DNA of 64,000 nucleotides from Anaerolineae bacterium (GCA_038198935.1 JBBPZQ010000003.1:8271-72270); one strand, 5' to 3'. Numbered from the stretch's first letter, positions 1 through 64,000 are shown. Numbers and translations are program-made. Notes: a model not told the origin generated them from the letters alone.

Positions 1-718
1 TAGGAGCGTTTGCGCCGCCCGTACTTTGGGAAACTTTGTGCATCACACGCGCTTGCGGCACAAGCAATAACTGATAGCCCTGTCGCCGCGCGCGCAGACA
101 GAAATCCAAATCCTCGTAGTAGAAAAAGAAATGCTCATCGAACAATCCGACACGCTCGAACACATCGCGGCGAATCAACAGCGCGCAGCCGCTCACAAAG
201 TCGCGCGCGACGGGTGCGCTCGGCAGCAGGTGATTGCGTCCGTGATCGTCCGTCATCTCCAAGAGCAAAGGACTAACGTGGCCGCCGACAGACCAGATGC
301 ACTCCGATGCGTCGGCATAAAAAATCGCGGGCGCGACAATAGGCGCGTCGTCACTTGTGTAGTGAAGCAATTCGCGGACCGCACATGCATCGGCGCATGC
401 ATCGTTGTTGATGATGAACACATAATCTGCATCGTGCGCGAGCGCGTAGCGAATGCCGGTATTGTAGCCACCCGCGAAGCCGAGGTTGTTTTCAAGTCGA
501 AGTAATTCGAGGTCAGGAAAAGCCGCACGGATGGTTGCCACCGAATCATCCGTCGAGCCGTTGTCCACGACGAGCACTCGGATGTTCGCATCGCGCTGTG
601 CTACCAGCGAGCGCACACACTCAATCGTGTCGTCGGCGCGATTCCAGTTGACGGTCACGCCATAGACAAGCGGCGCGAGCACACGCGCTGTTTCTTGCGC
701 CGCGTCATGCAAAAGCAT
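1..718 (-). CDS. GT2 family glycosyltransferase (partial, runs off left edge)
   Basis: Not in the ORF track. Manual translation from ATG 718: MLLHDAAQ..VTVNWN..VVDNGSTD..NLGFAGGYNTG..INND..SGCALLIRR..GLFDEHFFFYYEDLDFCLR. Confidence 0.9.
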   Translation of the reverse strand, partial: MLLHDAAQETARVLAPLVYGVTVNWNRADDTIECVRSLVAQRDANIRVLVVDNGSTDDSVATIRAAFPDLELLRLENNLGFAGGYNTGIRYALAHDADYVFIINNDACADACAVRELLHYTSDDAPIVAPAIFYADASECIWSVGGHVSPLLLEMTDDHGRNHLLPSAPVARDFVSGCALLIRRDVFERVGLFDEHFFFYYEDLDFCLRARRQGYQLLLVPQARVMHKVSQSTGGANAP

Positions 719-1829
719 GCTCTGCACTTGCCGCCTTCTCTATCGCTCTCACCAGCGACGACCACTGCACGTTGTCGGGCAGCGCTCTGCGCTCGCACGG
801 CAGCCGTGCGGCACATCCGAGCGCATCGGCAAGTGCGCGCGGATCGCGCGGCGGCACGATGTATATGCTTGGCGTGTCGCACGGCAAGCCCGCACTGTCG
901 AATGCCGTCGTCGTCAGCACGATGGGCAAGCCAAAGCCGAGCGCCAACTTCAGCGCGCCGCTCTGCGTACCCGCAACATAGGGCGCGGCGAAAACGTCAG
1001 CCGCCGAAAAGAACAGCGACACTTGCTCATTTGGAATGTAATAGCTCTCGATGCGCACACAATCGCCAATGCCGAGTTGCGCAATCTGTTGAAGGTAACG
1101 CGCCTTGTCATCCCAGAATTCGCCGGCAATCACAAGTTGGACAGGCGCGTTGTGTTTCAATTGCGCGACGGCGTCGAGCAAATCACGCAACCCTTTGTAT
1201 GCACGCACGATGCCAAAGAACAACACAATCGGAATATCGGGCGGCAGGTGCAATTGTTCGCGCGCACAATTTCGGTCAATATGACCGGCATTGAACGAAT
1301 CAAAGACGGGCATCGCACACACGGCGACATCGGCATGCGGCACCATCGTTTGCAAACGTGCGCGCTCACGCTCGGCTTGCGTGATGAACACACTGCCCGA
1401 GCGCAACGCCCAGCGCGCGAGCGAACGATCTACGCGGCGCGGCTCGTGCGGCAAGACGTTGTGGATAAGATACAATACTCGTCGGCCATTTTGTCGCAAT
1501 CGCCGTGCGAGCATGGCGAATGCTGGCGCCCAAAACGTCGTCCACCACTGCATCACCACGATGTCCGGCGCAAACTGCTCGATGCGCTCGGCTGTGCGCC
1601 ACCAACTGCGCACGTCGAAGGGATCGAGCAGATACTCGGCGGTGACGCGCAGCGGCTGCACGCTGGGGTCGCGGTCACTGCGGCCAGGATACAGCCAGCG
1701 CGGATACTGACGGCGGAACGAAATCGTCTGCACTTGATGCGTTTGCGCCAACGCCTGCGCGAGCAGCGTCGTGTGGTGTGCGATGCCGCCGCGATACGGA
1801 TACACGGGCCCGACGAGCGCGATCTTCAT
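705..1829 (-). CDS. GT4 family glycosyltransferase
   Basis: GPVYPYRGGIAH N-terminus, FFGIVRAYKG, PY..GTQSG motifs; overlaps both neighbours. Confidence 0.9.
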   Translation of the reverse strand: MKIALVGPVYPYRGGIAHHTTLLAQALAQTHQVQTISFRRQYPRWLYPGRSDRDPSVQPLRVTAEYLLDPFDVRSWWRTAERIEQFAPDIVVMQWWTTFWAPAFAMLARRLRQNGRRVLYLIHNVLPHEPRRVDRSLARWALRSGSVFITQAERERARLQTMVPHADVAVCAMPVFDSFNAGHIDRNCAREQLHLPPDIPIVLFFGIVRAYKGLRDLLDAVAQLKHNAPVQLVIAGEFWDDKARYLQQIAQLGIGDCVRIESYYIPNEQVSLFFSAADVFAAPYVAGTQSGALKLALGFGLPIVLTTTAFDSAGLPCDTPSIYIVPPRDPRALADALGCAARLPCERRALPDNVQWSSLVRAIEKAASAEHAFA

Positions 1830-2761
1830 CGCGGCAACTCGTGCTCGCCGCGCGTACTTTCACGCGTATACTCTTTCCATTTGCGGATCGGGAAGCCGCG
1901 CTTCACGATCAGGTCAGCCAACAAGCCAATCGCGAAAAACTGCAAACCCATCATCAAGATCACCACGGTCGAGCTTGGGACATAAAATAAGTTGTTGTAG
2001 AAGATGATGTCGCGAATGTATTTCAAGACGCCGAGCGCGAGCAGGAACAGCGCCATGGGCAGAAACACTTTGAGCGGATTGAAATACATGATCACGCGCA
2101 CGACGAGCATCAAGTATGCATAAGTGTCCGCGATGGGGTGGAACGACGAGCGGCCCTTGCGCGCATAGTACTCGATCGGCACGTATTTGACCGTCTGCCC
2201 GCTTGACAAGTACGCCATCGTAATCGTGCTTACCCACGAGTGTCCAAACGGCAGAATCGGGAAAAAGTCCTTGACCTGTTCGCGGTAGAACGCGCGCATT
2301 CCAGAATTGAGATCGGGAATGTTCACGCCCGTCATATAACTCGCCAGGCGACGAATAAACTCTTTGGCGGGCACGCGCAGCCATTTGAGCGTCCCTTGCT
2401 CTGAAGTGCGCGCGCCGACGACCATCTCGTAGTCGTCGAGATATTGGAGCAAGCGCGGGATCTCGTGATTGGGATAGGTGCCGTCGCCGTCGGTCATCAC
2501 AACCACGTCGCCTTGCGCGGCGCGGACGCCGGTCATCAATGCCGCGCCCGTGCCGCGATTGTACGGATGCTTCAGCAAGCGCACGTCGGGCAGCGCGGCG
2601 ACGATCTGACGCGAACCGTCCGTCGAGCCGTCATCCACGACGATGATCTCGAACGGGCAGCCGTGCTGCGTCATCGTCTGCTGAATGATTTGCAAGTCGG
2701 CGGCGATGGCCGCTTCTTCGTTATACATCGGGACGACGACGCTAATATGCAGAGTGGACAT
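1826..2761 (-). CDS. GT2 polyprenol-phosphate glycosyltransferase (DPM synthase/GtrB-like) with two C-terminal TM helices
   Basis: VVVPMYNEE, VVDDGSTD, DGDGTY, DLNSGMRAF; hydrophobic C-terminus. Confidence 0.88.
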   Translation of the reverse strand: MSTLHISVVVPMYNEEAAIAADLQIIQQTMTQHGCPFEIIVVDDGSTDGSRQIVAALPDVRLLKHPYNRGTGAALMTGVRAAQGDVVVMTDGDGTYPNHEIPRLLQYLDDYEMVVGARTSEQGTLKWLRVPAKEFIRRLASYMTGVNIPDLNSGMRAFYREQVKDFFPILPFGHSWVSTITMAYLSSGQTVKYVPIEYYARKGRSSFHPIADTYAYLMLVVRVIMYFNPLKVFLPMALFLLALGVLKYIRDIIFYNNLFYVPSSTVVILMMGLQFFAIGLLADLIVKRGFPIRKWKEYTRESTRGEHELPR

Positions 2762-2764
2762 GAG

Positions 2765-5224
2765 TTATGGCGAGGACTGGCCTTGCAGTTCAATCGTCTG
2801 GTATGCGCTGCTGATGCGCAGGCGGAATGTGCGCTGCGCTGCATTGGATGCGATCTGCACCTGCGCGTCCGCCCACTCGTCCGTCAGAAACACGCTGACC
2901 AGTTGCAAGCGACCCGCGCTTGGCGCGTAGTATACAATGGTTTGAGCGTTTCCATAAACGGATGGCGCAGCGCGCACGCTCGTCGTGTTCCATGCGTCGT
3001 GCGGCAGCACGAACCGCGCGGGATGCGCGCCGCGCCGCAGCCACAGTACATCGCCGTCGCGCTCACCGTCGCCGACCACATGCCAACTCAGTGCCGCGCG
3101 CCCTTCCCCACCGTCGGCAGAATCCACAATCACGATCGGTCCTTGCGGATATAGATACATTGTGCGTGTCTGGGTCCAGCCATGCCACTGTTCGATGACA
3201 CTCTGCGCGATTTGCGGCGTATCGTTGGGATCGAATTTCGTGACGCGCGCGTAGTGCGGCGGGTCTTGCGCCCATCCGCTGCCGATGCCGAGTAGCGCGA
3301 ACACGCCGCCCAACCCTGATGTGGGAATCAGCAAGCCGTTCAAATTCTCGCGCGGCACGCGCTTGTCGCGCAGTGCCGCGCGACCCTTCGGCAGCCACGT
3401 GATGCGCTCAGGCGCGACTTGCTCGACGACAAGCGGGCCCGCGCGCATGAGCGTGATGATGTCGTTGGTCGCTTTGTAGCGATGCCAGCCCGTGAAGCGC
3501 AAATTGAGCAGCGCGTAATTCGCATCGTCCGTCCAGCCATCGCGCAGCACAATTTTGTCGGGCGCGAGCGGCCCGCGCTGCGTCGGCAGACCGGAGTCAG
3601 CATAGACGAGACACGATCCCGTCGTCGGCGCAACTCCCTGCAAGTTGAGCGCGGACTCAACGCCGGGCTGCGCAAATAGCAACGCATCACGCTCGCTCAT
3701 GCGCGCAAGCGATTGCGACGCGAGCCATACATAGCGTGGGTCGTGCAGCAACTGCGCGCCGAGATAAAATGCGTTCGCGGACCAACCGTCTTGATCGGAG
3801 TTGAACGGCAGCGGACTGCCGTCGGGCGGCGTGAGCATCAGCAGCCACTCGAACGACGCGCGCTGATTCTGCAACGACACCGACTGCGGCGCGAGCTGCG
3901 CTTGGAACAGCGCGTTGTTCAGCCAATGCGTCTGATAGAAATACGAATCGTCCGTGTTGTGAAAACGCGCCGCCCAACCGCGCGGATCGTTTTGCAAGTA
4001 GGCGCGATTACGCTCCGACAAATTTGGATCAGCCAACTGATTCGCTTCGAGCACGGCGAGCAGCCCCGCGCCATTCTCCTGATTCTCGTACGGGCCTAAC
4101 GGCCATTCGCGGAAGGCGATGCCGTACAGCGCATCCACCCATTCGGGCGTGAGCGCGCGGCGGTTGATCGCGGCGAACCACTGCGCGAGCGATTGCTGCT
4201 CGCTCGCGCTGAACAAGTCGGGATATTGCGCGCGCATCTTTGCAAAATAATAGACGCGCAGTGCCGCCTCAAACTGGCCCCATTTCACGCTGCCCATTGG
4301 CTGCGTGAACGCTTGCTGCTGCGCTTCCAACAGTAGCGCGCGGCGGAAATCTTGTGCGTCGTTCGCATCCCGTTTGGCTAATGCAATGAACGCGAACTCG
4401 GCGGGCGTCTTGAATGGATTCGTTTCAATGCGCCGCAGCAATTGATCGTACACGTCCACGCCGGACACCGTGCTGGACGATGGTGTGACTTGACCGCATA
4501 GGCTCGTTTGCGTCGGCGTAATGCCCGCAAACGACGGCGGATCGTTGCCGTAGAAACTCGACTGATACGAGCTAATCGTCTCGACGACAGCAACGCTGAG
4601 TAGTCCTAACGCGAGCGCAAGCGAGATGACAACGGATCGGCGCTTTAGTTTGATGGTACTGTGTGCGCGAGACGGAATGACGAATTGAACCGCGCTCAAC
4701 ATCAGAAAGCAAAAGCCCGACAGCGCGAGCGCCTGCACGAACGCAAAGAACTCTTCGTCTGCAAACTGACTCGCGATCTGCGCGACGACGACGGGCACAC
4801 TGCCGCCGAGCAGCGCGATGCCGACGCGCGCGAACCAGCGCGCACTGCGCCGCACGCGCATCAGCGCAACCAACGTGTCGAGCGTGATGAGCCACATCAG
4901 CCACGCGCCGACCGCGAGCCACGCGACGAGCGTGCTGCTCTGCCACGCACACGCCAGCCACGCACCCAACATCATCGCGCTGCCGAACGCAAGCCACAAA
5001 CGGGTGTGATGCAATGTGAATCGCTGCGCGACAATTGCTGCCACACTCACGAGGACGACGACGACCACACGCGCGAGTACGTTTATCAATTCGTTCGGCG
5101 CGTCCGCGAGCATCGCCATCAGCAGCAGCCACGCGAGCGGCACGAGCAGCGCGAGCAGGCGCAGCGCACGCGAGACAGAGATGGCGCCGACCATTTGCGC
5201 GCGATTAACGACAGTCAGATTCAT
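2765..5224 (-). CDS. Membrane-anchored protein with extracytoplasmic heparinase II/III / alginate-lyase-like region
   Basis: About 220 aa multi-TM N-terminus, then helical region (YENQEN, DDSYFYQ, PDGSPLPFNSD) and KIVLRDGW..GWHRYK segment like the heparinase II/III C-terminal domain. Confidence 0.55.
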   Translation of the reverse strand: MNLTVVNRAQMVGAISVSRALRLLALLVPLAWLLLMAMLADAPNELINVLARVVVVVLVSVAAIVAQRFTLHHTRLWLAFGSAMMLGAWLACAWQSSTLVAWLAVGAWLMWLITLDTLVALMRVRRSARWFARVGIALLGGSVPVVVAQIASQFADEEFFAFVQALALSGFCFLMLSAVQFVIPSRAHSTIKLKRRSVVISLALALGLLSVAVVETISSYQSSFYGNDPPSFAGITPTQTSLCGQVTPSSSTVSGVDVYDQLLRRIETNPFKTPAEFAFIALAKRDANDAQDFRRALLLEAQQQAFTQPMGSVKWGQFEAALRVYYFAKMRAQYPDLFSASEQQSLAQWFAAINRRALTPEWVDALYGIAFREWPLGPYENQENGAGLLAVLEANQLADPNLSERNRAYLQNDPRGWAARFHNTDDSYFYQTHWLNNALFQAQLAPQSVSLQNQRASFEWLLMLTPPDGSPLPFNSDQDGWSANAFYLGAQLLHDPRYVWLASQSLARMSERDALLFAQPGVESALNLQGVAPTTGSCLVYADSGLPTQRGPLAPDKIVLRDGWTDDANYALLNLRFTGWHRYKATNDIITLMRAGPLVVEQVAPERITWLPKGRAALRDKRVPRENLNGLLIPTSGLGGVFALLGIGSGWAQDPPHYARVTKFDPNDTPQIAQSVIEQWHGWTQTRTMYLYPQGPIVIVDSADGGEGRAALSWHVVGDGERDGDVLWLRRGAHPARFVLPHDAWNTTSVRAAPSVYGNAQTIVYYAPSAGRLQLVSVFLTDEWADAQVQIASNAAQRTFRLRISSAYQTIELQGQSSP

Positions 5225-7664
5225 TCAGCGCGAACACTCCCACTTTGTCTTGACGATAGATCGTCGTGAACGCCAACGAGTTTTCCAGATCGGCGAGATG
5301 CAGCATCGGCTGCGGCGGTGGAATGCCAATACGCCCTTGCTCCTCGCCAACGTAAACATGCGTGATGTGATTGTTGCACAGCAGCGCAACGCCCTCGCGT
5401 GTGCTTACCCCAACTTTCCGTAACTGCGTTACGAGTTCGACGATCCAATCGTTGAAGCGCACATCATTGGGCCGCTCGGAGAGCAGCGCATACTGCGGCG
5501 GCATGGTGTTGCGGCGATGCGCGATCATCGGCAGCCACCAGCCGCCGTCAGAGCCGACGGCCGAAGTGCCACCATAGATCAGAAATCCATCCACGAGAAA
5601 TTGCGCGTCGCGCGACACGTTTGCGTCAATCCACTGCATGGCACGCAGGTCGGCGGGCGCGAGGATGCGATTGTCTGGCTTGACCGCACTGAGCTGTTGT
5701 CGCGCGCCGAATAAGGCGAGCAGACTAAACACCGTCAGCGCGCTGACGAGCCACACACGGTTCAACTGTGTCGCAGCATCCAACAGCCGATCAACGCCGT
5801 AACCGACTGATACGCTAATCGGCATGTAAAGACTGATGATGATGGCAAAGCCTTGCAGGTTGTTCGCGCCCGGCACGCGCAGCAGACGCGAGGCAGGTAA
5901 CAGCGCAATGCCGATGCACCACAGCGCGACGATCAGCACCGCGCGATGGCGACGCCACAGCGCGTAAAGGGTTACGAGCGTCGCGGCGAGCACGAGTGCA
6001 AGCGGCACGTACTGGTCGAGCGAGGTGAAGATTTGATATTCATTGCGCACCGCGTCGAGCGTCGAGCCTTGGGTCACGCCGAACTCGACCGACTCGGCGA
6101 GATTGCCGCCGCGAATATGCAGGAGCCATGGCAGCATCAGCGCGAGCGCAACCAAACCAGCGCCGCTCAGCATAAGCAAGGGTTCAATCAGCGCACGCCA
6201 ATGCGAACGCGCACGAAGCGCATACGCGCCGACGAGAAGGATGACGAGCAGCGCGACGTAATGCGGCATCCGATAGTAAGCCAGCAGCGTGCCCGCAAAC
6301 ACGAGTGCTGCGACCACGCTGAGTCCGATACGCTTGTGTGCGACGCCGTCAAACATGCGCCACGTCAGCCAGCACGCGGCCGGCACAAGCGCCTGTCCGA
6401 GCAGTTGCGGATAGCGGCCCCAATTCAAGTACTCGTTCGGCAGCGGCGACAGCAAGCCCGCGACCAGCATCGCGCCGACGCCCGCCCACCGATTACGGCT
6501 CACTCGTTCGGCGAGCAACGACAGGGAGAGAATCGCGACGAAATTGATCCACTGGCCCACGAGCAGCGTCGCGTCGAGGATCGCAGCGCGCGTCAGCCAT
6601 GCGAAAGCGGCGACCGCGCTGTGAAAACCGTAATGCACCGTGAGCGTGCTATACGGCGCATACGGCTGCCACGAATCGAACAAGCCACCATGATCGAGCA
6701 GCAGCTGCGCGATGACCGTGTGCTGCACCGAGTCGCCGAGCATCGGCGCGTCCACGCCGCGCAAGATGAACAGCTGCACGCTCAGCACGAGCGTCGCCGT
6801 GATCCACCACGCCAAACTAGCCACGTCACTTCGAATGCGCACGCGCATCCACACGTCGCGCTGCGTGAACGCGCGCAATGTGAGCGCGCATGACGCGACA
6901 ACAACGGGCAGCACGACGGTCCAGGCACCCAGCGCGATGTCGGCCACGCGCGCCCAGAGCAGCACGAGCGGATACACGCACAGACTCAATGCCGCAGCGA
7001 GCGCGATGCGCGCGCGCCACGCCGTGAGCGGCAGCAGAAATGTTTGCAGCGCCATGCCTGGCACAACGAACACGACGACGAAAGCGAGCGTCGTCAACAC
7101 GGACTGTCCGACGAACGACAGCAGATCGAGCGCGACCCACTCGGCGGCGTAGCTCGCTCGGAACGACAACTGCCCGTCTTGCGCGCGCTGCGCGACGTAT
7201 AGCGCGCCATCCCGATATGCGCTGCTCGGCAACTGCGCGCCGTGCAGCATCGCGCCGACTGGCAACCGCGACTCGACGAAAAAGTAATACGATTGGTTGC
7301 GCGCATCTATGGGATCGAATGCGAAATGATACCAGGTCTGCGGCGCAGGCGAGCGCATCATGAGCGATGCCACACGCAAGTCGGGCGCGCTGGGCAGTGC
7401 GGATGAGCGCAGATGCAGCGTGAGTGGCGCGTCCCCGGCAGCGCCATCTGTTGCCAGCAATATGTCAATGCTCTGCAAGCCCGCGTGCCGCGCGACGAAC
7501 GATTGACCAATCGTGCTATCCGCAGATACACTGACATTCGTTGCGGCATCAGGCGCGAGCGTATCGGAGATGTGCGCGTCGCAACCGACCAACATCAGCG
7601 TCAGCAGCGCGCACAGACACAGATGCCGTTTAATCGTCCACCACCCGATAGACCCACACGTCAT
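5205..7664 (-). CDS. Polytopic membrane protein, GT-C-like (DUF6541-like), with N-terminal lipobox-like signal and soluble domain
   Basis: LMLVGC lipobox-like; GDSVQH, YGFH, WGRYPQ motifs; many TM segments; start uncertain. Confidence 0.7.
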   Translation of the reverse strand: MTCGSIGWWTIKRHLCLCALLTLMLVGCDAHISDTLAPDAATNVSVSADSTIGQSFVARHAGLQSIDILLATDGAAGDAPLTLHLRSSALPSAPDLRVASLMMRSPAPQTWYHFAFDPIDARNQSYYFFVESRLPVGAMLHGAQLPSSAYRDGALYVAQRAQDGQLSFRASYAAEWVALDLLSFVGQSVLTTLAFVVVFVVPGMALQTFLLPLTAWRARIALAAALSLCVYPLVLLWARVADIALGAWTVVLPVVVASCALTLRAFTQRDVWMRVRIRSDVASLAWWITATLVLSVQLFILRGVDAPMLGDSVQHTVIAQLLLDHGGLFDSWQPYAPYSTLTVHYGFHSAVAAFAWLTRAAILDATLLVGQWINFVAILSLSLLAERVSRNRWAGVGAMLVAGLLSPLPNEYLNWGRYPQLLGQALVPAACWLTWRMFDGVAHKRIGLSVVAALVFAGTLLAYYRMPHYVALLVILLVGAYALRARSHWRALIEPLLMLSGAGLVALALMLPWLLHIRGGNLAESVEFGVTQGSTLDAVRNEYQIFTSLDQYVPLALVLAATLVTLYALWRRHRAVLIVALWCIGIALLPASRLLRVPGANNLQGFAIIISLYMPISVSVGYGVDRLLDAATQLNRVWLVSALTVFSLLALFGARQQLSAVKPDNRILAPADLRAMQWIDANVSRDAQFLVDGFLIYGGTSAVGSDGGWWLPMIAHRRNTMPPQYALLSERPNDVRFNDWIVELVTQLRKVGVSTREGVALLCNNHITHVYVGEEQGRIGIPPPQPMLHLADLENSLAFTTIYRQDKVGVFALNESDCR

Positions 7665-9390
7665 CCAGCACCTGTTCCAATTTTAGTTGCGCGGCCGCAT
7701 CGAGTTTTGCTTTCAGAACAGTCCAATTGCTGAAGCGCTGTGGCGAAAACACCACGAGCGAGACGCGCCATTCTTTTAGCGCGCGCAGGCTCGCGTCAGA
7801 TGGAATATCGGCGACGAGTGCGCTGCGCTGCCTCAACCATGCGGGCAAGTAGCTCGCGCCGTCCACGCCGAACACGACGGGCTGCTGATGCACCGTGCCG
7901 TAGTAATCGAGGATATGGCCGTACCAAGGGTACTCCAGCACGACGGTGTTGGCGGGCTGCGCGGCGAGCCACGCATCCACGGCGCGCGGGTGCAGTGGCG
8001 TCAGCGGCACGCTGCTGTACGACTCGATGCAGATCAGCACCACAATGCACGCCCACGCAGCCATTCCCCACTTGCGCGGCAGTCGTGTACGTAGTGTCAC
8101 GAAGCCGACCGATGCCAACCCGCTAATCATCAGCGCCGCCCATATTGCCATGCGGTCCATGCTGCGCACACCCGCACCAAACGGCAGCCAGTAATGGATG
8201 GCAAGTGAGGGTAGCGGAATCGCTACCGTGCCGCTCGATTTGAGCACACTGAGATCGTCAACAGGCAGCGCCGACCACAGCGGCGCGAGCGTCGCATCCA
8301 GCATCGCAGGCAACGGCAGGCGCACTTGTTGATCCGCCCAGTGTAAGGTCGGGCCCAGTGAGATCAGGTACGCGACGAGGAGGGTGATAAGCACGGGTGT
8401 GACGTAACGCGAGCGTCGCGCGCCCCATGCCAAGACTGCAAGCGCAAGCGCGACCAGACTAAGCGAAATGCCGAGTTCGATCCACAGCTTGCTTTGATGT
8501 GGAAAGGATTGCGCGACCCAATCGTGCCACCAAGGGTTGAGCAGACTCGGCACGAGATAATCGTACGGATTGAGCGCCCACATTTCTTTTTCGGCGAGCG
8601 TGCGCGCAAAGTTGTTGCTTGCGGCGACCTGAACTGTCGGCAGCGCGAACGGCAATACGAGTACGAGGATGACGAGCAACGCGCAAAGCAAACTTTTCCA
8701 CAGTTGCGCGTCTGCCCATCGTCGCCCACTCGTTTGCCAGCGCAGCAGCGTGTAGAGCGGGATGATGAGCACGGCGAACAGCGCATAATACCACGCCGAC
8801 AAGAAAATCAATGCAACGAAGATGCCGACGACGATGACGCGTTGCGCATTTGCACGCACAAACAGTGTATCCATTGCCGCGAGCGCGAGCGGCATCCATT
8901 GCGTCGCGTCGAGATTGAGGTGGCCGAAGTAGTGTGCGAAGCGATAAGGCACGAACGCGAACACGATACCACTTAGCAACGCCGCTCGACGCGAACCGCT
9001 CAACCGCAGCGCCCACACATAGGCACCGAACGCCGAGAGCACGAACGAGAGCAGCATCAGCACGTTGTACGCCAACAAAGGTCCTGCGAGGATCGTGAGC
9101 GGAAGCGCGAGGAACGTGTTGGCAGGCGACAGTTCGTCGCGCGCTAGTTCGTAGCCGATGGGGTAATAGACGTTGGTCGAGAAGAACGGCGACGTTTGCA
9201 AGTCCACCAGCGCGCGCTTGACCCACCAAATTTCCCAGATGAAGAAGACGTTGTCGCCGACGAAACCTGGTACTGCGTCGGCGAGGTGCATCACGAGCGG
9301 GAACGTCATCAGCAGCGACAGCGCGAGGCAGAGCGCGAGCGCCATACTCACATGCTGTGCGCGCCGCGGCACGAGCGAGGTCAAGGTCAT
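7630..9390 (-). CDS. Polytopic GT-C-like membrane glycosyltransferase (YfhO-like)
   Basis: GDNVFFIW loop, FAFVPYRFAH..GHLNL, multiple TMs, C-terminal soluble domain. Confidence 0.72.
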   Translation of the reverse strand: MTLTSLVPRRAQHVSMALALCLALSLLMTFPLVMHLADAVPGFVGDNVFFIWEIWWVKRALVDLQTSPFFSTNVYYPIGYELARDELSPANTFLALPLTILAGPLLAYNVLMLLSFVLSAFGAYVWALRLSGSRRAALLSGIVFAFVPYRFAHYFGHLNLDATQWMPLALAAMDTLFVRANAQRVIVVGIFVALIFLSAWYYALFAVLIIPLYTLLRWQTSGRRWADAQLWKSLLCALLVILVLVLPFALPTVQVAASNNFARTLAEKEMWALNPYDYLVPSLLNPWWHDWVAQSFPHQSKLWIELGISLSLVALALAVLAWGARRSRYVTPVLITLLVAYLISLGPTLHWADQQVRLPLPAMLDATLAPLWSALPVDDLSVLKSSGTVAIPLPSLAIHYWLPFGAGVRSMDRMAIWAALMISGLASVGFVTLRTRLPRKWGMAAWACIVVLICIESYSSVPLTPLHPRAVDAWLAAQPANTVVLEYPWYGHILDYYGTVHQQPVVFGVDGASYLPAWLRQRSALVADIPSDASLRALKEWRVSLVVFSPQRFSNWTVLKAKLDAAAQLKLEQVLDDVWVYRVVDD

Positions 9391-9425
9391 ATTATTCGGT
9401 GCGGGTGAGAGTGCAACCGGCGGCG

Positions 9426-9454
9426 ATTATAGTAGCAAAAGAATAGAGATTCAA
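9426..9454 (-). promoter_or_regulatory. Sigma70-type promoter for the 9390-start operon
   Basis: Minus strand TTGAAT-N17-TATAAT, 35 nt upstream of ATG 9390. Confidence 0.7.
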
Positions 9455-9477
9455 AATTATCTGCGCGCACGATGGAT

Positions 9478-10488
9478 TCATGCGCGATGCGTGTATGTCG
9501 AACGTTGCAGATGCGCGTAGCGGCTGGCCACGGCGCGTGGCGCGGCGATGCGCTGCATGCGCGACAGCAACTCGTCTGCGCTCACGCGGCGCAGCGACTG
9601 CACCTGCTTGCGCTTGCGCCACATGCGCGCGCTGCCGCGTAATGCTGCGATGCGTCCTTGCAGTGCGCTGACATCACGGCGCAGCACGAGCGCATAGCAC
9701 ACCGCAGCCCAATCATACGCGACGATGAGCGGAAGGTAGAGCCACAGATACGGTGCGGGATAATTTTTGATGATCGTCCACCATTTGTTGCGTCCGAGCA
9801 GTTGGCTCTTGAACGGCGAGCCTTCGATGCTCGTCGCCGAATGCCAGTGGCTTACACGCGCCTGCGGCACGTACAGCGCGCGCCAGCCCGCCAACTGCGC
9901 GCGCCACGCGAGGTCAACGTCTTCGAGGTACGCGAAGAAGTCTTCGTCGAACGGGCCAATCTCGTCGAACAGGGAGCGCCGATAGAGCGCCGCGCCTGCA
10001 CACGCGCCGAACACATCACGTACCTCGCGCTCACTCGCATCGTCCAGTTCGCCGCCGCAGCGGTCCCACGCGATGCCAGCCCGATCCACGCAAATACCCG
10101 CCGAGTTAATCACGCCGCGCGGCTCGACGAACAGCATTTTGCTGGCTGCCATGCCCGCGTGCGGCTCGCGTTCCAATGCGAGCACCAACTGCGACAGCCA
10201 CTCAGGGTCGGGCACGGCATCATTGTTGAGCGTTGCAATGAGCGGCGCGTCGCTCGCGCGTATGCCGGCGTTGATCGCCGCTGCGAAACCGCGATTGGTT
10301 GTAAAGCGGATGACGCGCACGGCAGGAAAACTTGTGCCGATGAACGCAACACTGCCGTCTTGAGAACCATTATCCACAACGACGATCTGCAGATCGTCGT
10401 AAGTCTGCACGTGCAGCGCACGCAGACACGCGTCGAGCATGCGCACGCCATTGTAGTTCGGAATGATTACCATAACGGGTGTGTTCAT
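9478..10488 (-). CDS. GT2 family glycosyltransferase
   Basis: IPNYNG, VVDNGSQD, LNND, EDVDLAWR; ATG 10488 overlaps upstream stop (ATGA). Confidence 0.9.
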   Translation of the reverse strand: MNTPVMVIIPNYNGVRMLDACLRALHVQTYDDLQIVVVDNGSQDGSVAFIGTSFPAVRVIRFTTNRGFAAAINAGIRASDAPLIATLNNDAVPDPEWLSQLVLALEREPHAGMAASKMLFVEPRGVINSAGICVDRAGIAWDRCGGELDDASEREVRDVFGACAGAALYRRSLFDEIGPFDEDFFAYLEDVDLAWRAQLAGWRALYVPQARVSHWHSATSIEGSPFKSQLLGRNKWWTIIKNYPAPYLWLYLPLIVAYDWAAVCYALVLRRDVSALQGRIAALRGSARMWRKRKQVQSLRRVSADELLSRMQRIAAPRAVASRYAHLQRSTYTHRA

Positions 10489-11720
10489 CGCGTGCTCACG
10501 GCTTCTGCATAAACCGCGCGGAAGCGTCGCGCGATTTCGCGCCACGTATAGCGCGCACGCACTTTCGCGCGGCCCGCTTCGCCCATGGCGCGCGCGCGTT
10601 GGGGGTTCGCCAACAACTCGACGATAGCATCACTTAACATGTGTTCATTTTGATATTCGACCAGCAATCCATCGCGCCCTTCATTAATCACGTTGGGTAC
10701 CGCGCCACGTCGCGCGCCAATGACGGGCTTGCCACTCGCCCACGCTTCGAGGTAACCGATGCCGAATGACTCGAAGGCGGATGGATACACGAACACATCG
10801 AGCGCGGCAAACAGAGGCGGCTTCTCGTCCGCCGCGAAATCGTAGCGACGAATCACTTTCTGCTGATCGGCGCGAGACCACGCCGCGACGATGCGTTCAA
10901 GCTGCGCCGTGAAGCGCGTGCGGCCGCCCGCAATGAGCAGGCGCGCGTTGGGGAACGTCTGCCACACGCGCGGCATCGCGCGCGCAAGCGTGTCCACGCC
11001 CTTGTAATCGCCCAGCTGGCCAATGTACCCAACTACCTGTTGATCCTGTATATCTAAGTGGCGTCTCGCTTCGTGCGCATCCACACATGCGAACTCGTCC
11101 GCATCCACGCCAACCCCGATCACGCTGATGTGCTCGCGCGCAATGCCGTGCGCGACAAGCTGATCGGCTTCGTAGTCGGTGTAGGCGATGTAATGTGATG
11201 CGCGCCGAATCGCGTCGTAGATGATCCCACGCTCGAAGCCCCAGCAGTCTTCAGGATGCAGCGCGCCGATCAGCACGCAGGGCCGCCGATTCCGCCGCGC
11301 AACACGCAGCGCGCGATACATGTGCAGATAGGGAAACGACGACGCGGCGATCACATCCCAGTCGTCGGCGCGCAGCGCAGCGTCCATCGTCGGCGCGATA
11401 GGCCCGCTTGCGAGCGTGCGCAAGTATTCGTTGAACGGCAGATGCAAGCGATATGCGACGGCTTGCGGCAGTTGCAGCGCTTGACTGCGGCGACGACGCA
11501 CATCGAAACGCCGCACGCGCACGCCGTTGATCTGTTCGCAGCCGACGGGCAGACGCGGTGAGCGCGGCGAGTAAAACCCCTCGCAGTTCAAGCAATTGGT
11601 GGTGAAGACCGTCACGTCGTCGCCGAACTGTCGTACCAATTCTTCGGAGACGCGCTGCATCAACATTTCGGTGCCGCCGCGTGCGGGTGCGTAGCCCTGC
11701 GTGACGTGAAGAATTTTCAT
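10485..11720 (-). CDS. GT4 family glycosyltransferase
   Basis: MKILHVTQGY start at 11720; YKG, ESFGIGYLEAWASGKPV. Confidence 0.9.
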   Translation of the reverse strand: MKILHVTQGYAPARGGTEMLMQRVSEELVRQFGDDVTVFTTNCLNCEGFYSPRSPRLPVGCEQINGVRVRRFDVRRRRSQALQLPQAVAYRLHLPFNEYLRTLASGPIAPTMDAALRADDWDVIAASSFPYLHMYRALRVARRNRRPCVLIGALHPEDCWGFERGIIYDAIRRASHYIAYTDYEADQLVAHGIAREHISVIGVGVDADEFACVDAHEARRHLDIQDQQVVGYIGQLGDYKGVDTLARAMPRVWQTFPNARLLIAGGRTRFTAQLERIVAAWSRADQQKVIRRYDFAADEKPPLFAALDVFVYPSAFESFGIGYLEAWASGKPVIGARRGAVPNVINEGRDGLLVEYQNEHMLSDAIVELLANPQRARAMGEAGRAKVRARYTWREIARRFRAVYAEAVSTR

Positions 11721-11739
11721 TGCGGCGACGATGCGCGGC

Positions 11740-12396
11740 TCACGAACGCTGACTACCGCGCGCGTCCAACTGCGCGCGCAGTGATGCAAGTTCGTCTTGC
11801 TGCTGCTGCACCACGTCGCTGAGTTGCAGCACGGCATCGGCGAGCGCGCGATTATTCGAGGTTTGTTTGACTGCGAGGCGATTGACATAAAAGAGCGTCA
11901 GGCTGTGCAGCGCGAGGCGAAGGCGCGTGAGTAGCGCGCCGACGAGTGGCAGTGAATTGGGCCGCGCGTCCATCTCCTGTGTGAGCGCATCGGTTTGGAC
12001 GCGCGCCTCAATCGTCTCACGCGCTGGCTTGTCCACCGGGTCATCGAATGGTAAACTCGGCGGCAGCGCGTGGTTTCCGTTTGAGTGCGTGTCCGCGACG
12101 ATCGCACTCGTCAGCGGGCGTGCTGCCGTGCGTGTTGATTGAAATTGAGTGGCGCGCTGCTGCGCCGCTAGCTCTTGCAGCAGCGTGATGAGCATCTCGT
12201 TGAGTTGGAATTGGCGGCTGAGCATCGCACGCCAGTCGGGCTGCTTCCGCGACTCAAACGTGTCGGCGCGCAATCGCTGCTGGAACTGGCGGACAGCTAC
12301 GATACTCTCGCCAATGTCGTCTCGCGCGAGCGCGCCTTGCATGATCTCAAATTCGATGTCGCTCAACACGTCATCCGCCGTGAGCAAACGCTTCAT
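11740..12396 (-). CDS. Hypothetical helical/coiled-coil protein in glycan cluster
   Basis: RBS AGGAG before ATG 12396; PLVGALLTRLR..FYVNRL..QQQQDELASLR; operonic. Confidence 0.65.
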   Translation of the reverse strand: MKRLLTADDVLSDIEFEIMQGALARDDIGESIVAVRQFQQRLRADTFESRKQPDWRAMLSRQFQLNEMLITLLQELAAQQRATQFQSTRTAARPLTSAIVADTHSNGNHALPPSLPFDDPVDKPARETIEARVQTDALTQEMDARPNSLPLVGALLTRLRLALHSLTLFYVNRLAVKQTSNNRALADAVLQLSDVVQQQQDELASLRAQLDARGSQRS

Positions 12397-14731
12397 GCCG
12401 TTCTCCTGTTCGCAGCTGCGCTTGCGCGGACACCACGGCGCGATAGGCGCGCTCGAAGCCGCGCGCCATCTGAATGTGCGTGAACTTATCGAGCAAGCGT
12501 TGTCTTCCAGCAAGTCCCATCTCACGCAAACGCTTGCGCGATTGCAGCAAACTCACGAGCGCTTCAGCCAAATGGTCGGGCGCTTCAGGCTCGACCAGCA
12601 ATCCCGTCACGCCGTGCTCAACCACTTCGGGGATGCCACCTGCATTGCAGCCGATCACCGGCTTCGCATAGTTCATCGCTTCGAGATAGATCAAGCCAAA
12701 TGACTCGTACAATGACGGCGCAACAAACAAGTCGCACGCCTGATACAACGCTTGCAGATTTTCTTCGCTGACCGCGCCAAGAAATTGGACGTGCGCGGCG
12801 AGCGCCGAATTGCGACGCGTGAAGTACGTTGCATAATTGCTTCCGTGCCGTGCTTGGAAGCCGTCGTGCTGGCTATTGTCCGCGCCTGCGATGACAAACT
12901 GCACCGTCGGCAACTGGCGCAACACGCGCGGGATCGCCTCGAAGAGGTCGAGAATGCCTTTACGTTTTTCCAATCGGCCGACAAACAACACCGTGAGCGC
13001 ATCGTCTTGACGGCTCAGATCGAACGGACGTACCGCGTCGTCGGGCGCGGGCACGATGCCATAAGGAACAATACTGAAGCGCCCTGTCTCTGGTTGCACG
13101 GCATAGACCTGCTCAGTGGCGTGCATTGTTGCGCGCGTGTTGTGAATCAAGTGCGCTGCACGCTGGATCAGCGCCGATTCCATTTCACCCATCAATCGCG
13201 CATCATCGTGGCGTTCATTCTGAAGTGCCGAAATCTGCCGAACGGCTGTCACGATGCGCACCACCACCGGCGCAACTTGGCTGACAGCGGTGACCAGACC
13301 ATCTACCTGCCAAATCGGCGAGTCCACAATCTGAATGCCGTCGTTGAGGATGAGCCGACGAATCATGTCGTAAGCGGCGTGACTATGATTGAGCGCGTAA
13401 TGCACGTTCGTGTAGCGATGATAGGCTGCGTAGCGGTCCAATCGTGTCGGGAGTTGATGTACATACGCGCCATCATAAAAGGCGACCTGCTCTGTGTCGC
13501 CACGCGTGACAACGTTCACGCTGTGGCCGCACTCGAACAATCCTCGCGCCAACACATTGGTGCTGCGTCCGACCCCATCGTAGTGCATCGGCGGATATGC
13601 GCTGCTCAACAAACAGATGCGTAGCGGTGAGTCGGGCAGACTGATCGCCGGACGATAGCCGCTCACCGGATCCACCGACGGCTGCTGAGCGGACTGCTCA
13701 TTCTGGAACGGTACCATCGGCTGTGACGATTCGCTCGTGCTGACGCTCGCCAGTGTGCTCGCCGCTCCGAATGCGTGCAGCGCGCCGCTCGTGCCCGCGC
13801 GCAGTTCTTGCCAACATGCGCGCCAAGCCCGAACGCGCGGAATTTTTTTCGTCCGCTGCAATTGGTCATAATACAACCAATGACCGTGCACGAGATGCAA
13901 GCAGCGCAGCGCGATGGCGGACAACGCATCACCCGCCCGCCGTCCATGTCGAATCGTGAAATACACACCCGCTTTGGTTTGAATCCACCAGTTGCCCCGT
14001 TGCGTAAACACGACGCGGTTGCGCGACGACGCAGGCACATGATAGACGGCACATTCGCGCACGGGATGAACAATCTGACCCGCATCGGACTGGCGGAATG
14101 CCAAGTCCGATTCGTCGAAGACCCATTCGTAAAATTCGTCGAAGCCGCCGACGGACAGCAGCGCCGCACGCCGATACGCCATATTCGTGCCCATCATACG
14201 CGTCAGCCATTGGCGGCCTTCGACGGCGCTGAACCGATGCCGCTCACGGTGCAACCCCTCGGCGTGCGGCGCGAGATTATCTAACCACGACTCGCAGACG
14301 TCTTGCTGCTCCGCGAGCGACGACATCGCACCCAGCCGATGCTGCACGCGCGAGTCGTTGGGATGCACAGCGTATACCACGCCGCCCGTCGCGTCGAGGC
14401 GCGGGTTCGCAAACAGCCGCGCCAATTGCTCCAGCCAACGATTGCTCGGCACAGCATCGTCGTCAATGAACGCCACGATTTCGCCGCGCGCGTCGCGCAC
14501 GCCAATGTTGCGTGAGCGACTGAGGTTCGCCGTCGGGCAGCGCAGCACGCGCACGCGAGAGGCATACTCTGCGAGTACATCAAGCGTACCGTCATGGGTG
14601 GGCCCCACGACGACGAGCACCTCAAACTGTGAATACGTTTGATGTTCGAGCGAGCGCAGCAGCGTGCGCAGCGGCAGCGCACGGTCGGTCGTGCTGACGA
14701 CGATGGAGAACGTCGGCTCACCGCTCGTCAT
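12371..14731 (-). CDS. Bifunctional GT2 + GT4 glycosyltransferase
   Basis: N-terminal FIDDDA and GGFDE; C-terminal VGRLEKRKG and ESFGLIYLEAM. Confidence 0.9.
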   Translation of the reverse strand: MTSGEPTFSIVVSTTDRALPLRTLLRSLEHQTYSQFEVLVVVGPTHDGTLDVLAEYASRVRVLRCPTANLSRSRNIGVRDARGEIVAFIDDDAVPSNRWLEQLARLFANPRLDATGGVVYAVHPNDSRVQHRLGAMSSLAEQQDVCESWLDNLAPHAEGLHRERHRFSAVEGRQWLTRMMGTNMAYRRAALLSVGGFDEFYEWVFDESDLAFRQSDAGQIVHPVRECAVYHVPASSRNRVVFTQRGNWWIQTKAGVYFTIRHGRRAGDALSAIALRCLHLVHGHWLYYDQLQRTKKIPRVRAWRACWQELRAGTSGALHAFGAASTLASVSTSESSQPMVPFQNEQSAQQPSVDPVSGYRPAISLPDSPLRICLLSSAYPPMHYDGVGRSTNVLARGLFECGHSVNVVTRGDTEQVAFYDGAYVHQLPTRLDRYAAYHRYTNVHYALNHSHAAYDMIRRLILNDGIQIVDSPIWQVDGLVTAVSQVAPVVVRIVTAVRQISALQNERHDDARLMGEMESALIQRAAHLIHNTRATMHATEQVYAVQPETGRFSIVPYGIVPAPDDAVRPFDLSRQDDALTVLFVGRLEKRKGILDLFEAIPRVLRQLPTVQFVIAGADNSQHDGFQARHGSNYATYFTRRNSALAAHVQFLGAVSEENLQALYQACDLFVAPSLYESFGLIYLEAMNYAKPVIGCNAGGIPEVVEHGVTGLLVEPEAPDHLAEALVSLLQSRKRLREMGLAGRQRLLDKFTHIQMARGFERAYRAVVSAQAQLRTGERHEAFAHGG

Positions 14732-16034
14732 AAGCGAACAACATTTCCAGAATCGTGAGCCGCCGCGAGTGCTCGGCTTCGAGTTGATGGATGGCCACTT
14801 CGAGTTGATTGGCTGCCACTTCCAGTTGATCGAGGCGCGCGCCTTGCTGCACGTTCATTTCGTACAAGCGTGCGCTCAGCGCTAGTGCATCGTCCAGTCC
14901 GAATGCCTCGTATCCCGTCAGCCGCGCCAATAAGCGACGAAAAAGGTCCTGAACACGCGATGGCGTGCGCACCGGTGCGCTCAAGGTAGTGTAAAGCTGC
15001 GCAGACGCTGCTTGCTCGTGTTCACGCGCATCGCCAATCAGCGTGCGCACGGCGTCAAGCCGCAATGCGATAAGCGAAGGCGACATGGTTTCCGCCGCCG
15101 CGAACGCTCGACGGGCGAGCGCGGCGAAGCCGACCTGCCAGTGACGCATGAGCATCTCCGATGACGTATCGTTCAGATCGGCGGCGCGCCGTGATGCGAT
15201 TTCGTTCAGCGCGCGGAGCGTGGCGCGCGCGGCGAGGATGCGGCTGAACGCTTGATCGAAATAGGTTTCGTTTTCAAGCGCGCACTGCTCGGCAGCGAAG
15301 AATGCTCGCAGGTCATCGCCCTCGAAATGTTTGCACACGAAGCGATAACGCGAGCGATGCTGGTTGACTGTGTGTCGGATCGGATCCTCTTTCCATTCGG
15401 TGCCGCTTCGTAAATGCGACACGCGTGCGACGGGGACGTACAACGTCTCGATGCCATGACGCCGCGCGCGATAGCAGTAGTCGCTCTCCTCATAGTAGCC
15501 CGGATAAAAACCGTCATCGAACGGGCCCACTCGCTCCCACGTTGCGCGCCGAATGGCGAACGCAGCACCTGTCACGTATTCGACTTGACGCGGCGCGTCA
15601 CACAGTTCCGTTAGATGCACGCTGTTGGCATCGGGCTTGCGGATGTACGCGCCCGTGTGATTGAGCGTGCCATCGTCGTTGAGAATCGTGCAGCCAGCGA
15701 CGCCGCATTCGGGATGCGCGTCCAACGCACACACGAGCGCGTCGAGCCAGCCGCGCTGCACGATGCAGTCCTGATTGAGCAGCAGGAGCAGTTCACCCTT
15801 TGCCGCGTCAATACCCGCGTTCACGCCGCCCGCGAAGCCCAGGTTCACGGGCTGACGTAGCAGGCGCACGCGCGCATACCGTTCGGCGATCAGAGAAGCG
15901 GAATCGTCGCGCGAGGCGTTATCCACGCAGATAATCTCGCCGAGCGCAGCAGTGCGCTGCGCCTCAAGCGCGTCGAGGCATTGCGTGATCACGGCCACGC
16001 CATTCCAAACGGGGATGATGATACTCGCGATCAT
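14718..16034 (-). CDS. GT2 glycosyltransferase with C-terminal coiled coil
   Basis: IIIPVWNG, VDNAS, LNQD, YEESDYC; heptad tail QLEVAANQLEVAIHQLE. Confidence 0.88.
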   Translation of the reverse strand: MIASIIIPVWNGVAVITQCLDALEAQRTAALGEIICVDNASRDDSASLIAERYARVRLLRQPVNLGFAGGVNAGIDAAKGELLLLLNQDCIVQRGWLDALVCALDAHPECGVAGCTILNDDGTLNHTGAYIRKPDANSVHLTELCDAPRQVEYVTGAAFAIRRATWERVGPFDDGFYPGYYEESDYCYRARRHGIETLYVPVARVSHLRSGTEWKEDPIRHTVNQHRSRYRFVCKHFEGDDLRAFFAAEQCALENETYFDQAFSRILAARATLRALNEIASRRAADLNDTSSEMLMRHWQVGFAALARRAFAAAETMSPSLIALRLDAVRTLIGDAREHEQAASAQLYTTLSAPVRTPSRVQDLFRRLLARLTGYEAFGLDDALALSARLYEMNVQQGARLDQLEVAANQLEVAIHQLEAEHSRRLTILEMLFAYDER

Positions 16035-16117
16035 AGTCTGCAATCGTCCGAGCGAACGCGCAGAGTATAACACGAGTCGGAAAGGAGCCCGAAATTAGAC
16101 CATGAATCCAAATAGAA

Positions 16118-16144
16118 AAGCCGTATTCGTGACGAATACGGCTT
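16118..16144 (-). terminator. Intrinsic terminator after beta-helix protein gene
   Basis: Inverted repeat AAGCCGTATTCGT/ACGAATACGGCTT followed by T-rich run on minus strand. Confidence 0.75.
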
Positions 16145-16164
16145 CGGATTAATAGAGCAGCGTC

Positions 16165-18315
16165 TTACTTCTTGACAAGAGGCAGGAAGAGCAGTTGCGT
16201 CGTGGGCACGGCTTGCGCGGTCTTTGAATTGCCGATCAATGCGCCGCTGCCATCAATCGCATTCACGACGATCGAGTACGTCTTAAAATTTGTGAGTCCC
16301 GTCAGCGAGAATTGCGTCGCCGCGCCCGTGTTGATGGGCGTGCCGCAGGCACCTTGAATTGGCGCACTCGCACCCGATGGGCAGGTGACGGTCAGCGTGT
16401 AATGATTAACAATCGTATTGATACCTGCATTCGGCTGCCACGCAACAGTAATGCGTGCGTTGCCGGGCGCGGCCGAAAGCGGGAACGGCACATTCTCATC
16501 CGCGCCGATGTCAGGATTGGTACGAGTGTCGCCATCAACGTCGTCCGTCATCGTGCTGCCTGTTGCCTGATTAATCGCGGGGGAGTTGAGCCTGAGGTGA
16601 TAGTTTTCGTTCGCCCCGCCGGGCGAGACGAATCCGGCCGAACTGGTCGCGAGCATCGTCGCCAAGCCGCTAAGGACCCCGGAGGGTGCAGGCGAGCCAC
16701 TCGAATTCGTGTTCAATGTATTATTCGCGAACAGACCTCGATTGAACGTTACCGAGTTGTTGGGCTGCACGTGAATCGCAGCAGTACCAAAACTATTGAC
16801 GTGATCGGAAATGATCGAGAATGCAAAAGTCACATTCGTCGCTGTCGTTGAAACGCTCAACAACAAGACGCCCTGACCTTGCATGTAACTACTATTGATG
16901 CGATTCTGTGCAATGGTCGCGTGCATCACGTTTGCGGAGACACCTTGCAGCCACAAGCCGCCACCGCCACCGCCGACGACCGGGCTCGTGCCGCCCCCCA
17001 TCAGCGCGGCGTTATCAGCAATGGTGACGTTGGATAGCGTGGTGGCGGGTGCGCCACTGAGGCGCACCAACGCCATCCCACCGCCGCCCGCAGACCCCAT
17101 GAGCGTTTGACCATTTCCACCTTGTGCCGTGTTCGCGATCAACGTCATGCGATCGAACATGATAGACGTGTTCATTGCCATCACACCGCCACCCCATGCC
17201 AAGCCCGTGCCTGATATCTGTGCAGCGGCATTGATTCCGTTGCCGCCGCGCGCCACGTTGTTGCGCACGTCGACGTCGGTCAGTGTAACGGAACCCGACT
17301 CGGAGAATATGCCGCCGCCAAAGCTGCCGCCCGCATTGCCATTAGGCGCTGCACCACCCGTTGCGGAATTGTTCGCGACGTAAAGGCGCTGCAAGGAGAT
17401 ACTGCTAAACAACTGGAAAGCGATCCCGCCGCCCTGTGCGTCGGCATATGCGCCCATAATCGAATCGCGCCCATTGCCGTTACTACTGCCCGCAACGGCG
17501 CTGTTGTTGACTAACGTGATGTCATGCCCAGAATTGATTGATGTATTGTACGTGTACATCCCGCCACCTATCCCGAATCCGCCGCGATCAGCGCCGCTGC
17601 CGCCACGTGCTTGATTGTTGGTGAACGTGACGTAATCGAACGCGTAAATCGTACTCGTGCGTGCAGCCAGGCCGCCGCCGCTGCCTGCACCGCCGTAGGG
17701 ACTGAATGTATTTTCACCGATAGATTGATTGCTGTCGAAGATCATGGAACGCAAGGTTAAGCCCGCCGCATCAGCAAACATGCCGCCGCCGAAGGCATAA
17801 ATTTTATCATCGCCTGGACGAGTAGGTATGCCTCGCGCCAGTCCGCGCTTGATGGTAAAGCCTTCCATGTCCAAGGATGTGCTGATACCAGTACCGACGA
17901 GAAACACGCCACGCACCGAGTTAGCGCCGTCAATGACGGTGAGATTGGCAGACGGATTGGAGCCATACCAATTGCCGGTGCTGTAACCGCCGATGATGTT
18001 GATCTGCTTGTTCCAAACACACACGACTGCTGTGGAGCCAAGTGGGCCCGAACACACGTCGGTTGATGGGTTGTAGGTATAGGTGCCGGCTGCGACGAGA
18101 ATCCAATCACCCGAGGCCGCAATGTTGACGGCAAACTGGATTGTACGGCAAGGCTGCGCAGTAGAACCGCAGCCGGAGAAATCCGACCCGCTCGGTGCAA
18201 CGCGATATGTGTTTGTGTCTGGAGTGGCGCTGGCAAGGCGAGCCTCCGATGCCAGTACGTTCGACACCACACCAATAACACACACGACCATCAGCAACTT
18301 TATCAGTTTCAACAT
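16165..18315 (-). CDS. Secreted Gly-rich parallel beta-helix protein with choice-of-anchor-Q-like segment, FN3 domain and C-terminal LFLPLVKK motif
   Basis: Signal peptide; YRVAPSGSD..CGS...PCRTIQ; repeated N-x-A-x-GG..GGG units; YHLRLNSPAIN..DIGADE; FN3-like W..Y..LTGL..Y. Confidence 0.8.
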   Translation of the reverse strand: MLKLIKLLMVVCVIGVVSNVLASEARLASATPDTNTYRVAPSGSDFSGCGSTAQPCRTIQFAVNIAASGDWILVAAGTYTYNPSTDVCSGPLGSTAVVCVWNKQINIIGGYSTGNWYGSNPSANLTVIDGANSVRGVFLVGTGISTSLDMEGFTIKRGLARGIPTRPGDDKIYAFGGGMFADAAGLTLRSMIFDSNQSIGENTFSPYGGAGSGGGLAARTSTIYAFDYVTFTNNQARGGSGADRGGFGIGGGMYTYNTSINSGHDITLVNNSAVAGSSNGNGRDSIMGAYADAQGGGIAFQLFSSISLQRLYVANNSATGGAAPNGNAGGSFGGGIFSESGSVTLTDVDVRNNVARGGNGINAAAQISGTGLAWGGGVMAMNTSIMFDRMTLIANTAQGGNGQTLMGSAGGGGMALVRLSGAPATTLSNVTIADNAALMGGGTSPVVGGGGGGLWLQGVSANVMHATIAQNRINSSYMQGQGVLLLSVSTTATNVTFAFSIISDHVNSFGTAAIHVQPNNSVTFNRGLFANNTLNTNSSGSPAPSGVLSGLATMLATSSAGFVSPGGANENYHLRLNSPAINQATGSTMTDDVDGDTRTNPDIGADENVPFPLSAAPGNARITVAWQPNAGINTIVNHYTLTVTCPSGASAPIQGACGTPINTGAATQFSLTGLTNFKTYSIVVNAIDGSGALIGNSKTAQAVPTTQLLFLPLVKK

Positions 18316-18377
18316 TCCCACTCGTTCCCCTCGACTGCTGCCTAAAGTAACTCATTAACGTGTCCATTGGTGGTTCG

Positions 18378-19778
18378 TCAAGCATGCATGAGGGCACGTC
18401 TGAGCCGTTGAAGGCGTCGCATGATTCGCATGAAGCGACCTCGCTCATACTGCTGCACGAGCATGTGCGAGGCATTGCGTTCTGAACGGAGTTGATCGCG
18501 CTCACGCTGCAACGCTTCAACGGCAGAATCATAAGCGGCTTGCGGCGCACTGACCATAGTCCTTATGTCAGGGGCGAGACGCGGCTGGCGACAGAACGCG
18601 ATCAGTGGCTGCGCCACGCGTTCCCACGTCAACTGCGCGCGCGCGGCGGCAAAGCGTTCATGCCACCGCGCGCGCGGAGCGTCTAGCAAGCGCAAGATCG
18701 CGCTGCACACACCTTCAACGTCGGTTGCATTTACAACTTCGCCCAATTGAAAACGCTCCACGATCTCGCTCGTCGCGTCGCCACGCGTGGCGATGATGGG
18801 CAAGCCAGCCCAAACGTAATCGAGCACCCGACTGCGAAATGCCAGGCGTGTCTCAAGCGTGTCGTGATGCAGCGTGAGCGCGAGATCGGATTCGCACAGC
18901 ACGTTCTGCCAATCGTCGTATGCAATCCAATCACCGAAGAACACAACGCGATCCAACACGCCCAACTCGCGCGCGAGTGCACGTGCGGACTCGGTGTGCG
19001 TCGGCGCTTGCGCCATCGCGGGATTAGGGTGCTTCGTGCCGGGAAAGATGAGCCGCAGGTCGCCGCGATCCGTTGTCACGTTCGCGCGCGCAACGGCGCG
19101 AATCGCCGTCAGCGGGTCGAGCCACTGCCACAAGCCCCCACCCCACAGCAGCACGCGATCGGTCGGGGCAATGCCGCGCCACACACCTTTGATGACGTCG
19201 CGCGTGTGGTGCGGCGGTGCGTCGGGCAAACCGAACGGCACCACGTCTATCAATCGCCGCAGCGACACATCTTCCGCATACGTTTGCGCATTGATGCGCC
19301 CGCTCGCTTCGAGCAAGCCGAGCCACCAGTCGCGCTGCCGTTCGCTCGCACACATGAAAAAGTCGCCTGTACGATAGGCGGCTTGAAGTTGCTCATTCAT
19401 TTGGCGCGTCTCTGCGCCCATTGCCAGCATTTCGCTGATGACCGGATCATAACCATCAATTACCAATGGCACCGCCAAGTCGGCAAGCCATTGCATTCGC
19501 GCGAGCCACACGGCTGGCACAACGACCACGCGCGACTCGCGCGCAACTCGTTGTAATTGCTCGTCATCGTCTGTGACATAAATAAGCAGCTCGCAAGATT
19601 TTGCGGCGCTCGCGGCCGAACCAAGTGGCGCAGCCAGCGTGACTTCGAACTCGCGCGCGATCACATTCGCCAACTGCATGTAGCGAATGCCGGGGCCTGC
19701 CATGTGCGCGCCGACGACTTCGTGGCTTACAACAAGCACGCGGCGCGATTGCAGAAACGCTTCATTCCGCTCTGCCAT
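18378..19778 (-). CDS. GT4-like glycosyltransferase with coiled-coil tail
   Basis: MAGPGIRY, WGGGLWQWLD, ETRLAFRSRVLDY. Confidence 0.82.
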   Translation of the reverse strand: MAERNEAFLQSRRVLVVSHEVVGAHMAGPGIRYMQLANVIAREFEVTLAAPLGSAASAAKSCELLIYVTDDDEQLQRVARESRVVVVPAVWLARMQWLADLAVPLVIDGYDPVISEMLAMGAETRQMNEQLQAAYRTGDFFMCASERQRDWWLGLLEASGRINAQTYAEDVSLRRLIDVVPFGLPDAPPHHTRDVIKGVWRGIAPTDRVLLWGGGLWQWLDPLTAIRAVARANVTTDRGDLRLIFPGTKHPNPAMAQAPTHTESARALARELGVLDRVVFFGDWIAYDDWQNVLCESDLALTLHHDTLETRLAFRSRVLDYVWAGLPIIATRGDATSEIVERFQLGEVVNATDVEGVCSAILRLLDAPRARWHERFAAARAQLTWERVAQPLIAFCRQPRLAPDIRTMVSAPQAAYDSAVEALQRERDQLRSERNASHMLVQQYERGRFMRIMRRLQRLRRALMHA

Positions 19779-20976
19779 TGCGATGCTCCCAACGGCTCGG
19801 AATGTAGAACGCGCCGTAGCGTTCCTTCACGCCGCCCGGCACAACCGAGAACGTATAGCGCATGTGATGATGGTCGTAGGCGTGAATGCCTGCTTGATCG
19901 TAGATCGCTGCGGTGAAGAAATAGTTGCCGTCGAGCAAGAGCAGCGCGGGCACCACATACTCGACGACGCCATCACCCTCAATGGCCTCGATGTGTTGAT
20001 CGCTGAACACCGTGTTGGGCCCATTGACGTGCAAGCCATCCTCGCGATGGATCGCCACGCCGAACATCGGCGACGGCACGCGCTGCTCCGCGCGATAGTG
20101 GATGCGTGCGGCGAAGGCTTGTCCTGTTTTGAATTCGCTCGTCGGCTCGCCGCAGCCGTTCACGAATTCGACGCGCGTGATCTCGGCTTCGCCCGACCCC
20201 CAGCGCCCCGTCGCCGCGTGTGCGTCCACGCGCTCCTTGCGGATCACTTCGGACAGATACGATTCGACGACGTGATTGACGCGCCCATCTTCGCGCACGC
20301 GTCCCTGATCCATCCACAGCGCGCGTGTGCTCAAATCGCTCACGGCGTCGAGGCTGTGCGACACGAGTAAGATCGTCACGCCCTGCCGTTTGATTTCGTG
20401 AATGCGCGTAAGACACTTCGCTTGAAACGCTTGGTCGCCAACCGCGAGCGTCTCGTCCACCAGCAGAATGTCCGGCTGCACGTGCACGGCAATCGCAAAG
20501 CCGAGCCGCATGTACATGCCAGACGAATAAAATTTCACCGGCGCGTCAATGAAGCGCTCCATTTCGGCGAAGTCCACCACCGCGTCGAATATGCGATCCA
20601 TCTCTTTGCGATTCAAACCGAGAATCGAGCCGTTGAGATAAACATTCTCGCGTCCCGATAAATCTGGATGGAAGCCCGCGCCGAGTTCGAGCAATGCGGC
20701 GATGCGTCCGTGCGAGCGAATGCGTCCACTGGTGGGCGACAAAATGTTCACGATCAATTTGAGAATAGTGCTCTTGCCGCTGCCGTTCACGCCGACGAGC
20801 CCAACCGACTCGCCCTTTTCGATGACGAACGACACGTCGCGCAATGCCCAAAACGTTTCTTTCCATTCGCCGCGCCGCCGCGCGCGCGACCACCACGATG
20901 CGGCGCGCGGCTGTTTCAATTCGTGCGGTAGAATGAAACGCTTCGACACACTTTCAAAAACAATCGCATCGCTCAT
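19762..20976 (-). CDS. wzt: Polysaccharide ABC exporter ATP-binding subunit with Wzt C-terminal carbohydrate-binding domain
   Basis: GVNGSGKST Walker A, YSSGMYMRLGF, DETLAVGD, WGSGEAEI + beta-sandwich. Confidence 0.9.
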   Translation of the reverse strand: MSDAIVFESVSKRFILPHELKQPRAASWWSRARRRGEWKETFWALRDVSFVIEKGESVGLVGVNGSGKSTILKLIVNILSPTSGRIRSHGRIAALLELGAGFHPDLSGRENVYLNGSILGLNRKEMDRIFDAVVDFAEMERFIDAPVKFYSSGMYMRLGFAIAVHVQPDILLVDETLAVGDQAFQAKCLTRIHEIKRQGVTILLVSHSLDAVSDLSTRALWMDQGRVREDGRVNHVVESYLSEVIRKERVDAHAATGRWGSGEAEITRVEFVNGCGEPTSEFKTGQAFAARIHYRAEQRVPSPMFGVAIHREDGLHVNGPNTVFSDQHIEAIEGDGVVEYVVPALLLLDGNYFFTAAIYDQAGIHAYDHHHMRYTFSVVPGGVKERYGAFYIPSRWEHRNGRAE

Positions 20977-21113
20977 GTTTCACACTCGAATTGGTTGCAC
21001 GTTGGATAGTCTGAGCAATACACAGGATCGGTCACGGCACGAAAAAAATGCGCCGTAATTAGCGGCGCTTACAACATTGGTCTGTCAAATCGTACGCCCA
21101 CGAACAACGCGCG

Positions 21114-21122
21114 TGCTATAAT
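21114..21122 (+). promoter_or_regulatory. Extended -10 promoter
   Basis: TGCTATAAT 15 nt upstream of ATG 21138. Confidence 0.55.
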
Positions 21123-21137
21123 ACGCGACACTTACCG

Positions 21138-22502
21138 ATGAGCCAAATCGTCCACCCGCACCGTTGGTTACTCCTTATCCTCGCGCTCTACGTCGTACTC
21201 GCGCTCGCGTACAGCGTGCTCACGCCGATGTGGGAGGCACCCGACGAGCCGTCGCATTATGCGTACGCGCAATACTTGCTGACCGAGCGCGCGCTGCCGC
21301 CGCCACAACCACCACAGACCGCGAACTTCTACGAAAAGAATTACGCGGTCTCGTTGTACGAGTGGTATCAGCCGCCGCTGTATTACGCGTTGGTCGCGCT
21401 GCCGGTCTCGCTTGTGCAGTGGCTGCATCCGAGCGCACAGCAATACCCACCGGTCAACTCAGAATTTGCGCGCGGCGCGATCCGTCTGTTCGCCGCGCCT
21501 GCCACTCGCATGCAGGAGATCGTGTTCACGCCTATCGCGCAGCGCGTCGCGCGAATCATCTCCATTGTGCTGGGCTTGCTGACATTGCTTGCCACATATC
21601 GGCTGGCGTGCATCCTCGCGCCGAATGATCCAGCGCTCGCGCTCGCGGCGACGAGCTTCATGGCATTCATCCCGCAGTTCACGTTCATCACGAGTTACGT
21701 CAGCAACGACAATCTGGCAGACTTAATTTCGGCCGCGAGTCTGCTCGCATTCGCGCGCATCCTGAGCGGCATTGATACAGCGCCGTCGAAGGACACCGCG
21801 CGTGACTCACGCGCATCAACCGTGATAGCGGCCGGCTTGCTCGTCGCGCTCGCGCTACTCACCAAACTGACACTGCTGTTCCTGCTACCGCTCGGCGTGC
21901 TCGCGCTGCTGCTGAGACGCACCGCTATCGTCACGTTCGCGCGCGATGCAATGCTTTTTTCACTCGTTTCTTTATCAGTGCCTGCGCTCGCACTGCTCTC
22001 GCCATCTGTGCGAGCACAATTCGATTTCGCGCTCACGTCGCTTCAGGTGCGCGTGGATTATTTATCGTTGCAGTATGTGCTTGCTTTGTTTCCGCTGACC
22101 AATTCTTCGGTGTGGGGACGCTTCGGCTGGATGAATGTGCCAACGCCCATCTGGATGGCAACTGCGCTCGACGTGATTGCGCTCGTGGGGCTATGCGGTT
22201 CGCTGGTGGTGTGGCTGCGCGGCGACGCGCGGCTGCGCCGTCAAATATTATTGTTGCTGTGCGCGTGCCTGCTCGTGCTGCTCGGCTTCCTTCGTTTCAA
22301 CCTTGCGGTGCGGCAGCCGCAAGGGCGATTGCTCTTTCCGGCGCTGTCAGCATTCGTGCTGTTGGTCACGTTTGGCCTGCTGCATCTGGCAGGCCGTTTT
22401 CGTCTAGTCGCCGCGTGCGGCTTGGTGTGCTTCACGCTGGCGCTCAACCTGCTCAGTCTCGTCGGCACACTGCTGCCCGCGTATGTGATAGAATCGCCGT
22501 GA
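21138..22502 (+). CDS. GT-C-like membrane glycosyltransferase (DUF2142/PMT-like)
   Basis: WEAPDEPSH, QPPLYY, SNDNL, QGRLLFP; many TMs. Confidence 0.78.
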   Translation: MSQIVHPHRWLLLILALYVVLALAYSVLTPMWEAPDEPSHYAYAQYLLTERALPPPQPPQTANFYEKNYAVSLYEWYQPPLYYALVALPVSLVQWLHPSAQQYPPVNSEFARGAIRLFAAPATRMQEIVFTPIAQRVARIISIVLGLLTLLATYRLACILAPNDPALALAATSFMAFIPQFTFITSYVSNDNLADLISAASLLAFARILSGIDTAPSKDTARDSRASTVIAAGLLVALALLTKLTLLFLLPLGVLALLLRRTAIVTFARDAMLFSLVSLSVPALALLSPSVRAQFDFALTSLQVRVDYLSLQYVLALFPLTNSSVWGRFGWMNVPTPIWMATALDVIALVGLCGSLVVWLRGDARLRRQILLLLCACLLVLLGFLRFNLAVRQPQGRLLFPALSAFVLLVTFGLLHLAGRFRLVAACGLVCFTLALNLLSLVGTLLPAYVIESP

Positions 22503-22526
22503 GTGAACGAGAGAATGGCAATCAAA

Positions 22527-22561
22527 AACATCAGGGCGAGCCGTTGGCTCGCCCTGATGTT
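22527..22561. terminator. Bidirectional terminator between convergent genes
   Basis: 16-bp stem AACATCAGGGCGAGCC / GGCTCGCCCTGATGTT, 3-nt loop. Confidence 0.8.
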
Positions 22562-22582
22562 CTATAGCTTGCTCGAATGGAG

Positions 22583-24139
22583 TTATCGCCTGATCAACGG
22601 CAGATACAAATTCGACGTTGGATTAGCGATGATGGTGAAGTTGATTGAGTTGTTGCTTGTGTCGCTGTCGGGCGTGCTGTTGTTGGGATCAATAATGGCT
22701 TTGAGGAACAGCGTATTAGTGATATTCGGCAGCAGCACCTGCGTCGTCGTGAGCGCGCCGCAACCGCGCACGTTGTTGACGAGTACCGAGGCAAGCGGCA
22801 TACCATTATCAGCCCGCACAATCGTCAATGGGACCGGTGTCGTCCAATTCTGGTTGCCGCTGTTGCTCATGCGCACGTTGATCGTTGCCGTGAGCGTGCC
22901 CGATCCGTCCGGCTGTCCGAGCGTGTAGCCCACGTTCAACAGCTTGAAGTCGAGCGTGGTCGCGAGCGGCGCGACATAATTTGCCCATGCGATGCCCAAC
23001 GGATTCAAGGTATTAGTAGACGTATAGAACAGCGGCCCGCCATAGTCGTAATCTTGTAGGCTATACCAATACCAGCGCTGAACCAGATGATTGTCGTCGT
23101 TCGCGTAACCAAGCGCGCCGTCCTTGGCGGTGAGCATGTAGTCGAACGTGCCTCGCAGGAAGTTTTGCACGCGCGCTGTCGTCATGTAGATCGGGCCAGA
23201 GCCGTCATCCTCGTAATATCCTTCCGGGCGATCAGGAAACAGCACACCGTACTCGGTGAGCAGCAGCGGCTTGTTCTGCTCGCCCTTGCTCGCCAGCCAT
23301 TGACGGAACCACGTGAGCTGCTGCTTGAAAATATCGAGACTGTCCGCTTGGTTGATTGTATATACGATACCAGTCGTCTCGGAGAGGCCAGCGGGGATAT
23401 CAGCACCCCAAACGCCTGCGACCTCTCTCAGGATATATAAATGCACGTTCCAGACGTCCACGGGCATGCGCGTGCCGTACTTTTGCAGATACGCAGACCA
23501 CACGCGGTCCATGTATTTCAAGCGCAGCGGCGTGATCTCGACCAGACTGCCGTTAGAAATGCGCGCACTCGGATCCGCACTCTTGATCGCTTCATACAGG
23601 TCGTGATACGCAACCGCGTACAACTCTGGCAGAATCTCGTCCTGCCCACAACCACCATTACAATTATCCCAGTCACGTCGCTCAATCTCATTGCCGATGA
23701 TCCACACAGAGCCGCGGTTCGCAGCCGCAATGGACTGGTATAAAGGGATGCTATGCCCCGGCGCAAGCGTATACGTATACGGTACAGCGTAAGGCGCAAG
23801 CGAGAGATAGGTCGAGCCAGTTTTGACTTGATGCAGACGCACTTCTTGAATGAACTCGTAACCGGGATACGGCGAGCCGAGCACGTTGAACTGCAAGTAC
23901 GTGCTCGCGCGCAGTGACGCAAGATCAGTAGAATTCACCCACGTAATACCGGATCCCGCAAAGCCCAAGCGACAGAGCGGACTTGTCGTATCCGCTACCG
24001 TGAGCGTTGTCCGCGCCGCGCTCGTCAGGTCGCCGTCGCTTGCCGAAGATGCCACCGCGTAAAACGACGCGACGCTCACAAGCGCCATTACACATGCCAA
24101 CCACAGCTTTCTGCCTACCAAGAACGTATTCCTTTGCAT
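22583..24139 (-). CDS. Secreted clan GH-A-like glycoside hydrolase with CARDB/Ig-like domain and C-terminal LYLPLIRR motif
   Basis: Signal peptide from ATG 24139; WIIGNE (acid/base), NVHLY, LLLTEYG (nucleophile); DPNN..DSDTSNN. Confidence 0.72.
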   Translation of the reverse strand: MQRNTFLVGRKLWLACVMALVSVASFYAVASSASDGDLTSAARTTLTVADTTSPLCRLGFAGSGITWVNSTDLASLRASTYLQFNVLGSPYPGYEFIQEVRLHQVKTGSTYLSLAPYAVPYTYTLAPGHSIPLYQSIAAANRGSVWIIGNEIERRDWDNCNGGCGQDEILPELYAVAYHDLYEAIKSADPSARISNGSLVEITPLRLKYMDRVWSAYLQKYGTRMPVDVWNVHLYILREVAGVWGADIPAGLSETTGIVYTINQADSLDIFKQQLTWFRQWLASKGEQNKPLLLTEYGVLFPDRPEGYYEDDGSGPIYMTTARVQNFLRGTFDYMLTAKDGALGYANDDNHLVQRWYWYSLQDYDYGGPLFYTSTNTLNPLGIAWANYVAPLATTLDFKLLNVGYTLGQPDGSGTLTATINVRMSNSGNQNWTTPVPLTIVRADNGMPLASVLVNNVRGCGALTTTQVLLPNITNTLFLKAIIDPNNSTPDSDTSNNSINFTIIANPTSNLYLPLIRR

Positions 24140-24198
24140 GTACCCTCTCCGTTCAATTCTTTGATGCGATTCTAACATCAGCACACGCACAAGCCAAA

Positions 24199-24903
24199 TT
24201 ATCGCCGCTGCGAGCGCGCGCGCCACAACACGAATCCAATCACAATCAAGCCCGCGCCCACCAGCAAGCCGACGCAAACGAGCGATGCGCCTTGCCCAAG
24301 TACAGGTGCCGACACTGCCGTTGATGTTGCTGACGGCGTGCTAATCGTCGTGCTTCCGCCGCTCGAGCCGCCGACATCGGCGCTGGGCTGTGCCGTTGCA
24401 CCGCTCGACGAGGTTGCGCTTGGTTCTGCGCTCGTGCCGATCGGCGACAACGTCGCAGCACTCGTGGCAGCACTAGTGCTCCCGCTGGTCGTAGTGCCGA
24501 CACTCGTCGGCACGCTAGTGCCAACGGGCGCGGAGGTGTTAGTGCTCGTCGCCGTCGGCGGCACGGGTGGGTTGCCCGGCGTGTTCGTCAGCGCGGGAGC
24601 AACGCCAGTGTTCGTCGGCGCAGCCGTGTTCCCGGGTGCGCGCGTCGGCGCGTTGGTCGCCTCTGGTGGTTTGGGCGTTGGCGTGTTGGTCGCAGCTGAT
24701 GGTTTGGGCGTACTAGTCGGCGGCACCGGTGTATTGGTCGCGGGTGGCGCTGACGTATTGGTCGGTCTCGCCGTTGGCACCGTCTGCCGATTGGGGCTTT
24801 GCCCGTCGCCTGCCCACGCTTGCTCCGCCCACGGTCCCCACTGATTGAACGCACTGCCGCCGGCCAGCAGCAGCGTCAGCAGCACTACCTTAAATTTTTT
24901 CAT
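24199..24903 (-). CDS. Pro/Thr/Ser-rich secreted protein with C-terminal membrane anchor
   Basis: MKKFK signal; repeated ATNTP/PTNT; APVLG, hydrophobic helix, RARSQRR tail. Confidence 0.75.
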   Translation of the reverse strand: MKKFKVVLLTLLLAGGSAFNQWGPWAEQAWAGDGQSPNRQTVPTARPTNTSAPPATNTPVPPTSTPKPSAATNTPTPKPPEATNAPTRAPGNTAAPTNTGVAPALTNTPGNPPVPPTATSTNTSAPVGTSVPTSVGTTTSGSTSAATSAATLSPIGTSAEPSATSSSGATAQPSADVGGSSGGSTTISTPSATSTAVSAPVLGQGASLVCVGLLVGAGLIVIGFVLWRARSQRR

Positions 24904-24917
24904 CGTACTCTCCCCTC

Positions 24918-26936
24918 TCACGGACGAAACACTAATTCGATTGACGCATCGCTCGCCAAGTTGAGCGCGTAGGAGATGCGCGCACCATCCGCGCTCGATT
25001 CAACACTCGCTCCATCAGCGCGAACGAGCATCGCGCCGCGCGGCAGTGTCACCGTCACGCGCAGTGCATTGGCGAGCGTACCCGGCTGCTTCTGCACCAA
25101 TAGAGTATAGCGATACGCGCCGTCACTCAGTGCACTCACCATGCCGCGCGGCAAATCATATTTGAAGCGCACGTCGTGCAGGCTGTTCTGCGCCACGAAG
25201 AAGAGCGTCGCCCACACACCCTTGCCAGCCTCGCTTGGCAACTGTTCAGGCTCACCCGCTCTGCCCTTCTGATTGAGCAGTACAGAAGGCGCAATTGGCT
25301 CGCGCGTCGCAGCGCGCAGCGTGCTGCCCTGCGGCACATAAAGCCGCAGGAAATCGAGATAACATTGATTCATCAACACATTATAACTGATTTGCGTATC
25401 GTACGGAACCGTGTGCTGCACGCACCCAGGTGGCGTGAGCGAACCGTGATGCTGATAGTGCAGCGTCAGCGTCGCGTGCGCGCTGAATGCCAGCCCGGCG
25501 CGGCGCTGATCCTGCGCCGTCGAAGGGTCGGGCTCGATTGTCACCGCATAATCGAGTGACTCATCCACTAGCGCATTTGCTTTATTGAAGCCAAAGTTGG
25601 AGTCCACCACCATCAGATAATCGCCGTCAGTTGCGCGCAGTGCGCCGTCCCAACTGGTGCTAGCCAAGAGCGGCGCGAGCGTCGGCTCGTCGAGATATAT
25701 TAAGAGATGCCGCTTGCGCAGCGCGGCATAGACCGCGCGCCCGAACGCGACCCAGCTCACGCGCGCGCCGCCAAGCAAGCGCGCTTGCAACGACTTGGCT
25801 AGCGCGCCAATGAAGTTTTTGCGCGAGGCAGCCCAATCGGCCGTCTGCTCGCCGACTTTCGGCGACCACGCGGCGCGCATGTAACCGACCAAGTTGTCGC
25901 CCGTGACAGTGGCGTTGGTCGCGCCCGTCACGTCAATGGGCCCAATCGCCACGACCAGCAGACGCACCATTTCCTGATCGAGTGCGATCACGCCGTCCAC
26001 TCGCTTGTATTGACCGCGCTCGTACAACTGCGCGAGCGTACGCGCTGAGGTCGGGAAGTCGGGCGACCAGTTGCCGTCACGGAACAGCCATTGGTACGCG
26101 AGCATGTAGGTTTCCAGCGGCGCGGGAGCGGGCGGATACACATTGTCGAGATCGTCCACCGCATAGGCATCCATAAAATCGAGCGAGAGAATCTTGCCGC
26201 GCTCCACCGTCAGCGTACCAACCGCGCTAATGTAACCGCCTGTCGCGCGCAACTCTTCTTCGTTTTGGGCAATGAGCAGATAGGTGCGCGCCCCGTCCGC
26301 GCCGAGCAACTGCGGCAGCAGCAATCCGCCATTGATGGCAACCGTGACCAGCGGCCGCACGCGATCGGCTTTCAGCAGCAGTGCACTCACGCGCGCCGAC
26401 AGATTACTCGTGCGCACCTGCGCGCGATACGCCGCCGCGGCGTCGAGGTACGACTTCGCTCGCGCGAATTGCGCTCGCTGCTGCGCGAGTGGCCCGATCA
26501 TCTGCTCGGCGAGTGTGCCCGTCGGAGTCGTACCTTGCTGACTCACGCCCGAGACCAAGGGTGCCCATGCGTCGAACACAATGTCCGCCGCCGCGACCAG
26601 CGCATAGGTGCTGTAAAACAGTGGTGGCATTTCCGCGACATCGCCGCCCACTTGCGGCAACCAGCCGAGCAGCGGACACACGGGAAACAGCCAGCCAATG
26701 TCGCCACCGATATCAGCCAAGTCGGCACGGATCGCGGACAGGTCACCGCGCGCCTGCGCAAGGTCAAGGTTGTCCCCCTGCGTCAATTGCTCGACCCGAC
26801 TGAGTCGAACTTGTAGATCACGCACGTCCCCATAAACGCGCACGACCATGCCGACGAGCGTCAGCGCGATGATGAGCAAGCCGAGCCAGATGAGCGTGCG
26901 TGGGTCGCGCAAGCGCGCGCTAATCCGCGTGCTCAT
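24918..26936 (-). CDS. DUF4012-domain membrane-anchored protein
   Basis: RTYLLIAQNEEELRATGGYI, RDGNWSPDFP, VDSNFGFNKAN, QKQPG. Confidence 0.8.
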   Translation of the reverse strand: MSTRISARLRDPRTLIWLGLLIIALTLVGMVVRVYGDVRDLQVRLSRVEQLTQGDNLDLAQARGDLSAIRADLADIGGDIGWLFPVCPLLGWLPQVGGDVAEMPPLFYSTYALVAAADIVFDAWAPLVSGVSQQGTTPTGTLAEQMIGPLAQQRAQFARAKSYLDAAAAYRAQVRTSNLSARVSALLLKADRVRPLVTVAINGGLLLPQLLGADGARTYLLIAQNEEELRATGGYISAVGTLTVERGKILSLDFMDAYAVDDLDNVYPPAPAPLETYMLAYQWLFRDGNWSPDFPTSARTLAQLYERGQYKRVDGVIALDQEMVRLLVVAIGPIDVTGATNATVTGDNLVGYMRAAWSPKVGEQTADWAASRKNFIGALAKSLQARLLGGARVSWVAFGRAVYAALRKRHLLIYLDEPTLAPLLASTSWDGALRATDGDYLMVVDSNFGFNKANALVDESLDYAVTIEPDPSTAQDQRRAGLAFSAHATLTLHYQHHGSLTPPGCVQHTVPYDTQISYNVLMNQCYLDFLRLYVPQGSTLRAATREPIAPSVLLNQKGRAGEPEQLPSEAGKGVWATLFFVAQNSLHDVRFKYDLPRGMVSALSDGAYRYTLLVQKQPGTLANALRVTVTLPRGAMLVRADGASVESSADGARISYALNLASDASIELVFRP

Positions 26937-28537
26937 GTCCGAAGTCCAATGGCCGATGGCTGATTGCTGACGGCTGATGTAGAGCAGTCCACTTCAAAGG
27001 CGACGACGGACAGGGAAGTCGGGACACAGGACAACACGATCGGCTGTGCCTGCGCGCCGAGCAGATAGAATGGCCGTGTGCAACGATTGTCGGCGATGAG
27101 CGCTGCTACTTGACCATCGTCAGGCACGCGCAGGTCACTGACGCTTGCGCGCAGTTCGTCGCGATACGGTGGGTAAGCCAGCAAGTCTCGATCTATGATG
27201 AGCACGTCGGCGCGCACGCGCAGTGCTTCGGCGTAATACCATAACGTGAACGTCTGCCGATCCGTCACCGTGATGAGCACGGCATTCGGCGGCAAGGCGT
27301 TCAACGTGTCAAGCGCGAATTGTTCGGCGCTGCGATCTTGACTGAGATCGAGCGTGGGCAGTCGCTGCCACGCGGGAATGAGCGTGAGCGCGACCAGCGC
27401 AGCGACTACGCCGCGCTGCCATAGTATGCCGTCGCGCCACGCTGAGAGCAAGTGCAGAGCATCACGCGCGCCGAGCGCAAGCCACCACGCGACGACCATC
27501 CACGCCGCTGTGAGATAGCGCAGCGAGTCTGCGGTGTTGTAGCCGAGCGCGAACACGACGCTCAACAGCGCGAGCAGCGCGGATGCGACCACGAGTTTGC
27601 GATCACGCTGAAACATCTTGAACGCGCCGAGCGCCGCGAGTGCGACACCCCACACTTGAAACTCGGAGAGCAGCATCGCCATGAGCGCGGCAACACGGCG
27701 CGGCAGATCAGCCAGCGGCAGCGCGAACAGGTATCCATGATACAGGTCTGCACTAATATACGTTGCGAGCGACTCAAATGAATTCACGCGGCCCCAATGA
27801 AAATGCGAGCCGAGCAGCGATGCAAGCGGCAGATACGCATACACGCTCACGCCGAGCAGCAAGCCCGCGCACGCGGCGAGCAGCACGCGCCACGGTGGAG
27901 CACAGGCCACAGACTTTGCGGGTTGGCAGCCTGACGCCTGCACTTCAGTTGGCGTCATTGTTAATGAGCGTGCGGCGATCAACGCGATGCTCGGCAGCAC
28001 GAAGATCAACGTGAGATGATTGCCCAAGCCGACGCCCAACATCAACATGCACCACCACGCAGCGCGCGCGCGCTGATACTTGCGCCACCGTAGCGCGAGC
28101 AGAAGCGTGCCGACGATGAAAAACAGATGCAGAGTGTGCACTTCCGCGATCGTCGCCTGCGACCACAGCATCGGCGAGAGCGCGAGCATCAGCACGCCGA
28201 GCAGCGCGCCGGCGTGCGCGTGCCAATTGTCAGTCTCGTCACTCGTGGTGAGCAGGTAGAATAACCCGACGGCGAGACTCGCAGCGAACGCCGACATCAG
28301 ATTCACGCGATAGGCGGCGTCGCCGAACGGCGCGAGCAAAAATAATTTCGATAGCAGCATGTAGGTCGGATAACCCGACGGATGCGGCAGGCTGCCGTTC
28401 ACGCTCGCCGAAACGAAATCGCCACCGTCCGCGCCGTCGTTTCGCAGCGTGAGCGTCGGCGCGAGCGTGCGCGCGTAAAGCGCGAAGGTAGCCGCGAACA
28501 GGAGCAGCGCGACCAGCCAGCGCACTCGCGCGCTCAC
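26933..28537 (-). CDS. DUF2723 / TMEM260-like GT-C membrane protein
   Basis: LYARTLAP..DGGDF, PHPSGYP, AYRVNLMSA, WSQATIAEVH, GLGNH. Confidence 0.8.
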   Translation of the reverse strand: MSARVRWLVALLLFAATFALYARTLAPTLTLRNDGADGGDFVSASVNGSLPHPSGYPTYMLLSKLFLLAPFGDAAYRVNLMSAFAASLAVGLFYLLTTSDETDNWHAHAGALLGVLMLALSPMLWSQATIAEVHTLHLFFIVGTLLLALRWRKYQRARAAWWCMLMLGVGLGNHLTLIFVLPSIALIAARSLTMTPTEVQASGCQPAKSVACAPPWRVLLAACAGLLLGVSVYAYLPLASLLGSHFHWGRVNSFESLATYISADLYHGYLFALPLADLPRRVAALMAMLLSEFQVWGVALAALGAFKMFQRDRKLVVASALLALLSVVFALGYNTADSLRYLTAAWMVVAWWLALGARDALHLLSAWRDGILWQRGVVAALVALTLIPAWQRLPTLDLSQDRSAEQFALDTLNALPPNAVLITVTDRQTFTLWYYAEALRVRADVLIIDRDLLAYPPYRDELRASVSDLRVPDDGQVAALIADNRCTRPFYLLGAQAQPIVLSCVPTSLSVVAFEVDCSTSAVSNQPSAIGLRT

Positions 28538-29940
28538 GGTTGACGCGCCTCATACAGCCGCACGCTGATTTGATAGTAGTTGCTCTCGGTGCGGCGCGTG
28601 TAATGCTGATCGAACCATTGCAACAGGGCCGTGCTGGGCTCGGCGCTCGACCAGATCAGCCACACCCGCCGGCTCTGAGCGAGTAATGTGGGCAGAGAGT
28701 CTGCGCTGTTCGCGGCGATGCCTTCAGCGTGCAGCGCGCCTCGATTGTAATAGTCGAACGGTATCAGCATGTGAGTCGGTTCGAGCAGCACGCGATCGCC
28801 TGTGAGTGCGTGCATGTTTAGATCGGCGGCGACAGCGTGCCATGGCTCTTTCTGGAGCAGCGCGAGCATGAGCAGCACCGCGACCGCGCTGAACGCGAGC
28901 ACGCGCGCGGGACGCACCCACGCTGCGATGTTCTGTTCCAATGCCCATGCTCCCGCCACGCACACGAACGGCAGCCATACCATCAGCACACGTTTTACGG
29001 TCAAGCCTGTTGGAATCAGCATGACGAAGATGCTGACCAGTAATGTTAGCAGTAAGACCGCGATCAGCATCGGGCGAATCCAATATGGCTTGCGCTGACG
29101 CAACCACAAAGCGAGCACGCTACCGACGACGAGCGCAGTGGCGGCGACGAATGCGCCGATGCCAAAATACTGGGCAACAGGTCCGAAGCGAGCGAAAAGA
29201 AATCGAATATCCACAAGCGCCCCAGCATAATTACGAAGCGGCTGCCATAGCGGATAGTAACCCAGCACGACTAGCAATTGTAATCCCATCCATAGCACTG
29301 CGCGCACGGGTGTGAGATTGCGCCCCAGGACGACCATCACGCCGAACGCCGTCGGCAGCCAGAACAGAAAGAACGAGTAATCGCCGTACATGCCGAGCAG
29401 CGCATAAATGACATATGCCAGCGCCCACTTCGGCGACGGCTGCTTCAGCCAGCGAAGCGCGCACAACAGCGAGAGCGCGCCGCAGAAACACACCGCCGCA
29501 TACATGCGCGCTTCCTGCGAGTACCAGATGTGCCATGGTGAGAGTGCGAGCAGCCACGCGGCGATCAGTCCCACACGCGCGCGCGACAGTACTGCGCCAA
29601 TCGCAAACGTGATCGGGATGGTCGCGATGCCCAGCAATGCCGACGGCAGCCGCACCCACCACTCACGGTCGCTCACGCTCAACCAATAGTGCAGCGCTAG
29701 ATAATACAGCGGTGGATGCGGATCAATCGGATTCGTCCATATCGTGAACACATCCTGCTGACTGCGCCACACGCTGAATGCTTCGTCGAGCCACAGACTT
29801 AAATGATTCAGTGTGGCGAGGCGCAGCAGTGTGCCCAGTGCAACCGCCAGCAGCAGCGCATGAGTGCGCGCCCAGCGCACGAGTGTCGTCTGAGCGTCGG
29901 ACCGTGTGAGCGCGAACGGTGTCGTCGCCACGCGCGTCAA
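28534..29940 (-). CDS. GT-C glycosyltransferase (PMT/ArnT-like)
   Basis: SLWLDEA, HPPLYY, YSQEARMY; likely TTG start 29940 with AGGGAG RBS. Confidence 0.82.
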   Translation of the reverse strand: MTRVATTPFALTRSDAQTTLVRWARTHALLLAVALGTLLRLATLNHLSLWLDEAFSVWRSQQDVFTIWTNPIDPHPPLYYLALHYWLSVSDREWWVRLPSALLGIATIPITFAIGAVLSRARVGLIAAWLLALSPWHIWYSQEARMYAAVCFCGALSLLCALRWLKQPSPKWALAYVIYALLGMYGDYSFFLFWLPTAFGVMVVLGRNLTPVRAVLWMGLQLLVVLGYYPLWQPLRNYAGALVDIRFLFARFGPVAQYFGIGAFVAATALVVGSVLALWLRQRKPYWIRPMLIAVLLLTLLVSIFVMLIPTGLTVKRVLMVWLPFVCVAGAWALEQNIAAWVRPARVLAFSAVAVLLMLALLQKEPWHAVAADLNMHALTGDRVLLEPTHMLIPFDYYNRGALHAEGIAANSADSLPTLLAQSRRVWLIWSSAEPSTALLQWFDQHYTRRTESNYYQISVRLYEARQP

Positions 29941-30557
29941 TACGCTCCCTTGCCGCTCAACACTGCGCCGAAGGTCAGCCACAAAATTTTCGTATCGAGC
30001 CACAGCGATTGATGATCCACATAATATAAATCGTATTCGAGATGTTCGTACATCGGCTGCAAGCGGCCGTTGACCTGCCACCAACCCGTCAAACCCGGCT
30101 GCGCATCGAAGCGGCGATGCATTTCGGCGGGATAGCGTTCCAATAGAAACAATTGCTCTGGGCGCGGACCCACCAGACTCATCTCGCCGCGCAGAATGTT
30201 GACGAGTTGCGGCAACTCGTCGAGGCTGGTGCGGCGCAGCCAGCGGCCCACACGCGTGAGGCGCTCGTCGTCGCTGGACGCTGGCTTGATGGCATCGCTC
30301 GATTGATCTATGTACATCGTTCGGAACTTGTAAAAGTTGAAGACTTGCTTGCGGTGGCCCAGTCTTGGCTGACGGAAGACTGCCGCGCCTCGGGAGTCCC
30401 ATTTGATCAGTATGCTAATCAACCCCATCAGCGGCGCGCACAGCACGAGTGCGACGGCGGCGACGACTACATCGAGCGCACGCTTGCACGTGAAGTACGC
30501 GCGGCGCTCCGCGCTCAGGTGGTGCGCTGCGAACAGTGATTGGCTGTGATCCATCAA
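29937..30557 (-). CDS. Priming sugar-phosphate transferase (bacterial sugar transferase domain)
   Basis: [40 protein letters not shown]. Confidence 0.92.
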
Positions 30558-30578
30558 CGTCTTCGTCTCGGCAGACCT

Positions 30579-31583
30579 TCATTCGACGGAAGCCGACGCC
30601 TGCCCCGCGCCACGCTGAAGCATCGGCACGACGCGCAGGATCGTGAGCACGCCAAGCAGCGAACCGCAGCCAATCGCCAAGCCGCGCAGCGCGACAAACG
30701 CAAACACGAGCGGCGTGAGCGCGCGGTCTGTACGCCACGCGATGCGCGACAGCGGCAGTGCAGACAGCATACATCCAATGGCGAGCAGCAGCACGAGCCA
30801 GCGCACTTCGCTCAGAAACCACGCGAGCGGCAGCAGCGCGATCAGCAGCGGCACGAGCGCGCTCTGAAATTTGAGCGACTGCGGCGTGTAACTATCGGCG
30901 AGCATTTTGTAAGGATAACGCGAATAGACTTGCATCCGCCAGTAGCCGCGCCAGAACTTCTGGCGCAAATAGTTGCGCATGATAGAGGGATGGCGATGAT
31001 AGACCACGGCGCGCCGATTGAACGCCATGCGAAAGCCACGCGCCGCGAGACGATAAGATAGGTCAACGTCCTCGTTGTTCAATACGAGCGCATCGTAGCC
31101 GCCCACCTCAAGCAGTACGGACTTGCGCAGCGCAAGCGAGTGTGTGTCCACAAAATCAATCACGCCGCTATGCGCTAGCCGTTCGTATCGCTCTTCAAAT
31201 TCCAACTGCGCCAAGCGCGCCGTCCATTCGCGCTGCTGCGTCGCGTACGCACCCTTCACACCGGCTACCGTCCTGTCGCACAGCGATAACTGCATCTGCT
31301 CGATCCAGTCGACCGCGGGTTGGCAGTCGGCATCGGTGAAGAGCATCACCTCCCCGCGCGCTGCGCTCACACCGAGATTGCGTGCGGCGGACGGCCCGCG
31401 ATGCGCTTGACGGACGACGCGCGCGCCCAAGGCGCTTGCCACCTGCGCGCTGTCGTCGCTCGAGCCATCGTCAACGACAATGACTTCGTATTCCGTCGCG
31501 GGTATCGTCTGTGCGCGCAGAGCGGCGAGCAAGGCTGGCAATGTCGCCGCAGCGTTCAAGGCGGGCACGACGACCGAAAACAT
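30579..31583 (-). CDS. GT2 glycosyltransferase with C-terminal TMs
   Basis: VVVPALN, VDDGSSD, FTDADC, EDVDL. Confidence 0.88.
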   Translation of the reverse strand: MFSVVVPALNAAATLPALLAALRAQTIPATEYEVIVVDDGSSDDSAQVASALGARVVRQAHRGPSAARNLGVSAARGEVMLFTDADCQPAVDWIEQMQLSLCDRTVAGVKGAYATQQREWTARLAQLEFEERYERLAHSGVIDFVDTHSLALRKSVLLEVGGYDALVLNNEDVDLSYRLAARGFRMAFNRRAVVYHRHPSIMRNYLRQKFWRGYWRMQVYSRYPYKMLADSYTPQSLKFQSALVPLLIALLPLAWFLSEVRWLVLLLAIGCMLSALPLSRIAWRTDRALTPLVFAFVALRGLAIGCGSLLGVLTILRVVPMLQRGAGQASASVE

Positions 31584-32596
31584 CAGGCACGCTCAACCGA
31601 TTTGGCGGGTGCGCGTCGCAGGCTCATCAATTCCTGAAAGACGAAAGGACCCGCAACCACGACCTGCGGCACGGTCACGACCAAATACAAGATCACGCCG
31701 TAACTGAATGCGAGTTGTTGATTGACGCCGAACAGCGTCAGCGTTAGCCGCGCGAGCGCCGGCACCACGCCGACTTTGCCCGGCGTGGTGGGCACCGCGA
31801 CGCCGATCTGCAACACGATCAGCAGCACCGTCGCGACCAGCCACGACGGCGGCATCGCGAGCGCGAAGAACAGCAGCCAGTTCGTCGCAATCATCATCGC
31901 CCAGATGACGAATGACCACAGTGCAATCGGCAGGACTGTGCGCTGACGCAGCGGTGCGAACCCGCCGAGCGTGAGATCGAATTGATTTTCGATGCGCGGC
32001 GACTCCACGCGAAACACTTTTGCGCCGAGCCACGTCCAGAGGCGGCGCAGCCGAGACTGCTGCATGAATATCGCGGACAGCAGCAAGACCGCGCCGAGAA
32101 CGAGTGCGCTCAAGCGCAGCGACGGATCGCGCAGCCACGCGGGGAACGGCACGAACGGGGCGACGAGCAGTGTTAGCACAAATAGCGCGACCAGCTCGAT
32201 CAGCTTCTCTGCGCCAATGGTTCCGAGTATCCGCGCTGCCGCTTCGCCTTCGCGCCGACGCAACACGTACAGGCGTGCGACTTCGCCCAAGCGCGCGGGC
32301 AGGAAAAAATTGACCGCCGCGCCGATGGTCAGCGCGGCAAACAGCGAAAGAAAACTGAGTCGAGGCTGGAAAAAAAGTTGCCAGCGTGCAGACTTAGCTG
32401 CGAGCGTGAGCACGAACAGCAGTGCCGCGAGCGCAACGGGCCGCCAATCCGCCTGCTGCACGATACGCCATACGTCATCCAGCGACACACCCCAGAACGC
32501 GAGCGGCACGAAGATAAGACTGGCAAGCAATGACCAGAGCAAATGACGAAGCGAGAATGTGGGCGGCGTGAGCGGCGTGTTCATGCGTGGACGCAT
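31583..32596 (-). CDS. Lysylphosphatidylglycerol-synthase-TM / AglD-type flippase-like membrane protein
   Basis: NFFLPARLGEVAR, VPTTPGKVG; multi-TM. Confidence 0.8.
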   Translation of the reverse strand: MRPRMNTPLTPPTFSLRHLLWSLLASLIFVPLAFWGVSLDDVWRIVQQADWRPVALAALLFVLTLAAKSARWQLFFQPRLSFLSLFAALTIGAAVNFFLPARLGEVARLYVLRRREGEAAARILGTIGAEKLIELVALFVLTLLVAPFVPFPAWLRDPSLRLSALVLGAVLLLSAIFMQQSRLRRLWTWLGAKVFRVESPRIENQFDLTLGGFAPLRQRTVLPIALWSFVIWAMMIATNWLLFFALAMPPSWLVATVLLIVLQIGVAVPTTPGKVGVVPALARLTLTLFGVNQQLAFSYGVILYLVVTVPQVVVAGPFVFQELMSLRRAPAKSVERA

Positions 32597-32663
32597 TCAG
32601 CTGCGTGGGTGCTGCGCGAACAGCAGACGTGCGAAGTGTTTCACCTCAAGCGAGTTAAGCGAC

Positions 32664-33347
32664 TCAGCGCTTCGGCGTCGGCGTGGGTAGCGGCAGCGGA
32701 ATGATGAGCCGCTGTCCCGTGCGCAGCGTGCGCGGATCGGTGATCCCATTCGCCGCCATCAGCGCCTGCGCCGTAATGCCGAACTTGGCTGCAATCGAAC
32801 CCGGATTATCACCCGCCTGCACGATGTAAATGATCGGCGTCGCCGTCGCGGACGCGCCTGGCGTGTCTGTCGCCGCCGGCGGCGTGCCAGTCGGCGGCAA
32901 TGGCGTGCCGGTAGCTGGCGCAGGCGTCGTCGTGTTCGTGCGCGTCGGCGTGCGCGTCGGCGTCGCGGTCGGCGCGGGCGTTATCGCCAGCGCGATATTC
33001 TGCGGCAAGCCGCTCAAGGCGATCAGCAAACCGCACAGGAAAACGAAGCCGAGCGCGGCAACCAGAAACCACATCGGATTTGGCCGCCGCGTCTGCACCG
33101 GCGCGGACGCAGCTTCCAATCGCTCCCCTGCGACTTGCGTCGCCGCCGTGCGCGCTTGATGCCCAAGATAGAAACGACAGGACCGATGATTGCCGCTCAG
33201 GCAATATTGTTCTTGCTCGTCCAGCGTCAGCGGCGAGACGCGCTGGTTGGCGTAGCAGCGATTCTCCAGTGTAGGGTAGGCAAAGTGCGTGTCGGGGTTG
33301 GCGCGCGTGCCGAGCAACGGGCAAACTTGATCACGTTCGATTTTCAT
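32664..33347 (-). CDS. LysM protein with Cys-rich N-terminus, TM helix and Pro/Thr linker
   Basis: CPLLG..NRC..YCL..CRFY; TPTRTPT linker; YIVQAGDN..IAAKFG..L..AN..GQRLIIP. Confidence 0.85.
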   Translation of the reverse strand: MKIERDQVCPLLGTRANPDTHFAYPTLENRCYANQRVSPLTLDEQEQYCLSGNHRSCRFYLGHQARTAATQVAGERLEAASAPVQTRRPNPMWFLVAALGFVFLCGLLIALSGLPQNIALAITPAPTATPTRTPTRTNTTTPAPATGTPLPPTGTPPAATDTPGASATATPIIYIVQAGDNPGSIAAKFGITAQALMAANGITDPRTLRTGQRLIIPLPLPTPTPKR

Positions 33348-33416
33348 TTTGGTGGTTCATTCGTTGGAGAGTTTGTTGGTTGGCTACACATACTTACCAA
33401 CCAACGAACTAACCAA

Positions 33417-33950
33417 CTACTCAATCAATGCTCGCCTAACCAATACATCCATAATCTTCGCCGCACTTTCATCCGCGCTCTCGCGGTCAGAGTGGATGGT
33501 CACATCGGGTGCGAGCGGCGGCTCGTAGGGATCGCTAATGCCCGTGAAGTTTTGAATCTCGCCCGCGAGCGCCTTCTGGTATAAGCCCTTCACATCGCGC
33601 GCGGCGAGCACATCAATCGGACACTCGACGTACACTTCGACGAAGTTGCTGTTGTGCATCGCGCGCACTTCATCGCGCACCTCGCGATACGGCGAGATGG
33701 CGGCGGCGATTGCAACTACGTCATTGCGCGCGAGCAGTTGGCAGACCCAACCGATGCGACGGACGTTGGTGTCGCGGTCTTCCTTGCTGAAACCCAGTCC
33801 CTTGCTCAGATGCGTGCGTACAACATCTCCGTCGAGAATCTCGACTTTACATCCGTGTGTCCGAAGTTCCTCTGCAATTGCCTGCGAGAGTGTGGACTTG
33901 CCTGCGCCGGACAATCCCGTGAACCAAATGGTAAAGCCTTTATGGCACAT
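33417..33950 (-). CDS. cysC: Adenylyl-sulfate (APS) kinase
   Basis: [38 protein letters not shown]. Confidence 0.95.
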
Positions 33951-33970
33951 GAGCTGTGTGGTCGTCCGGC

Positions 33971-34021
33971 TCTCCCCCACCCTAACCCTCTCCCGCTGGG
34001 AGAGGGTTAGGGTGAGGGAGA
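33971..34021. repeat. REP-like palindrome between sat fusion and cysC
   Basis: TCTCCCCCACCCTAACCCTCTCCC-GCT-GGGAGAGGGTTAGGGTGAGGGAGA near-perfect hairpin. Confidence 0.75.
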
Positions 34022-34032
34022 GTTGCCACTAC

Positions 34033-36651
34033 TTATCGTTCCCGCAAATCCTTCCCGATCATATCGCTCGGCACATCCACGCCCATCGCGTTCAGGATGG
34101 TCGGCGCAACGTCGTAGATGCGTGCGCCGCTCGCCTTGCGGCTGCCCTTGCCCTGCGGCTCCTTGACAATGAACATGCCGAACTGCGCGTGGTTGGCATC
34201 GTCGGGTCCACCATCATTCTCGAAGGTATGGACGCTATTATAACCGAGTGTTCCAATTGCACGCCAATAGAGGTCACCGAAGTACACGATCAAATCGGGC
34301 GGAAAATTGCGCACATGACGATAGACGCCTTGCGGTTTGTATGCCGTCGTGCCGATGTTGCGCCCTTTGTCGTCTGCGATGCTCGCCAGCCGAGCGGCAA
34401 TCTCGTCGCGCACCACTTCGTACTGCGACGGCGGAATAATCCCCTGTGGCTCGCGGCCCTGCACGTTCATGAACAGCCGTCCATAGTAGCCGCCCGCACC
34501 CCACGCCTTCGTCTTGCTCCAATCCACTTCAACTTTCTCGAAGGGTGTAATGCCGTGCGGCTCATCCTTCAGCACGAGATAACCTTCTTGGCGCAGCCAC
34601 TCGTTGAACACGATACCGCCGTCCATGCGCTTCGCGCCGTGATCGGAGACGACGAGCACGGTCGTGTCCTCGTCCACCGCTTTGAGCAGTTCGCCGATTT
34701 GCTCGTCCACGAAGCGATAATAATCACGGATCGCGGCGATGAACTTGTTGCCCGGCACGTGCTTCGGGTGCTGCGGGTCCATATACTTCCAGAAGGCATG
34801 ATGGATACGATCCACGCCGATCTCCATCAGCATGAAGAAGTCCCACGGTTTGGTGCGTATCCAGTGGTTCGCCAGCTTGAAGCGCTTCTCCGTCATCTGG
34901 TAAATCTGGCCCAGCAGCCAATCTTTATTCTCGGTGCGGAAGCCCGCCACATCCACCATGTACTCGCCGACGAGCGACTCGACCTCGCCACGCAGGTCGT
35001 TTGGGTAGGTGTATTGTGATTTCGTTGACGGTGTGAGGAAGCACGAGACGGCGATACCGTTCAGTGGCTTGAGCGGATATGATGGCGGCACGCCAATCAC
35101 GATGCACTGCTTGCCTAGCCGCGAGAGAATGTCCCAGACTGTGTCCTCGTGCACTTGCCGCGAGTTCACGATCATCTGCCGTTCGTACGAGTAATCGGGC
35201 CGGTTGTGGAATCCGTAGAACCCGAGTTGGCCGGGGTCCTTCGAGGTCATCATCGTCATCCACGCGGGCACGGTGATCGCGGGCATGCACGATTCGAGTT
35301 CGCCCCACGTTCCACCATTCATCAGCGAGGACAGATTCGGCAACTCGCTTCGCCACTTGTCGAAGACCAGCGAAGGCTCGGCGCAGTCGAGTCCAATGAC
35401 GAGCACGCGCCGCTTAGCGGAAGGATTAGGGATGAAGGATGAAGGATGAAGTTTTGTATCATCCTTCATCCTTCTGACTTCAGCCTTTGCTTTTAGTCCC
35501 TGCATCAACACGCGCGAGACTTCGGGCCGCGTGAACTCGGGCGGCAGCATCTCGCCGCGCTCGAGCATCTGGCGCACTTGCGTGCCGCTGATGATCAGAC
35601 GGTCGTCGTCGCTGTGCGGGCACGTTTTGGACGAGACGATGGCTCCGCACTTGCGGCAGTAGAAGGTGTGCTCGAAGAATAGCGGCGTGATGCCCAGTTC
35701 GTCTTTGCTGAACTCGTCGAAAATTTTCTGCGCGTCGTAGCTGCCGTAATACTTGCCGACGCCTGCGTGGTCGCGCCCGACGATGAAGTGCGTGCAGCCG
35801 TAGTTCTTGCGGCACAGCGCGTGGAAGATGGCCTCACGCGGGCCCGCGTAGCGCATCGCGGCGGGAAACACGCCGAGCAGCACGCGCTCCGGCGGGTAAT
35901 AGTCGCGCAGCAGCGCCTGATACGACATCATGCGCACGTCGGCGGGAATGTCATCGCTTTTCGTCTCGCCGACAAGCGGATGCAGGAACAAGCCGTCGCA
36001 GATTTCGAGCGCGGTCTTTTGAATATATTCGTGGGAACGGTGGATCGGGTTGCGTGTCTGGAAGCCGACCACACGCCGCCAGCCGCGCTGGGCGAACATG
36101 CGACGTGTCTGTGCAGGCTCGTGGCGGAACTCGGCAAATTCTTGATTGGTACGCCGCTCGATCAGCCACACCTCGCCCGCGAGCAGCACATCGCCTTGCG
36201 CCATCAAACGCGCGACGCCGGGGTGCTTTATGTCCGTCGTGCGGAAGACGTTATGCGCTTCAGCCGTCTTGTCATAGGTGAACTTCTCGCCGATGGTCAT
36301 TACGCCGAGCGTGACGCCATCACTCGCCACCAACGCGACCTCTTGCCCGACCCGCAGCGAATCGGCGAGCGACTGCTCGACGGGCAGTGTGATCGGCATC
36401 GTCCACGGCAGTCCATTTGCCAAGCGCATCTCGTGCACGACGCGCTCGTAGTCACGTTTGCCCATGAAGCCCGTGAGCGGACTAAGCGCGCCGACTGCGA
36501 TCATTTCCAAGTCGGATTCGGCGACGACGGTGAGCGGAATCTTTGCGAGCCGCTCGGCACGTGCGCGTGCGGCAGCGCGCTCGTCGCCGCGCAGTACGCT
36601 ATCCACCAACACGCCGCCATGCGGCACTGCCACTGAATTCAAACCAATCAC
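34033..36651 (-). CDS. sat: Sulfate adenylyltransferase fused to alkaline-phosphatase-superfamily (nucleotide pyrophosphatase/phosphodiesterase-like) domain
   Basis: [17 protein letters not shown] (Sat); [26 protein letters not shown] (AlkP fold); start GTG 36651 or TTG 36660. Confidence 0.9.
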
Positions 36652-36775
36652 GAACCACAACTCCGTTCAACCAAAGTTGCTCGCCCTCGAACCGCGAGGA
36701 CACGGAATTATAACCCCAAGACACACGAGCGCGAAAACGAGGGTTGCATAGAGACATTGCATGAATCGCCACTTC

Positions 36776-37921
36776 CTACCCCGCCCAATAGCCCTGCACA
36801 AACAGCAACGTGTACAGCGCGAGCAGCAATGCCGCGCTCAGGGTGTACGCACGATCAAACCATTCGTGCTCGCCGAAGCGCGCGAGGAAGAGCGGCACGG
36901 TAAACGCCGCGAGCGCGTAGCGGTCGAGACTGCTCGTCTGAATCGTGGAGAGCGGTAGCAAGACGCACAGCGCGCCATAGACGGCATAACTCAGTCGCCA
37001 GCGCAGCGCGATGATGGCGGACACGAGCAACACGAACGCCGTCAGCCCGACATCCAACGCGAAGTTCACTTGCGCCGCGCTGTATTGCTGTAGATGATCC
37101 CAGTCCAACTGCTGCGCCCACGCCTCGACTTTCAATGGCTCGCGATTCCACAGCGCGCGCTGCGTCTCGAAGAACGACAAGCCTTGCGCGTTGAGCGTGA
37201 ACTCGAATGCGATGAACGCGAGCGGCAAGAGCAGCAGCCATGCCCACTGCCAACTGCGTTTGCGCGTCTGCCACCACTGCACGCCGAACTCGACGAGTAA
37301 CGCGGCGAACAGCGCGTAGCCCGACGCGCGCGCGAGCATCGCCAGCGCACCTGCAATGCCCGCGAGGGGCCAACGCTGCGTGCGCGCGCAATACAAACTC
37401 AACGCGGCGAGCAAGATGAACAGCGATTCGGTGTAGATGTTGGTCAGGAAGAATGCCGATGGAAAGATGAGGAAATAAAACACGCCGCGTATTGATTGTG
37501 CTTCGTCGGCGTCGAGTCGCAGCAGCCGATACAGGGCGAGCGCCGCGCCGAGCGCGCTCAGATTGCTGACGAGGAATGCCGCTGCCGGAAAATCACAAGC
37601 AGGCGGCTCCAAACCGAGCGGCGAGCACCACAGGCTGACGACGAGTTTGATCGCGATTGGATACAGCGGCGGGAACGCAGCGTTGTCGTGTACATAACCT
37701 TCGCCTGCAATCCACGTGTAGAAGCCGGAGTCGAAACGCGAGTGCAAGTCCACGAAGCCGCGCCATGGCTCGGGCACCATCGTCGTGATCTGGCTCGTCC
37801 ACAAATACGCTTGATCGGGTTCGGTCAACCGAAAACGAAAGAACCCGATGAGCGCGAACGATTGCAGCGCGATCCACCAGAGAACGAAAAGCAGCAGCAC
37901 GCGCGCGAGTGAGCGAGACAT
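36776..37921 (-). CDS. GT-C mannosyltransferase-like protein (PIG-V-like)
   Basis: RFDSGFY..IA..GY, AFPPLYP, FP...F...YTESLF. Confidence 0.78.
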   Translation of the reverse strand: MSRSLARVLLLFVLWWIALQSFALIGFFRFRLTEPDQAYLWTSQITTMVPEPWRGFVDLHSRFDSGFYTWIAGEGYVHDNAAFPPLYPIAIKLVVSLWCSPLGLEPPACDFPAAAFLVSNLSALGAALALYRLLRLDADEAQSIRGVFYFLIFPSAFFLTNIYTESLFILLAALSLYCARTQRWPLAGIAGALAMLARASGYALFAALLVEFGVQWWQTRKRSWQWAWLLLLPLAFIAFEFTLNAQGLSFFETQRALWNREPLKVEAWAQQLDWDHLQQYSAAQVNFALDVGLTAFVLLVSAIIALRWRLSYAVYGALCVLLPLSTIQTSSLDRYALAAFTVPLFLARFGEHEWFDRAYTLSAALLLALYTLLFVQGYWAG

Positions 37922-37958
37922 ACAGCAACATTATAACCGTGAGCCGCGCGACAAAAAA

Positions 37959-37987
37959 GTAGGGGCGACTCGGCGAGTCGCCCCTGC
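37959..37987. repeat. GTAG-type REP
   Basis: GTAGGGGCGACTCGGCGAGTCGCCCCTGC; near-identical inverted copy at 63888-63916. Confidence 0.8.
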
Positions 37988-38007
37988 AGAATTCCGTCCG
38001 CGCGTCG

Positions 38008-39312
38008 TCAATGTTCCAATTTGCGCAGACGTGGCACGCGCCACAGGATGAGCAAGCCGAACAGCAGCGCGATCACCGCGCCGAAGCCGACGCCGGCCGG
38101 CACGCCAAACTGCTGCGCGATGAGACCTGCTTGCAGTGCGCCGAGCGGCGACAAGCCAAAAAACGACAGCATGTATACACTCATCACGCGCCCGCGCAGA
38201 TGGTCGGGCACGAGGGTCTGCACGAGTGTATTCGCGGTCGTGTTCTGGATCATGAAGCCGAAGCCGGAGCCGATCAGAATCAACAGCGCGAGCGGGAACG
38301 AACGGTTGAATGCGAGCAGGATCAGCATCGTCGGGAACAGCAAATTACCAATGGTCAGAAGCCGTCCCTTGTTGCGCCCATGACTGAGCGACGCCATCAA
38401 CAGTGCGCCCGCCAATGCGCCAATACCCGACGCGGTACTGAGGAAACCGAGTCCCGTCGCATCGGTGCCGAGCACGTCTTGCGCGTATGCGGGCAGCAAC
38501 GTGGTATACGCGAAGCCGAAGATGGCCGAGATGGACACGACGAGAATCAACGTCGAGACAGTTTGATTGTGGCGGATGTAAGACAATCCTTCTTTGATCT
38601 CGTGCCACATTGAGCCTTTGTGCAATGGCGCGACGAACTTTGGCATCGCCATCACGATGATGCTGTAGATCACCGCCAGGAAGCTCAAGCCGTTGAGCAG
38701 GAAGCACCATGCCGCGCCGACCGTCGCGAGCGTAATACCCGCCAGCGCGGGCCCAATGATGCGCGAGACGTTGAACAAAGCCGAGTTCAGTGCAATCGCG
38801 TTCATCATATCTTCTTTGCCCACCATGTCCTTGACGAACGCCTGCCGCGCGGTGCCGTCGAACGCTTGCCCCACGCCGAGCAGGAACGCGAGCACGATGA
38901 TGTGCCACGGCTGCACGAGATTCGTGAACACGAGCGCCGACAGCACAAACGCGAGCAGCATCGCCCACGTCTGCGTCGCGATCAAAACGTAGCGACGCGG
39001 AAAGCGATCAATCAGCACGCCTGCGCCCAGCGACAAGAACAGAACGGGAATCGAAGCGGCGAAACCAATGATGCCGAGATAGAGCGGCGAGCCGGTCAAT
39101 TGATACGCGAGCCAACCTTGCGCGACGTTCTGCATCCACGTGCCAATCAGCGAGATGAGTTGTCCGACGAAATAGAAACGATAATTGCGGTGACGCAGTG
39201 CGGCGAACGTGCGCGTGAAGTGTGATGACTTTGGCTTCACGCGCGGCACACTCAATCCGCCGCCCGCGGCGACGGCGTGCTGTGTTTCGTTCACCAGTGT
39301 GTTGTTCTCCAT
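38008..39312 (-). CDS. MFS transporter
   Basis: ALRHRNYR..GQLISLIGTWMQ, G..IDRFPRR, LRGRVMS. Confidence 0.92.
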   Translation of the reverse strand: MENNTLVNETQHAVAAGGGLSVPRVKPKSSHFTRTFAALRHRNYRFYFVGQLISLIGTWMQNVAQGWLAYQLTGSPLYLGIIGFAASIPVLFLSLGAGVLIDRFPRRYVLIATQTWAMLLAFVLSALVFTNLVQPWHIIVLAFLLGVGQAFDGTARQAFVKDMVGKEDMMNAIALNSALFNVSRIIGPALAGITLATVGAAWCFLLNGLSFLAVIYSIIVMAMPKFVAPLHKGSMWHEIKEGLSYIRHNQTVSTLILVVSISAIFGFAYTTLLPAYAQDVLGTDATGLGFLSTASGIGALAGALLMASLSHGRNKGRLLTIGNLLFPTMLILLAFNRSFPLALLILIGSGFGFMIQNTTANTLVQTLVPDHLRGRVMSVYMLSFFGLSPLGALQAGLIAQQFGVPAGVGFGAVIALLFGLLILWRVPRLRKLEH

Positions 39313-39318
39313 TCCTGC

Positions 39319-39783
39319 TTACACTTCCGCGATCTCCCGCTTTTGAAATACCGATTGTAGCAAGTCGAGCGCGGCGATAATCGTCTGCACGTCCTCGTCT
39401 TGCAGCCGCGTGAGTTTCGCGGCGACGTATTGACGCGTGCTCTCCAACTGGGAGTCGTGCGCCTTCACGCCGTCGCGCGTCAGTTGCAGCCGCAGCTTGC
39501 GCCGATCTTCTTCGCGCCCCTCGCGCGCCACCAGTTCGCGCTGCACCAAACTGCCAACCAATTTTGACATCGTAGGCAGCGAAACACCTTGACTGGTAGC
39601 CAGTTCGGAGAGCGTCGCCTGACCGTTCAGATACAAATAGGCAAGCACGCGGAACTGTGGGATCGTAAACTTGCGATCATTCTGTGAGCGGATATGCGCA
39701 CGCAAGTGGCGCAGCACAAACGGTACAATCTCGACCACGCGCGCAGCGCACTCGGCTTGTATCGGCTTCATCGTACACTCCAT
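39319..39783 (-). CDS. MarR family transcriptional regulator
   Basis: TIPQFRVL..LSELA..SLPTMSKLV..L..R..DRR..LT..G. Confidence 0.9.
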   Translation of the reverse strand: MECTMKPIQAECAARVVEIVPFVLRHLRAHIRSQNDRKFTIPQFRVLAYLYLNGQATLSELATSQGVSLPTMSKLVGSLVQRELVAREGREEDRRKLRLQLTRDGVKAHDSQLESTRQYVAAKLTRLQDEDVQTIIAALDLLQSVFQKREIAEV

Positions 39784-39842
39784 CAGCCCAATTGGTTAGG
39801 CTTGCTAAGTATTATAACGCAGGTACGAATTATAACAAAACC

Positions 39843-39909
39843 GTAGGGGCAAAACATTCGCGCACTAACTCTGAATGACCTAGACGCGCCATGAATGCTT
39901 TGCCCCTAT
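39843..39909. repeat. GTAG-type REP with long loop
   Basis: GTAGGGGCAAAACATTC ... GAATGCTTTGCCCCTAT. Confidence 0.65.
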
Positions 39910-39943
39910 AGTGATGCAATCTGGGCGGACATAAGGCCCGCCA

Positions 39944-40924
39944 TCACGATTCTTGATCGAAATTGATCATCACCTTGATCACGTTGTCGCGCCGCGCGGC
40001 GAACAACTCGTATGCCACCGCAACTTGGCTGAATGGAAACTCGTGCGTAATGAACGGTCGCACGTTGACCAGTCCGCGCTTGATATATTCGACCGCCAAC
40101 TCAAATTCTTTGGGATAGTCGGGTGAGGTCACAGTCGTGATGAAGCGCACGTTCTTGCGAAACATCTCGCTGTAGTGGATCGGATACACAGCCTCGTCGG
40201 GCACACCGAATGCCAGAACTGTTCCGCCATTCTTCACGAGGTGGATCGCCGTGTTCACCGTGGCTGTTTGATGGCCCACTGCTTCGATCACCGTGTCCAC
40301 ATTGTGCTTGCCAACAAGGTTTTCGATTGCATAAGCGAGCTCAAGATCGTCGGTGATGCCCAGCGCGTGTGTCGCGCCGATTGACAGCGCGACATCGCGC
40401 CGATGCGCAATCGGATCCACAACGATGATGTTGCGCGTGCCGAGACAAGCCGCCAGCTGCGTGCAGAACAAGCCGATGCCACCCTGCCCCAGCACCACGA
40501 CGTTCTGATGGAACAGCGTGCTCATGTGACGGAAGCCCCAGATGACGGTGCCGAGCGGCTGACACATCACCCAGCGATTCCAGTCGCCGTCATTCGGGAT
40601 CAGCGTCGTGTGCTTGTCACGCGCGAGATAGAACTGGCCCAAGCCTGTGAAGTGATCGGGCTGCGCCATCACCGTGTCGCCGACGTGGAAGTGCGGTGAG
40701 CTGGTCGCGACCACCTCGCCGACACACTCGTGCGCGGGGAACGCTTCGGTCGCCATGTGCCGCACGGACGGATACGTGCCAAGAAAGTATGGCATGTCAC
40801 TGCCACACGTCGTCGCGCGGCGCGTGCGCACGATAATCGAGCCCGGCGGCGCCATCTCGATATCGGGCGGCGGCATGTCAATTAGTTCAAACGTTTTGGG
40901 ACCAACGAGCTTAGCAGCGAACAT
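39944..40924 (-). CDS. Zn-dependent medium-chain dehydrogenase
   Basis: CGSD, AHECVGEV, GQGGIG; lacks the structural-Zn four-Cys loop. Confidence 0.85.
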   Translation of the reverse strand: MFAAKLVGPKTFELIDMPPPDIEMAPPGSIIVRTRRATTCGSDMPYFLGTYPSVRHMATEAFPAHECVGEVVATSSPHFHVGDTVMAQPDHFTGLGQFYLARDKHTTLIPNDGDWNRWVMCQPLGTVIWGFRHMSTLFHQNVVVLGQGGIGLFCTQLAACLGTRNIIVVDPIAHRRDVALSIGATHALGITDDLELAYAIENLVGKHNVDTVIEAVGHQTATVNTAIHLVKNGGTVLAFGVPDEAVYPIHYSEMFRKNVRFITTVTSPDYPKEFELAVEYIKRGLVNVRPFITHEFPFSQVAVAYELFAARRDNVIKVMINFDQES

Positions 40925-41017
40925 ATTCTCGGGGAAAGTGGGTTAGCTTGTTGGTTGGTTGATGGTTGCAATCATATGAGCGATTAACCAATCAACAAAT
41001 TAACCAACCAACAAACT

Positions 41018-41443
41018 TCATACTGGCCGAAACTTCGGCAGCGTGATCGCATCGCTCACGTCGTCGTACTGCACGACGACATCCATGCCGACTTTGATCT
41101 TGTCGGGCGACGGGGCGATGCCGACGATGTTGGTCATCAGGCGCGCGCCTTCTTCCAACTCAACAACGGCGATCACGTACGGCACGTCGTTGGCGAACGC
41201 GGCCGTGCTCGGATGGCGACCCATGTTGATCGTGAAGCCGTAAATTTTTCCGCGCCCACTCACGGGCGTCCACTGCAAGTCGCGCGAGCCGCAGTGCGGG
41301 CAGACGGCGCGCGGATAGAATATGAACTTGTGGCACGACGCGCACTGCTGTATCTGCATCGCGTGCGCCTTCACGCTGTCCCAATACGGTTTTGTAAGAG
41401 GATCGGGGGTCGGCAATGGTTTGGGAGGAGTAGGATTGGACAT
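41018..41443 (-). CDS. DUF35 Zn-ribbon/OB-fold protein (thiolase partner)
   Basis: CASC..YPRAVCPHC, SGRGKIYGFT, PYVIAVVELEEG. Confidence 0.9.
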   Translation of the reverse strand: MSNPTPPKPLPTPDPLTKPYWDSVKAHAMQIQQCASCHKFIFYPRAVCPHCGSRDLQWTPVSGRGKIYGFTINMGRHPSTAAFANDVPYVIAVVELEEGARLMTNIVGIAPSPDKIKVGMDVVVQYDDVSDAITLPKFRPV

Positions 41444-41481
41444 GTGACCTCGTTTTAAATTTCAGATTTCAGATTTCAGAT

Positions 41482-42486
41482 TTAACGCTTGCGCGCGCTG
41501 ATGATGCTGTTGCCATCAGGTTGAACAACTCGCTGAATATTTTCAAAGCCTGCTGCGCTCAGCCATTCCCTGTATTCGCCTTCTGTATAGGACTGCCCAC
41601 TGTCGAAGGCGTTCAAGAAATGGAGGTTTAGCGCCACGGCTGTTAGCGGCGATAGGCGTGAGTCGTCAAGAATTCGGCCGATGATGTAGATTGCGCCGCC
41701 CGCGTTGATCGCCCTGCCAAGGTTCATGATACTCTGCCGCGCATCCTCTGGCGAGAGCACTTGAATAAAGAATCTCAACACTGCCGCGTCAAAAGAATCC
41801 CTGAACGCTTCACGCGGCACGTCCATGCAGAGCGTTTGCACACGCTCTGCCGCGCCCGCCTCGGCAATCACGCGCTGCGTAATCGAAATGACGCTGGGCA
41901 GGTCGGCGACGGTCGCGCGTAGATGTGGATGGGCTTCGGTCAATGCAATCGCGAGGCCGCCTGAACCTCCACCGACGTCCACCACCATGCGATACGCCGA
42001 GAAGTCATAATGCTTTGCTAGCGTGCGCCCAGTTGCCATCGCTCCGGCGAGCAGTCCGCGCAACTGCTTTTCTAGGAATTCTGCTGGCGCCGTTGCGTAA
42101 TCGTACTTGGCTTGCGGTGAGTCCGTGCGCACAGAGTCAGCGGTCTTCAAGCCCGTGGGCCATGTCGTTGCATACGAGCCATGTATCGAGCCCATGTAGC
42201 CCGGACTACTGCGCACAAGATAGTAACTGGACTCGCTCGTGTTCGCGAATCGCTCCGCTTCGACCGTCAACAATTCCGCCGCGACCAGCGCACATAATAG
42301 CGAGCGTAGCCTAACCACGCCAACCCCTAGTTTGTGGGCGAGTTGCTCGGCGGTCAGCGGCACTTCTTCCAGTGGCGTGAAGATGTCGAGTTGCATGGCA
42401 GCCAACATCGCAAAAGCAAGCCACACCGAGTTTTCAAGTCGCCGAATCGTTTCTGGCTGGGACGGTGGAATTGCTTGAGTGGGCAC
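41482..42486 (-). CDS. SAM-dependent O-methyltransferase (dimerisation + methyltransferase domains)
   Basis: AAMQLDIFT, VDVGGGSG. Confidence 0.88.
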   Translation of the reverse strand: MPTQAIPPSQPETIRRLENSVWLAFAMLAAMQLDIFTPLEEVPLTAEQLAHKLGVGVVRLRSLLCALVAAELLTVEAERFANTSESSYYLVRSSPGYMGSIHGSYATTWPTGLKTADSVRTDSPQAKYDYATAPAEFLEKQLRGLLAGAMATGRTLAKHYDFSAYRMVVDVGGGSGGLAIALTEAHPHLRATVADLPSVISITQRVIAEAGAAERVQTLCMDVPREAFRDSFDAAVLRFFIQVLSPEDARQSIMNLGRAINAGGAIYIIGRILDDSRLSPLTAVALNLHFLNAFDSGQSYTEGEYREWLSAAGFENIQRVVQPDGNSIISARKR

Positions 42487-43480
42487 GGCTCCCCCTTTCT
42501 CCCCGCTTGCGCGCGCTCATCAAACTGTATCCGTTCGGCAGCAACTCACGTGTCACGTCACTGAAGCCTGCGGCGCTCAACCACGCACGATGCTGTGCTT
42601 CGGTAAACGCCTGTCCGCCATCGTACAGGTTGATGGCGAGCAAGCCGTAGTTCACCGCCGCCGTAGGCGCGAGACCGCTGTCGTCCAGAACGTGTCCGAT
42701 GATATACAGCGCGCCCTCGGGTTTCAACACATGAGCGATGTTTTCAATCGCGCTCTGTGCGTCGGCGGGCGCAAGCACTTGAATGAAGCGATTGCACACG
42801 GCGACATCGAACTGCCCTACAATCACGTCGCGCGTCATATCTGCCGCGATGACGCTCACGCGCTCAGTGCATGACGATTCGCCGACAAACTCATGCGTGA
42901 TGTGCGCGACGACGGCCAGTTCGACAATCGTCGCGCGCAAGTGCGGAAATTTTTCGGCAAGCGTGAGCGCCAGCCCACCCGACCCGCCGCCCACATCGAG
43001 CAGTGAGTGGCACGCCGACAGGTCGCGCGCATTCGTCAAAAGACGCGCCGCCGAGACCGCGCCCGAAAGTGAACCGCGCACGAACGCGCGCAGTTCGTCG
43101 GGCGACATCGTTGCAAAATGGTGCTGCGCTTGCGGCATGTCCAATCGGATAGACTGCGCCGTTTGCAGTTCGGCGCGCCACAGGTCAGCCCATAATTCAT
43201 AGACGCCGCCCATGTACGCCGCTCGCCCGCGCACCAAAAATTGATCGGCTTCGGGCGTGTTCGCAAAGCGCCCGTCATCCGTGCGCAACAACCCCGCCGA
43301 CACCAGCACGGCGAGCAGTGGCTGCAACTTCGTCGCCTTCAAGCCGATGCGCTGCGCTAATTCTTCGGTTGTTAAAGGAGCATCGCTCAACGGCGTGAAG
43401 ACATCCAACTCCATCGCCGCCAGCAGCGCCAACGCCTGCGGCACGGACGCGGACAGTTGTTGGATAGTTGTCGGTTCCAT
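42434..43480 (-). CDS. SAM-dependent O-methyltransferase, paralog of downstream gene
   Basis: AAMELDVFT, LDVGGGSG; start 43480 or 43486. Confidence 0.88.
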   Translation of the reverse strand: MEPTTIQQLSASVPQALALLAAMELDVFTPLSDAPLTTEELAQRIGLKATKLQPLLAVLVSAGLLRTDDGRFANTPEADQFLVRGRAAYMGGVYELWADLWRAELQTAQSIRLDMPQAQHHFATMSPDELRAFVRGSLSGAVSAARLLTNARDLSACHSLLDVGGGSGGLALTLAEKFPHLRATIVELAVVAHITHEFVGESSCTERVSVIAADMTRDVIVGQFDVAVCNRFIQVLAPADAQSAIENIAHVLKPEGALYIIGHVLDDSGLAPTAAVNYGLLAINLYDGGQAFTEAQHRAWLSAAGFSDVTRELLPNGYSLMSARKRGERGSRAHSSNSTVPARNDSAT

Positions 43481-43558
43481 ATCCATATCACCACAAAGAC
43501 ACAGAAGACACAAAGATAATTTTAAACTCTGTGTGCTCTGTGTCTTTGTGGTGAAAAT

Positions 43559-44710
43559 TTATACACGCCCTAAGATGGCCGTTCCCGCCGAACTGAGCAC
43601 ACCACCCGTGCCATGCGCGACGGCGAGCTGCGCGTCCTTCACCTGACGGATGCCTTCGCTCGCGTAGTCGTGGCGCAGTTGGCGCGTCGCCTCGATGATC
43701 GTGAACACGCCGTACATGCCGGGGTGCGTGTAGGATAGTCCGCCGCCGTTCGTGTTCATCGGGAACTCGCCGCCCGGCGCGGTGCGCTGATTCGACACGA
43801 ACGCGCCGCCCTCGCCTTTCTTGCAGAAGCCGAGGTCTTCGAGGGTGAGCAGCACTGTGTAAGTGAATGAGTCATAGATCATTGCGAGGTCAATCTCGTC
43901 GCGCGATACGCCAGCCATCTCAAACGCGCGCTTACCCGATACCGCCGCTGGTCCAGCCGTGAAGTCGTGCATTTGCGAGATCAGCGAGTGGTCAATGCTT
44001 TCGCCCAAGCCGAGCACCACGACTGGATGCTTCTTAAGATCGCGCGCACGCTCCAGCGACGTGAGCACAATCGCGCCGCCCGCGTCGGTCACGAGACAGC
44101 AGTCGAGCAAATGAAAGGGCCATGCGACCCAGCGACTCTTAAGCACATCTTCAATACTTAGTGGTTCGCGATACATCGCTTTCGGATTCAGCGCAGCCCA
44201 CTTTCGCGTGGCGACTGCGATCTCCGCCAACTGCTCGGAGGTCGTGCCGTACAGCGCCATGTGTCGTGACGCCGCCATCGCATACGCGCCGACGGGTGCC
44301 GGCATGCCCCACGGTGCTTCGAATTGGCCGCGAATTGTTTGCGGACCGGATGGGAAGCCGCCCATGCCCACGCGCGAGCGGCCGCTCTCGCCGTGAGTGA
44401 TCAGCGCGACGCTGCATAAGCCGCTCGCAATCGCCGTCGCGGCGTGGCCAACGTGAATCACGAACGACGAACCGCCAACTGCTGTGCCGTCGAGAAACTT
44501 CGGAATGACGCCGAGATATTCGGCCGTTTCCATCGGCGATGCGCCCGCTGTGAAGATTGCGTCCACATCGCGGATGCTCAAGCCTGCTTCGCTCAGCGCG
44601 TTGTGCGCCGCTTCTGCATGCAATTGGATTGCCGACTTGTTCGGCACGACGCCGATCTGATCCGACTCTGCCACGCCGACGATTGCCGCTTTGCCTGAAA
44701 CGTTGTTCAT
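43559..44710 (-). CDS. SCP2/Ltp-type thiolase-family protein
   Basis: AAIVGVAES, DCCLVTDAGGA, YDSFT, NTNGGGLSYTHPG. Confidence 0.9.
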   Translation of the reverse strand: MNNVSGKAAIVGVAESDQIGVVPNKSAIQLHAEAAHNALSEAGLSIRDVDAIFTAGASPMETAEYLGVIPKFLDGTAVGGSSFVIHVGHAATAIASGLCSVALITHGESGRSRVGMGGFPSGPQTIRGQFEAPWGMPAPVGAYAMAASRHMALYGTTSEQLAEIAVATRKWAALNPKAMYREPLSIEDVLKSRWVAWPFHLLDCCLVTDAGGAIVLTSLERARDLKKHPVVVLGLGESIDHSLISQMHDFTAGPAAVSGKRAFEMAGVSRDEIDLAMIYDSFTYTVLLTLEDLGFCKKGEGGAFVSNQRTAPGGEFPMNTNGGGLSYTHPGMYGVFTIIEATRQLRHDYASEGIRQVKDAQLAVAHGTGGVLSSAGTAILGRV

Positions 44711-44807
44711 CAACACGACCTCAAGTATTGATTCACCACACTGACACAGAGCACTCAGAGATTTTTTTGGATTTATTCTGTGTGCTCTGTGTCTGTGTGG
44801 TTAAAAG

Positions 44808-45257
44808 TTAGCCTCGTCTGATAATCGCATCGCTTGCCGCGCGACCGATCTTTTGAATGTGATTCACATCGGGATTGATGATCGTCTCGACCTCGCCCGA
44901 CGACGATTCGATGCGCGCCATGAACGACGGTTTGGCAATCACCGCGAGCACGATGCCAATAATCGAAATGATCAGACCGACCACCAAGCCCGCGCCGATG
45001 ATGATGGGCGCGGTGCTGCCGCGCAGCAGCAGTGCGATTCCAAAACCGATTGCCATCAGCACGATGCCCGCCACGATGAACAGGATGCCGACCGTGCGAT
45101 CTTCGGGGATGCGGCTCATCGCGACGGAGGTGATGTGCGCCAGCGCATACGTCTTGCCGCCGATTACGATGCGTGTGCTGGTGATGAGAACGCCGTCGCC
45201 TTCGTGGAACGTGATTTCGTTCGGCGTGATCGGCAGTTGCACTGAGGTCTGCGTCAT
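44808..45257 (-). CDS. Small membrane protein (DUF6232-like)
   Basis: VLITSTRIVIGGKTYAL..ITSV, two TMs, SSGE. Confidence 0.65.
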   Translation of the reverse strand: MTQTSVQLPITPNEITFHEGDGVLITSTRIVIGGKTYALAHITSVAMSRIPEDRTVGILFIVAGIVLMAIGFGIALLLRGSTAPIIIGAGLVVGLIISIIGIVLAVIAKPSFMARIESSSGEVETIINPDVNHIQKIGRAASDAIIRRG

Positions 45258-46289
45258 CTAGCGCGTCTCGCCGTAGGGCGGCAGGTCAACTTTCCAGAAC
45301 TTCACGCCACTGCCGAGATCGAGCCACGCCGCGTCGGGGATGTCATTGCGGTGCATGTCGAGCCCGACCTGATCCACCGTACCGTCCTCGCGCGCGGTCG
45401 GTTTCTTCAAGCCTTGGCCGAACGTCGTCGGTGCGATCTCGGCGAGCGAGTCCACCGTCCAGCCGTTCTCGTTGCGAATCGTCTTGACGATTTGCGGCTG
45501 CGAAACGAGCGCGTACTGATAGCCCGATGCGGCAAAGCACTGCCCGCTGATGTTCGATGCTTCTTCACTGGCGAGGAACACGATCAGCGGCGCAATGTTG
45601 TCCGGGTCGTGCTCGGTGCCGATGGCGGCCTCGCTCGGCATCTTGCCCATCTGCTGCTGCACCTGCGCCGCCATGCGCGGGATCGAATCAATCATACGCG
45701 TCCACGCGCCGGGCAGGATCGCATTCGCAGTGCAATTGTATGCGCGCATCGAGTTGGCCAGCACCCACGTCAAGCCGAGGATGCCCGACTTGGCTGCCGC
45801 GTAGTTCGGTTGGCCGGGCGCACCGAAACCCGACGATGACGAGAAGTTTATGAAGTGACCCCACTTCTGTTCGCGGAAGCGCGACGAGGCATGGCGGCAC
45901 ACATTGAACGTACCTTTGAGGTGCACCGCGATGACCGCATCCCATTCCTGTTCGTTCATATTGAAGATCATGCGGTCGCGCAAGATGCCGGCCACATTCA
46001 CCACGATGTCAATGCGCCCGAACTCGTCAACGGCTTGCTGGATCATCGCGGCCGCTTGCACGTAGTCAGCCACGTTGCCATAGTTGGCCGATGCGCGTCC
46101 ATCCGCTTCGATGATTTCATTCACGACCTGCTGCGCGGGCGTCGTGTCGCCGCCTTCACCCGCCAACGATACGCCGAGGTCGTTCACGATCACGGCTGCG
46201 CCCTCCTTCGCCAGCGCCTTCGCAATGCCGCGCCCAATGCCGCGACCTGAACCTGTCACAAGTGCAACTTTGCCGTCGAGTCTGCCCAT
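45258..46289 (-). CDS. Short-chain dehydrogenase/reductase (3-hydroxyacyl-CoA dehydrogenase-like)
   Basis: TGSGRGIG, VNDLG, AGILRD, NYAAAK. Confidence 0.9.
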   Translation of the reverse strand: MGRLDGKVALVTGSGRGIGRGIAKALAKEGAAVIVNDLGVSLAGEGGDTTPAQQVVNEIIEADGRASANYGNVADYVQAAAMIQQAVDEFGRIDIVVNVAGILRDRMIFNMNEQEWDAVIAVHLKGTFNVCRHASSRFREQKWGHFINFSSSSGFGAPGQPNYAAAKSGILGLTWVLANSMRAYNCTANAILPGAWTRMIDSIPRMAAQVQQQMGKMPSEAAIGTEHDPDNIAPLIVFLASEEASNISGQCFAASGYQYALVSQPQIVKTIRNENGWTVDSLAEIAPTTFGQGLKKPTAREDGTVDQVGLDMHRNDIPDAAWLDLGSGVKFWKVDLPPYGETR

Positions 46290-46406
46290 GGAAACTCCGT
46301 TTCAAGTGTCGGATTTCAGATTGAAACTCAGTGGATGTATGTCTGGTAAAAATTGATGGCTGCGTCATGCGTGATGCGTAACTCGTAACAGATTACGCAT
46401 TTCGCA

Positions 46407-47438
46407 TCAGAAGCGTTTCGTCTCGAAGTATTCGCCCCAGCGCCAATACTTCACGCCGGGCGCAGGCTCGTGCCACGACGATTGTTCTTCTTGCAGTTGC
46501 TGCGTGCGGCGCTTCGGTTGTTCTTCGCCGGGTCGCGGCGGCATGGGCGGCAGCGTCAAGCCATCGCCCAGCGTCTTGGGTGCGAGTTCAAACAACTCCT
46601 CGTGCTCGAACTTGTGATCTGCTTTCAGGATGCGCAGTGCCTCGGCGTGCGAGTAGAGATTGAGCGTGTAGCCTTGAATGCCGATGAACTGCCCGTTGAT
46701 GTACTCGGCGTCGGGCGTGGCCAGATAGACGACGATGGGCGCAACGTTGGCCGGATCGGTCTCGGTGCCTTTGAACGCTTCACTCATCGGCTTACCCGTC
46801 TGCTGCAAAATTTGCTGGCCGCGCGGCGTCGAGTCGGTCATGCGTGTGGCGACGAAGCCGGGCACGATCGCGTTCGCGGTGCAGTTATATTTCACCATCG
46901 AGTTGGCGAGCGCGAGCGTAAAGCCGAGGATGGCGTGCTTCGCCGCGCCGTAGTTCGGCTGGCCGGGTGAACCCCACGCCGACACCGACGAGAAGTTGAT
47001 GAAGCGACCCCATTTCTGTTCGCGGAAACGTGACGAGGCATAGCGGCACACGTTGAACGTACCCTTGAGATGGGTGGCGATCACCGCATCCCACTCCGGC
47101 TCGCTCATGTTGAAGATCATGCGGTCGCGCAGAATGCCGGCCACATTCACCACGATGTCAATGCTGCCCAGCTCGCGCACCGCGCGGTCAATCATGTTGC
47201 CAACGGCTTCGTAGTCGGCGACGTTGCTGTAGTCGGCGACGGCGCGCCCGCCGTTCGCCACAATGTCGTCCACTACACGCTGTGCGGGCGACGTGTCCTG
47301 CCCTTCGCCGTGCACGCTCACACCCAAGTCGTTGACCACGACTGCCGCACCCTCTCGCGCCATCAGTCGGCAAATGCCGCCGCCGATGCCGCCGCCGCCG
47401 CCCGTGACTAACGCAACTTTTCCATCAAGTCTGCCCAT
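46407..47438 (-). CDS. Short-chain dehydrogenase/reductase, paralog
   Basis: TGGGGGIG, AGILRD, NYGAAK; ATG 47438. Confidence 0.9.
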   Translation of the reverse strand: MGRLDGKVALVTGGGGGIGGGICRLMAREGAAVVVNDLGVSVHGEGQDTSPAQRVVDDIVANGGRAVADYSNVADYEAVGNMIDRAVRELGSIDIVVNVAGILRDRMIFNMSEPEWDAVIATHLKGTFNVCRYASSRFREQKWGRFINFSSVSAWGSPGQPNYGAAKHAILGFTLALANSMVKYNCTANAIVPGFVATRMTDSTPRGQQILQQTGKPMSEAFKGTETDPANVAPIVVYLATPDAEYINGQFIGIQGYTLNLYSHAEALRILKADHKFEHEELFELAPKTLGDGLTLPPMPPRPGEEQPKRRTQQLQEEQSSWHEPAPGVKYWRWGEYFETKRF

Positions 47439-47533
47439 GCTGTCTCCAATTTTGGTCTTTAGATTTTTGAGTGAAGTGCTGAGTGCTGAGTCCTGAGTAC
47501 AGAACCTAACCACTCAGCACTTGACGCTCAGGA

Positions 47534-47767
47534 CTAGAATTGTGGTGGATTGTGCATCAACAATGTCTTACCGCTCGCGTCGAGATGGAACCATTGCTCG
47601 ACGGGTTCGTGGTTGGCGAACTCGCGCTGCCAGTGAATGTACTGCTGTCCACAACCTGGGCAGTTGTAATTGAACGTCTTCAAGTATACGATGCCTTGCG
47701 CTTGGTCGTCACGCTGTGCGCCTTCGGCGGTCTCAATCACGGTTGAGCATTCGGGACAGTGGTACAT
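47534..47767 (-). CDS. Small Zn-ribbon protein
   Basis: GGAGGA RBS; CPEC...CPGC. Confidence 0.65.
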   Translation of the reverse strand: MYHCPECSTVIETAEGAQRDDQAQGIVYLKTFNYNCPGCGQQYIHWQREFANHEPVEQWFHLDASGKTLLMHNPPQF

Positions 47768-47778
47768 GATTCCTCCAA

Positions 47779-49938
47779 TCAGGCTGGCACGATCAAACAA
47801 TCGAGCGCCTTCGCGCCTTTGCCCTGCTCGAACACGACGAGCGGGTTGATGTCAATCTCGCGCACGTCGTCTTTGAGGTCGAGCACAAGTTGCGAGAAGG
47901 CGATGAGCACGTTGGCGAGCGCATCGAGGTCGGCGGGTTTCGCGCCGCGCGCGCCTTGCAGAATGGCTTTGCCTTTGAGCGAGTCAATCATCTCGCGCGC
48001 GTCGTCTGCGTTGACCGGCGGAATGCGCAGCGCGACATCCTTCAACACTTCGACGAAGATGCCGCCGAGTCCGACCAGCACGGCAGGTCCGAACTGCGGG
48101 TCGCGTGTCATGCCGACGATCATTTCGTGTCCGCCTTGCACCATCTCTTGCACCGATACGCCTTGCAGTTCCGCCTGCGGGCTGTAGCGTTGCGCGTTCT
48201 GCATGATGCGTTCGAATGCCGCGTGCGCTTCAGCCGCGCTTTGCACGTTCAGCACCACGCCCCCTGCTTCGGTCTTGTGCAAAATCTGCGGCGAGACAAT
48301 TTTCAGCGCGACGGGAAACCCGATTTGCTCTGCATTGTGAGCGGCATCTTCGGCGCTGGTCGCCACGCATTCTTTTGTGACTGGAATCCCGTATAGCGAC
48401 AGAATCTGCTTGCCGTCCGTCTCCGTCAGCGCGCGTCCCTTCGCCGTCCGTAACATCTCTCGCGCACGAGCCTCTTGAGCATTCGTCTGTCGTCCACCGT
48501 CCGCCGTCCGCCGTCCACGTTTTCTTTGAAACTCCGCATAGCGAATCAGCGCCGCGACTGCGCGCAAGGCGTTGTCGTAACCCATCATGAACGGAATGCC
48601 GTCCAGGTCAGTAATCGGCTCGACAAGGTCGGGCATGCCCAGCGGCTTGTCGCGGAATGTGCCGGCAGTGCCGCTCACCTTAAGGAAAATCTTATCGGGG
48701 TACTTCTGCATCGCCGCCAGCAACACCTTGCCCGACGCGCTCTGGGCGTCCATGCGCGCATTCGTGCCGAGCGTATGCAGGATGACGTGCATGTTCGGGT
48801 CGCTGCCCATCGCATCAAGCGCGGCGACGTGAATGTGCTGATCGGTCACACCGCCGGGCCCGGTGATGTCGAGCGGATTACTGACCGTGATGTAATCGTA
48901 CAGCACTTTGCGAATGATCGGATAACTTTCATCGGAGAACTGCGGGAACTCTAAGTCGGTATCTTCGGCGATGTCCGCGATCAACGCATTCGCGCCACCA
49001 GAATTCGTCACTGCAGCGACACCCCTGCCCTTCGGCAGCTTGCGCGCGTGCAGCACTGCCATCGTCTCCAGCATCTCGTTGATACTGTTCACGCGCGCGA
49101 TGCCGTACTGCTTCAACACCGCATCCACAATGTTATCGGAACCTGCGAGCGCGCCGGTGTGTGCCTGCGCCAGCTTTTGGCCCGCTGCCGAGCGACCCGT
49201 CTTGAGAACGACAATCGGCTTGCGCAATTTGGCGCAACGTTCCGCTGCGCACAAAAATTTTTCGGGGTTGCGGAACTGCTCGACATACAAGCCGACCACC
49301 TGCGTGTGTTCGTCGTCGGCAAAGTATTCGAGGCAGTCGCCCATTTCGATGTCCACTTCGTTGCCCGAGCTGATCACATGTGCCAATGGAATATAGCGGT
49401 CAATGCACGCGCTCACCACGCCGATCGCCAAGCCGCCACTCTGAAACGCCAGCGACAATTGTCCGACACGCTGCACCGCGCGCTCCGTGTTGGGCATCCC
49501 CGCGAATTTGTACGGTGCGCTCATGTTGCCATAGCAGTTGGGTCCGACGATGCAGATACCGGTGCGCTCCACGAAATCGGTCATCAGTTTGTGGCGACGC
49601 GCGCCTTCCTCGCCGCCCATCTCCGCGAAACCGCTTGTGATAATGTTGACGGCTTTGACACGCTTCTGCTCACACTGCTGCAAAGCGTCAGGTACGAGAC
49701 GCGCGGGCACGGAGACGAGCACGAGTTCAATCGGATCAGGCACGTCGGTTAGACGCGGATAGCACGTCAGACCTTCGACTTCGGGGTAATTGGGATTGAT
49801 CGGATAAGCGCGCGGCGGATTTTTGAGTGAGACGAACTGTTTGAAGATGGTGTTGATGTAGCTCCAATTCGGTGAGACGCCGATCACGGCAACCGACTGC
49901 GGATTCAAAAAAGATTGCAGGGGGTGATCCACTGACAC
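47779..49938 (-). CDS. ADP-forming acyl/acetate-CoA ligase (fused alpha-beta)
   Basis: PQSVAVIG, GPNCYG, QSGG, HTGALAG, HKTEAGGV, DINPL. Confidence 0.92.
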   Translation of the reverse strand: MSVDHPLQSFLNPQSVAVIGVSPNWSYINTIFKQFVSLKNPPRAYPINPNYPEVEGLTCYPRLTDVPDPIELVLVSVPARLVPDALQQCEQKRVKAVNIITSGFAEMGGEEGARRHKLMTDFVERTGICIVGPNCYGNMSAPYKFAGMPNTERAVQRVGQLSLAFQSGGLAIGVVSACIDRYIPLAHVISSGNEVDIEMGDCLEYFADDEHTQVVGLYVEQFRNPEKFLCAAERCAKLRKPIVVLKTGRSAAGQKLAQAHTGALAGSDNIVDAVLKQYGIARVNSINEMLETMAVLHARKLPKGRGVAAVTNSGGANALIADIAEDTDLEFPQFSDESYPIIRKVLYDYITVSNPLDITGPGGVTDQHIHVAALDAMGSDPNMHVILHTLGTNARMDAQSASGKVLLAAMQKYPDKIFLKVSGTAGTFRDKPLGMPDLVEPITDLDGIPFMMGYDNALRAVAALIRYAEFQRKRGRRTADGGRQTNAQEARAREMLRTAKGRALTETDGKQILSLYGIPVTKECVATSAEDAAHNAEQIGFPVALKIVSPQILHKTEAGGVVLNVQSAAEAHAAFERIMQNAQRYSPQAELQGVSVQEMVQGGHEMIVGMTRDPQFGPAVLVGLGGIFVEVLKDVALRIPPVNADDAREMIDSLKGKAILQGARGAKPADLDALANVLIAFSQLVLDLKDDVREIDINPLVVFEQGKGAKALDCLIVPA

Positions 49939-50004
49939 GCTCCTAAAAAGTTCGGTGTGTCTGTTTTACTCAATTATTCGCATCACGTCAAGGTGAATAT
50001 GAAT

Positions 50005-51480
50005 TCACGGCGCGAGCCACAAATTTTTCCCGTTGGGCAGTCGCACATATTTGAATTGATGCGCGCGCGCATAATCCACCAGCGGCTCTTCTAATTCTTC
50101 CGGCTCGTAGCCAAGCAACATGTCGTGCGGCGCACGCGCATCCAAATGTTTGCCGATGTCTTCGATGGTGAAGAGTCCTTGTTGCGCTCGCTCGTCGGCT
50201 GACATCAGCGTACCGACACGATAAGCAAACGGACCCGTCGCGAGTTGCGCATCAATCGGCAAACCAGCCTCAAGCGGATATATCGGCGCGAGCGTCACAA
50301 TGGTTCCCGAGCCTGCGCGCTCGCGCAGCCACGCGCCGACCTGATGCGTTTTAGACGATGTCCATTGATCTGGCATGAACACGAGCGGCACGTTGCGCAT
50401 TACGCTAAAGCCTTGCGGCAATGACATGATGAGCAGTACCAACATCAGCGCAACGCCAACACGACTTGGCTGTGCGCGACACGCGAGTGCGATACTCACA
50501 ATCACGAATGGCAATGCGGAATAATAATATTGTTCAAAGGTTGGCGTGGGCACCAATGCGGCGACGAACATTGCGAGACTGAGCGTGGCAGCCAGCCAGA
50601 ACGGTCGCGACAGGCGCTGGCGAATACCGATCACGAGCGCAACGACGAAGGCGAGTATGACCAACAGCGTGCTGCTCCAACCAATCACGTCCGTCAGCAA
50701 GTACGCGAACTTGTCCGTCAGTGTCATCGCGCGCTCGTACTCGTGCATGAGCCGCCACTCGGTGTTGAGTGCCGCGTATGTCAGGTTGCCAAAGATGAAC
50801 TGCGCTGGCGCAAGCAGGAAGAAGACCAGAATTGGCAGCAAGCCAAGCGCAAGTCCTGCAACCCATCCACCGAGCGCAGTCTTGCGCGCGGACGTGAAGC
50901 ACGCGGACATCACAAGTGGCAACGTCGCCAACACGAACGTCGCGCGCATTCCGATTGCGATTGCCAAGCAGATGCCACTAAGAAAATAATCGCGAGTCGT
51001 CGGCGCGTGCCGCGCGAACAACGCAAAGGCCAACAAGCAGAACAGCAGCGCCGCATCGTGATTCCACGCCAGTCCGCTCGCGTATTGCGTGAGTGGATTG
51101 AGCAGCCAAATCAGTAGCGCAGCGGTCGCGATGAAGATGGCCTGTGCATTGGGCGCGCCGCGCTGCAACACGGAGAACACGCTGAGCATGCCGAGCAGCG
51201 CAGCCGTCACGGAGATCAGTCGTGCGCCGAGCAGCAATTGATCGGTGAAGCGGTACACCAGCGCGTACAGCAGGCTCAGATAAGGCAAATGGAAATACGG
51301 AAAGTCGCGATACGGCAGCAAACCTTGACGAGCCATGAGCCAGCCGCTCGCGACGAACTGATGCTCGTCGTGGTCGAGTGGTTTTGTAAGCGATTGCGCC
51401 AGCAGAAGTAACGTGACGGCGATGAAGAACAGAGACACAAAAATTCGCCGCTCCACGTTCCGCAGTGGAGCGGCGAACAT
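50005..51480 (-). CDS. GT-C-like polytopic membrane protein
   Basis: DHDEHQF, PYRDFPYFHLP, multi-TM; start ATG 51480 or GTG 51456. Confidence 0.72.
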   Translation of the reverse strand: MFAAPLRNVERRIFVSLFFIAVTLLLLAQSLTKPLDHDEHQFVASGWLMARQGLLPYRDFPYFHLPYLSLLYALVYRFTDQLLLGARLISVTAALLGMLSVFSVLQRGAPNAQAIFIATAALLIWLLNPLTQYASGLAWNHDAALLFCLLAFALFARHAPTTRDYFLSGICLAIAIGMRATFVLATLPLVMSACFTSARKTALGGWVAGLALGLLPILVFFLLAPAQFIFGNLTYAALNTEWRLMHEYERAMTLTDKFAYLLTDVIGWSSTLLVILAFVVALVIGIRQRLSRPFWLAATLSLAMFVAALVPTPTFEQYYYSALPFVIVSIALACRAQPSRVGVALMLVLLIMSLPQGFSVMRNVPLVFMPDQWTSSKTHQVGAWLRERAGSGTIVTLAPIYPLEAGLPIDAQLATGPFAYRVGTLMSADERAQQGLFTIEDIGKHLDARAPHDMLLGYEPEELEEPLVDYARAHQFKYVRLPNGKNLWLAP

Positions 51481-51524
51481 ACGAAGTCGTTGCACGGTTT
51501 TCGAGAGGTGACAAGTGACAGATG

Positions 51525-51616
51525 TAGGACTTACGCAGTTGAGGGCAGACCCGCGAGGTTTTGGAAACCTCGCGCGTCTCCTCAACGGTAATTCACATTC
51601 AACTGCGTAAGTCCTA
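51525..51616. mobile_element. 92-bp MITE with 18-bp TIRs and 5-bp TSD
   Basis: TAGGACTTACGCAGTTGA ... TCAACTGCGTAAGTCCTA flanked by AGATG direct repeats (51520-24, 51617-21). Confidence 0.85.
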
Positions 51617-51676
51617 AGATGATAAGATGAGCGTCGGCCATTATGATATCAATCTTGCCACTCGTCACTCGTCACT

Positions 51677-52174
51677 TTAGAAGTAGGTGCGCCCGATCGT
51701 TTCCGCGATCATCGCAGGGCGGTCGCTGCCTTCGACTTCGACGGTGGCTTCACTTGTCATCTGCACCCACCGCTTGTTCGGGTCTTCTTCGATAGCGACC
51801 AGTTTGCGGTGCACGCGAATGCGCTTGCCGACGGGCACTGGAGCGGTGAAGCGCACCTTGTTCAGTCCGTAGTTCACGCCCATCTTCGCGCCGGGCAAGC
51901 GCACTTTGACGCCCTGCATGTTGTTGCCCAGAAAGCCAGCCAGCATCGAGAGCGTGAAGTAGCCGTGCGCAATGGTGCCGCCGAACGGCGTTTGCTTCGC
52001 ACGCTCGGCGTCCACGTGAATGTATTGATGATCGCCCGTCGCGTCCGCGAACTTGTCCACCATTTCCTGCGTCACCAGTACCCACTCGCCAACGCCGGTC
52101 TCTTTTCCAATATACTGTTTCAAATCGTCAACACTGGTCACTTCGCTGTTGGTCATTGCGGTTGTTGCAGTCAT
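51677..52174 (-). CDS. MaoC family dehydratase
   Basis: FADATGDHQYIHVD, TIAHGYFTL, NYGLNKVRF. Confidence 0.92.
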   Translation of the reverse strand: MTATTAMTNSEVTSVDDLKQYIGKETGVGEWVLVTQEMVDKFADATGDHQYIHVDAERAKQTPFGGTIAHGYFTLSMLAGFLGNNMQGVKVRLPGAKMGVNYGLNKVRFTAPVPVGKRIRVHRKLVAIEEDPNKRWVQMTSEATVEVEGSDRPAMIAETIGRTYF

Positions 52175-52255
52175 TGCTCTGTCTCCGCGAGGTTAGGATG
52201 CAAGATGCAAGATGCAGAATCAGTTATCCTGCATCTTGCATCCTGCATCTCGTCA

Positions 52256-53389
52256 TTATGAATTCGTCAAATGTCTAAACGCCATCTCACGATGATATTC
52301 TACGTCGCCGTACATCGGCTCGTAATATTTCGCGCGCTTGAACCAGAGGTGCAGATCGAACTCCCACGTGAAGCCGATGCCGCCGTGCACTTGAATCGCC
52401 TCGCCACACACTTTGCGCGCGGCCTCGCCGACAAAAGCTTTTGCGACTGAAGCGGCAAGTGCAGCATCGGGTGCGTTTGCATCCTGCGCCCACGCGGCAT
52501 AATAGACTGCCGAGTGCGACTGCTCGACATCCACCAGCATATCGGCGACCTTGTGCTTGATCGCTTGGAATGTTCCGATCGGTTGGCCGAACGCCTCGCG
52601 CACCTTCGCATACTCGACGGACATCTCCATGCTCTTGCGCGCCGCGCCTAGCATCTCCGCCGCCGCGCCGACGGCCGCCTTCTGCAACACGTCCTGCACG
52701 AGGGGCCATGCGCCGTCAATATCGCCGATAATGTTTTCTTCGGGCACCATCACATTCTTGAAACGCACTTCTGCTTGCTTGCTCGTCAGATCAATGTTCG
52801 TCATCGGCGACATCTCGACGCCCTCCGCTTTGCTGTCCACCGCGAACAGCGAGATGCCGTCGGCTTTGTCCGACGTGCGCGCGGGCACGAGCAGCATGTC
52901 AGCAACATGTGCGAACGGCACGAAGCGCTTCACGCCGTTCAGCACAAAGCCGCCGCCGCCCGGCTCGGCTTTGAGGTGGACTGATTCGGGTCCCCAGTTG
53001 GTCGCTTCTTCGAGCACACCCATCGTCGCGACCAACTCGCCGCCCGCAATGCCATTCAGATATTTTTCTTTCTGCGCTTTGTCGGCTGCGTGCTTTAACG
53101 TTTCGCCGGCGAGCAGCACGCTGGCGAAGTAGGGGCCAGGGAACACCGCGCGTCCCATCTCTTCGAGTACTGAGGCCAACTCGACCATGCCGAGTCCGAG
53201 TCCATCGTTCTCTTCGGGGAACGTCAAGCCGAGCCAGCCGAGTCCAGCCATTTCCTTCCACATGGCTTTGTCGAGACCCGTCGGGTCGTCGCCCATCTTG
53301 CGCACGAACGCCGTCGGCACTTTCTCACTCAAATACTCGCGCACCGAATTGCGCAGCATCACTTGATCGGACGTGAAGTCAAAATCCAT
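52256..53389 (-). CDS. Acyl-CoA dehydrogenase family protein (likely partner subunit of a heteromeric ACAD)
   Basis: REAFGQPIGTFQAIKH, QVHGGIGFTWE. Confidence 0.88.
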   Translation of the reverse strand: MDFDFTSDQVMLRNSVREYLSEKVPTAFVRKMGDDPTGLDKAMWKEMAGLGWLGLTFPEENDGLGLGMVELASVLEEMGRAVFPGPYFASVLLAGETLKHAADKAQKEKYLNGIAGGELVATMGVLEEATNWGPESVHLKAEPGGGGFVLNGVKRFVPFAHVADMLLVPARTSDKADGISLFAVDSKAEGVEMSPMTNIDLTSKQAEVRFKNVMVPEENIIGDIDGAWPLVQDVLQKAAVGAAAEMLGAARKSMEMSVEYAKVREAFGQPIGTFQAIKHKVADMLVDVEQSHSAVYYAAWAQDANAPDAALAASVAKAFVGEAARKVCGEAIQVHGGIGFTWEFDLHLWFKRAKYYEPMYGDVEYHREMAFRHLTNS

Positions 53390-53420
53390 AGAGAGTTTTT
53401 CTCCCATTCATGTTTATGAA

Positions 53421-54758
53421 TCAATTATGGACGATCAGCCAAGGTGTCGGCGGCGCCCATCCAGGTGTGGGCCATGAATCACTGTAGAGCGCTCGGGCGT
53501 AATACCAATTGGTACTGCCGAGAATTCGATGAACGAGGATCATGCAGTCGGGCCCGCTATAGGCGAGCGCGGTTGCGCCACCGTGATACTCGTACACTTC
53601 GTAATGGATTGCTCCGGAAGCACAATACTCCAAAGTCGTGGCATCGGAGCCGCGGGTGTAACTGGCGACGATATGGGGTGTGCCTTGATAGCCGTCGCTG
53701 AATAACTCGATATGACGATCGCAATTGACATAGCACGTGAACTGGCTAAGGTCTGCCGTGTTGGCTTGAATCAAGTAGGTGTGCTGTCCTGTACCATACG
53801 ACTGATTCTGAAAAGAGAGAAAGTCGTCCAAGCTTGGGCTGTAAGTTGATGCCAAACCTTGCCAACGATCAGGGTTGGGCTGCCATTTGTAGATTGAGAA
53901 AAGCGTTTTGTAGCTATTATTCGTTGGTGTGTTCGGGCTGGCGGCGAGATGGACTGTGATGAGACCAGCAGGTGACGGTCCCGAGATATCACTGAGGTAA
54001 GCGTTGACGGCATTGGGCGGTGCAGTCGTATTGGCGAGGTGACGAGCAGCAAGATCAACAGTGGCTGGGCTTATGCGCATCTCTGGAAACTGTGCGCCGC
54101 CGCTAGGGCGCGCAGGGTCGTTGCGGAAATCGGGAGTTGGTGAGTACCAAGGATTCCACCAGGTGCCTGGCACATGACGAATGGGAACAGACTGCCCACT
54201 AAAAATATTACCAACAACTGCGCCGGTGCGCGCTTCATAGTGTAGATGGATACCGGCTGTAGGTGGAAGCCCGCTTTTAGATGACATCGCAATACATTGA
54301 CCTTGTGTTACTCGTTGTCCAGCTCCTACAAAGATTTTATCAGCGTCTAAATGAGCAAAGAAACTGAAGAGGTTATTGTGATTGATCCGAATCACCCACC
54401 CAAACGTGCTTTGAAGATCCTGTTTAACGTCGAGGACAACTCCATCGGCTGGCGCTAGTACAGGAAAACTTGCGCTATTCATGGCGTAATCAATCGCTTC
54501 GGCTGAAGCACCCGTGTGAAATTCCTCGCCTGGACCATCCGTGATTGTGGTGGTGCTATCGAATGGCAGTCTCCATCCACCAGAAAAGTCTACACCTGCG
54601 GAATTGCCCGATCCTCCGATGATAAGCGGTAAGAATACCTTGTAGGGCATAGGTGATGGACATGCAGCAGCCAGTGCCGCTGCGCTAGTCATAAGGAAGA
54701 GTTGAAGGATCAAGCTTGTGATCGCGATGGCGCGCAAGACGAAGTGACGTTGCTTCAT
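53421..54758 (-). CDS. Secreted M23 family metallopeptidase
   Basis: Signal peptide; H..AIDY, VLAPADG, FAHL, IHLHYE. Confidence 0.78.
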   Translation of the reverse strand: MKQRHFVLRAIAITSLILQLFLMTSAAALAAACPSPMPYKVFLPLIIGGSGNSAGVDFSGGWRLPFDSTTTITDGPGEEFHTGASAEAIDYAMNSASFPVLAPADGVVLDVKQDLQSTFGWVIRINHNNLFSFFAHLDADKIFVGAGQRVTQGQCIAMSSKSGLPPTAGIHLHYEARTGAVVGNIFSGQSVPIRHVPGTWWNPWYSPTPDFRNDPARPSGGAQFPEMRISPATVDLAARHLANTTAPPNAVNAYLSDISGPSPAGLITVHLAASPNTPTNNSYKTLFSIYKWQPNPDRWQGLASTYSPSLDDFLSFQNQSYGTGQHTYLIQANTADLSQFTCYVNCDRHIELFSDGYQGTPHIVASYTRGSDATTLEYCASGAIHYEVYEYHGGATALAYSGPDCMILVHRILGSTNWYYARALYSDSWPTPGWAPPTPWLIVHN

Positions 54759-54772
54759 AAATCACCTCAACG

Positions 54773-55603
54773 TTACGGAATACGAAAGCCTGCAACAACG
54801 CTGTGAAATATATGAATAGTGGGCGAGTTCGCAGGATAGGCGCTAATCAGGTAAATCCATTTTCCCTTGCCCAGCGCAACCTGTATAACGCCATCTGGAG
54901 ACATAGGCGCTGTGATTGTATAACGAAGAGCAGGAACATTACTTACAGTCAAACCCTCTGTCGGGCTGTAGGAGATTTCGGGCATGGAAGCCACTTGCTG
55001 CTTTTGTTGTGCCAGCCAATTTTCAATCGTGCCAGACTGGGTAAATTCGGGCAGCAATGTGATCTGGATCGCTAAGTATCCACTCGGCGGTGTGCCCTTT
55101 CGCATGACACTATTGTCAAAGTTCCGTATCGTGATCTCTGTGCCTTCTGGCAGCGAAGGGGAATGCGGTCCTGAGGGCAGGTCAATATACCAATTGGCTG
55201 GATACTCGAACGAGAAATTGAAACCAGGATCGCTGTAAGTCTGCCACTGTGCGCTTGGCGTGACTAGGGTCCAAGGTACTTGTGTAGGAATGACAATCGT
55301 CGTCGCTGTCGGCGTCGCAGTTCCAGGTACAGGTGTCCTCGTCGGAACCCACGTCACCCGACTCGCATCAAGAGTGGGCAGTGGAGCGGGTGGGATTCCC
55401 GTCGGTGGCTGCATTGGGTTCACAGTGGCTGTTGCAGTTGGCGCGGGTGATGACGGTGGTGGATATGGAGGCAATGGCGACTGGATAGGAGTCGCGTTCG
55501 CCGTTGCCGCTGCACCTTGTCGCTGGGGGGCCGCGCAGCCAACAACTATCACAACGGTGCAGACAAGAGCAACCACGACGCACATGTGCTGAATGGTTTT
55601 CAT
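54773..55603 (-). CDS. Lipoprotein with Pro/Thr-rich linker and PsbP-like domain
   Basis: VVGC lipobox; WQTYSD..FSFEYPANW. Confidence 0.7.
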   Translation of the reverse strand: MKTIQHMCVVVALVCTVVIVVGCAAPQRQGAAATANATPIQSPLPPYPPPSSPAPTATATVNPMQPPTGIPPAPLPTLDASRVTWVPTRTPVPGTATPTATTIVIPTQVPWTLVTPSAQWQTYSDPGFNFSFEYPANWYIDLPSGPHSPSLPEGTEITIRNFDNSVMRKGTPPSGYLAIQITLLPEFTQSGTIENWLAQQKQQVASMPEISYSPTEGLTVSNVPALRYTITAPMSPDGVIQVALGKGKWIYLISAYPANSPTIHIFHSVVAGFRIP

Positions 55604-55669
55604 CGGAAGACCTTACGCGCACAGTGAACAGTCAACAGTAGCAACTGCCCACCGTTCACTGTTCACTGT

Positions 55670-56899
55670 TCACTTCTTCTGCTTTTGAATCTCGATGCGA
55701 TCGGTGCGCACTTCCTTCGGCAAACCGAGCACGCGCTCGCCGATGATGTTCTTCTGAATTTCGGACGTGCCGGCGTAGATGGTCGGCGCGCGCGATTGCA
55801 GGAAGTCCACCGACCACGTGCCGTGTCGTCCGTAGCCGCCGCTGCGATCAGACTCTTGCAGCTCGGCGGGCTGGCCATCAATCAGCGTGCCATACGGACC
55901 CAGAATGTCCATGACCCACTCGTGATAGCGCTTGTCGTATTCGCTGTAATATAACTTGGCGATGGACGATTCGGGGCCGGGGCGCAGGCCTTTTTCCAAG
56001 CGCGACAGGATACGCAAGCCTGAGTAGCGCATCACCTCCAACTCGACGTAGGCGCGGCCGAGTTTCTGCCGTACGAGCGGGTCTTCAAACGCCGTGTGAC
56101 CGTTCTTTTTTAATTGTTTCGTCACCTCGACTAAGCGGCGCAGCGACATGAGATAGACCGTCACGCGGTTGAGCGTACCGCCGCCGCGCTCGAAGCCGAG
56201 CGTCGTTTGGGCATACTGCCAGCCTTGATTGAGCTGACCGATCAAATTTTCTTTCTCGACGCGCGCATTGGTGAAGAACACTTCGCAGAACTCGGAGCCG
56301 CCGGTGATCTGCTTGAGCGGTCGTACCTCGATGCCGGGCTGGCGCATGTCAATCAGGAAACACGAAATGCCCTGGTGCTTTGGCACGTTCGGGTCGGTAC
56401 GCGCGAGCAGCAAGCCCCAATCGGAAATGAAGCCGCCACTCGTCCAGACTTTTTGGCCGTTGATCTCGTAGTGGTCGCCTTTGTCTTCGGCGCGCGTCTT
56501 GAGGCTGGCGAGGTCGGAACCGGCGTTCGGCTCCGAGTATAGTTGGCACCAAATCTCGTCAGCCATCAGAATCTTTTTGAGGAAGCGATCCTTCTGCTCG
56601 TGCGTGCCGTGATGGATGATGGTCGGACCGACAATCGAGATGCCGAGTCCGTTCACGGTGGACGGCGCATTCGCGCGCGCCATTTCGTCGGCGACGATCG
56701 CCTGCTCCATCGGGCGGGCGTCTTGGCCGCCGTACTGCTTGGGCCAGCCCATGCCGACGAAACCGGCATCGTACAACTTGCGATGCCATGCCTTGCGCTC
56801 GTCGAGCGAGCGCACTTCTTGCTTCGGCATGTTGTCGCCAAACCACTGCCGCACTCGCGCGCGGAAGGCATTGTCTTCGGGAGTGAAATTGAGATCCAT
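55670..56899 (-). CDS. Acyl-CoA dehydrogenase
   Basis: WCQLYSEPNAGSDLASL, NGQKVWTS, LGFER, IYAGTSEIQKNII. Confidence 0.92.
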   Translation of the reverse strand: MDLNFTPEDNAFRARVRQWFGDNMPKQEVRSLDERKAWHRKLYDAGFVGMGWPKQYGGQDARPMEQAIVADEMARANAPSTVNGLGISIVGPTIIHHGTHEQKDRFLKKILMADEIWCQLYSEPNAGSDLASLKTRAEDKGDHYEINGQKVWTSGGFISDWGLLLARTDPNVPKHQGISCFLIDMRQPGIEVRPLKQITGGSEFCEVFFTNARVEKENLIGQLNQGWQYAQTTLGFERGGGTLNRVTVYLMSLRRLVEVTKQLKKNGHTAFEDPLVRQKLGRAYVELEVMRYSGLRILSRLEKGLRPGPESSIAKLYYSEYDKRYHEWVMDILGPYGTLIDGQPAELQESDRSGGYGRHGTWSVDFLQSRAPTIYAGTSEIQKNIIGERVLGLPKEVRTDRIEIQKQKK

Positions 56900-56929
56900 G
56901 AATTCTCCTCAAATAGTTATTGCGCTTGC

Positions 56930-57637
56930 CTAGCGGCGTCGCCCAAACAGCCGCAGCAGCAGTAAGAACAGGTTGACGAAATCAAGATACAGCCTGAGCG
57001 CACCGAGGATCGCGCTGTTCTTATTGACGGCGGTGCCGTCCGCGGTCATGCTGCTCATCCGTTTGATTTTCTGGGTGTCATACGCGATGAGCCCGACGAA
57101 GATGATGATGCCAAAGAATGTCGTGATCCAGTAGATGGCAGGCGACGCCAGAAAGATGTTCACGACCGAGGCGATCAGGAAGCCGATCAGCGCCATCAGC
57201 AGCAAGTTGCCGAGCGAAGTCAAATCACGTTTCGTGAAATAGCCAATCGCGCTCATCACACCGAACGTCGCCGCGGTGATGAAGAATGTTTGCGCGACCG
57301 ATTCGCCCGTGTAGATGAGCAGGACGAACGAGAGCGTCACGCCGTTCAGCGCGGCATAAAACATGAACAGCGCGCTCGCGACGGCCGGCGACAAGCGACT
57401 CATACCCGCGCTGATGACGAGTACCAACACGAGTTCGCCAATGATCAAGCCGAAAAAGAATACTGGGTTGGTGAGCACGGCACTGAGCAATGCTGGCTGC
57501 GACAGCGTATAGAACGACGCGAGCGCCGTGATGACGAGACCGAGCGTCATCCAACCATACACGCGCGCGATGAAGGTGTTCTGCCGCGCGATAGCGATCT
57601 CGGGATTGCCGAATGATTGATACGATTGATTGTTCAT
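56930..57637 (-). CDS. Bax inhibitor-1/YccA family membrane protein
   Basis: VYGWM..GL, AYDTQKIK, AL.LYLDFVNLF. Confidence 0.92.
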   Translation of the reverse strand: MNNQSYQSFGNPEIAIARQNTFIARVYGWMTLGLVITALASFYTLSQPALLSAVLTNPVFFFGLIIGELVLVLVISAGMSRLSPAVASALFMFYAALNGVTLSFVLLIYTGESVAQTFFITAATFGVMSAIGYFTKRDLTSLGNLLLMALIGFLIASVVNIFLASPAIYWITTFFGIIIFVGLIAYDTQKIKRMSSMTADGTAVNKNSAILGALRLYLDFVNLFLLLLRLFGRRR

Positions 57638-57646
57638 GATGTCCTT

Positions 57647-58594
57647 TTAACGCGATCCGCGCAATCGTGGATCGAGCACGTCGCGCAGCGCATCGCCGAA
57701 CATATTGAAGCCGAACACGGCGAGGCTGATCGCCAATCCGGGCCAGATGGCGAGCCACGGCGCGACGAGGAAGAACTGTCGCCCGTTGCCGCTCAACATG
57801 CTGCCCCACGCTGGCAATGGCGGCTTCACGCCGAAGCCTAGGAATGCAATGGTCGCTTCCGCGAGAATCGCCGCGCCGAGCTGCGTCGTCGCCAGAATCA
57901 GGATGGTGGCAAAGACGTTGGGCAGCACGTAGCGCAAGATGATGCGCCGATCTTTGCAGCCGAGCGAGCGCCCCGCTTCCATGTACGGCATCTGTCGAAT
58001 GCCGATCACTGCGCTGCGCACCACGCGCGTCGAGCCGGCCGCGACCACTAAGCCGATAGTGACAGCGATCAGCACAATCGAAGCATCTGAATCCGTGTTG
58101 CGCGTCGTGAAGATGCTGACCATCGTGATGACCAGCACGATAGGCGGAATCGAAATCCAGATGTCAATGAAGCGCTGCAAGATCAGATCGAACTTGCCGC
58201 CCCAGTAGCCCGACAAGATACCGAGAATAGTGGCCAAGCCCGTACCGAACAGCACCGCGCCAAAGCCGACCTTCACCGAAGTGTCTGCGCCCCACACGAT
58301 GCGGCTGAACATATCGCGTCCAACGTTGTCGGTACCCAGCAGAAATTGAGCGGATGGCAGTTGCAGCCGATTCTCCGCCTTGCCGGTGTCATACGGATAT
58401 GGAGCGATCTGTTCGTGAAACAGCGCGGTGAAAATGAACACGATAACCAGCAGTCCACCCAACGCGCCGAGCGGCTTTTGGCGAATGAACCGTAGCACCG
58501 CACTCAAGCGATTTGGTGCGGGGCGCAGACTGAGCGCGACTTCTGTTTCGCGTATGCTGGACTTCATCCGTATTTGTTCGGCGATGGAACTCAT
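57647..58594 (-). CDS. Peptide/nickel-type ABC transporter permease (DppC-like)
   Basis: LGTDNVGRD, YMEAGRSLG, LPN, WGSML, GDALRDVLDPR. Confidence 0.92.
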   Translation of the reverse strand: MSSIAEQIRMKSSIRETEVALSLRPAPNRLSAVLRFIRQKPLGALGGLLVIVFIFTALFHEQIAPYPYDTGKAENRLQLPSAQFLLGTDNVGRDMFSRIVWGADTSVKVGFGAVLFGTGLATILGILSGYWGGKFDLILQRFIDIWISIPPIVLVITMVSIFTTRNTDSDASIVLIAVTIGLVVAAGSTRVVRSAVIGIRQMPYMEAGRSLGCKDRRIILRYVLPNVFATILILATTQLGAAILAEATIAFLGFGVKPPLPAWGSMLSGNGRQFFLVAPWLAIWPGLAISLAVFGFNMFGDALRDVLDPRLRGSR

Positions 58595-58711
58595 ACTTTA
58601 GTCCTTCGTCATTGGTCGCAAGTCGTTGGGTGTCAGTCGTCAGTTGTTTGAGATTAGCCATCAGCAAATTGACGAGCGACTAACGACTCAGGGTGAATGA
58701 CTCATGCCTAG

Positions 58712-58812
58712 CAGTCTGTCGGAGAGGATTTCGAACGTCCTTGTTTTCCAGGCATTTCGCGAAACAGACGGGAGCCGTTTTCCGAAGAAAAGCGGCTCTC
58801 TCCGACAGGCTG
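58712..58812. mobile_element. 101-bp MITE-like element with 15-bp TIRs and CTAG target duplication
   Basis: CTAG-CAGTCTGTCGGAGAG ... CTCTCCGACAGGCTG-CTAG (14/15 TIR match). Confidence 0.75.
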
Positions 58813-59760
58813 CTAGCTATAACGAATGCGCGGATCAAGCCACGCGTACATGATATCCACGACCAGATTCGCGCTGATGATCAGCGCCGCGAAAATCAAC
58901 ACCACGCCTTGCACCTGGGGGTAATCGCGGTTGTTGATCGCGTCCAGCAAGTAGCGCCCCATGCCTGGCACGGCGAATATACTTTCGAGCACGACCGCGC
59001 CGCTGACCAGCACCGCGATTTGCAAGCCGAGCACCGTCACGATGGGAATCAGCGCATTCTTGAGCGCGTGGCGCACTAGCACAAACCACTCCGATAGACC
59101 TTTAGACGCTGCGGTGCGAATGTAATCCTGACGCAGCACTTCGAGCATCTGCGTGCGCGTCAGACGCATGATGGTTCCCGACAAGCCGATGCCAAGAATC
59201 AGCGCGGGCAACATCATTTGCGTCAAGTTCTTGCCGACGTCATCCGATAATTGAGTATAGCGCAACGGCGGCGTCCACTGCCACCAAATAGACGGCATCG
59301 TAATCGCCAACGTGCCGAGCCAGAAACTCGGCACCGCTAGCATCGCGATGGCCGCGCTGCGCGCAATGTAATCGGACACGGTGTCTTGTCGCACCGCCGA
59401 ATACACGCCCAATGGAATGGAAATAAGCAGCGCGACAAGCAACCCGAGTGCGCCCAGTTCGAGTGTCACAGGTAGACGCGTCGCAATGTCGTCGGTGATC
59501 GGCGTGCGGTTGCGCAGCGATTCACCCAAGTCGCCCCTCAAGATTTTGCCGAGCCACGTCATGTACTGAATGGGAAACGGTTGATCAATGCCGAGGCGCG
59601 CACGCATCTCGTCGGCCGTTTTCGTCGAGCCGCCGTAATCCTGAATCATCATGGTGACGGTGTCGCCCGGCAGCAAGCGCACCATGCCGAAGACCAGCAG
59701 CGTGACGCCGAGCAGCGTCGGGATCATCAACAGCAGTCGGCGCAGAATATAGCGGTGCAT
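58813..59760 (-). CDS. Peptide/nickel-type ABC transporter permease (DppB-like)
   Basis: YILRRL, GDLGES, QDYIRTA..KGL, HALKNA, DPRIR. Confidence 0.93.
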   Translation of the reverse strand: MHRYILRRLLLMIPTLLGVTLLVFGMVRLLPGDTVTMMIQDYGGSTKTADEMRARLGIDQPFPIQYMTWLGKILRGDLGESLRNRTPITDDIATRLPVTLELGALGLLVALLISIPLGVYSAVRQDTVSDYIARSAAIAMLAVPSFWLGTLAITMPSIWWQWTPPLRYTQLSDDVGKNLTQMMLPALILGIGLSGTIMRLTRTQMLEVLRQDYIRTAASKGLSEWFVLVRHALKNALIPIVTVLGLQIAVLVSGAVVLESIFAVPGMGRYLLDAINNRDYPQVQGVVLIFAALIISANLVVDIMYAWLDPRIRYS

Positions 59761-59770
59761 TGTATTAATG

Positions 59771-59848
59771 AAAGGCTGAAGTCAGAAGGATGAAGGATGA
59801 AGGATGAAGGATGAATGGGATTGCTTCATCCTTCATCCTTCATCCTTT
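59771..59848. repeat. Heptamer (GGATGAA)n inverted tandem repeat
   Basis: GGATGAA x4, spacer, TTCATCC x3; first 30 nt identical to reverse complement of 35459-35488. Confidence 0.85.
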
Positions 59849-61559
59849 ACTTCGTCGGTTTGCCGTCGAGCCAGACATTCACGACCCACTCGCCGCCGTA
59901 GCCGTAGTCGGACTGCGGGTAGAAATTCTTGACCCACGGTTGCGACGCGATGGATTGAATCGTGACAGTGCCCGGCACTTCGTACATCTTTTCTGCAAGA
60001 TAGCGCTGAATCTCGAAGATCTGTTTCTTGCGGTCTGCCGCATCCAGTGTGCGCTGCTCCTTCTCGATCATCGCGGTCAGCGTCGGATCGTTGACGCTAG
60101 TGTGATTGCGCGCGCCGCTGGGATGGAAGTCGTTGAAGAAGTAGAGGTGCGGCTCCTGCACCGGCGTTTCCAAGCCCCACACCATCACGCCCGGATCGAA
60201 CTTGCCGAGATAGGTCGTGCCAATGTAGGAAGCGTATGGCTGCAAGCGCAAGTCAGCGATGATGCCGGCGTCTTTCAATTGCTTGACGACCAACTCCAGT
60301 CCTTGATTGAAGACGGGCCCGTACGCATCCACCGTGCTAATCATTGGGACCTTGATGCCGTCCGGATAACCCGCGTCAGCCAGCAGCTTCTTCGCGGCAG
60401 CCACGTCGCGCTTGAAATACTTCGCCGTTGGACCTTGATCGGGTCCGAGCGGATCGAGGTAGTACGAGTCAAGACCGGGCGGGATGAAGTTGTCGTAATG
60501 GCCGCGGCCTTCGTACAGCACCTTGATCGTCTCGTCACGATCGAGCGCGAGCGAGACGGCTTGGCGCACGCGCACGTCGTTGAACGGCGGCACGTTGACG
60601 TTCCAGTAGCCGAACGAAAGCAAGTTGTACGTGTAGTCGGTCATGACGATTTCGGGATTGGTGCCCAGCACCGACTTGCGGTCCACCTGACTGATGCCGG
60701 TCCAGTCAATAGACTTGCTGCGCAGACCCGCCACCGTTGTCGCCGCATCGGGGATGATGAGCAGCTGCACTTCATCCACGTAGGGCTGGCCCGTCAAGAA
60801 GTAATCGGGGTTGCGCTTGCCGACGACTGCGCTGCCCTTCTCGTATTTTTCAAAGGTGAAGGGGCCCGTGCCGATCGCGCGCTTGCTCGCGTCGCCGTCG
60901 GCGTCAATCAATTCCTTCGGCATGATCCAGAACATCGGCAGCGCGGCTACTGTTTCAAACGGCGCATACACGTCAGACAGTGTGAACATGACGGTGTTGG
61001 CGTCCACCGCTTTGACTTCCTTCACGATAGCGAGGTTAGTCTTCTGCGGAGAGACTTGCATGAAGCGATTGAACGAATATACCACGTCGTCGGCGGTTAC
61101 GGCGCGGCCACTCAGCGGCGCTTTGTTGTGCCACTTGGCGTTCTTGCGCAGATTGAACGTGTAGGTCAAGCCATCGCTTGAGACCTTCCACGACTCCGCC
61201 AGATCGCCGGTCGGAATGAAGGCATTCGCGGCAACGCCCGGCCCCGTCTTGAATTTCAACAGGCGACTATAAAAGAAGCCTGCAAACTCCTGACTGCGGA
61301 ACGATGTGTTCAGATACGGGTCTAATGTGGGCGGGTCGCCCACTTGCCAACTAATGACCAGACTGCCGCCGAGTTTCGGCTGCGCTTGTTGCGGCGGCTG
61401 CACCGCGCCTGTGGTAGCGCCAACCGTCGGCGCGGACGGCGCGCTCGTGGGCGACGATGGTGCGGTGGTGGACGGCGCACCACACGCAGCGATCAACAGC
61501 AAAAGCGCGAGCAGGGCGACGGCGATTTGCCAGCGATGAAACAGAGACTTTCCTTGCAT
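59847..61559 (-). CDS. ABC transporter substrate-binding lipoprotein (family 5)
   Basis: IAAC lipobox, DLAESW..S.DG.TYTF.LR, GTGPF, PFND.RVRQA. Confidence 0.93.
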   Translation of the reverse strand: MQGKSLFHRWQIAVALLALLLLIAACGAPSTTAPSSPTSAPSAPTVGATTGAVQPPQQAQPKLGGSLVISWQVGDPPTLDPYLNTSFRSQEFAGFFYSRLLKFKTGPGVAANAFIPTGDLAESWKVSSDGLTYTFNLRKNAKWHNKAPLSGRAVTADDVVYSFNRFMQVSPQKTNLAIVKEVKAVDANTVMFTLSDVYAPFETVAALPMFWIMPKELIDADGDASKRAIGTGPFTFEKYEKGSAVVGKRNPDYFLTGQPYVDEVQLLIIPDAATTVAGLRSKSIDWTGISQVDRKSVLGTNPEIVMTDYTYNLLSFGYWNVNVPPFNDVRVRQAVSLALDRDETIKVLYEGRGHYDNFIPPGLDSYYLDPLGPDQGPTAKYFKRDVAAAKKLLADAGYPDGIKVPMISTVDAYGPVFNQGLELVVKQLKDAGIIADLRLQPYASYIGTTYLGKFDPGVMVWGLETPVQEPHLYFFNDFHPSGARNHTSVNDPTLTAMIEKEQRTLDAADRKKQIFEIQRYLAEKMYEVPGTVTIQSIASQPWVKNFYPQSDYGYGGEWVVNVWLDGKPTK

Positions 61560-61583
61560 TTTCTTCCTCCTCCTTGGGAATGA

Positions 61584-61826
61584 TTAGGCTGTGAGCAATG
61601 CACAGCCACGATCAACACGGTCCAGTAAGTCAATGACGGCGCACCGTGACGCATTGCGACACGGCACAGGTTGAAGAACGAAAAGTGCGACGGACGGGGG
61701 ACATGAAATGACAGGGACTGCGGGAATAGACGGGGCACAAGCGGGCAGCGAACAACGGTTGCGGAGCGCGCATGCGAGCGACTGCCATCGTTGACGACGA
61801 CACAGGGCATAGATTTCTCGCCGCAT
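61584..61826 (-). CDS. Possible small Cys-rich leader ORF
   Basis: Strong RBS GAGGAGGTG before ATG, downstream of consensus promoter; no recognisable domain. Confidence 0.35.
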   Translation of the reverse strand: MRREIYALCRRQRWQSLACALRNRCSLPACAPSIPAVPVISCPPSVALFVLQPVPCRNASRCAVIDLLDRVDRGCALLTA

Positions 61827-61997
61827 GACACCTCCTCGCTAGTGTCACATGATCCGCGCGGATCACATGCTATTTACGACTCGCCCGCTAACGGCAACCG
61901 ACAGACCAAAGTTGAAACGACGGAGAGGTTAGGACTGATGCGCTGGGTGCGGGCTGTGTGGTAACGCGATCAACAGGACAGCCCTCGGAATGTCCGC

Positions 61998-62026
61998 ATT
62001 ATAGATAGATTCGATATTCGTGTCAA
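61998..62026 (-). promoter_or_regulatory. Consensus sigma70 promoter for ABC/catabolic operon
   Basis: Minus strand TTGACA-N17-TATAAT. Confidence 0.85.
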
Positions 62027-62215
62027 TGAAAGTTTTCTGCTGGCGATCCGCAGCCATTGCCGTGCCGTTGCCTAACACCAGCCCGAACTTGTGGCGGCAC
62101 CCCCAGAATTATTTGCGTTTGCTGATGGATACGTCAGGACGCTCACGACGGATTACAGCGGCGCAGATCTGGCACGTATGTAAGACCTATCACGTTGCTG
62201 TTGTAGATACCCCAA

Positions 62216-63760
62216 TCACGTCGTTTCGGTTGCCTGCTCCTCGTATATGCGGCGCAGTTCTTTGCGCAGCGTCTTGCCGATGATGTTCTTCGGCAGCGAC
62301 GAAACAACGGTCACGCGCTTCGGCGTTTTGAATTTAGCGATATGCTGTTGGCAGAACGTGATCACGTCGTCCTCACTCGCCGCCGCGCCGTTCTTCAACA
62401 CCACGAAGGCATGAACTTCTTGTCCCAGCGTTGCATCGGGCACGCCGATCACGCTGGCTTCTGCGACGGCGGAATGGTGGTACAACACTTCCTCGACTTC
62501 GCGCGGATAGATGTTCTCGCCGCCGCGAATGATCATATCATCTTTGCGCTCGACGATGTAGAGATAGCCGTCGTCGTCCATGCGCGCCATGTCGCCGGTG
62601 TGCAACCAGCCATTGCGCAGGACACGTGCGGTAAGGTCGGGTAAGTGGTAGTAGCCCTTCATCACGCACGGGCCGCGCACCACCAGTTCGCCGAGTTCCC
62701 CCACCGGCAGCGTGCAGTCGTCGTCGTCCACCACGCGCACCTCCGTGCCGAAAATCGGCAAGCCAATCGAGCCGCGCTTGTTCGGGCGATCGGCGCGATT
62801 GCTGGCGACGACGGGCGAGTATTCACTCAAGCCGTAGCCTTCGAGAATGGGTTGACCGATTTTCGCATCGAACACGCGCTGCACTTCGAGTGGCAGCGGC
62901 GCCGAGCCGCTGCCCCAACTCTTGACCGAACTCAAATCGTACTGGTCGAAGTTGGCATGATTGAGCATGTATGCATACATCGTGGGCACGCCGGAGAACT
63001 GCGTGACCTTGTGCTGTTGGATCAACTGCATCGCGCGCTCCGCCTCGAACCACGCCATCAGCATGTAGCGCGCGCCCGACAGAAAGCCGATGTTCATCAC
63101 GGTCAGTCCGTATGAATGCGCGAGCGGCAGTGCGAGCAGCGACACTGCATCTTCAGGCTTGGAGTTGTAATCGGTGCGCGCGAACTCGGCGGTGACGAAC
63201 GACAGTTTGGCGTTCGAATACAGATTGAGATGCGTGAGCATCACGCCCTTCGGTCGGCCCGTCGTACCTGACGTGTACAGCATCACGGCAACCTCGTGCG
63301 CGTCCGTGTCGCGCAGCGCGAACTCGTCGGGCTGATTACTCATTAAATGAGTAAAAGAGCGCTCGTCCGCGCCGTCTGCGCTGATGATGTGCCGCACGGT
63401 CGGCACGCTGTCCGCGGCTTGCTTCAGCTTGTCGAGAAAGATCGAACTCGTGATGACGACGCTGGCTTCGGAGTCGCGTAGGATGTATTCGACTTCATTC
63501 ACGCCGAGCAAGAACAACACGGGGATGACCGTCGCGCCGAGCCGCAGCAACGCTTGAAACGCGACGATGACCTCTGGGCTATTGGGCATCAACACCACGA
63601 CCTTGTCACCCGCGCCCACGCCAAGCGCTTGCAGACCGTGTGCAAGCCGATTCGCCATCCGCCGCAGTTCGACATTGCTGTACGGCTTGCCTTCAAACAC
63701 CAGAAAATCGTATGCGCCGAATTGTTTGATGTTATAGTCCGCCAACTCTGCAAGATTCAT
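62216..63760 (-). CDS. Long-chain acyl-CoA synthetase (AMP-forming)
   Basis: YTSGTTGRPKG, EGYGLSE, WLHTGD, RGGENIYP, GK. Confidence 0.93.
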   Translation of the reverse strand: MNLAELADYNIKQFGAYDFLVFEGKPYSNVELRRMANRLAHGLQALGVGAGDKVVVLMPNSPEVIVAFQALLRLGATVIPVLFLLGVNEVEYILRDSEASVVITSSIFLDKLKQAADSVPTVRHIISADGADERSFTHLMSNQPDEFALRDTDAHEVAVMLYTSGTTGRPKGVMLTHLNLYSNAKLSFVTAEFARTDYNSKPEDAVSLLALPLAHSYGLTVMNIGFLSGARYMLMAWFEAERAMQLIQQHKVTQFSGVPTMYAYMLNHANFDQYDLSSVKSWGSGSAPLPLEVQRVFDAKIGQPILEGYGLSEYSPVVASNRADRPNKRGSIGLPIFGTEVRVVDDDDCTLPVGELGELVVRGPCVMKGYYHLPDLTARVLRNGWLHTGDMARMDDDGYLYIVERKDDMIIRGGENIYPREVEEVLYHHSAVAEASVIGVPDATLGQEVHAFVVLKNGAAASEDDVITFCQQHIAKFKTPKRVTVVSSLPKNIIGKTLRKELRRIYEEQATETT

Positions 63761-63887
63761 GTGAACTCCTGCGGGAAGAAACCCGCGAGGTCTCTATGAG
63801 CTCGCGGGATTAGTACATCTTGTGCGCGATTGTAACAATGACGGGTTTGAATTGCAACCGAGTTGCGGTATACTCCCGCTGTAACCT

Positions 63888-63916
63888 ATAGGGGCGACTC
63901 GCCGAGTCGCCCCTAC
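63888..63916. repeat. GTAG-type REP
   Basis: ATAGGGGCGACTCGCCGAGTCGCCCCTAC. Confidence 0.75.
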
Positions 63917-63976
63917 CCTGTTGAGGAGGCGGCCCTACCCCGTCGAGGAGGCGTCCCCACCCTGTTGAGGAGACAA
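63911..63976 (+). repeat. Three 22-bp tandem repeats each containing GAGGAG
   Basis: CCCTACCCTGTTGAGGAGGCGG / CCCTACCCCGTCGAGGAGGCGT / CCCCACCCTGTTGAGGAGACAA. Confidence 0.8.
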
Positions 63977-64000
63977 TGTCAGATGAACAACTGATCGCCG
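63976..64000 (+). CDS. 5' fragment of divergent CDS (MSDEQLIA...)
   Basis: ATG after GAGGAG; TATACT -10 at 63869-63874. Confidence 0.5.

Follow-up and report, generated by a model that had tools for sequence, protein, structure and literature searches.

The window analysed here comprises 64,000 nucleotides of the genome of an Anaerolineae bacterium (contig C3; genome completeness 97.9%). Over its first 38 kb the genes lie nearly all on the same strand, and many overlap. An earlier note had named within it seven GT-C-type genes, a DPM-synthase-like GT2, a flippase-like protein, a priming transferase, a Wzt and sat/cysC, and all of these genes exist. At the left end, on the minus strand, are a GT4 gene (705..1829), a GT2 with two C-terminal helices that resembles polyprenol-phosphate sugar synthases (1826..2761; AglJ/PgfS/DPM-synthase-like), and a gene missed previously (2765..5224) whose 8-TM product has a heparinase II/III-like (polysaccharide lyase-like) outer domain. 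In a language-model comparison the clusters nearest to the 2765 protein were PF07940 (cosine 0.95-0.96), and a Pfam search with it returned no match. The GT4 gene moves as a mini-block with 2765 and the GT-C-like gene at 5205, and contig C43 of genome G205 holds the GT4-Hep-5205 orthologs. Also on the minus strand are genes for accessory cytoplasmic glycosyltransferases in the order GT2, GT4, unknown protein, GT2-GT4 and GT2 (9478..16034), for a secreted beta-rich protein with an fn3-like domain and a C-terminal LPL-type motif (16165..18321), and for a Wzt with a Wzt_C domain (19762), then a GT4 (together 18378..20976). The membrane partner Wzm/ABC2 (PF01061) gave no match on contig C3 and 10 genome-wide, and no wzm adjoins wzt. 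A membrane-anchored LysM protein with a Pro/Thr linker is encoded at 32664..33347 on the minus strand, a position retained in family f1 only.

The seven putative GT-C enzymes are diverse. The minus-strand gene at 5205..7664 encodes a DUF6541 protein with a C35 paralog 73% identical in DNA, and its language-model neighbours are the DUF6541, PTPS_related, PMT_2 and STT3 clusters. The DUF6311 protein encoded at 7630..9390 (minus strand) has homologs that include YfhO, PTPS_related and PMT_2, and its first-loop Asp46 is invariant among 65 aligned homologs. Its predicted model (pLDDT 94.8) resembles STT3, AglB, AftD, DPY19 and ArnT (Z up to 24, rmsd ~5, ~460 residues aligned); the GT-C fold was modelled for 7630 alone, the other six being assigned by Pfam, homologs or language-model neighbours. 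The gene at 21138..22502, on the plus strand, has a weak PMT_2 match and PMT_2-positive paralogs, and adjoins the core described below in genome G201 only. The remainder, all on the minus strand, encode a TMEM260-like protein (26933..28537; PF11028), a PMT_2 protein (28534..29931; PF13231), a PIG-V-like protein (36776..37921; PF04188) whose G203 ortholog sits on a different contig, and, outside the island, an ArnT/PMT_2-like protein (50005..51480) with homologs that carry PF13231 or ArnT-like names. The original ORF call of 28534 was too long and overlapped the priming transferase gene; its true start is near 29931. All seven proteins are polytopic, with 8-13 helices predicted by a simple hydropathy count, all seven have an acidic motif that closely follows the first GT-C-module helix, and each has either the fold or clan homology. 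The earlier GT-C assignments are supported.

GT-C density is not special to this window. The genome contains 57 PMT_2 matches. Its GT-C-like ORFs number at least 76, and contig C116, whose battery includes a synthase and a flippase, accounts for 12 of these; larger batteries exist elsewhere in the genome, and an expansion that runs through the genome and the phylum takes in most of its GT-C genes. Nor are Pro/Thr-rich exported proteins enriched around GT-C genes: 7/136 of them lie within 5 kb of one, compared with 126/1330 other hydrophobic proteins. The proposal of a co-encoded Pro/Thr-rich substrate finds support for one sub-block, in which a protein with a QTVPT motif accompanies the TMEM260-like GT-C.

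This sub-block belongs to a conserved core that spans 22.6-32.6 kb. Besides the TMEM260-like gene, the core encodes, all on the minus strand, a secreted clan GH-A-like protein with an Ig-like tail (22583..24139), which retains an invariant Asn-Glu acid/base pair and a second Glu, the QTVPT protein (24199..24903), a DUF4012 protein (24918..26936), a priming phosphoglycosyl transferase (29937..30554; PF02397, E 7e-64) that in relatives is often fused to the next GT2, that GT2 with its C-terminal helices (30579..31583), and a flippase-like protein of the LPG_synthase_TM / TIGR00374 type (31583..32596). The PMT_2 gene at 28534 is found within the core here and in G214 only. We surveyed 40 Anaerolineae DUF4012 neighbourhoods from 39 genomes, several of which stop at contig ends, using profiles built from other loci. 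The TMEM260-like GT-C was present in 22/40 loci (19 within 400 bp), the GH-A protein in 21, the QTVPT protein in 20 (16 with the strict motif), the flippase in 19 and the GT2 in 17. At least three of these five partners were present in 20/40 loci and none in 6/40. The TMEM260-like gene and the QTVPT protein co-occurred in 15 loci and were both missing from 13; seven had the transferase and no detected QTVPT protein, and five the reverse. The same profiles applied to 80 control loci found no TMEM260-like or GH gene, one flippase, one GT2 and one spurious motif match. The six genes, DUF4012 included, recur together in 17 Anaerolineae families; in G202, of the same family as this genome, flippase-GT2-PGT is retained without DUF4012. 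Outside the core, sat/alkP/cysC and GT-C 21138 occur in 0/40 and Wzt in 1/40 of the other DUF4012 loci, although all three are near DUF4012 here. In none of the 40 loci was a polyprenol-phosphate sugar synthase detected within ~9 kb of DUF4012; the synthase-like GT2 at 1826 is 22 kb from the core, outside the reach of that survey.

What might the core GT-C do? A family profile for 26933 hits the human protein O-mannosyltransferase TMEM260 (9rql) with E 2.8e-66 over 447 columns that cover the whole membrane part, and the invariant Asp37 of the bacterial family aligns onto the catalytic Asp52 of the human enzyme, whose D52A replacement abolishes activity (PMC10214176). On the basis of its GT-C module and Asp52 equivalent, 26933 is a predicted TMEM260 homolog. 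The bacterial proteins are shorter, at ~500-530 aa (534 aa for 26933), and because the match does not extend past human residue 492, most of the long C-terminal TPR-containing domain (residues 411-707) is missing. They differ also in context, since their genes keep company with those of DUF4012, a flippase, a GT2 and a priming transferase, and in the proposed acceptor, which would be a mucin-like stalk, whereas human TMEM260 is described as acting on folded IPT domains (PMC10214176). The available text of that study mentions just 'distant homologs in bacteria' (PMC10214176). In our survey TMEM260-like genes are widespread, being present in 132/151 genomes, with six copies in this one. In a quick tree, a single branch (SH-aLRT 92) separates 30 DUF4012-linked proteins, from 17 families, from five unlinked ones.

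The candidate acceptor, the QTVPT protein, has a signal peptide, a Thr/Ser/Pro stalk (39 Thr, 29 Ser and 31 Pro in 234 residues) and a C-terminal membrane helix with a basic tail. The motif stands at the mature N-terminus and, among the Pro/Thr-rich ORFs of the genome, is found in this single-copy protein only, barring one ORF that resembles a wrong frame. Its gene directly follows that of DUF4012, and an acceptor candidate lies within 400 bp of DUF4012 in 10/40 loci. A canonical LPxTG sortase signal is absent from 24199, several orthologs end in a sortase-type LPxxG, and the genome encodes three sortases. Thr glycosylation has a possible precedent in the phylum, in a Chloroflexota archaellin whose cryo-EM densities at two Thr residues are interpreted by the authors as O-glycans (PMC12488501).

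The adjacent DUF4012 protein has a single N-terminal membrane anchor and conserved outer-domain arginines (Arg372 invariant, Arg230 and Arg286 nearly so), as LCP ligases require, and may be an LCP-like ligase of a lipid-linked glycan. Its sequence is not recognisably LCP: 0/52 DUF4012 members match PF03816, and searches of the PDB gave no match to solved LCP proteins. Profile-profile comparison with LCP is weak (probability 3-5%, E 0.007-0.013, against E 0.2-0.8 for controls); when a low threshold is set for the alignment, the RK pair of DUF4012 coincides with the R..RQ motif of LCP. An O-antigen-ligase domain is fused to DUF4012 in 2/150 representatives, and six ordinary LCP genes are also present in this genome.

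Next to the core is a sulfate module, sat-alkP-cysC. CysC (33417..33950, minus strand) is the sole APS kinase found in the genome. Its only Sat (34033..36660, minus strand; start codon somewhere within 36627-36660) is fused in frame to an NPP-fold domain (34033-35415), a fusion that had escaped the earlier note. This domain belongs to the AlkP/NPP superfamily by its fold, two-metal ligands and Thr nucleophile (Asp10, Thr48, Asp202, His206, Asp258, His259, His409) and best matches ENPP1/NPP (E ~1e-18). Formylglycine sulfatases carry a C/S-x-P-x-R motif; the domain was rejected as one of them, its nucleophile loop being Thr-Val-Pro-Ala-Trp and its PF00884 score under the cut-off. CysH and sulfite reductase were not found in the genome, and no canonical sulfotransferase was detected with PF00685, PF13469 or a profile of 28 Chloroflexota sulfotransferases, the families covered by the search. 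For these reasons PAPS is probably made for sulfation, as had been suggested, but nothing in the data links the sulfate to the candidate glycoprotein.

We view the 38-kb stretch as a patchwork, a reading to which we give about an even chance: the core likely O-glycosylates one dedicated membrane-anchored Thr/Pro-rich surface protein, the remaining GT-C genes play accessory parts, and sat-alkP-cysC stands apart as a module of its own, likely supplying sulfate for a cell-surface glycan. Gene content, folds, catalytic residues and co-conservation are observed, and from these we infer the donor, the acceptor and each of the following steps. The priming transferase and GT2 would assemble a short glycan on polyprenol pyrophosphate, which the flippase-like protein would transfer outward. 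The QTVPT protein would be exported and retained by its C-terminal helix, or, in some orthologs, by the LPxxG end. The TMEM260-like GT-C, via Asp37, would add a sugar to Thr/Ser of this protein, with the QTVPT end as its probable recognition site. Attachment or elongation of the lipid-linked glycan would fall to DUF4012, and its trimming or remodelling to the GH-A protein. This is reminiscent of LcpA-GspA-SrtA in Actinomyces oris, where the gene of an extracytoplasmic enzyme that is anchored in the membrane and has conserved arginines adjoins that of a small exported surface protein (PMC6381275). GspA is reported to receive a first modification from an unknown enzyme before LcpA acts (PMC6381275), and that is the slot a TMEM260-like enzyme would fill here. 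Unlike that system, the Anaerolineae one has a DUF4012 protein in place of a recognisable LCP, a surface protein that ends in a membrane helix rather than a canonical LPxTG, and glycan-building genes in the same block.

Alternatively, the product of the core could be a secondary wall polysaccharide, built and exported by the priming transferase, GT2 and flippase, decorated with side sugars by the TMEM260-like GT-C and fixed to peptidoglycan by DUF4012, the QTVPT protein being a co-regulated scaffold or spacer. Wall polymers, which monoderm GT-C enzymes often decorate, are an established setting for the combination of GT-A glycosyltransferase, flippase and GT-C (PMC8035078), DUF4012 is encoded beside a priming transferase in a B. 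longum EPS/CPS cluster (PMC5412050), the GH-A protein, together with the transferase, is the commonest DUF4012 partner, as polysaccharide systems predict, and half of the loci have no detected QTVPT protein. We nevertheless consider it fairly unlikely: among characterised enzymes the core GT-C is closest to a protein O-mannosyltransferase, many families keep beside it a single-copy mucin-like protein whose N-terminal motif is conserved, no Wzy or Wzz is present in the core of this window, and Wzt is rare at DUF4012 loci. The locus does resemble the multi-component transmembrane glycosylation systems CsbB-GtcA-YfhO and GtlA-GtcA-GtlB in having those three components (PMC8035078), and 7630 has YfhO-family homologs; compared with the systems as described there, its flippase is of the LPG_synthase_TM type instead of GtrA or Wzx, GT-C genes number dozens per genome, and the conserved GT-C is TMEM260-like and accompanied by a candidate protein acceptor. 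Still less probable, and indeed very unlikely, is the earlier note's reading of the whole 38 kb as a single pathway that brings all GT-C enzymes, the DPM-synthase-like GT2 and PAPS to bear on co-encoded secreted proteins to give sulfated glycoproteins. The shared strand and overlaps would suit it, sat-alkP-cysC lies directly beside the flippase block in G202 and G203 of family f1, the G203 DPM-synthase ortholog is ~36 kb off on the same contig, and the genome showed no other use for PAPS. G203 has different intervening genes, however, the sulfate genes of G201 are on another contig, and both their absence from the 40 surveyed loci and the genome-wide GT-C and Pro/Thr counts given above speak against an integrated system.

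The sulfate module poses its own question, that of the Sat-fused domain. It could be a non-canonical sulfotransferase, a candidacy only slightly short of even, with a small chance that it is something else altogether. It is also quite possible, if somewhat below even, that it is an accessory hydrolase that clears either PAP or pyrophosphate, in the latter case drawing the Sat reaction forward, sulfate transfer being left to longer AlkP paralogs or glycan-cluster sulfatase-like proteins. Hydrolysis is favoured by the nearness of its fold to ENPP1/NPP hydrolases, by the joining to Sat of every fusion with an identified partner (8/10 long forms), by a genome with a membrane H+-PPase only and no family I pyrophosphatase, and by two longer AlkP paralogs here, one adjoining a GT-C gene; a glycosyltransferase is near only 6/80 metagenome loci, many of them short, and canonical sulfotransferases occur at 4/120 AlkP loci. 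Yet the domain, which co-occurs with CysC in 34/34 genomes, avoids assimilatory operons, whose need for pyrophosphate removal is equal (CysH in 0/17 Sat+AlkP loci versus 38/60 Sat-only loci), and does not complement soluble pyrophosphatase, present in 13/24 ortholog genomes versus 33/81 other CysC genomes. In family f2, 13/14 genomes have CysC and canonical sulfotransferases without this domain or a family I PPase, and in G109 and G165 it lies apart from sat, its neighbours being GT2 genes and a gene for a membrane protein that is Wzx-like or has 13 TMs. The archaeal AlkP-core proteins Agl30/Agl31 of Halobacterium salinarum are required for glycan sulfation and likewise combine this superfamily fold and a glycosylation context with the lack of a canonical sulfotransferase domain (PMC11980604). 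As described there, and compared by description rather than sequence, they are sulfatase-like and not reported to be tied to Sat or CysC, the terms 'PAPS' and 'phosphosulfate' being absent from the text, whereas the Sat-fused domain here is NPP-like and its nucleophile is a Thr.

Taken to its furthest extent, the patchwork reading could be viewed as a vertically inherited two-step machine of the Anaerolineae, in which TMEM260-type priming of the QTVPT end or Thr stalk would be followed by DUF4012 glycan ligation to give a bottle-brush glycoprotein layer, with the adjacent Sat-fused NPP-fold domain in family f1 sulfating the glycan as a non-canonical sulfotransferase. As a whole this is speculative and rather doubtful. 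If it is true, the bottle-brush layer would be part of the unexplained multilayered envelope of the Chloroflexota.

What holds the surface-glycan island of this Anaerolineae genome together? The source genome is 5.27 Mb and 97.9% complete, and the Sat of the window has its best relatives among Anaerolineae (Chloroflexota) records. From window position 1 to 37921 nearly all genes lie on the minus strand and are themed on surface glycans, with unrelated metabolic genes beyond 38 kb. The earlier note proposed that these 38 kb form one integrated system that glycosylates surface proteins and perhaps sulfates them, a reading we now consider very improbable: synteny across relatives and 40 DUF4012 loci led us to reject a single co-conserved 38-kb system and supports a smaller core at 22.6-32.6 kb. 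The core comprises genes starting at 22583 (GH), 24199 (the Pro/Thr-rich QTVPT protein), 24918 (DUF4012), 26933 (TMEM260-like GT-C), 29937 (priming transferase), 30579 (GT2) and 31583 (flippase-like). Promoter and terminator scans of 19-38.5 kb performed no better than chance, and a tRNA search of the DNA under study found none. Just outside the window start (source contig C3, 125-8249) the island goes on with genes whose translations read as a GT4, three methyltransferase-like proteins, a NodU/CmcH-like carbamoyltransferase and a second flippase-like protein.

The core came to light when 20 relatives were searched at the DNA level and 30 fetched regions were annotated (L232, identical to L001, was counted once). 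Synteny anchored on Sat and its AlkP domain gave the misleading impression that no GT-C gene is co-conserved; anchoring on closer relatives and on DUF4012 exposed the core. Five relatives (G201, G203, G205, G211 and G214) keep together the flippase, GT2, TMEM260-like GT-C, DUF4012, a small Pro/Thr protein and a GH-like protein, with the GH gene itself absent from the fetched G214 region; G204 and G217 carry parts only, and the GT2 is often fused to the priming transferase in relatives. The small Pro/Thr proteins are orthologs that share a signal peptide, a QTVPT motif where the mature chain begins, a stalk of Thr/Pro and, at the C-terminal end, a helix that carries a basic tail.

DUF4012 genes are carried by 75/151 Anaerolineae genomes, and 40 of its 82 listed places, in 39 genomes, were picked for long contigs and family spread. 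Within about 9 kb on each side, several clipped by contig ends, and with profiles built from the window and earlier loci only, a TMEM260-like GT-C was found in 22/40 loci (19 of them at 400 bp or less), GH in 21, the flippase in 19 and GT2 in 17. The QTVPT protein was found in 20/40 with a pattern widened by variants from the same set, and in 16/40 with the strict motif. At least three of the five partners occurred in 20 loci and none in six; neither the transferase nor the QTVPT protein occurred in 13. The 80 control loci held no TMEM260-like gene, no GH, one flippase and one GT2 (both in L001), and one spurious motif. A BLAST search located the priming transferase in 9/40 loci and Wzt in 1/40, while Sat, AlkP, CysC, the LysM protein (32664), 21138 and 28534 were found in none, with a filter that can miss a gene outscored by a paralog. 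Genes 1826, 5205, 7630 and 36776 are out of the 9-kb reach even in the window, so that the evidence for them comes from the fetched regions of relatives: in G203 the 36776 ortholog is on another contig and that of 1826 about 36 kb off among different genes, and 5205 is co-located with the heparinase-like gene in G205 and G215. In a quick tree with few outgroups, a branch (SH-aLRT 92) separated the 30 linked TMEM260-like proteins (17 families) from 5 unlinked ones; locus counts and tree alike include kin and are not independent.

The components of the core suggest what it may do. When the profile of the 26933 family was searched against the PDB, TMEM260 alone was matched (9rql, E 2.8e-66, columns 17-463 on residues 30-492), and the invariant Asp37 of the family lines up with TMEM260 Asp52. 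TMEM260 transfers O-mannose to proteins and loses its activity in the D52A variant, and 'distant homologs in bacteria' are mentioned (PMC10214176). TMEM260-like genes occur in 132/151 genomes of the class, with six in the source genome, where the QTVPT protein is single-copy. In the core GH family an Asn-Glu pair is invariant and a second Glu is kept as well, and its weak PDB matches are to what we take, from the PDB names, to be GH51- and GH128-type enzymes. The DUF4012 protein has a single helix, at the N-terminus, and conserved arginines; its family counts 13,383 representatives at 50% identity. A relationship to LCP is suspected from its motifs; DUF4012 matched neither PF03816 nor any PDB entry, and profile-profile comparison with LCP gave a probability of 3-5% and E 0.007-0.013 (controls, E 0.2-0.8). 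Among 150 representatives no TMEM260-DUF4012 fusion was found, and two (P0344 and P0409) carry DUF4012 behind an O-antigen ligase (Wzy_C) domain in one chain.

The simplest reading of the core, to which we give an even chance, is a dedicated O-glycosylation pathway for the QTVPT protein, all of whose enzymatic steps we infer. The priming transferase and GT2 would build a lipid-linked glycan, the flippase-like protein would export it, the TMEM260-like enzyme would modify Thr/Ser on the QTVPT protein, DUF4012 would attach or extend the glycan, and the GH would edit it. This would resemble Actinomyces GspA, which acquires an unknown modification before LcpA acts (PMC6381275). Thr-linked densities on a Chloroflexota archaellin (PMC12488501) suggest that Chloroflexota O-glycosylate proteins. 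The main rival, that the core decorates a polysaccharide and attaches it to the wall, parallels multi-component systems of Gram-positive bacteria (PMC8035078), and an EPS cluster of Bifidobacterium lists DUF4012 among its genes (PMC5412050, PMC6744442); we regard this rival as unlikely, though less so than the all-in-one system.

Are the GT-C genes around the core a distinguishing feature? The earlier note was right that seven membrane proteins are GT-C-like, as judged from Pfam, homologs, the fold of 7630 and feature neighbors, and each has an acidic motif behind the first helix of the module. Pfam matches are to PMT_2 (28534), TMEM260-like (26933), PIG-V (36776) and DUF6541 (5205); 21138 matches PMT_2 weakly and has paralogs that are positive for it, homologs of 50005 are labelled ArnT/PMT_2, and 7630 is a DUF6311 protein. 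The 7630 profile found no real match in the PDB; its model (pLDDT 94.8) has a fold that matches STT3, AglB, AftD, DPY19 and ArnT (against STT3, Z 24.3 (VIA), rmsd 5.1, 457 aligned), and the feature neighbors of 5205 include PMT_2, PTPS_related and STT3 clusters. The proposed identities of the DPM-synthase-like GT2, flippase, Wzt, CysC and Sat also stand, as does the priming transferase (29937-30554); no Wzm-type gene was found on the window's contig. A mini-block of GT4, heparinase-like 8-TM protein and DUF6541 GT-C (window 705-7664) is repeated in G205 (L253 230-6390) and partly in G215 (L255 13496-19200), where the heparinase-like match is broken into pieces.

The GT-C battery of the window is nevertheless not special. 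The source genome has 57 PMT_2 matches and 76 GT-C-like ORFs by BLAST extension from 58 seeds (12 on C116, 7 on C89 and 6 in the window's island), and PMT_2 was matched in 118/121 genomes of the phylum sample, many with at least 27 scored candidates. On C116 (10281-42833), twelve nearly contiguous GT-C-like genes are accompanied by a DPM-synthase-like GT2 and a flippase, which makes for a cleaner battery than that of the window. The idea that Pro/Thr-rich substrates are encoded beside GT-C genes survives for the one QTVPT protein kept in the core, but not as a general proximity: a GT-C gene is no more than 5 kb away for 7/136 Pro/Thr-rich proteins that have a hydrophobic segment, against 126/1330 other hydrophobic proteins (p 0.12), and no more than 10 kb away for 17/136 against 199/1330. 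On their own, therefore, neither a high density of GT-C genes nor a Pro/Thr protein close by counts as evidence. Elsewhere in the window, in a lower-GC stretch (0.54-0.56) at 53421-55603, two acyl-CoA dehydrogenase genes flank an insertion that encodes a secreted protein of the M23 peptidase family and a lipoprotein rich in Pro/Thr. A C-terminal motif, [FYHL]LP[LIV][IVLM]-basic, ends 32 of 4204 picked genes (about 3.7 expected), mostly of secreted proteins; it is found at the C-termini of 16165-18321 and 22583-24139 and near the N-terminus of 53421-54758, and may serve in Chloroflexota as a signal for surface sorting or assembly.

The sulfate module consists of CysC (33417) and the genome's only Sat (34033-36660), which is fused to an NPP-fold (AlkP) domain that retains its metal ligands and a Thr nucleophile and lacks the sulfatase motif. 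The module adjoins the flippase block in G202 and G203 but does not do so in G201 or at any of the 40 other loci, so that its target need not be the QTVPT protein. Because sat and alkP are separate genes in G202 and G203, and the linkers of nine other fused proteins differ in length and sequence, the fusion likely arose more than once. Within the linker of the window (35400-35480) is a short inverted repeat; across the genome one of its halves recurs 16 times and the other 8 times, mainly away from gene interiors. Longer AlkP paralogs lie at C9 9464-11137, with an acidic C-terminal tail and adjoining a GT-C gene, and at C102 1-1503.

What consumes the PAPS? Searches of the source genome turned up no CysH, sulfite reductase or canonical sulfotransferase, and its lone PAPS_reduct match was rejected as a reductase since it resembles a TtuA/TtcA-type tRNA thiolase. 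The AlkP domain occurs at E 1e-40 or better in 34/201 phylum genomes, all 34 with CysC (105/201 overall); CysC is likewise present in 46/49 genomes with a canonical sulfotransferase. Sat or CysC lies within 1.5 kb of the domain in 13/23 other close-ortholog genomes, PF01507 is missing from 15/24 close-ortholog genomes (8 of these also without Sulfotransfer_3), and motif-seeded BLAST found CysH in 0/17 Sat+AlkP loci, against 38/60 Sat-only loci, and in 0/80 metagenome AlkP loci. In Halobacterium, AlkP-core proteins are needed for glycan sulfation (PMC11980604). That the Sat-fused domain is itself a sulfotransferase falls just short of an even chance in our view, but the NPP fold is a hydrolase fold, the fusion partners identified are Sat, family I pyrophosphatase is missing from the source genome, glycosyltransferases are nearby in only 6/17 Sat+AlkP loci and 6/80 metagenome loci, a canonical sulfotransferase occurs in 4/120 AlkP loci, and 17 CysC genomes, many in family f26, have no CysH, Sulfotransfer_3 or AlkP match at the thresholds used. 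An accessory hydrolase is a somewhat more tentative proposal; phmmer found nothing in the PDB for the domain, and its profile gave weak PhnA/NPP matches only. Soluble pyrophosphatase is present in 13/24 AlkP-ortholog genomes and 33/81 other CysC genomes; the AlkP domain does not complement it. Directly after sat-alkP, CysC is fused to, or followed by, a sulfatase-family domain in L123 (10689-12542) and L047 (4070-5383), a candidate for another non-canonical sulfotransferase.

Each part taken singly has a known analogue; in literature mostly outside subscription journals, we found neither a conserved pairing of a TMEM260 homolog with DUF4012 and a motif-bearing mucin-like protein nor anything on Chloroflexota GT-C glycosyltransferases. 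Chloroflexota have layered envelopes without outer-membrane genes, with layers proposed to consist of polysaccharide or protein (PMC13319060). Since the core points to an enzyme, to one candidate acceptor bearing a conserved motif, and to a catalytic residue, the nature of these layers becomes directly testable. The Sat-fused NPP-fold domain could explain PAPS use in genomes without a reductase or canonical sulfotransferase, and the core would give a role to DUF4012 and a first function and substrate to a bacterial relative of the disease gene TMEM260.
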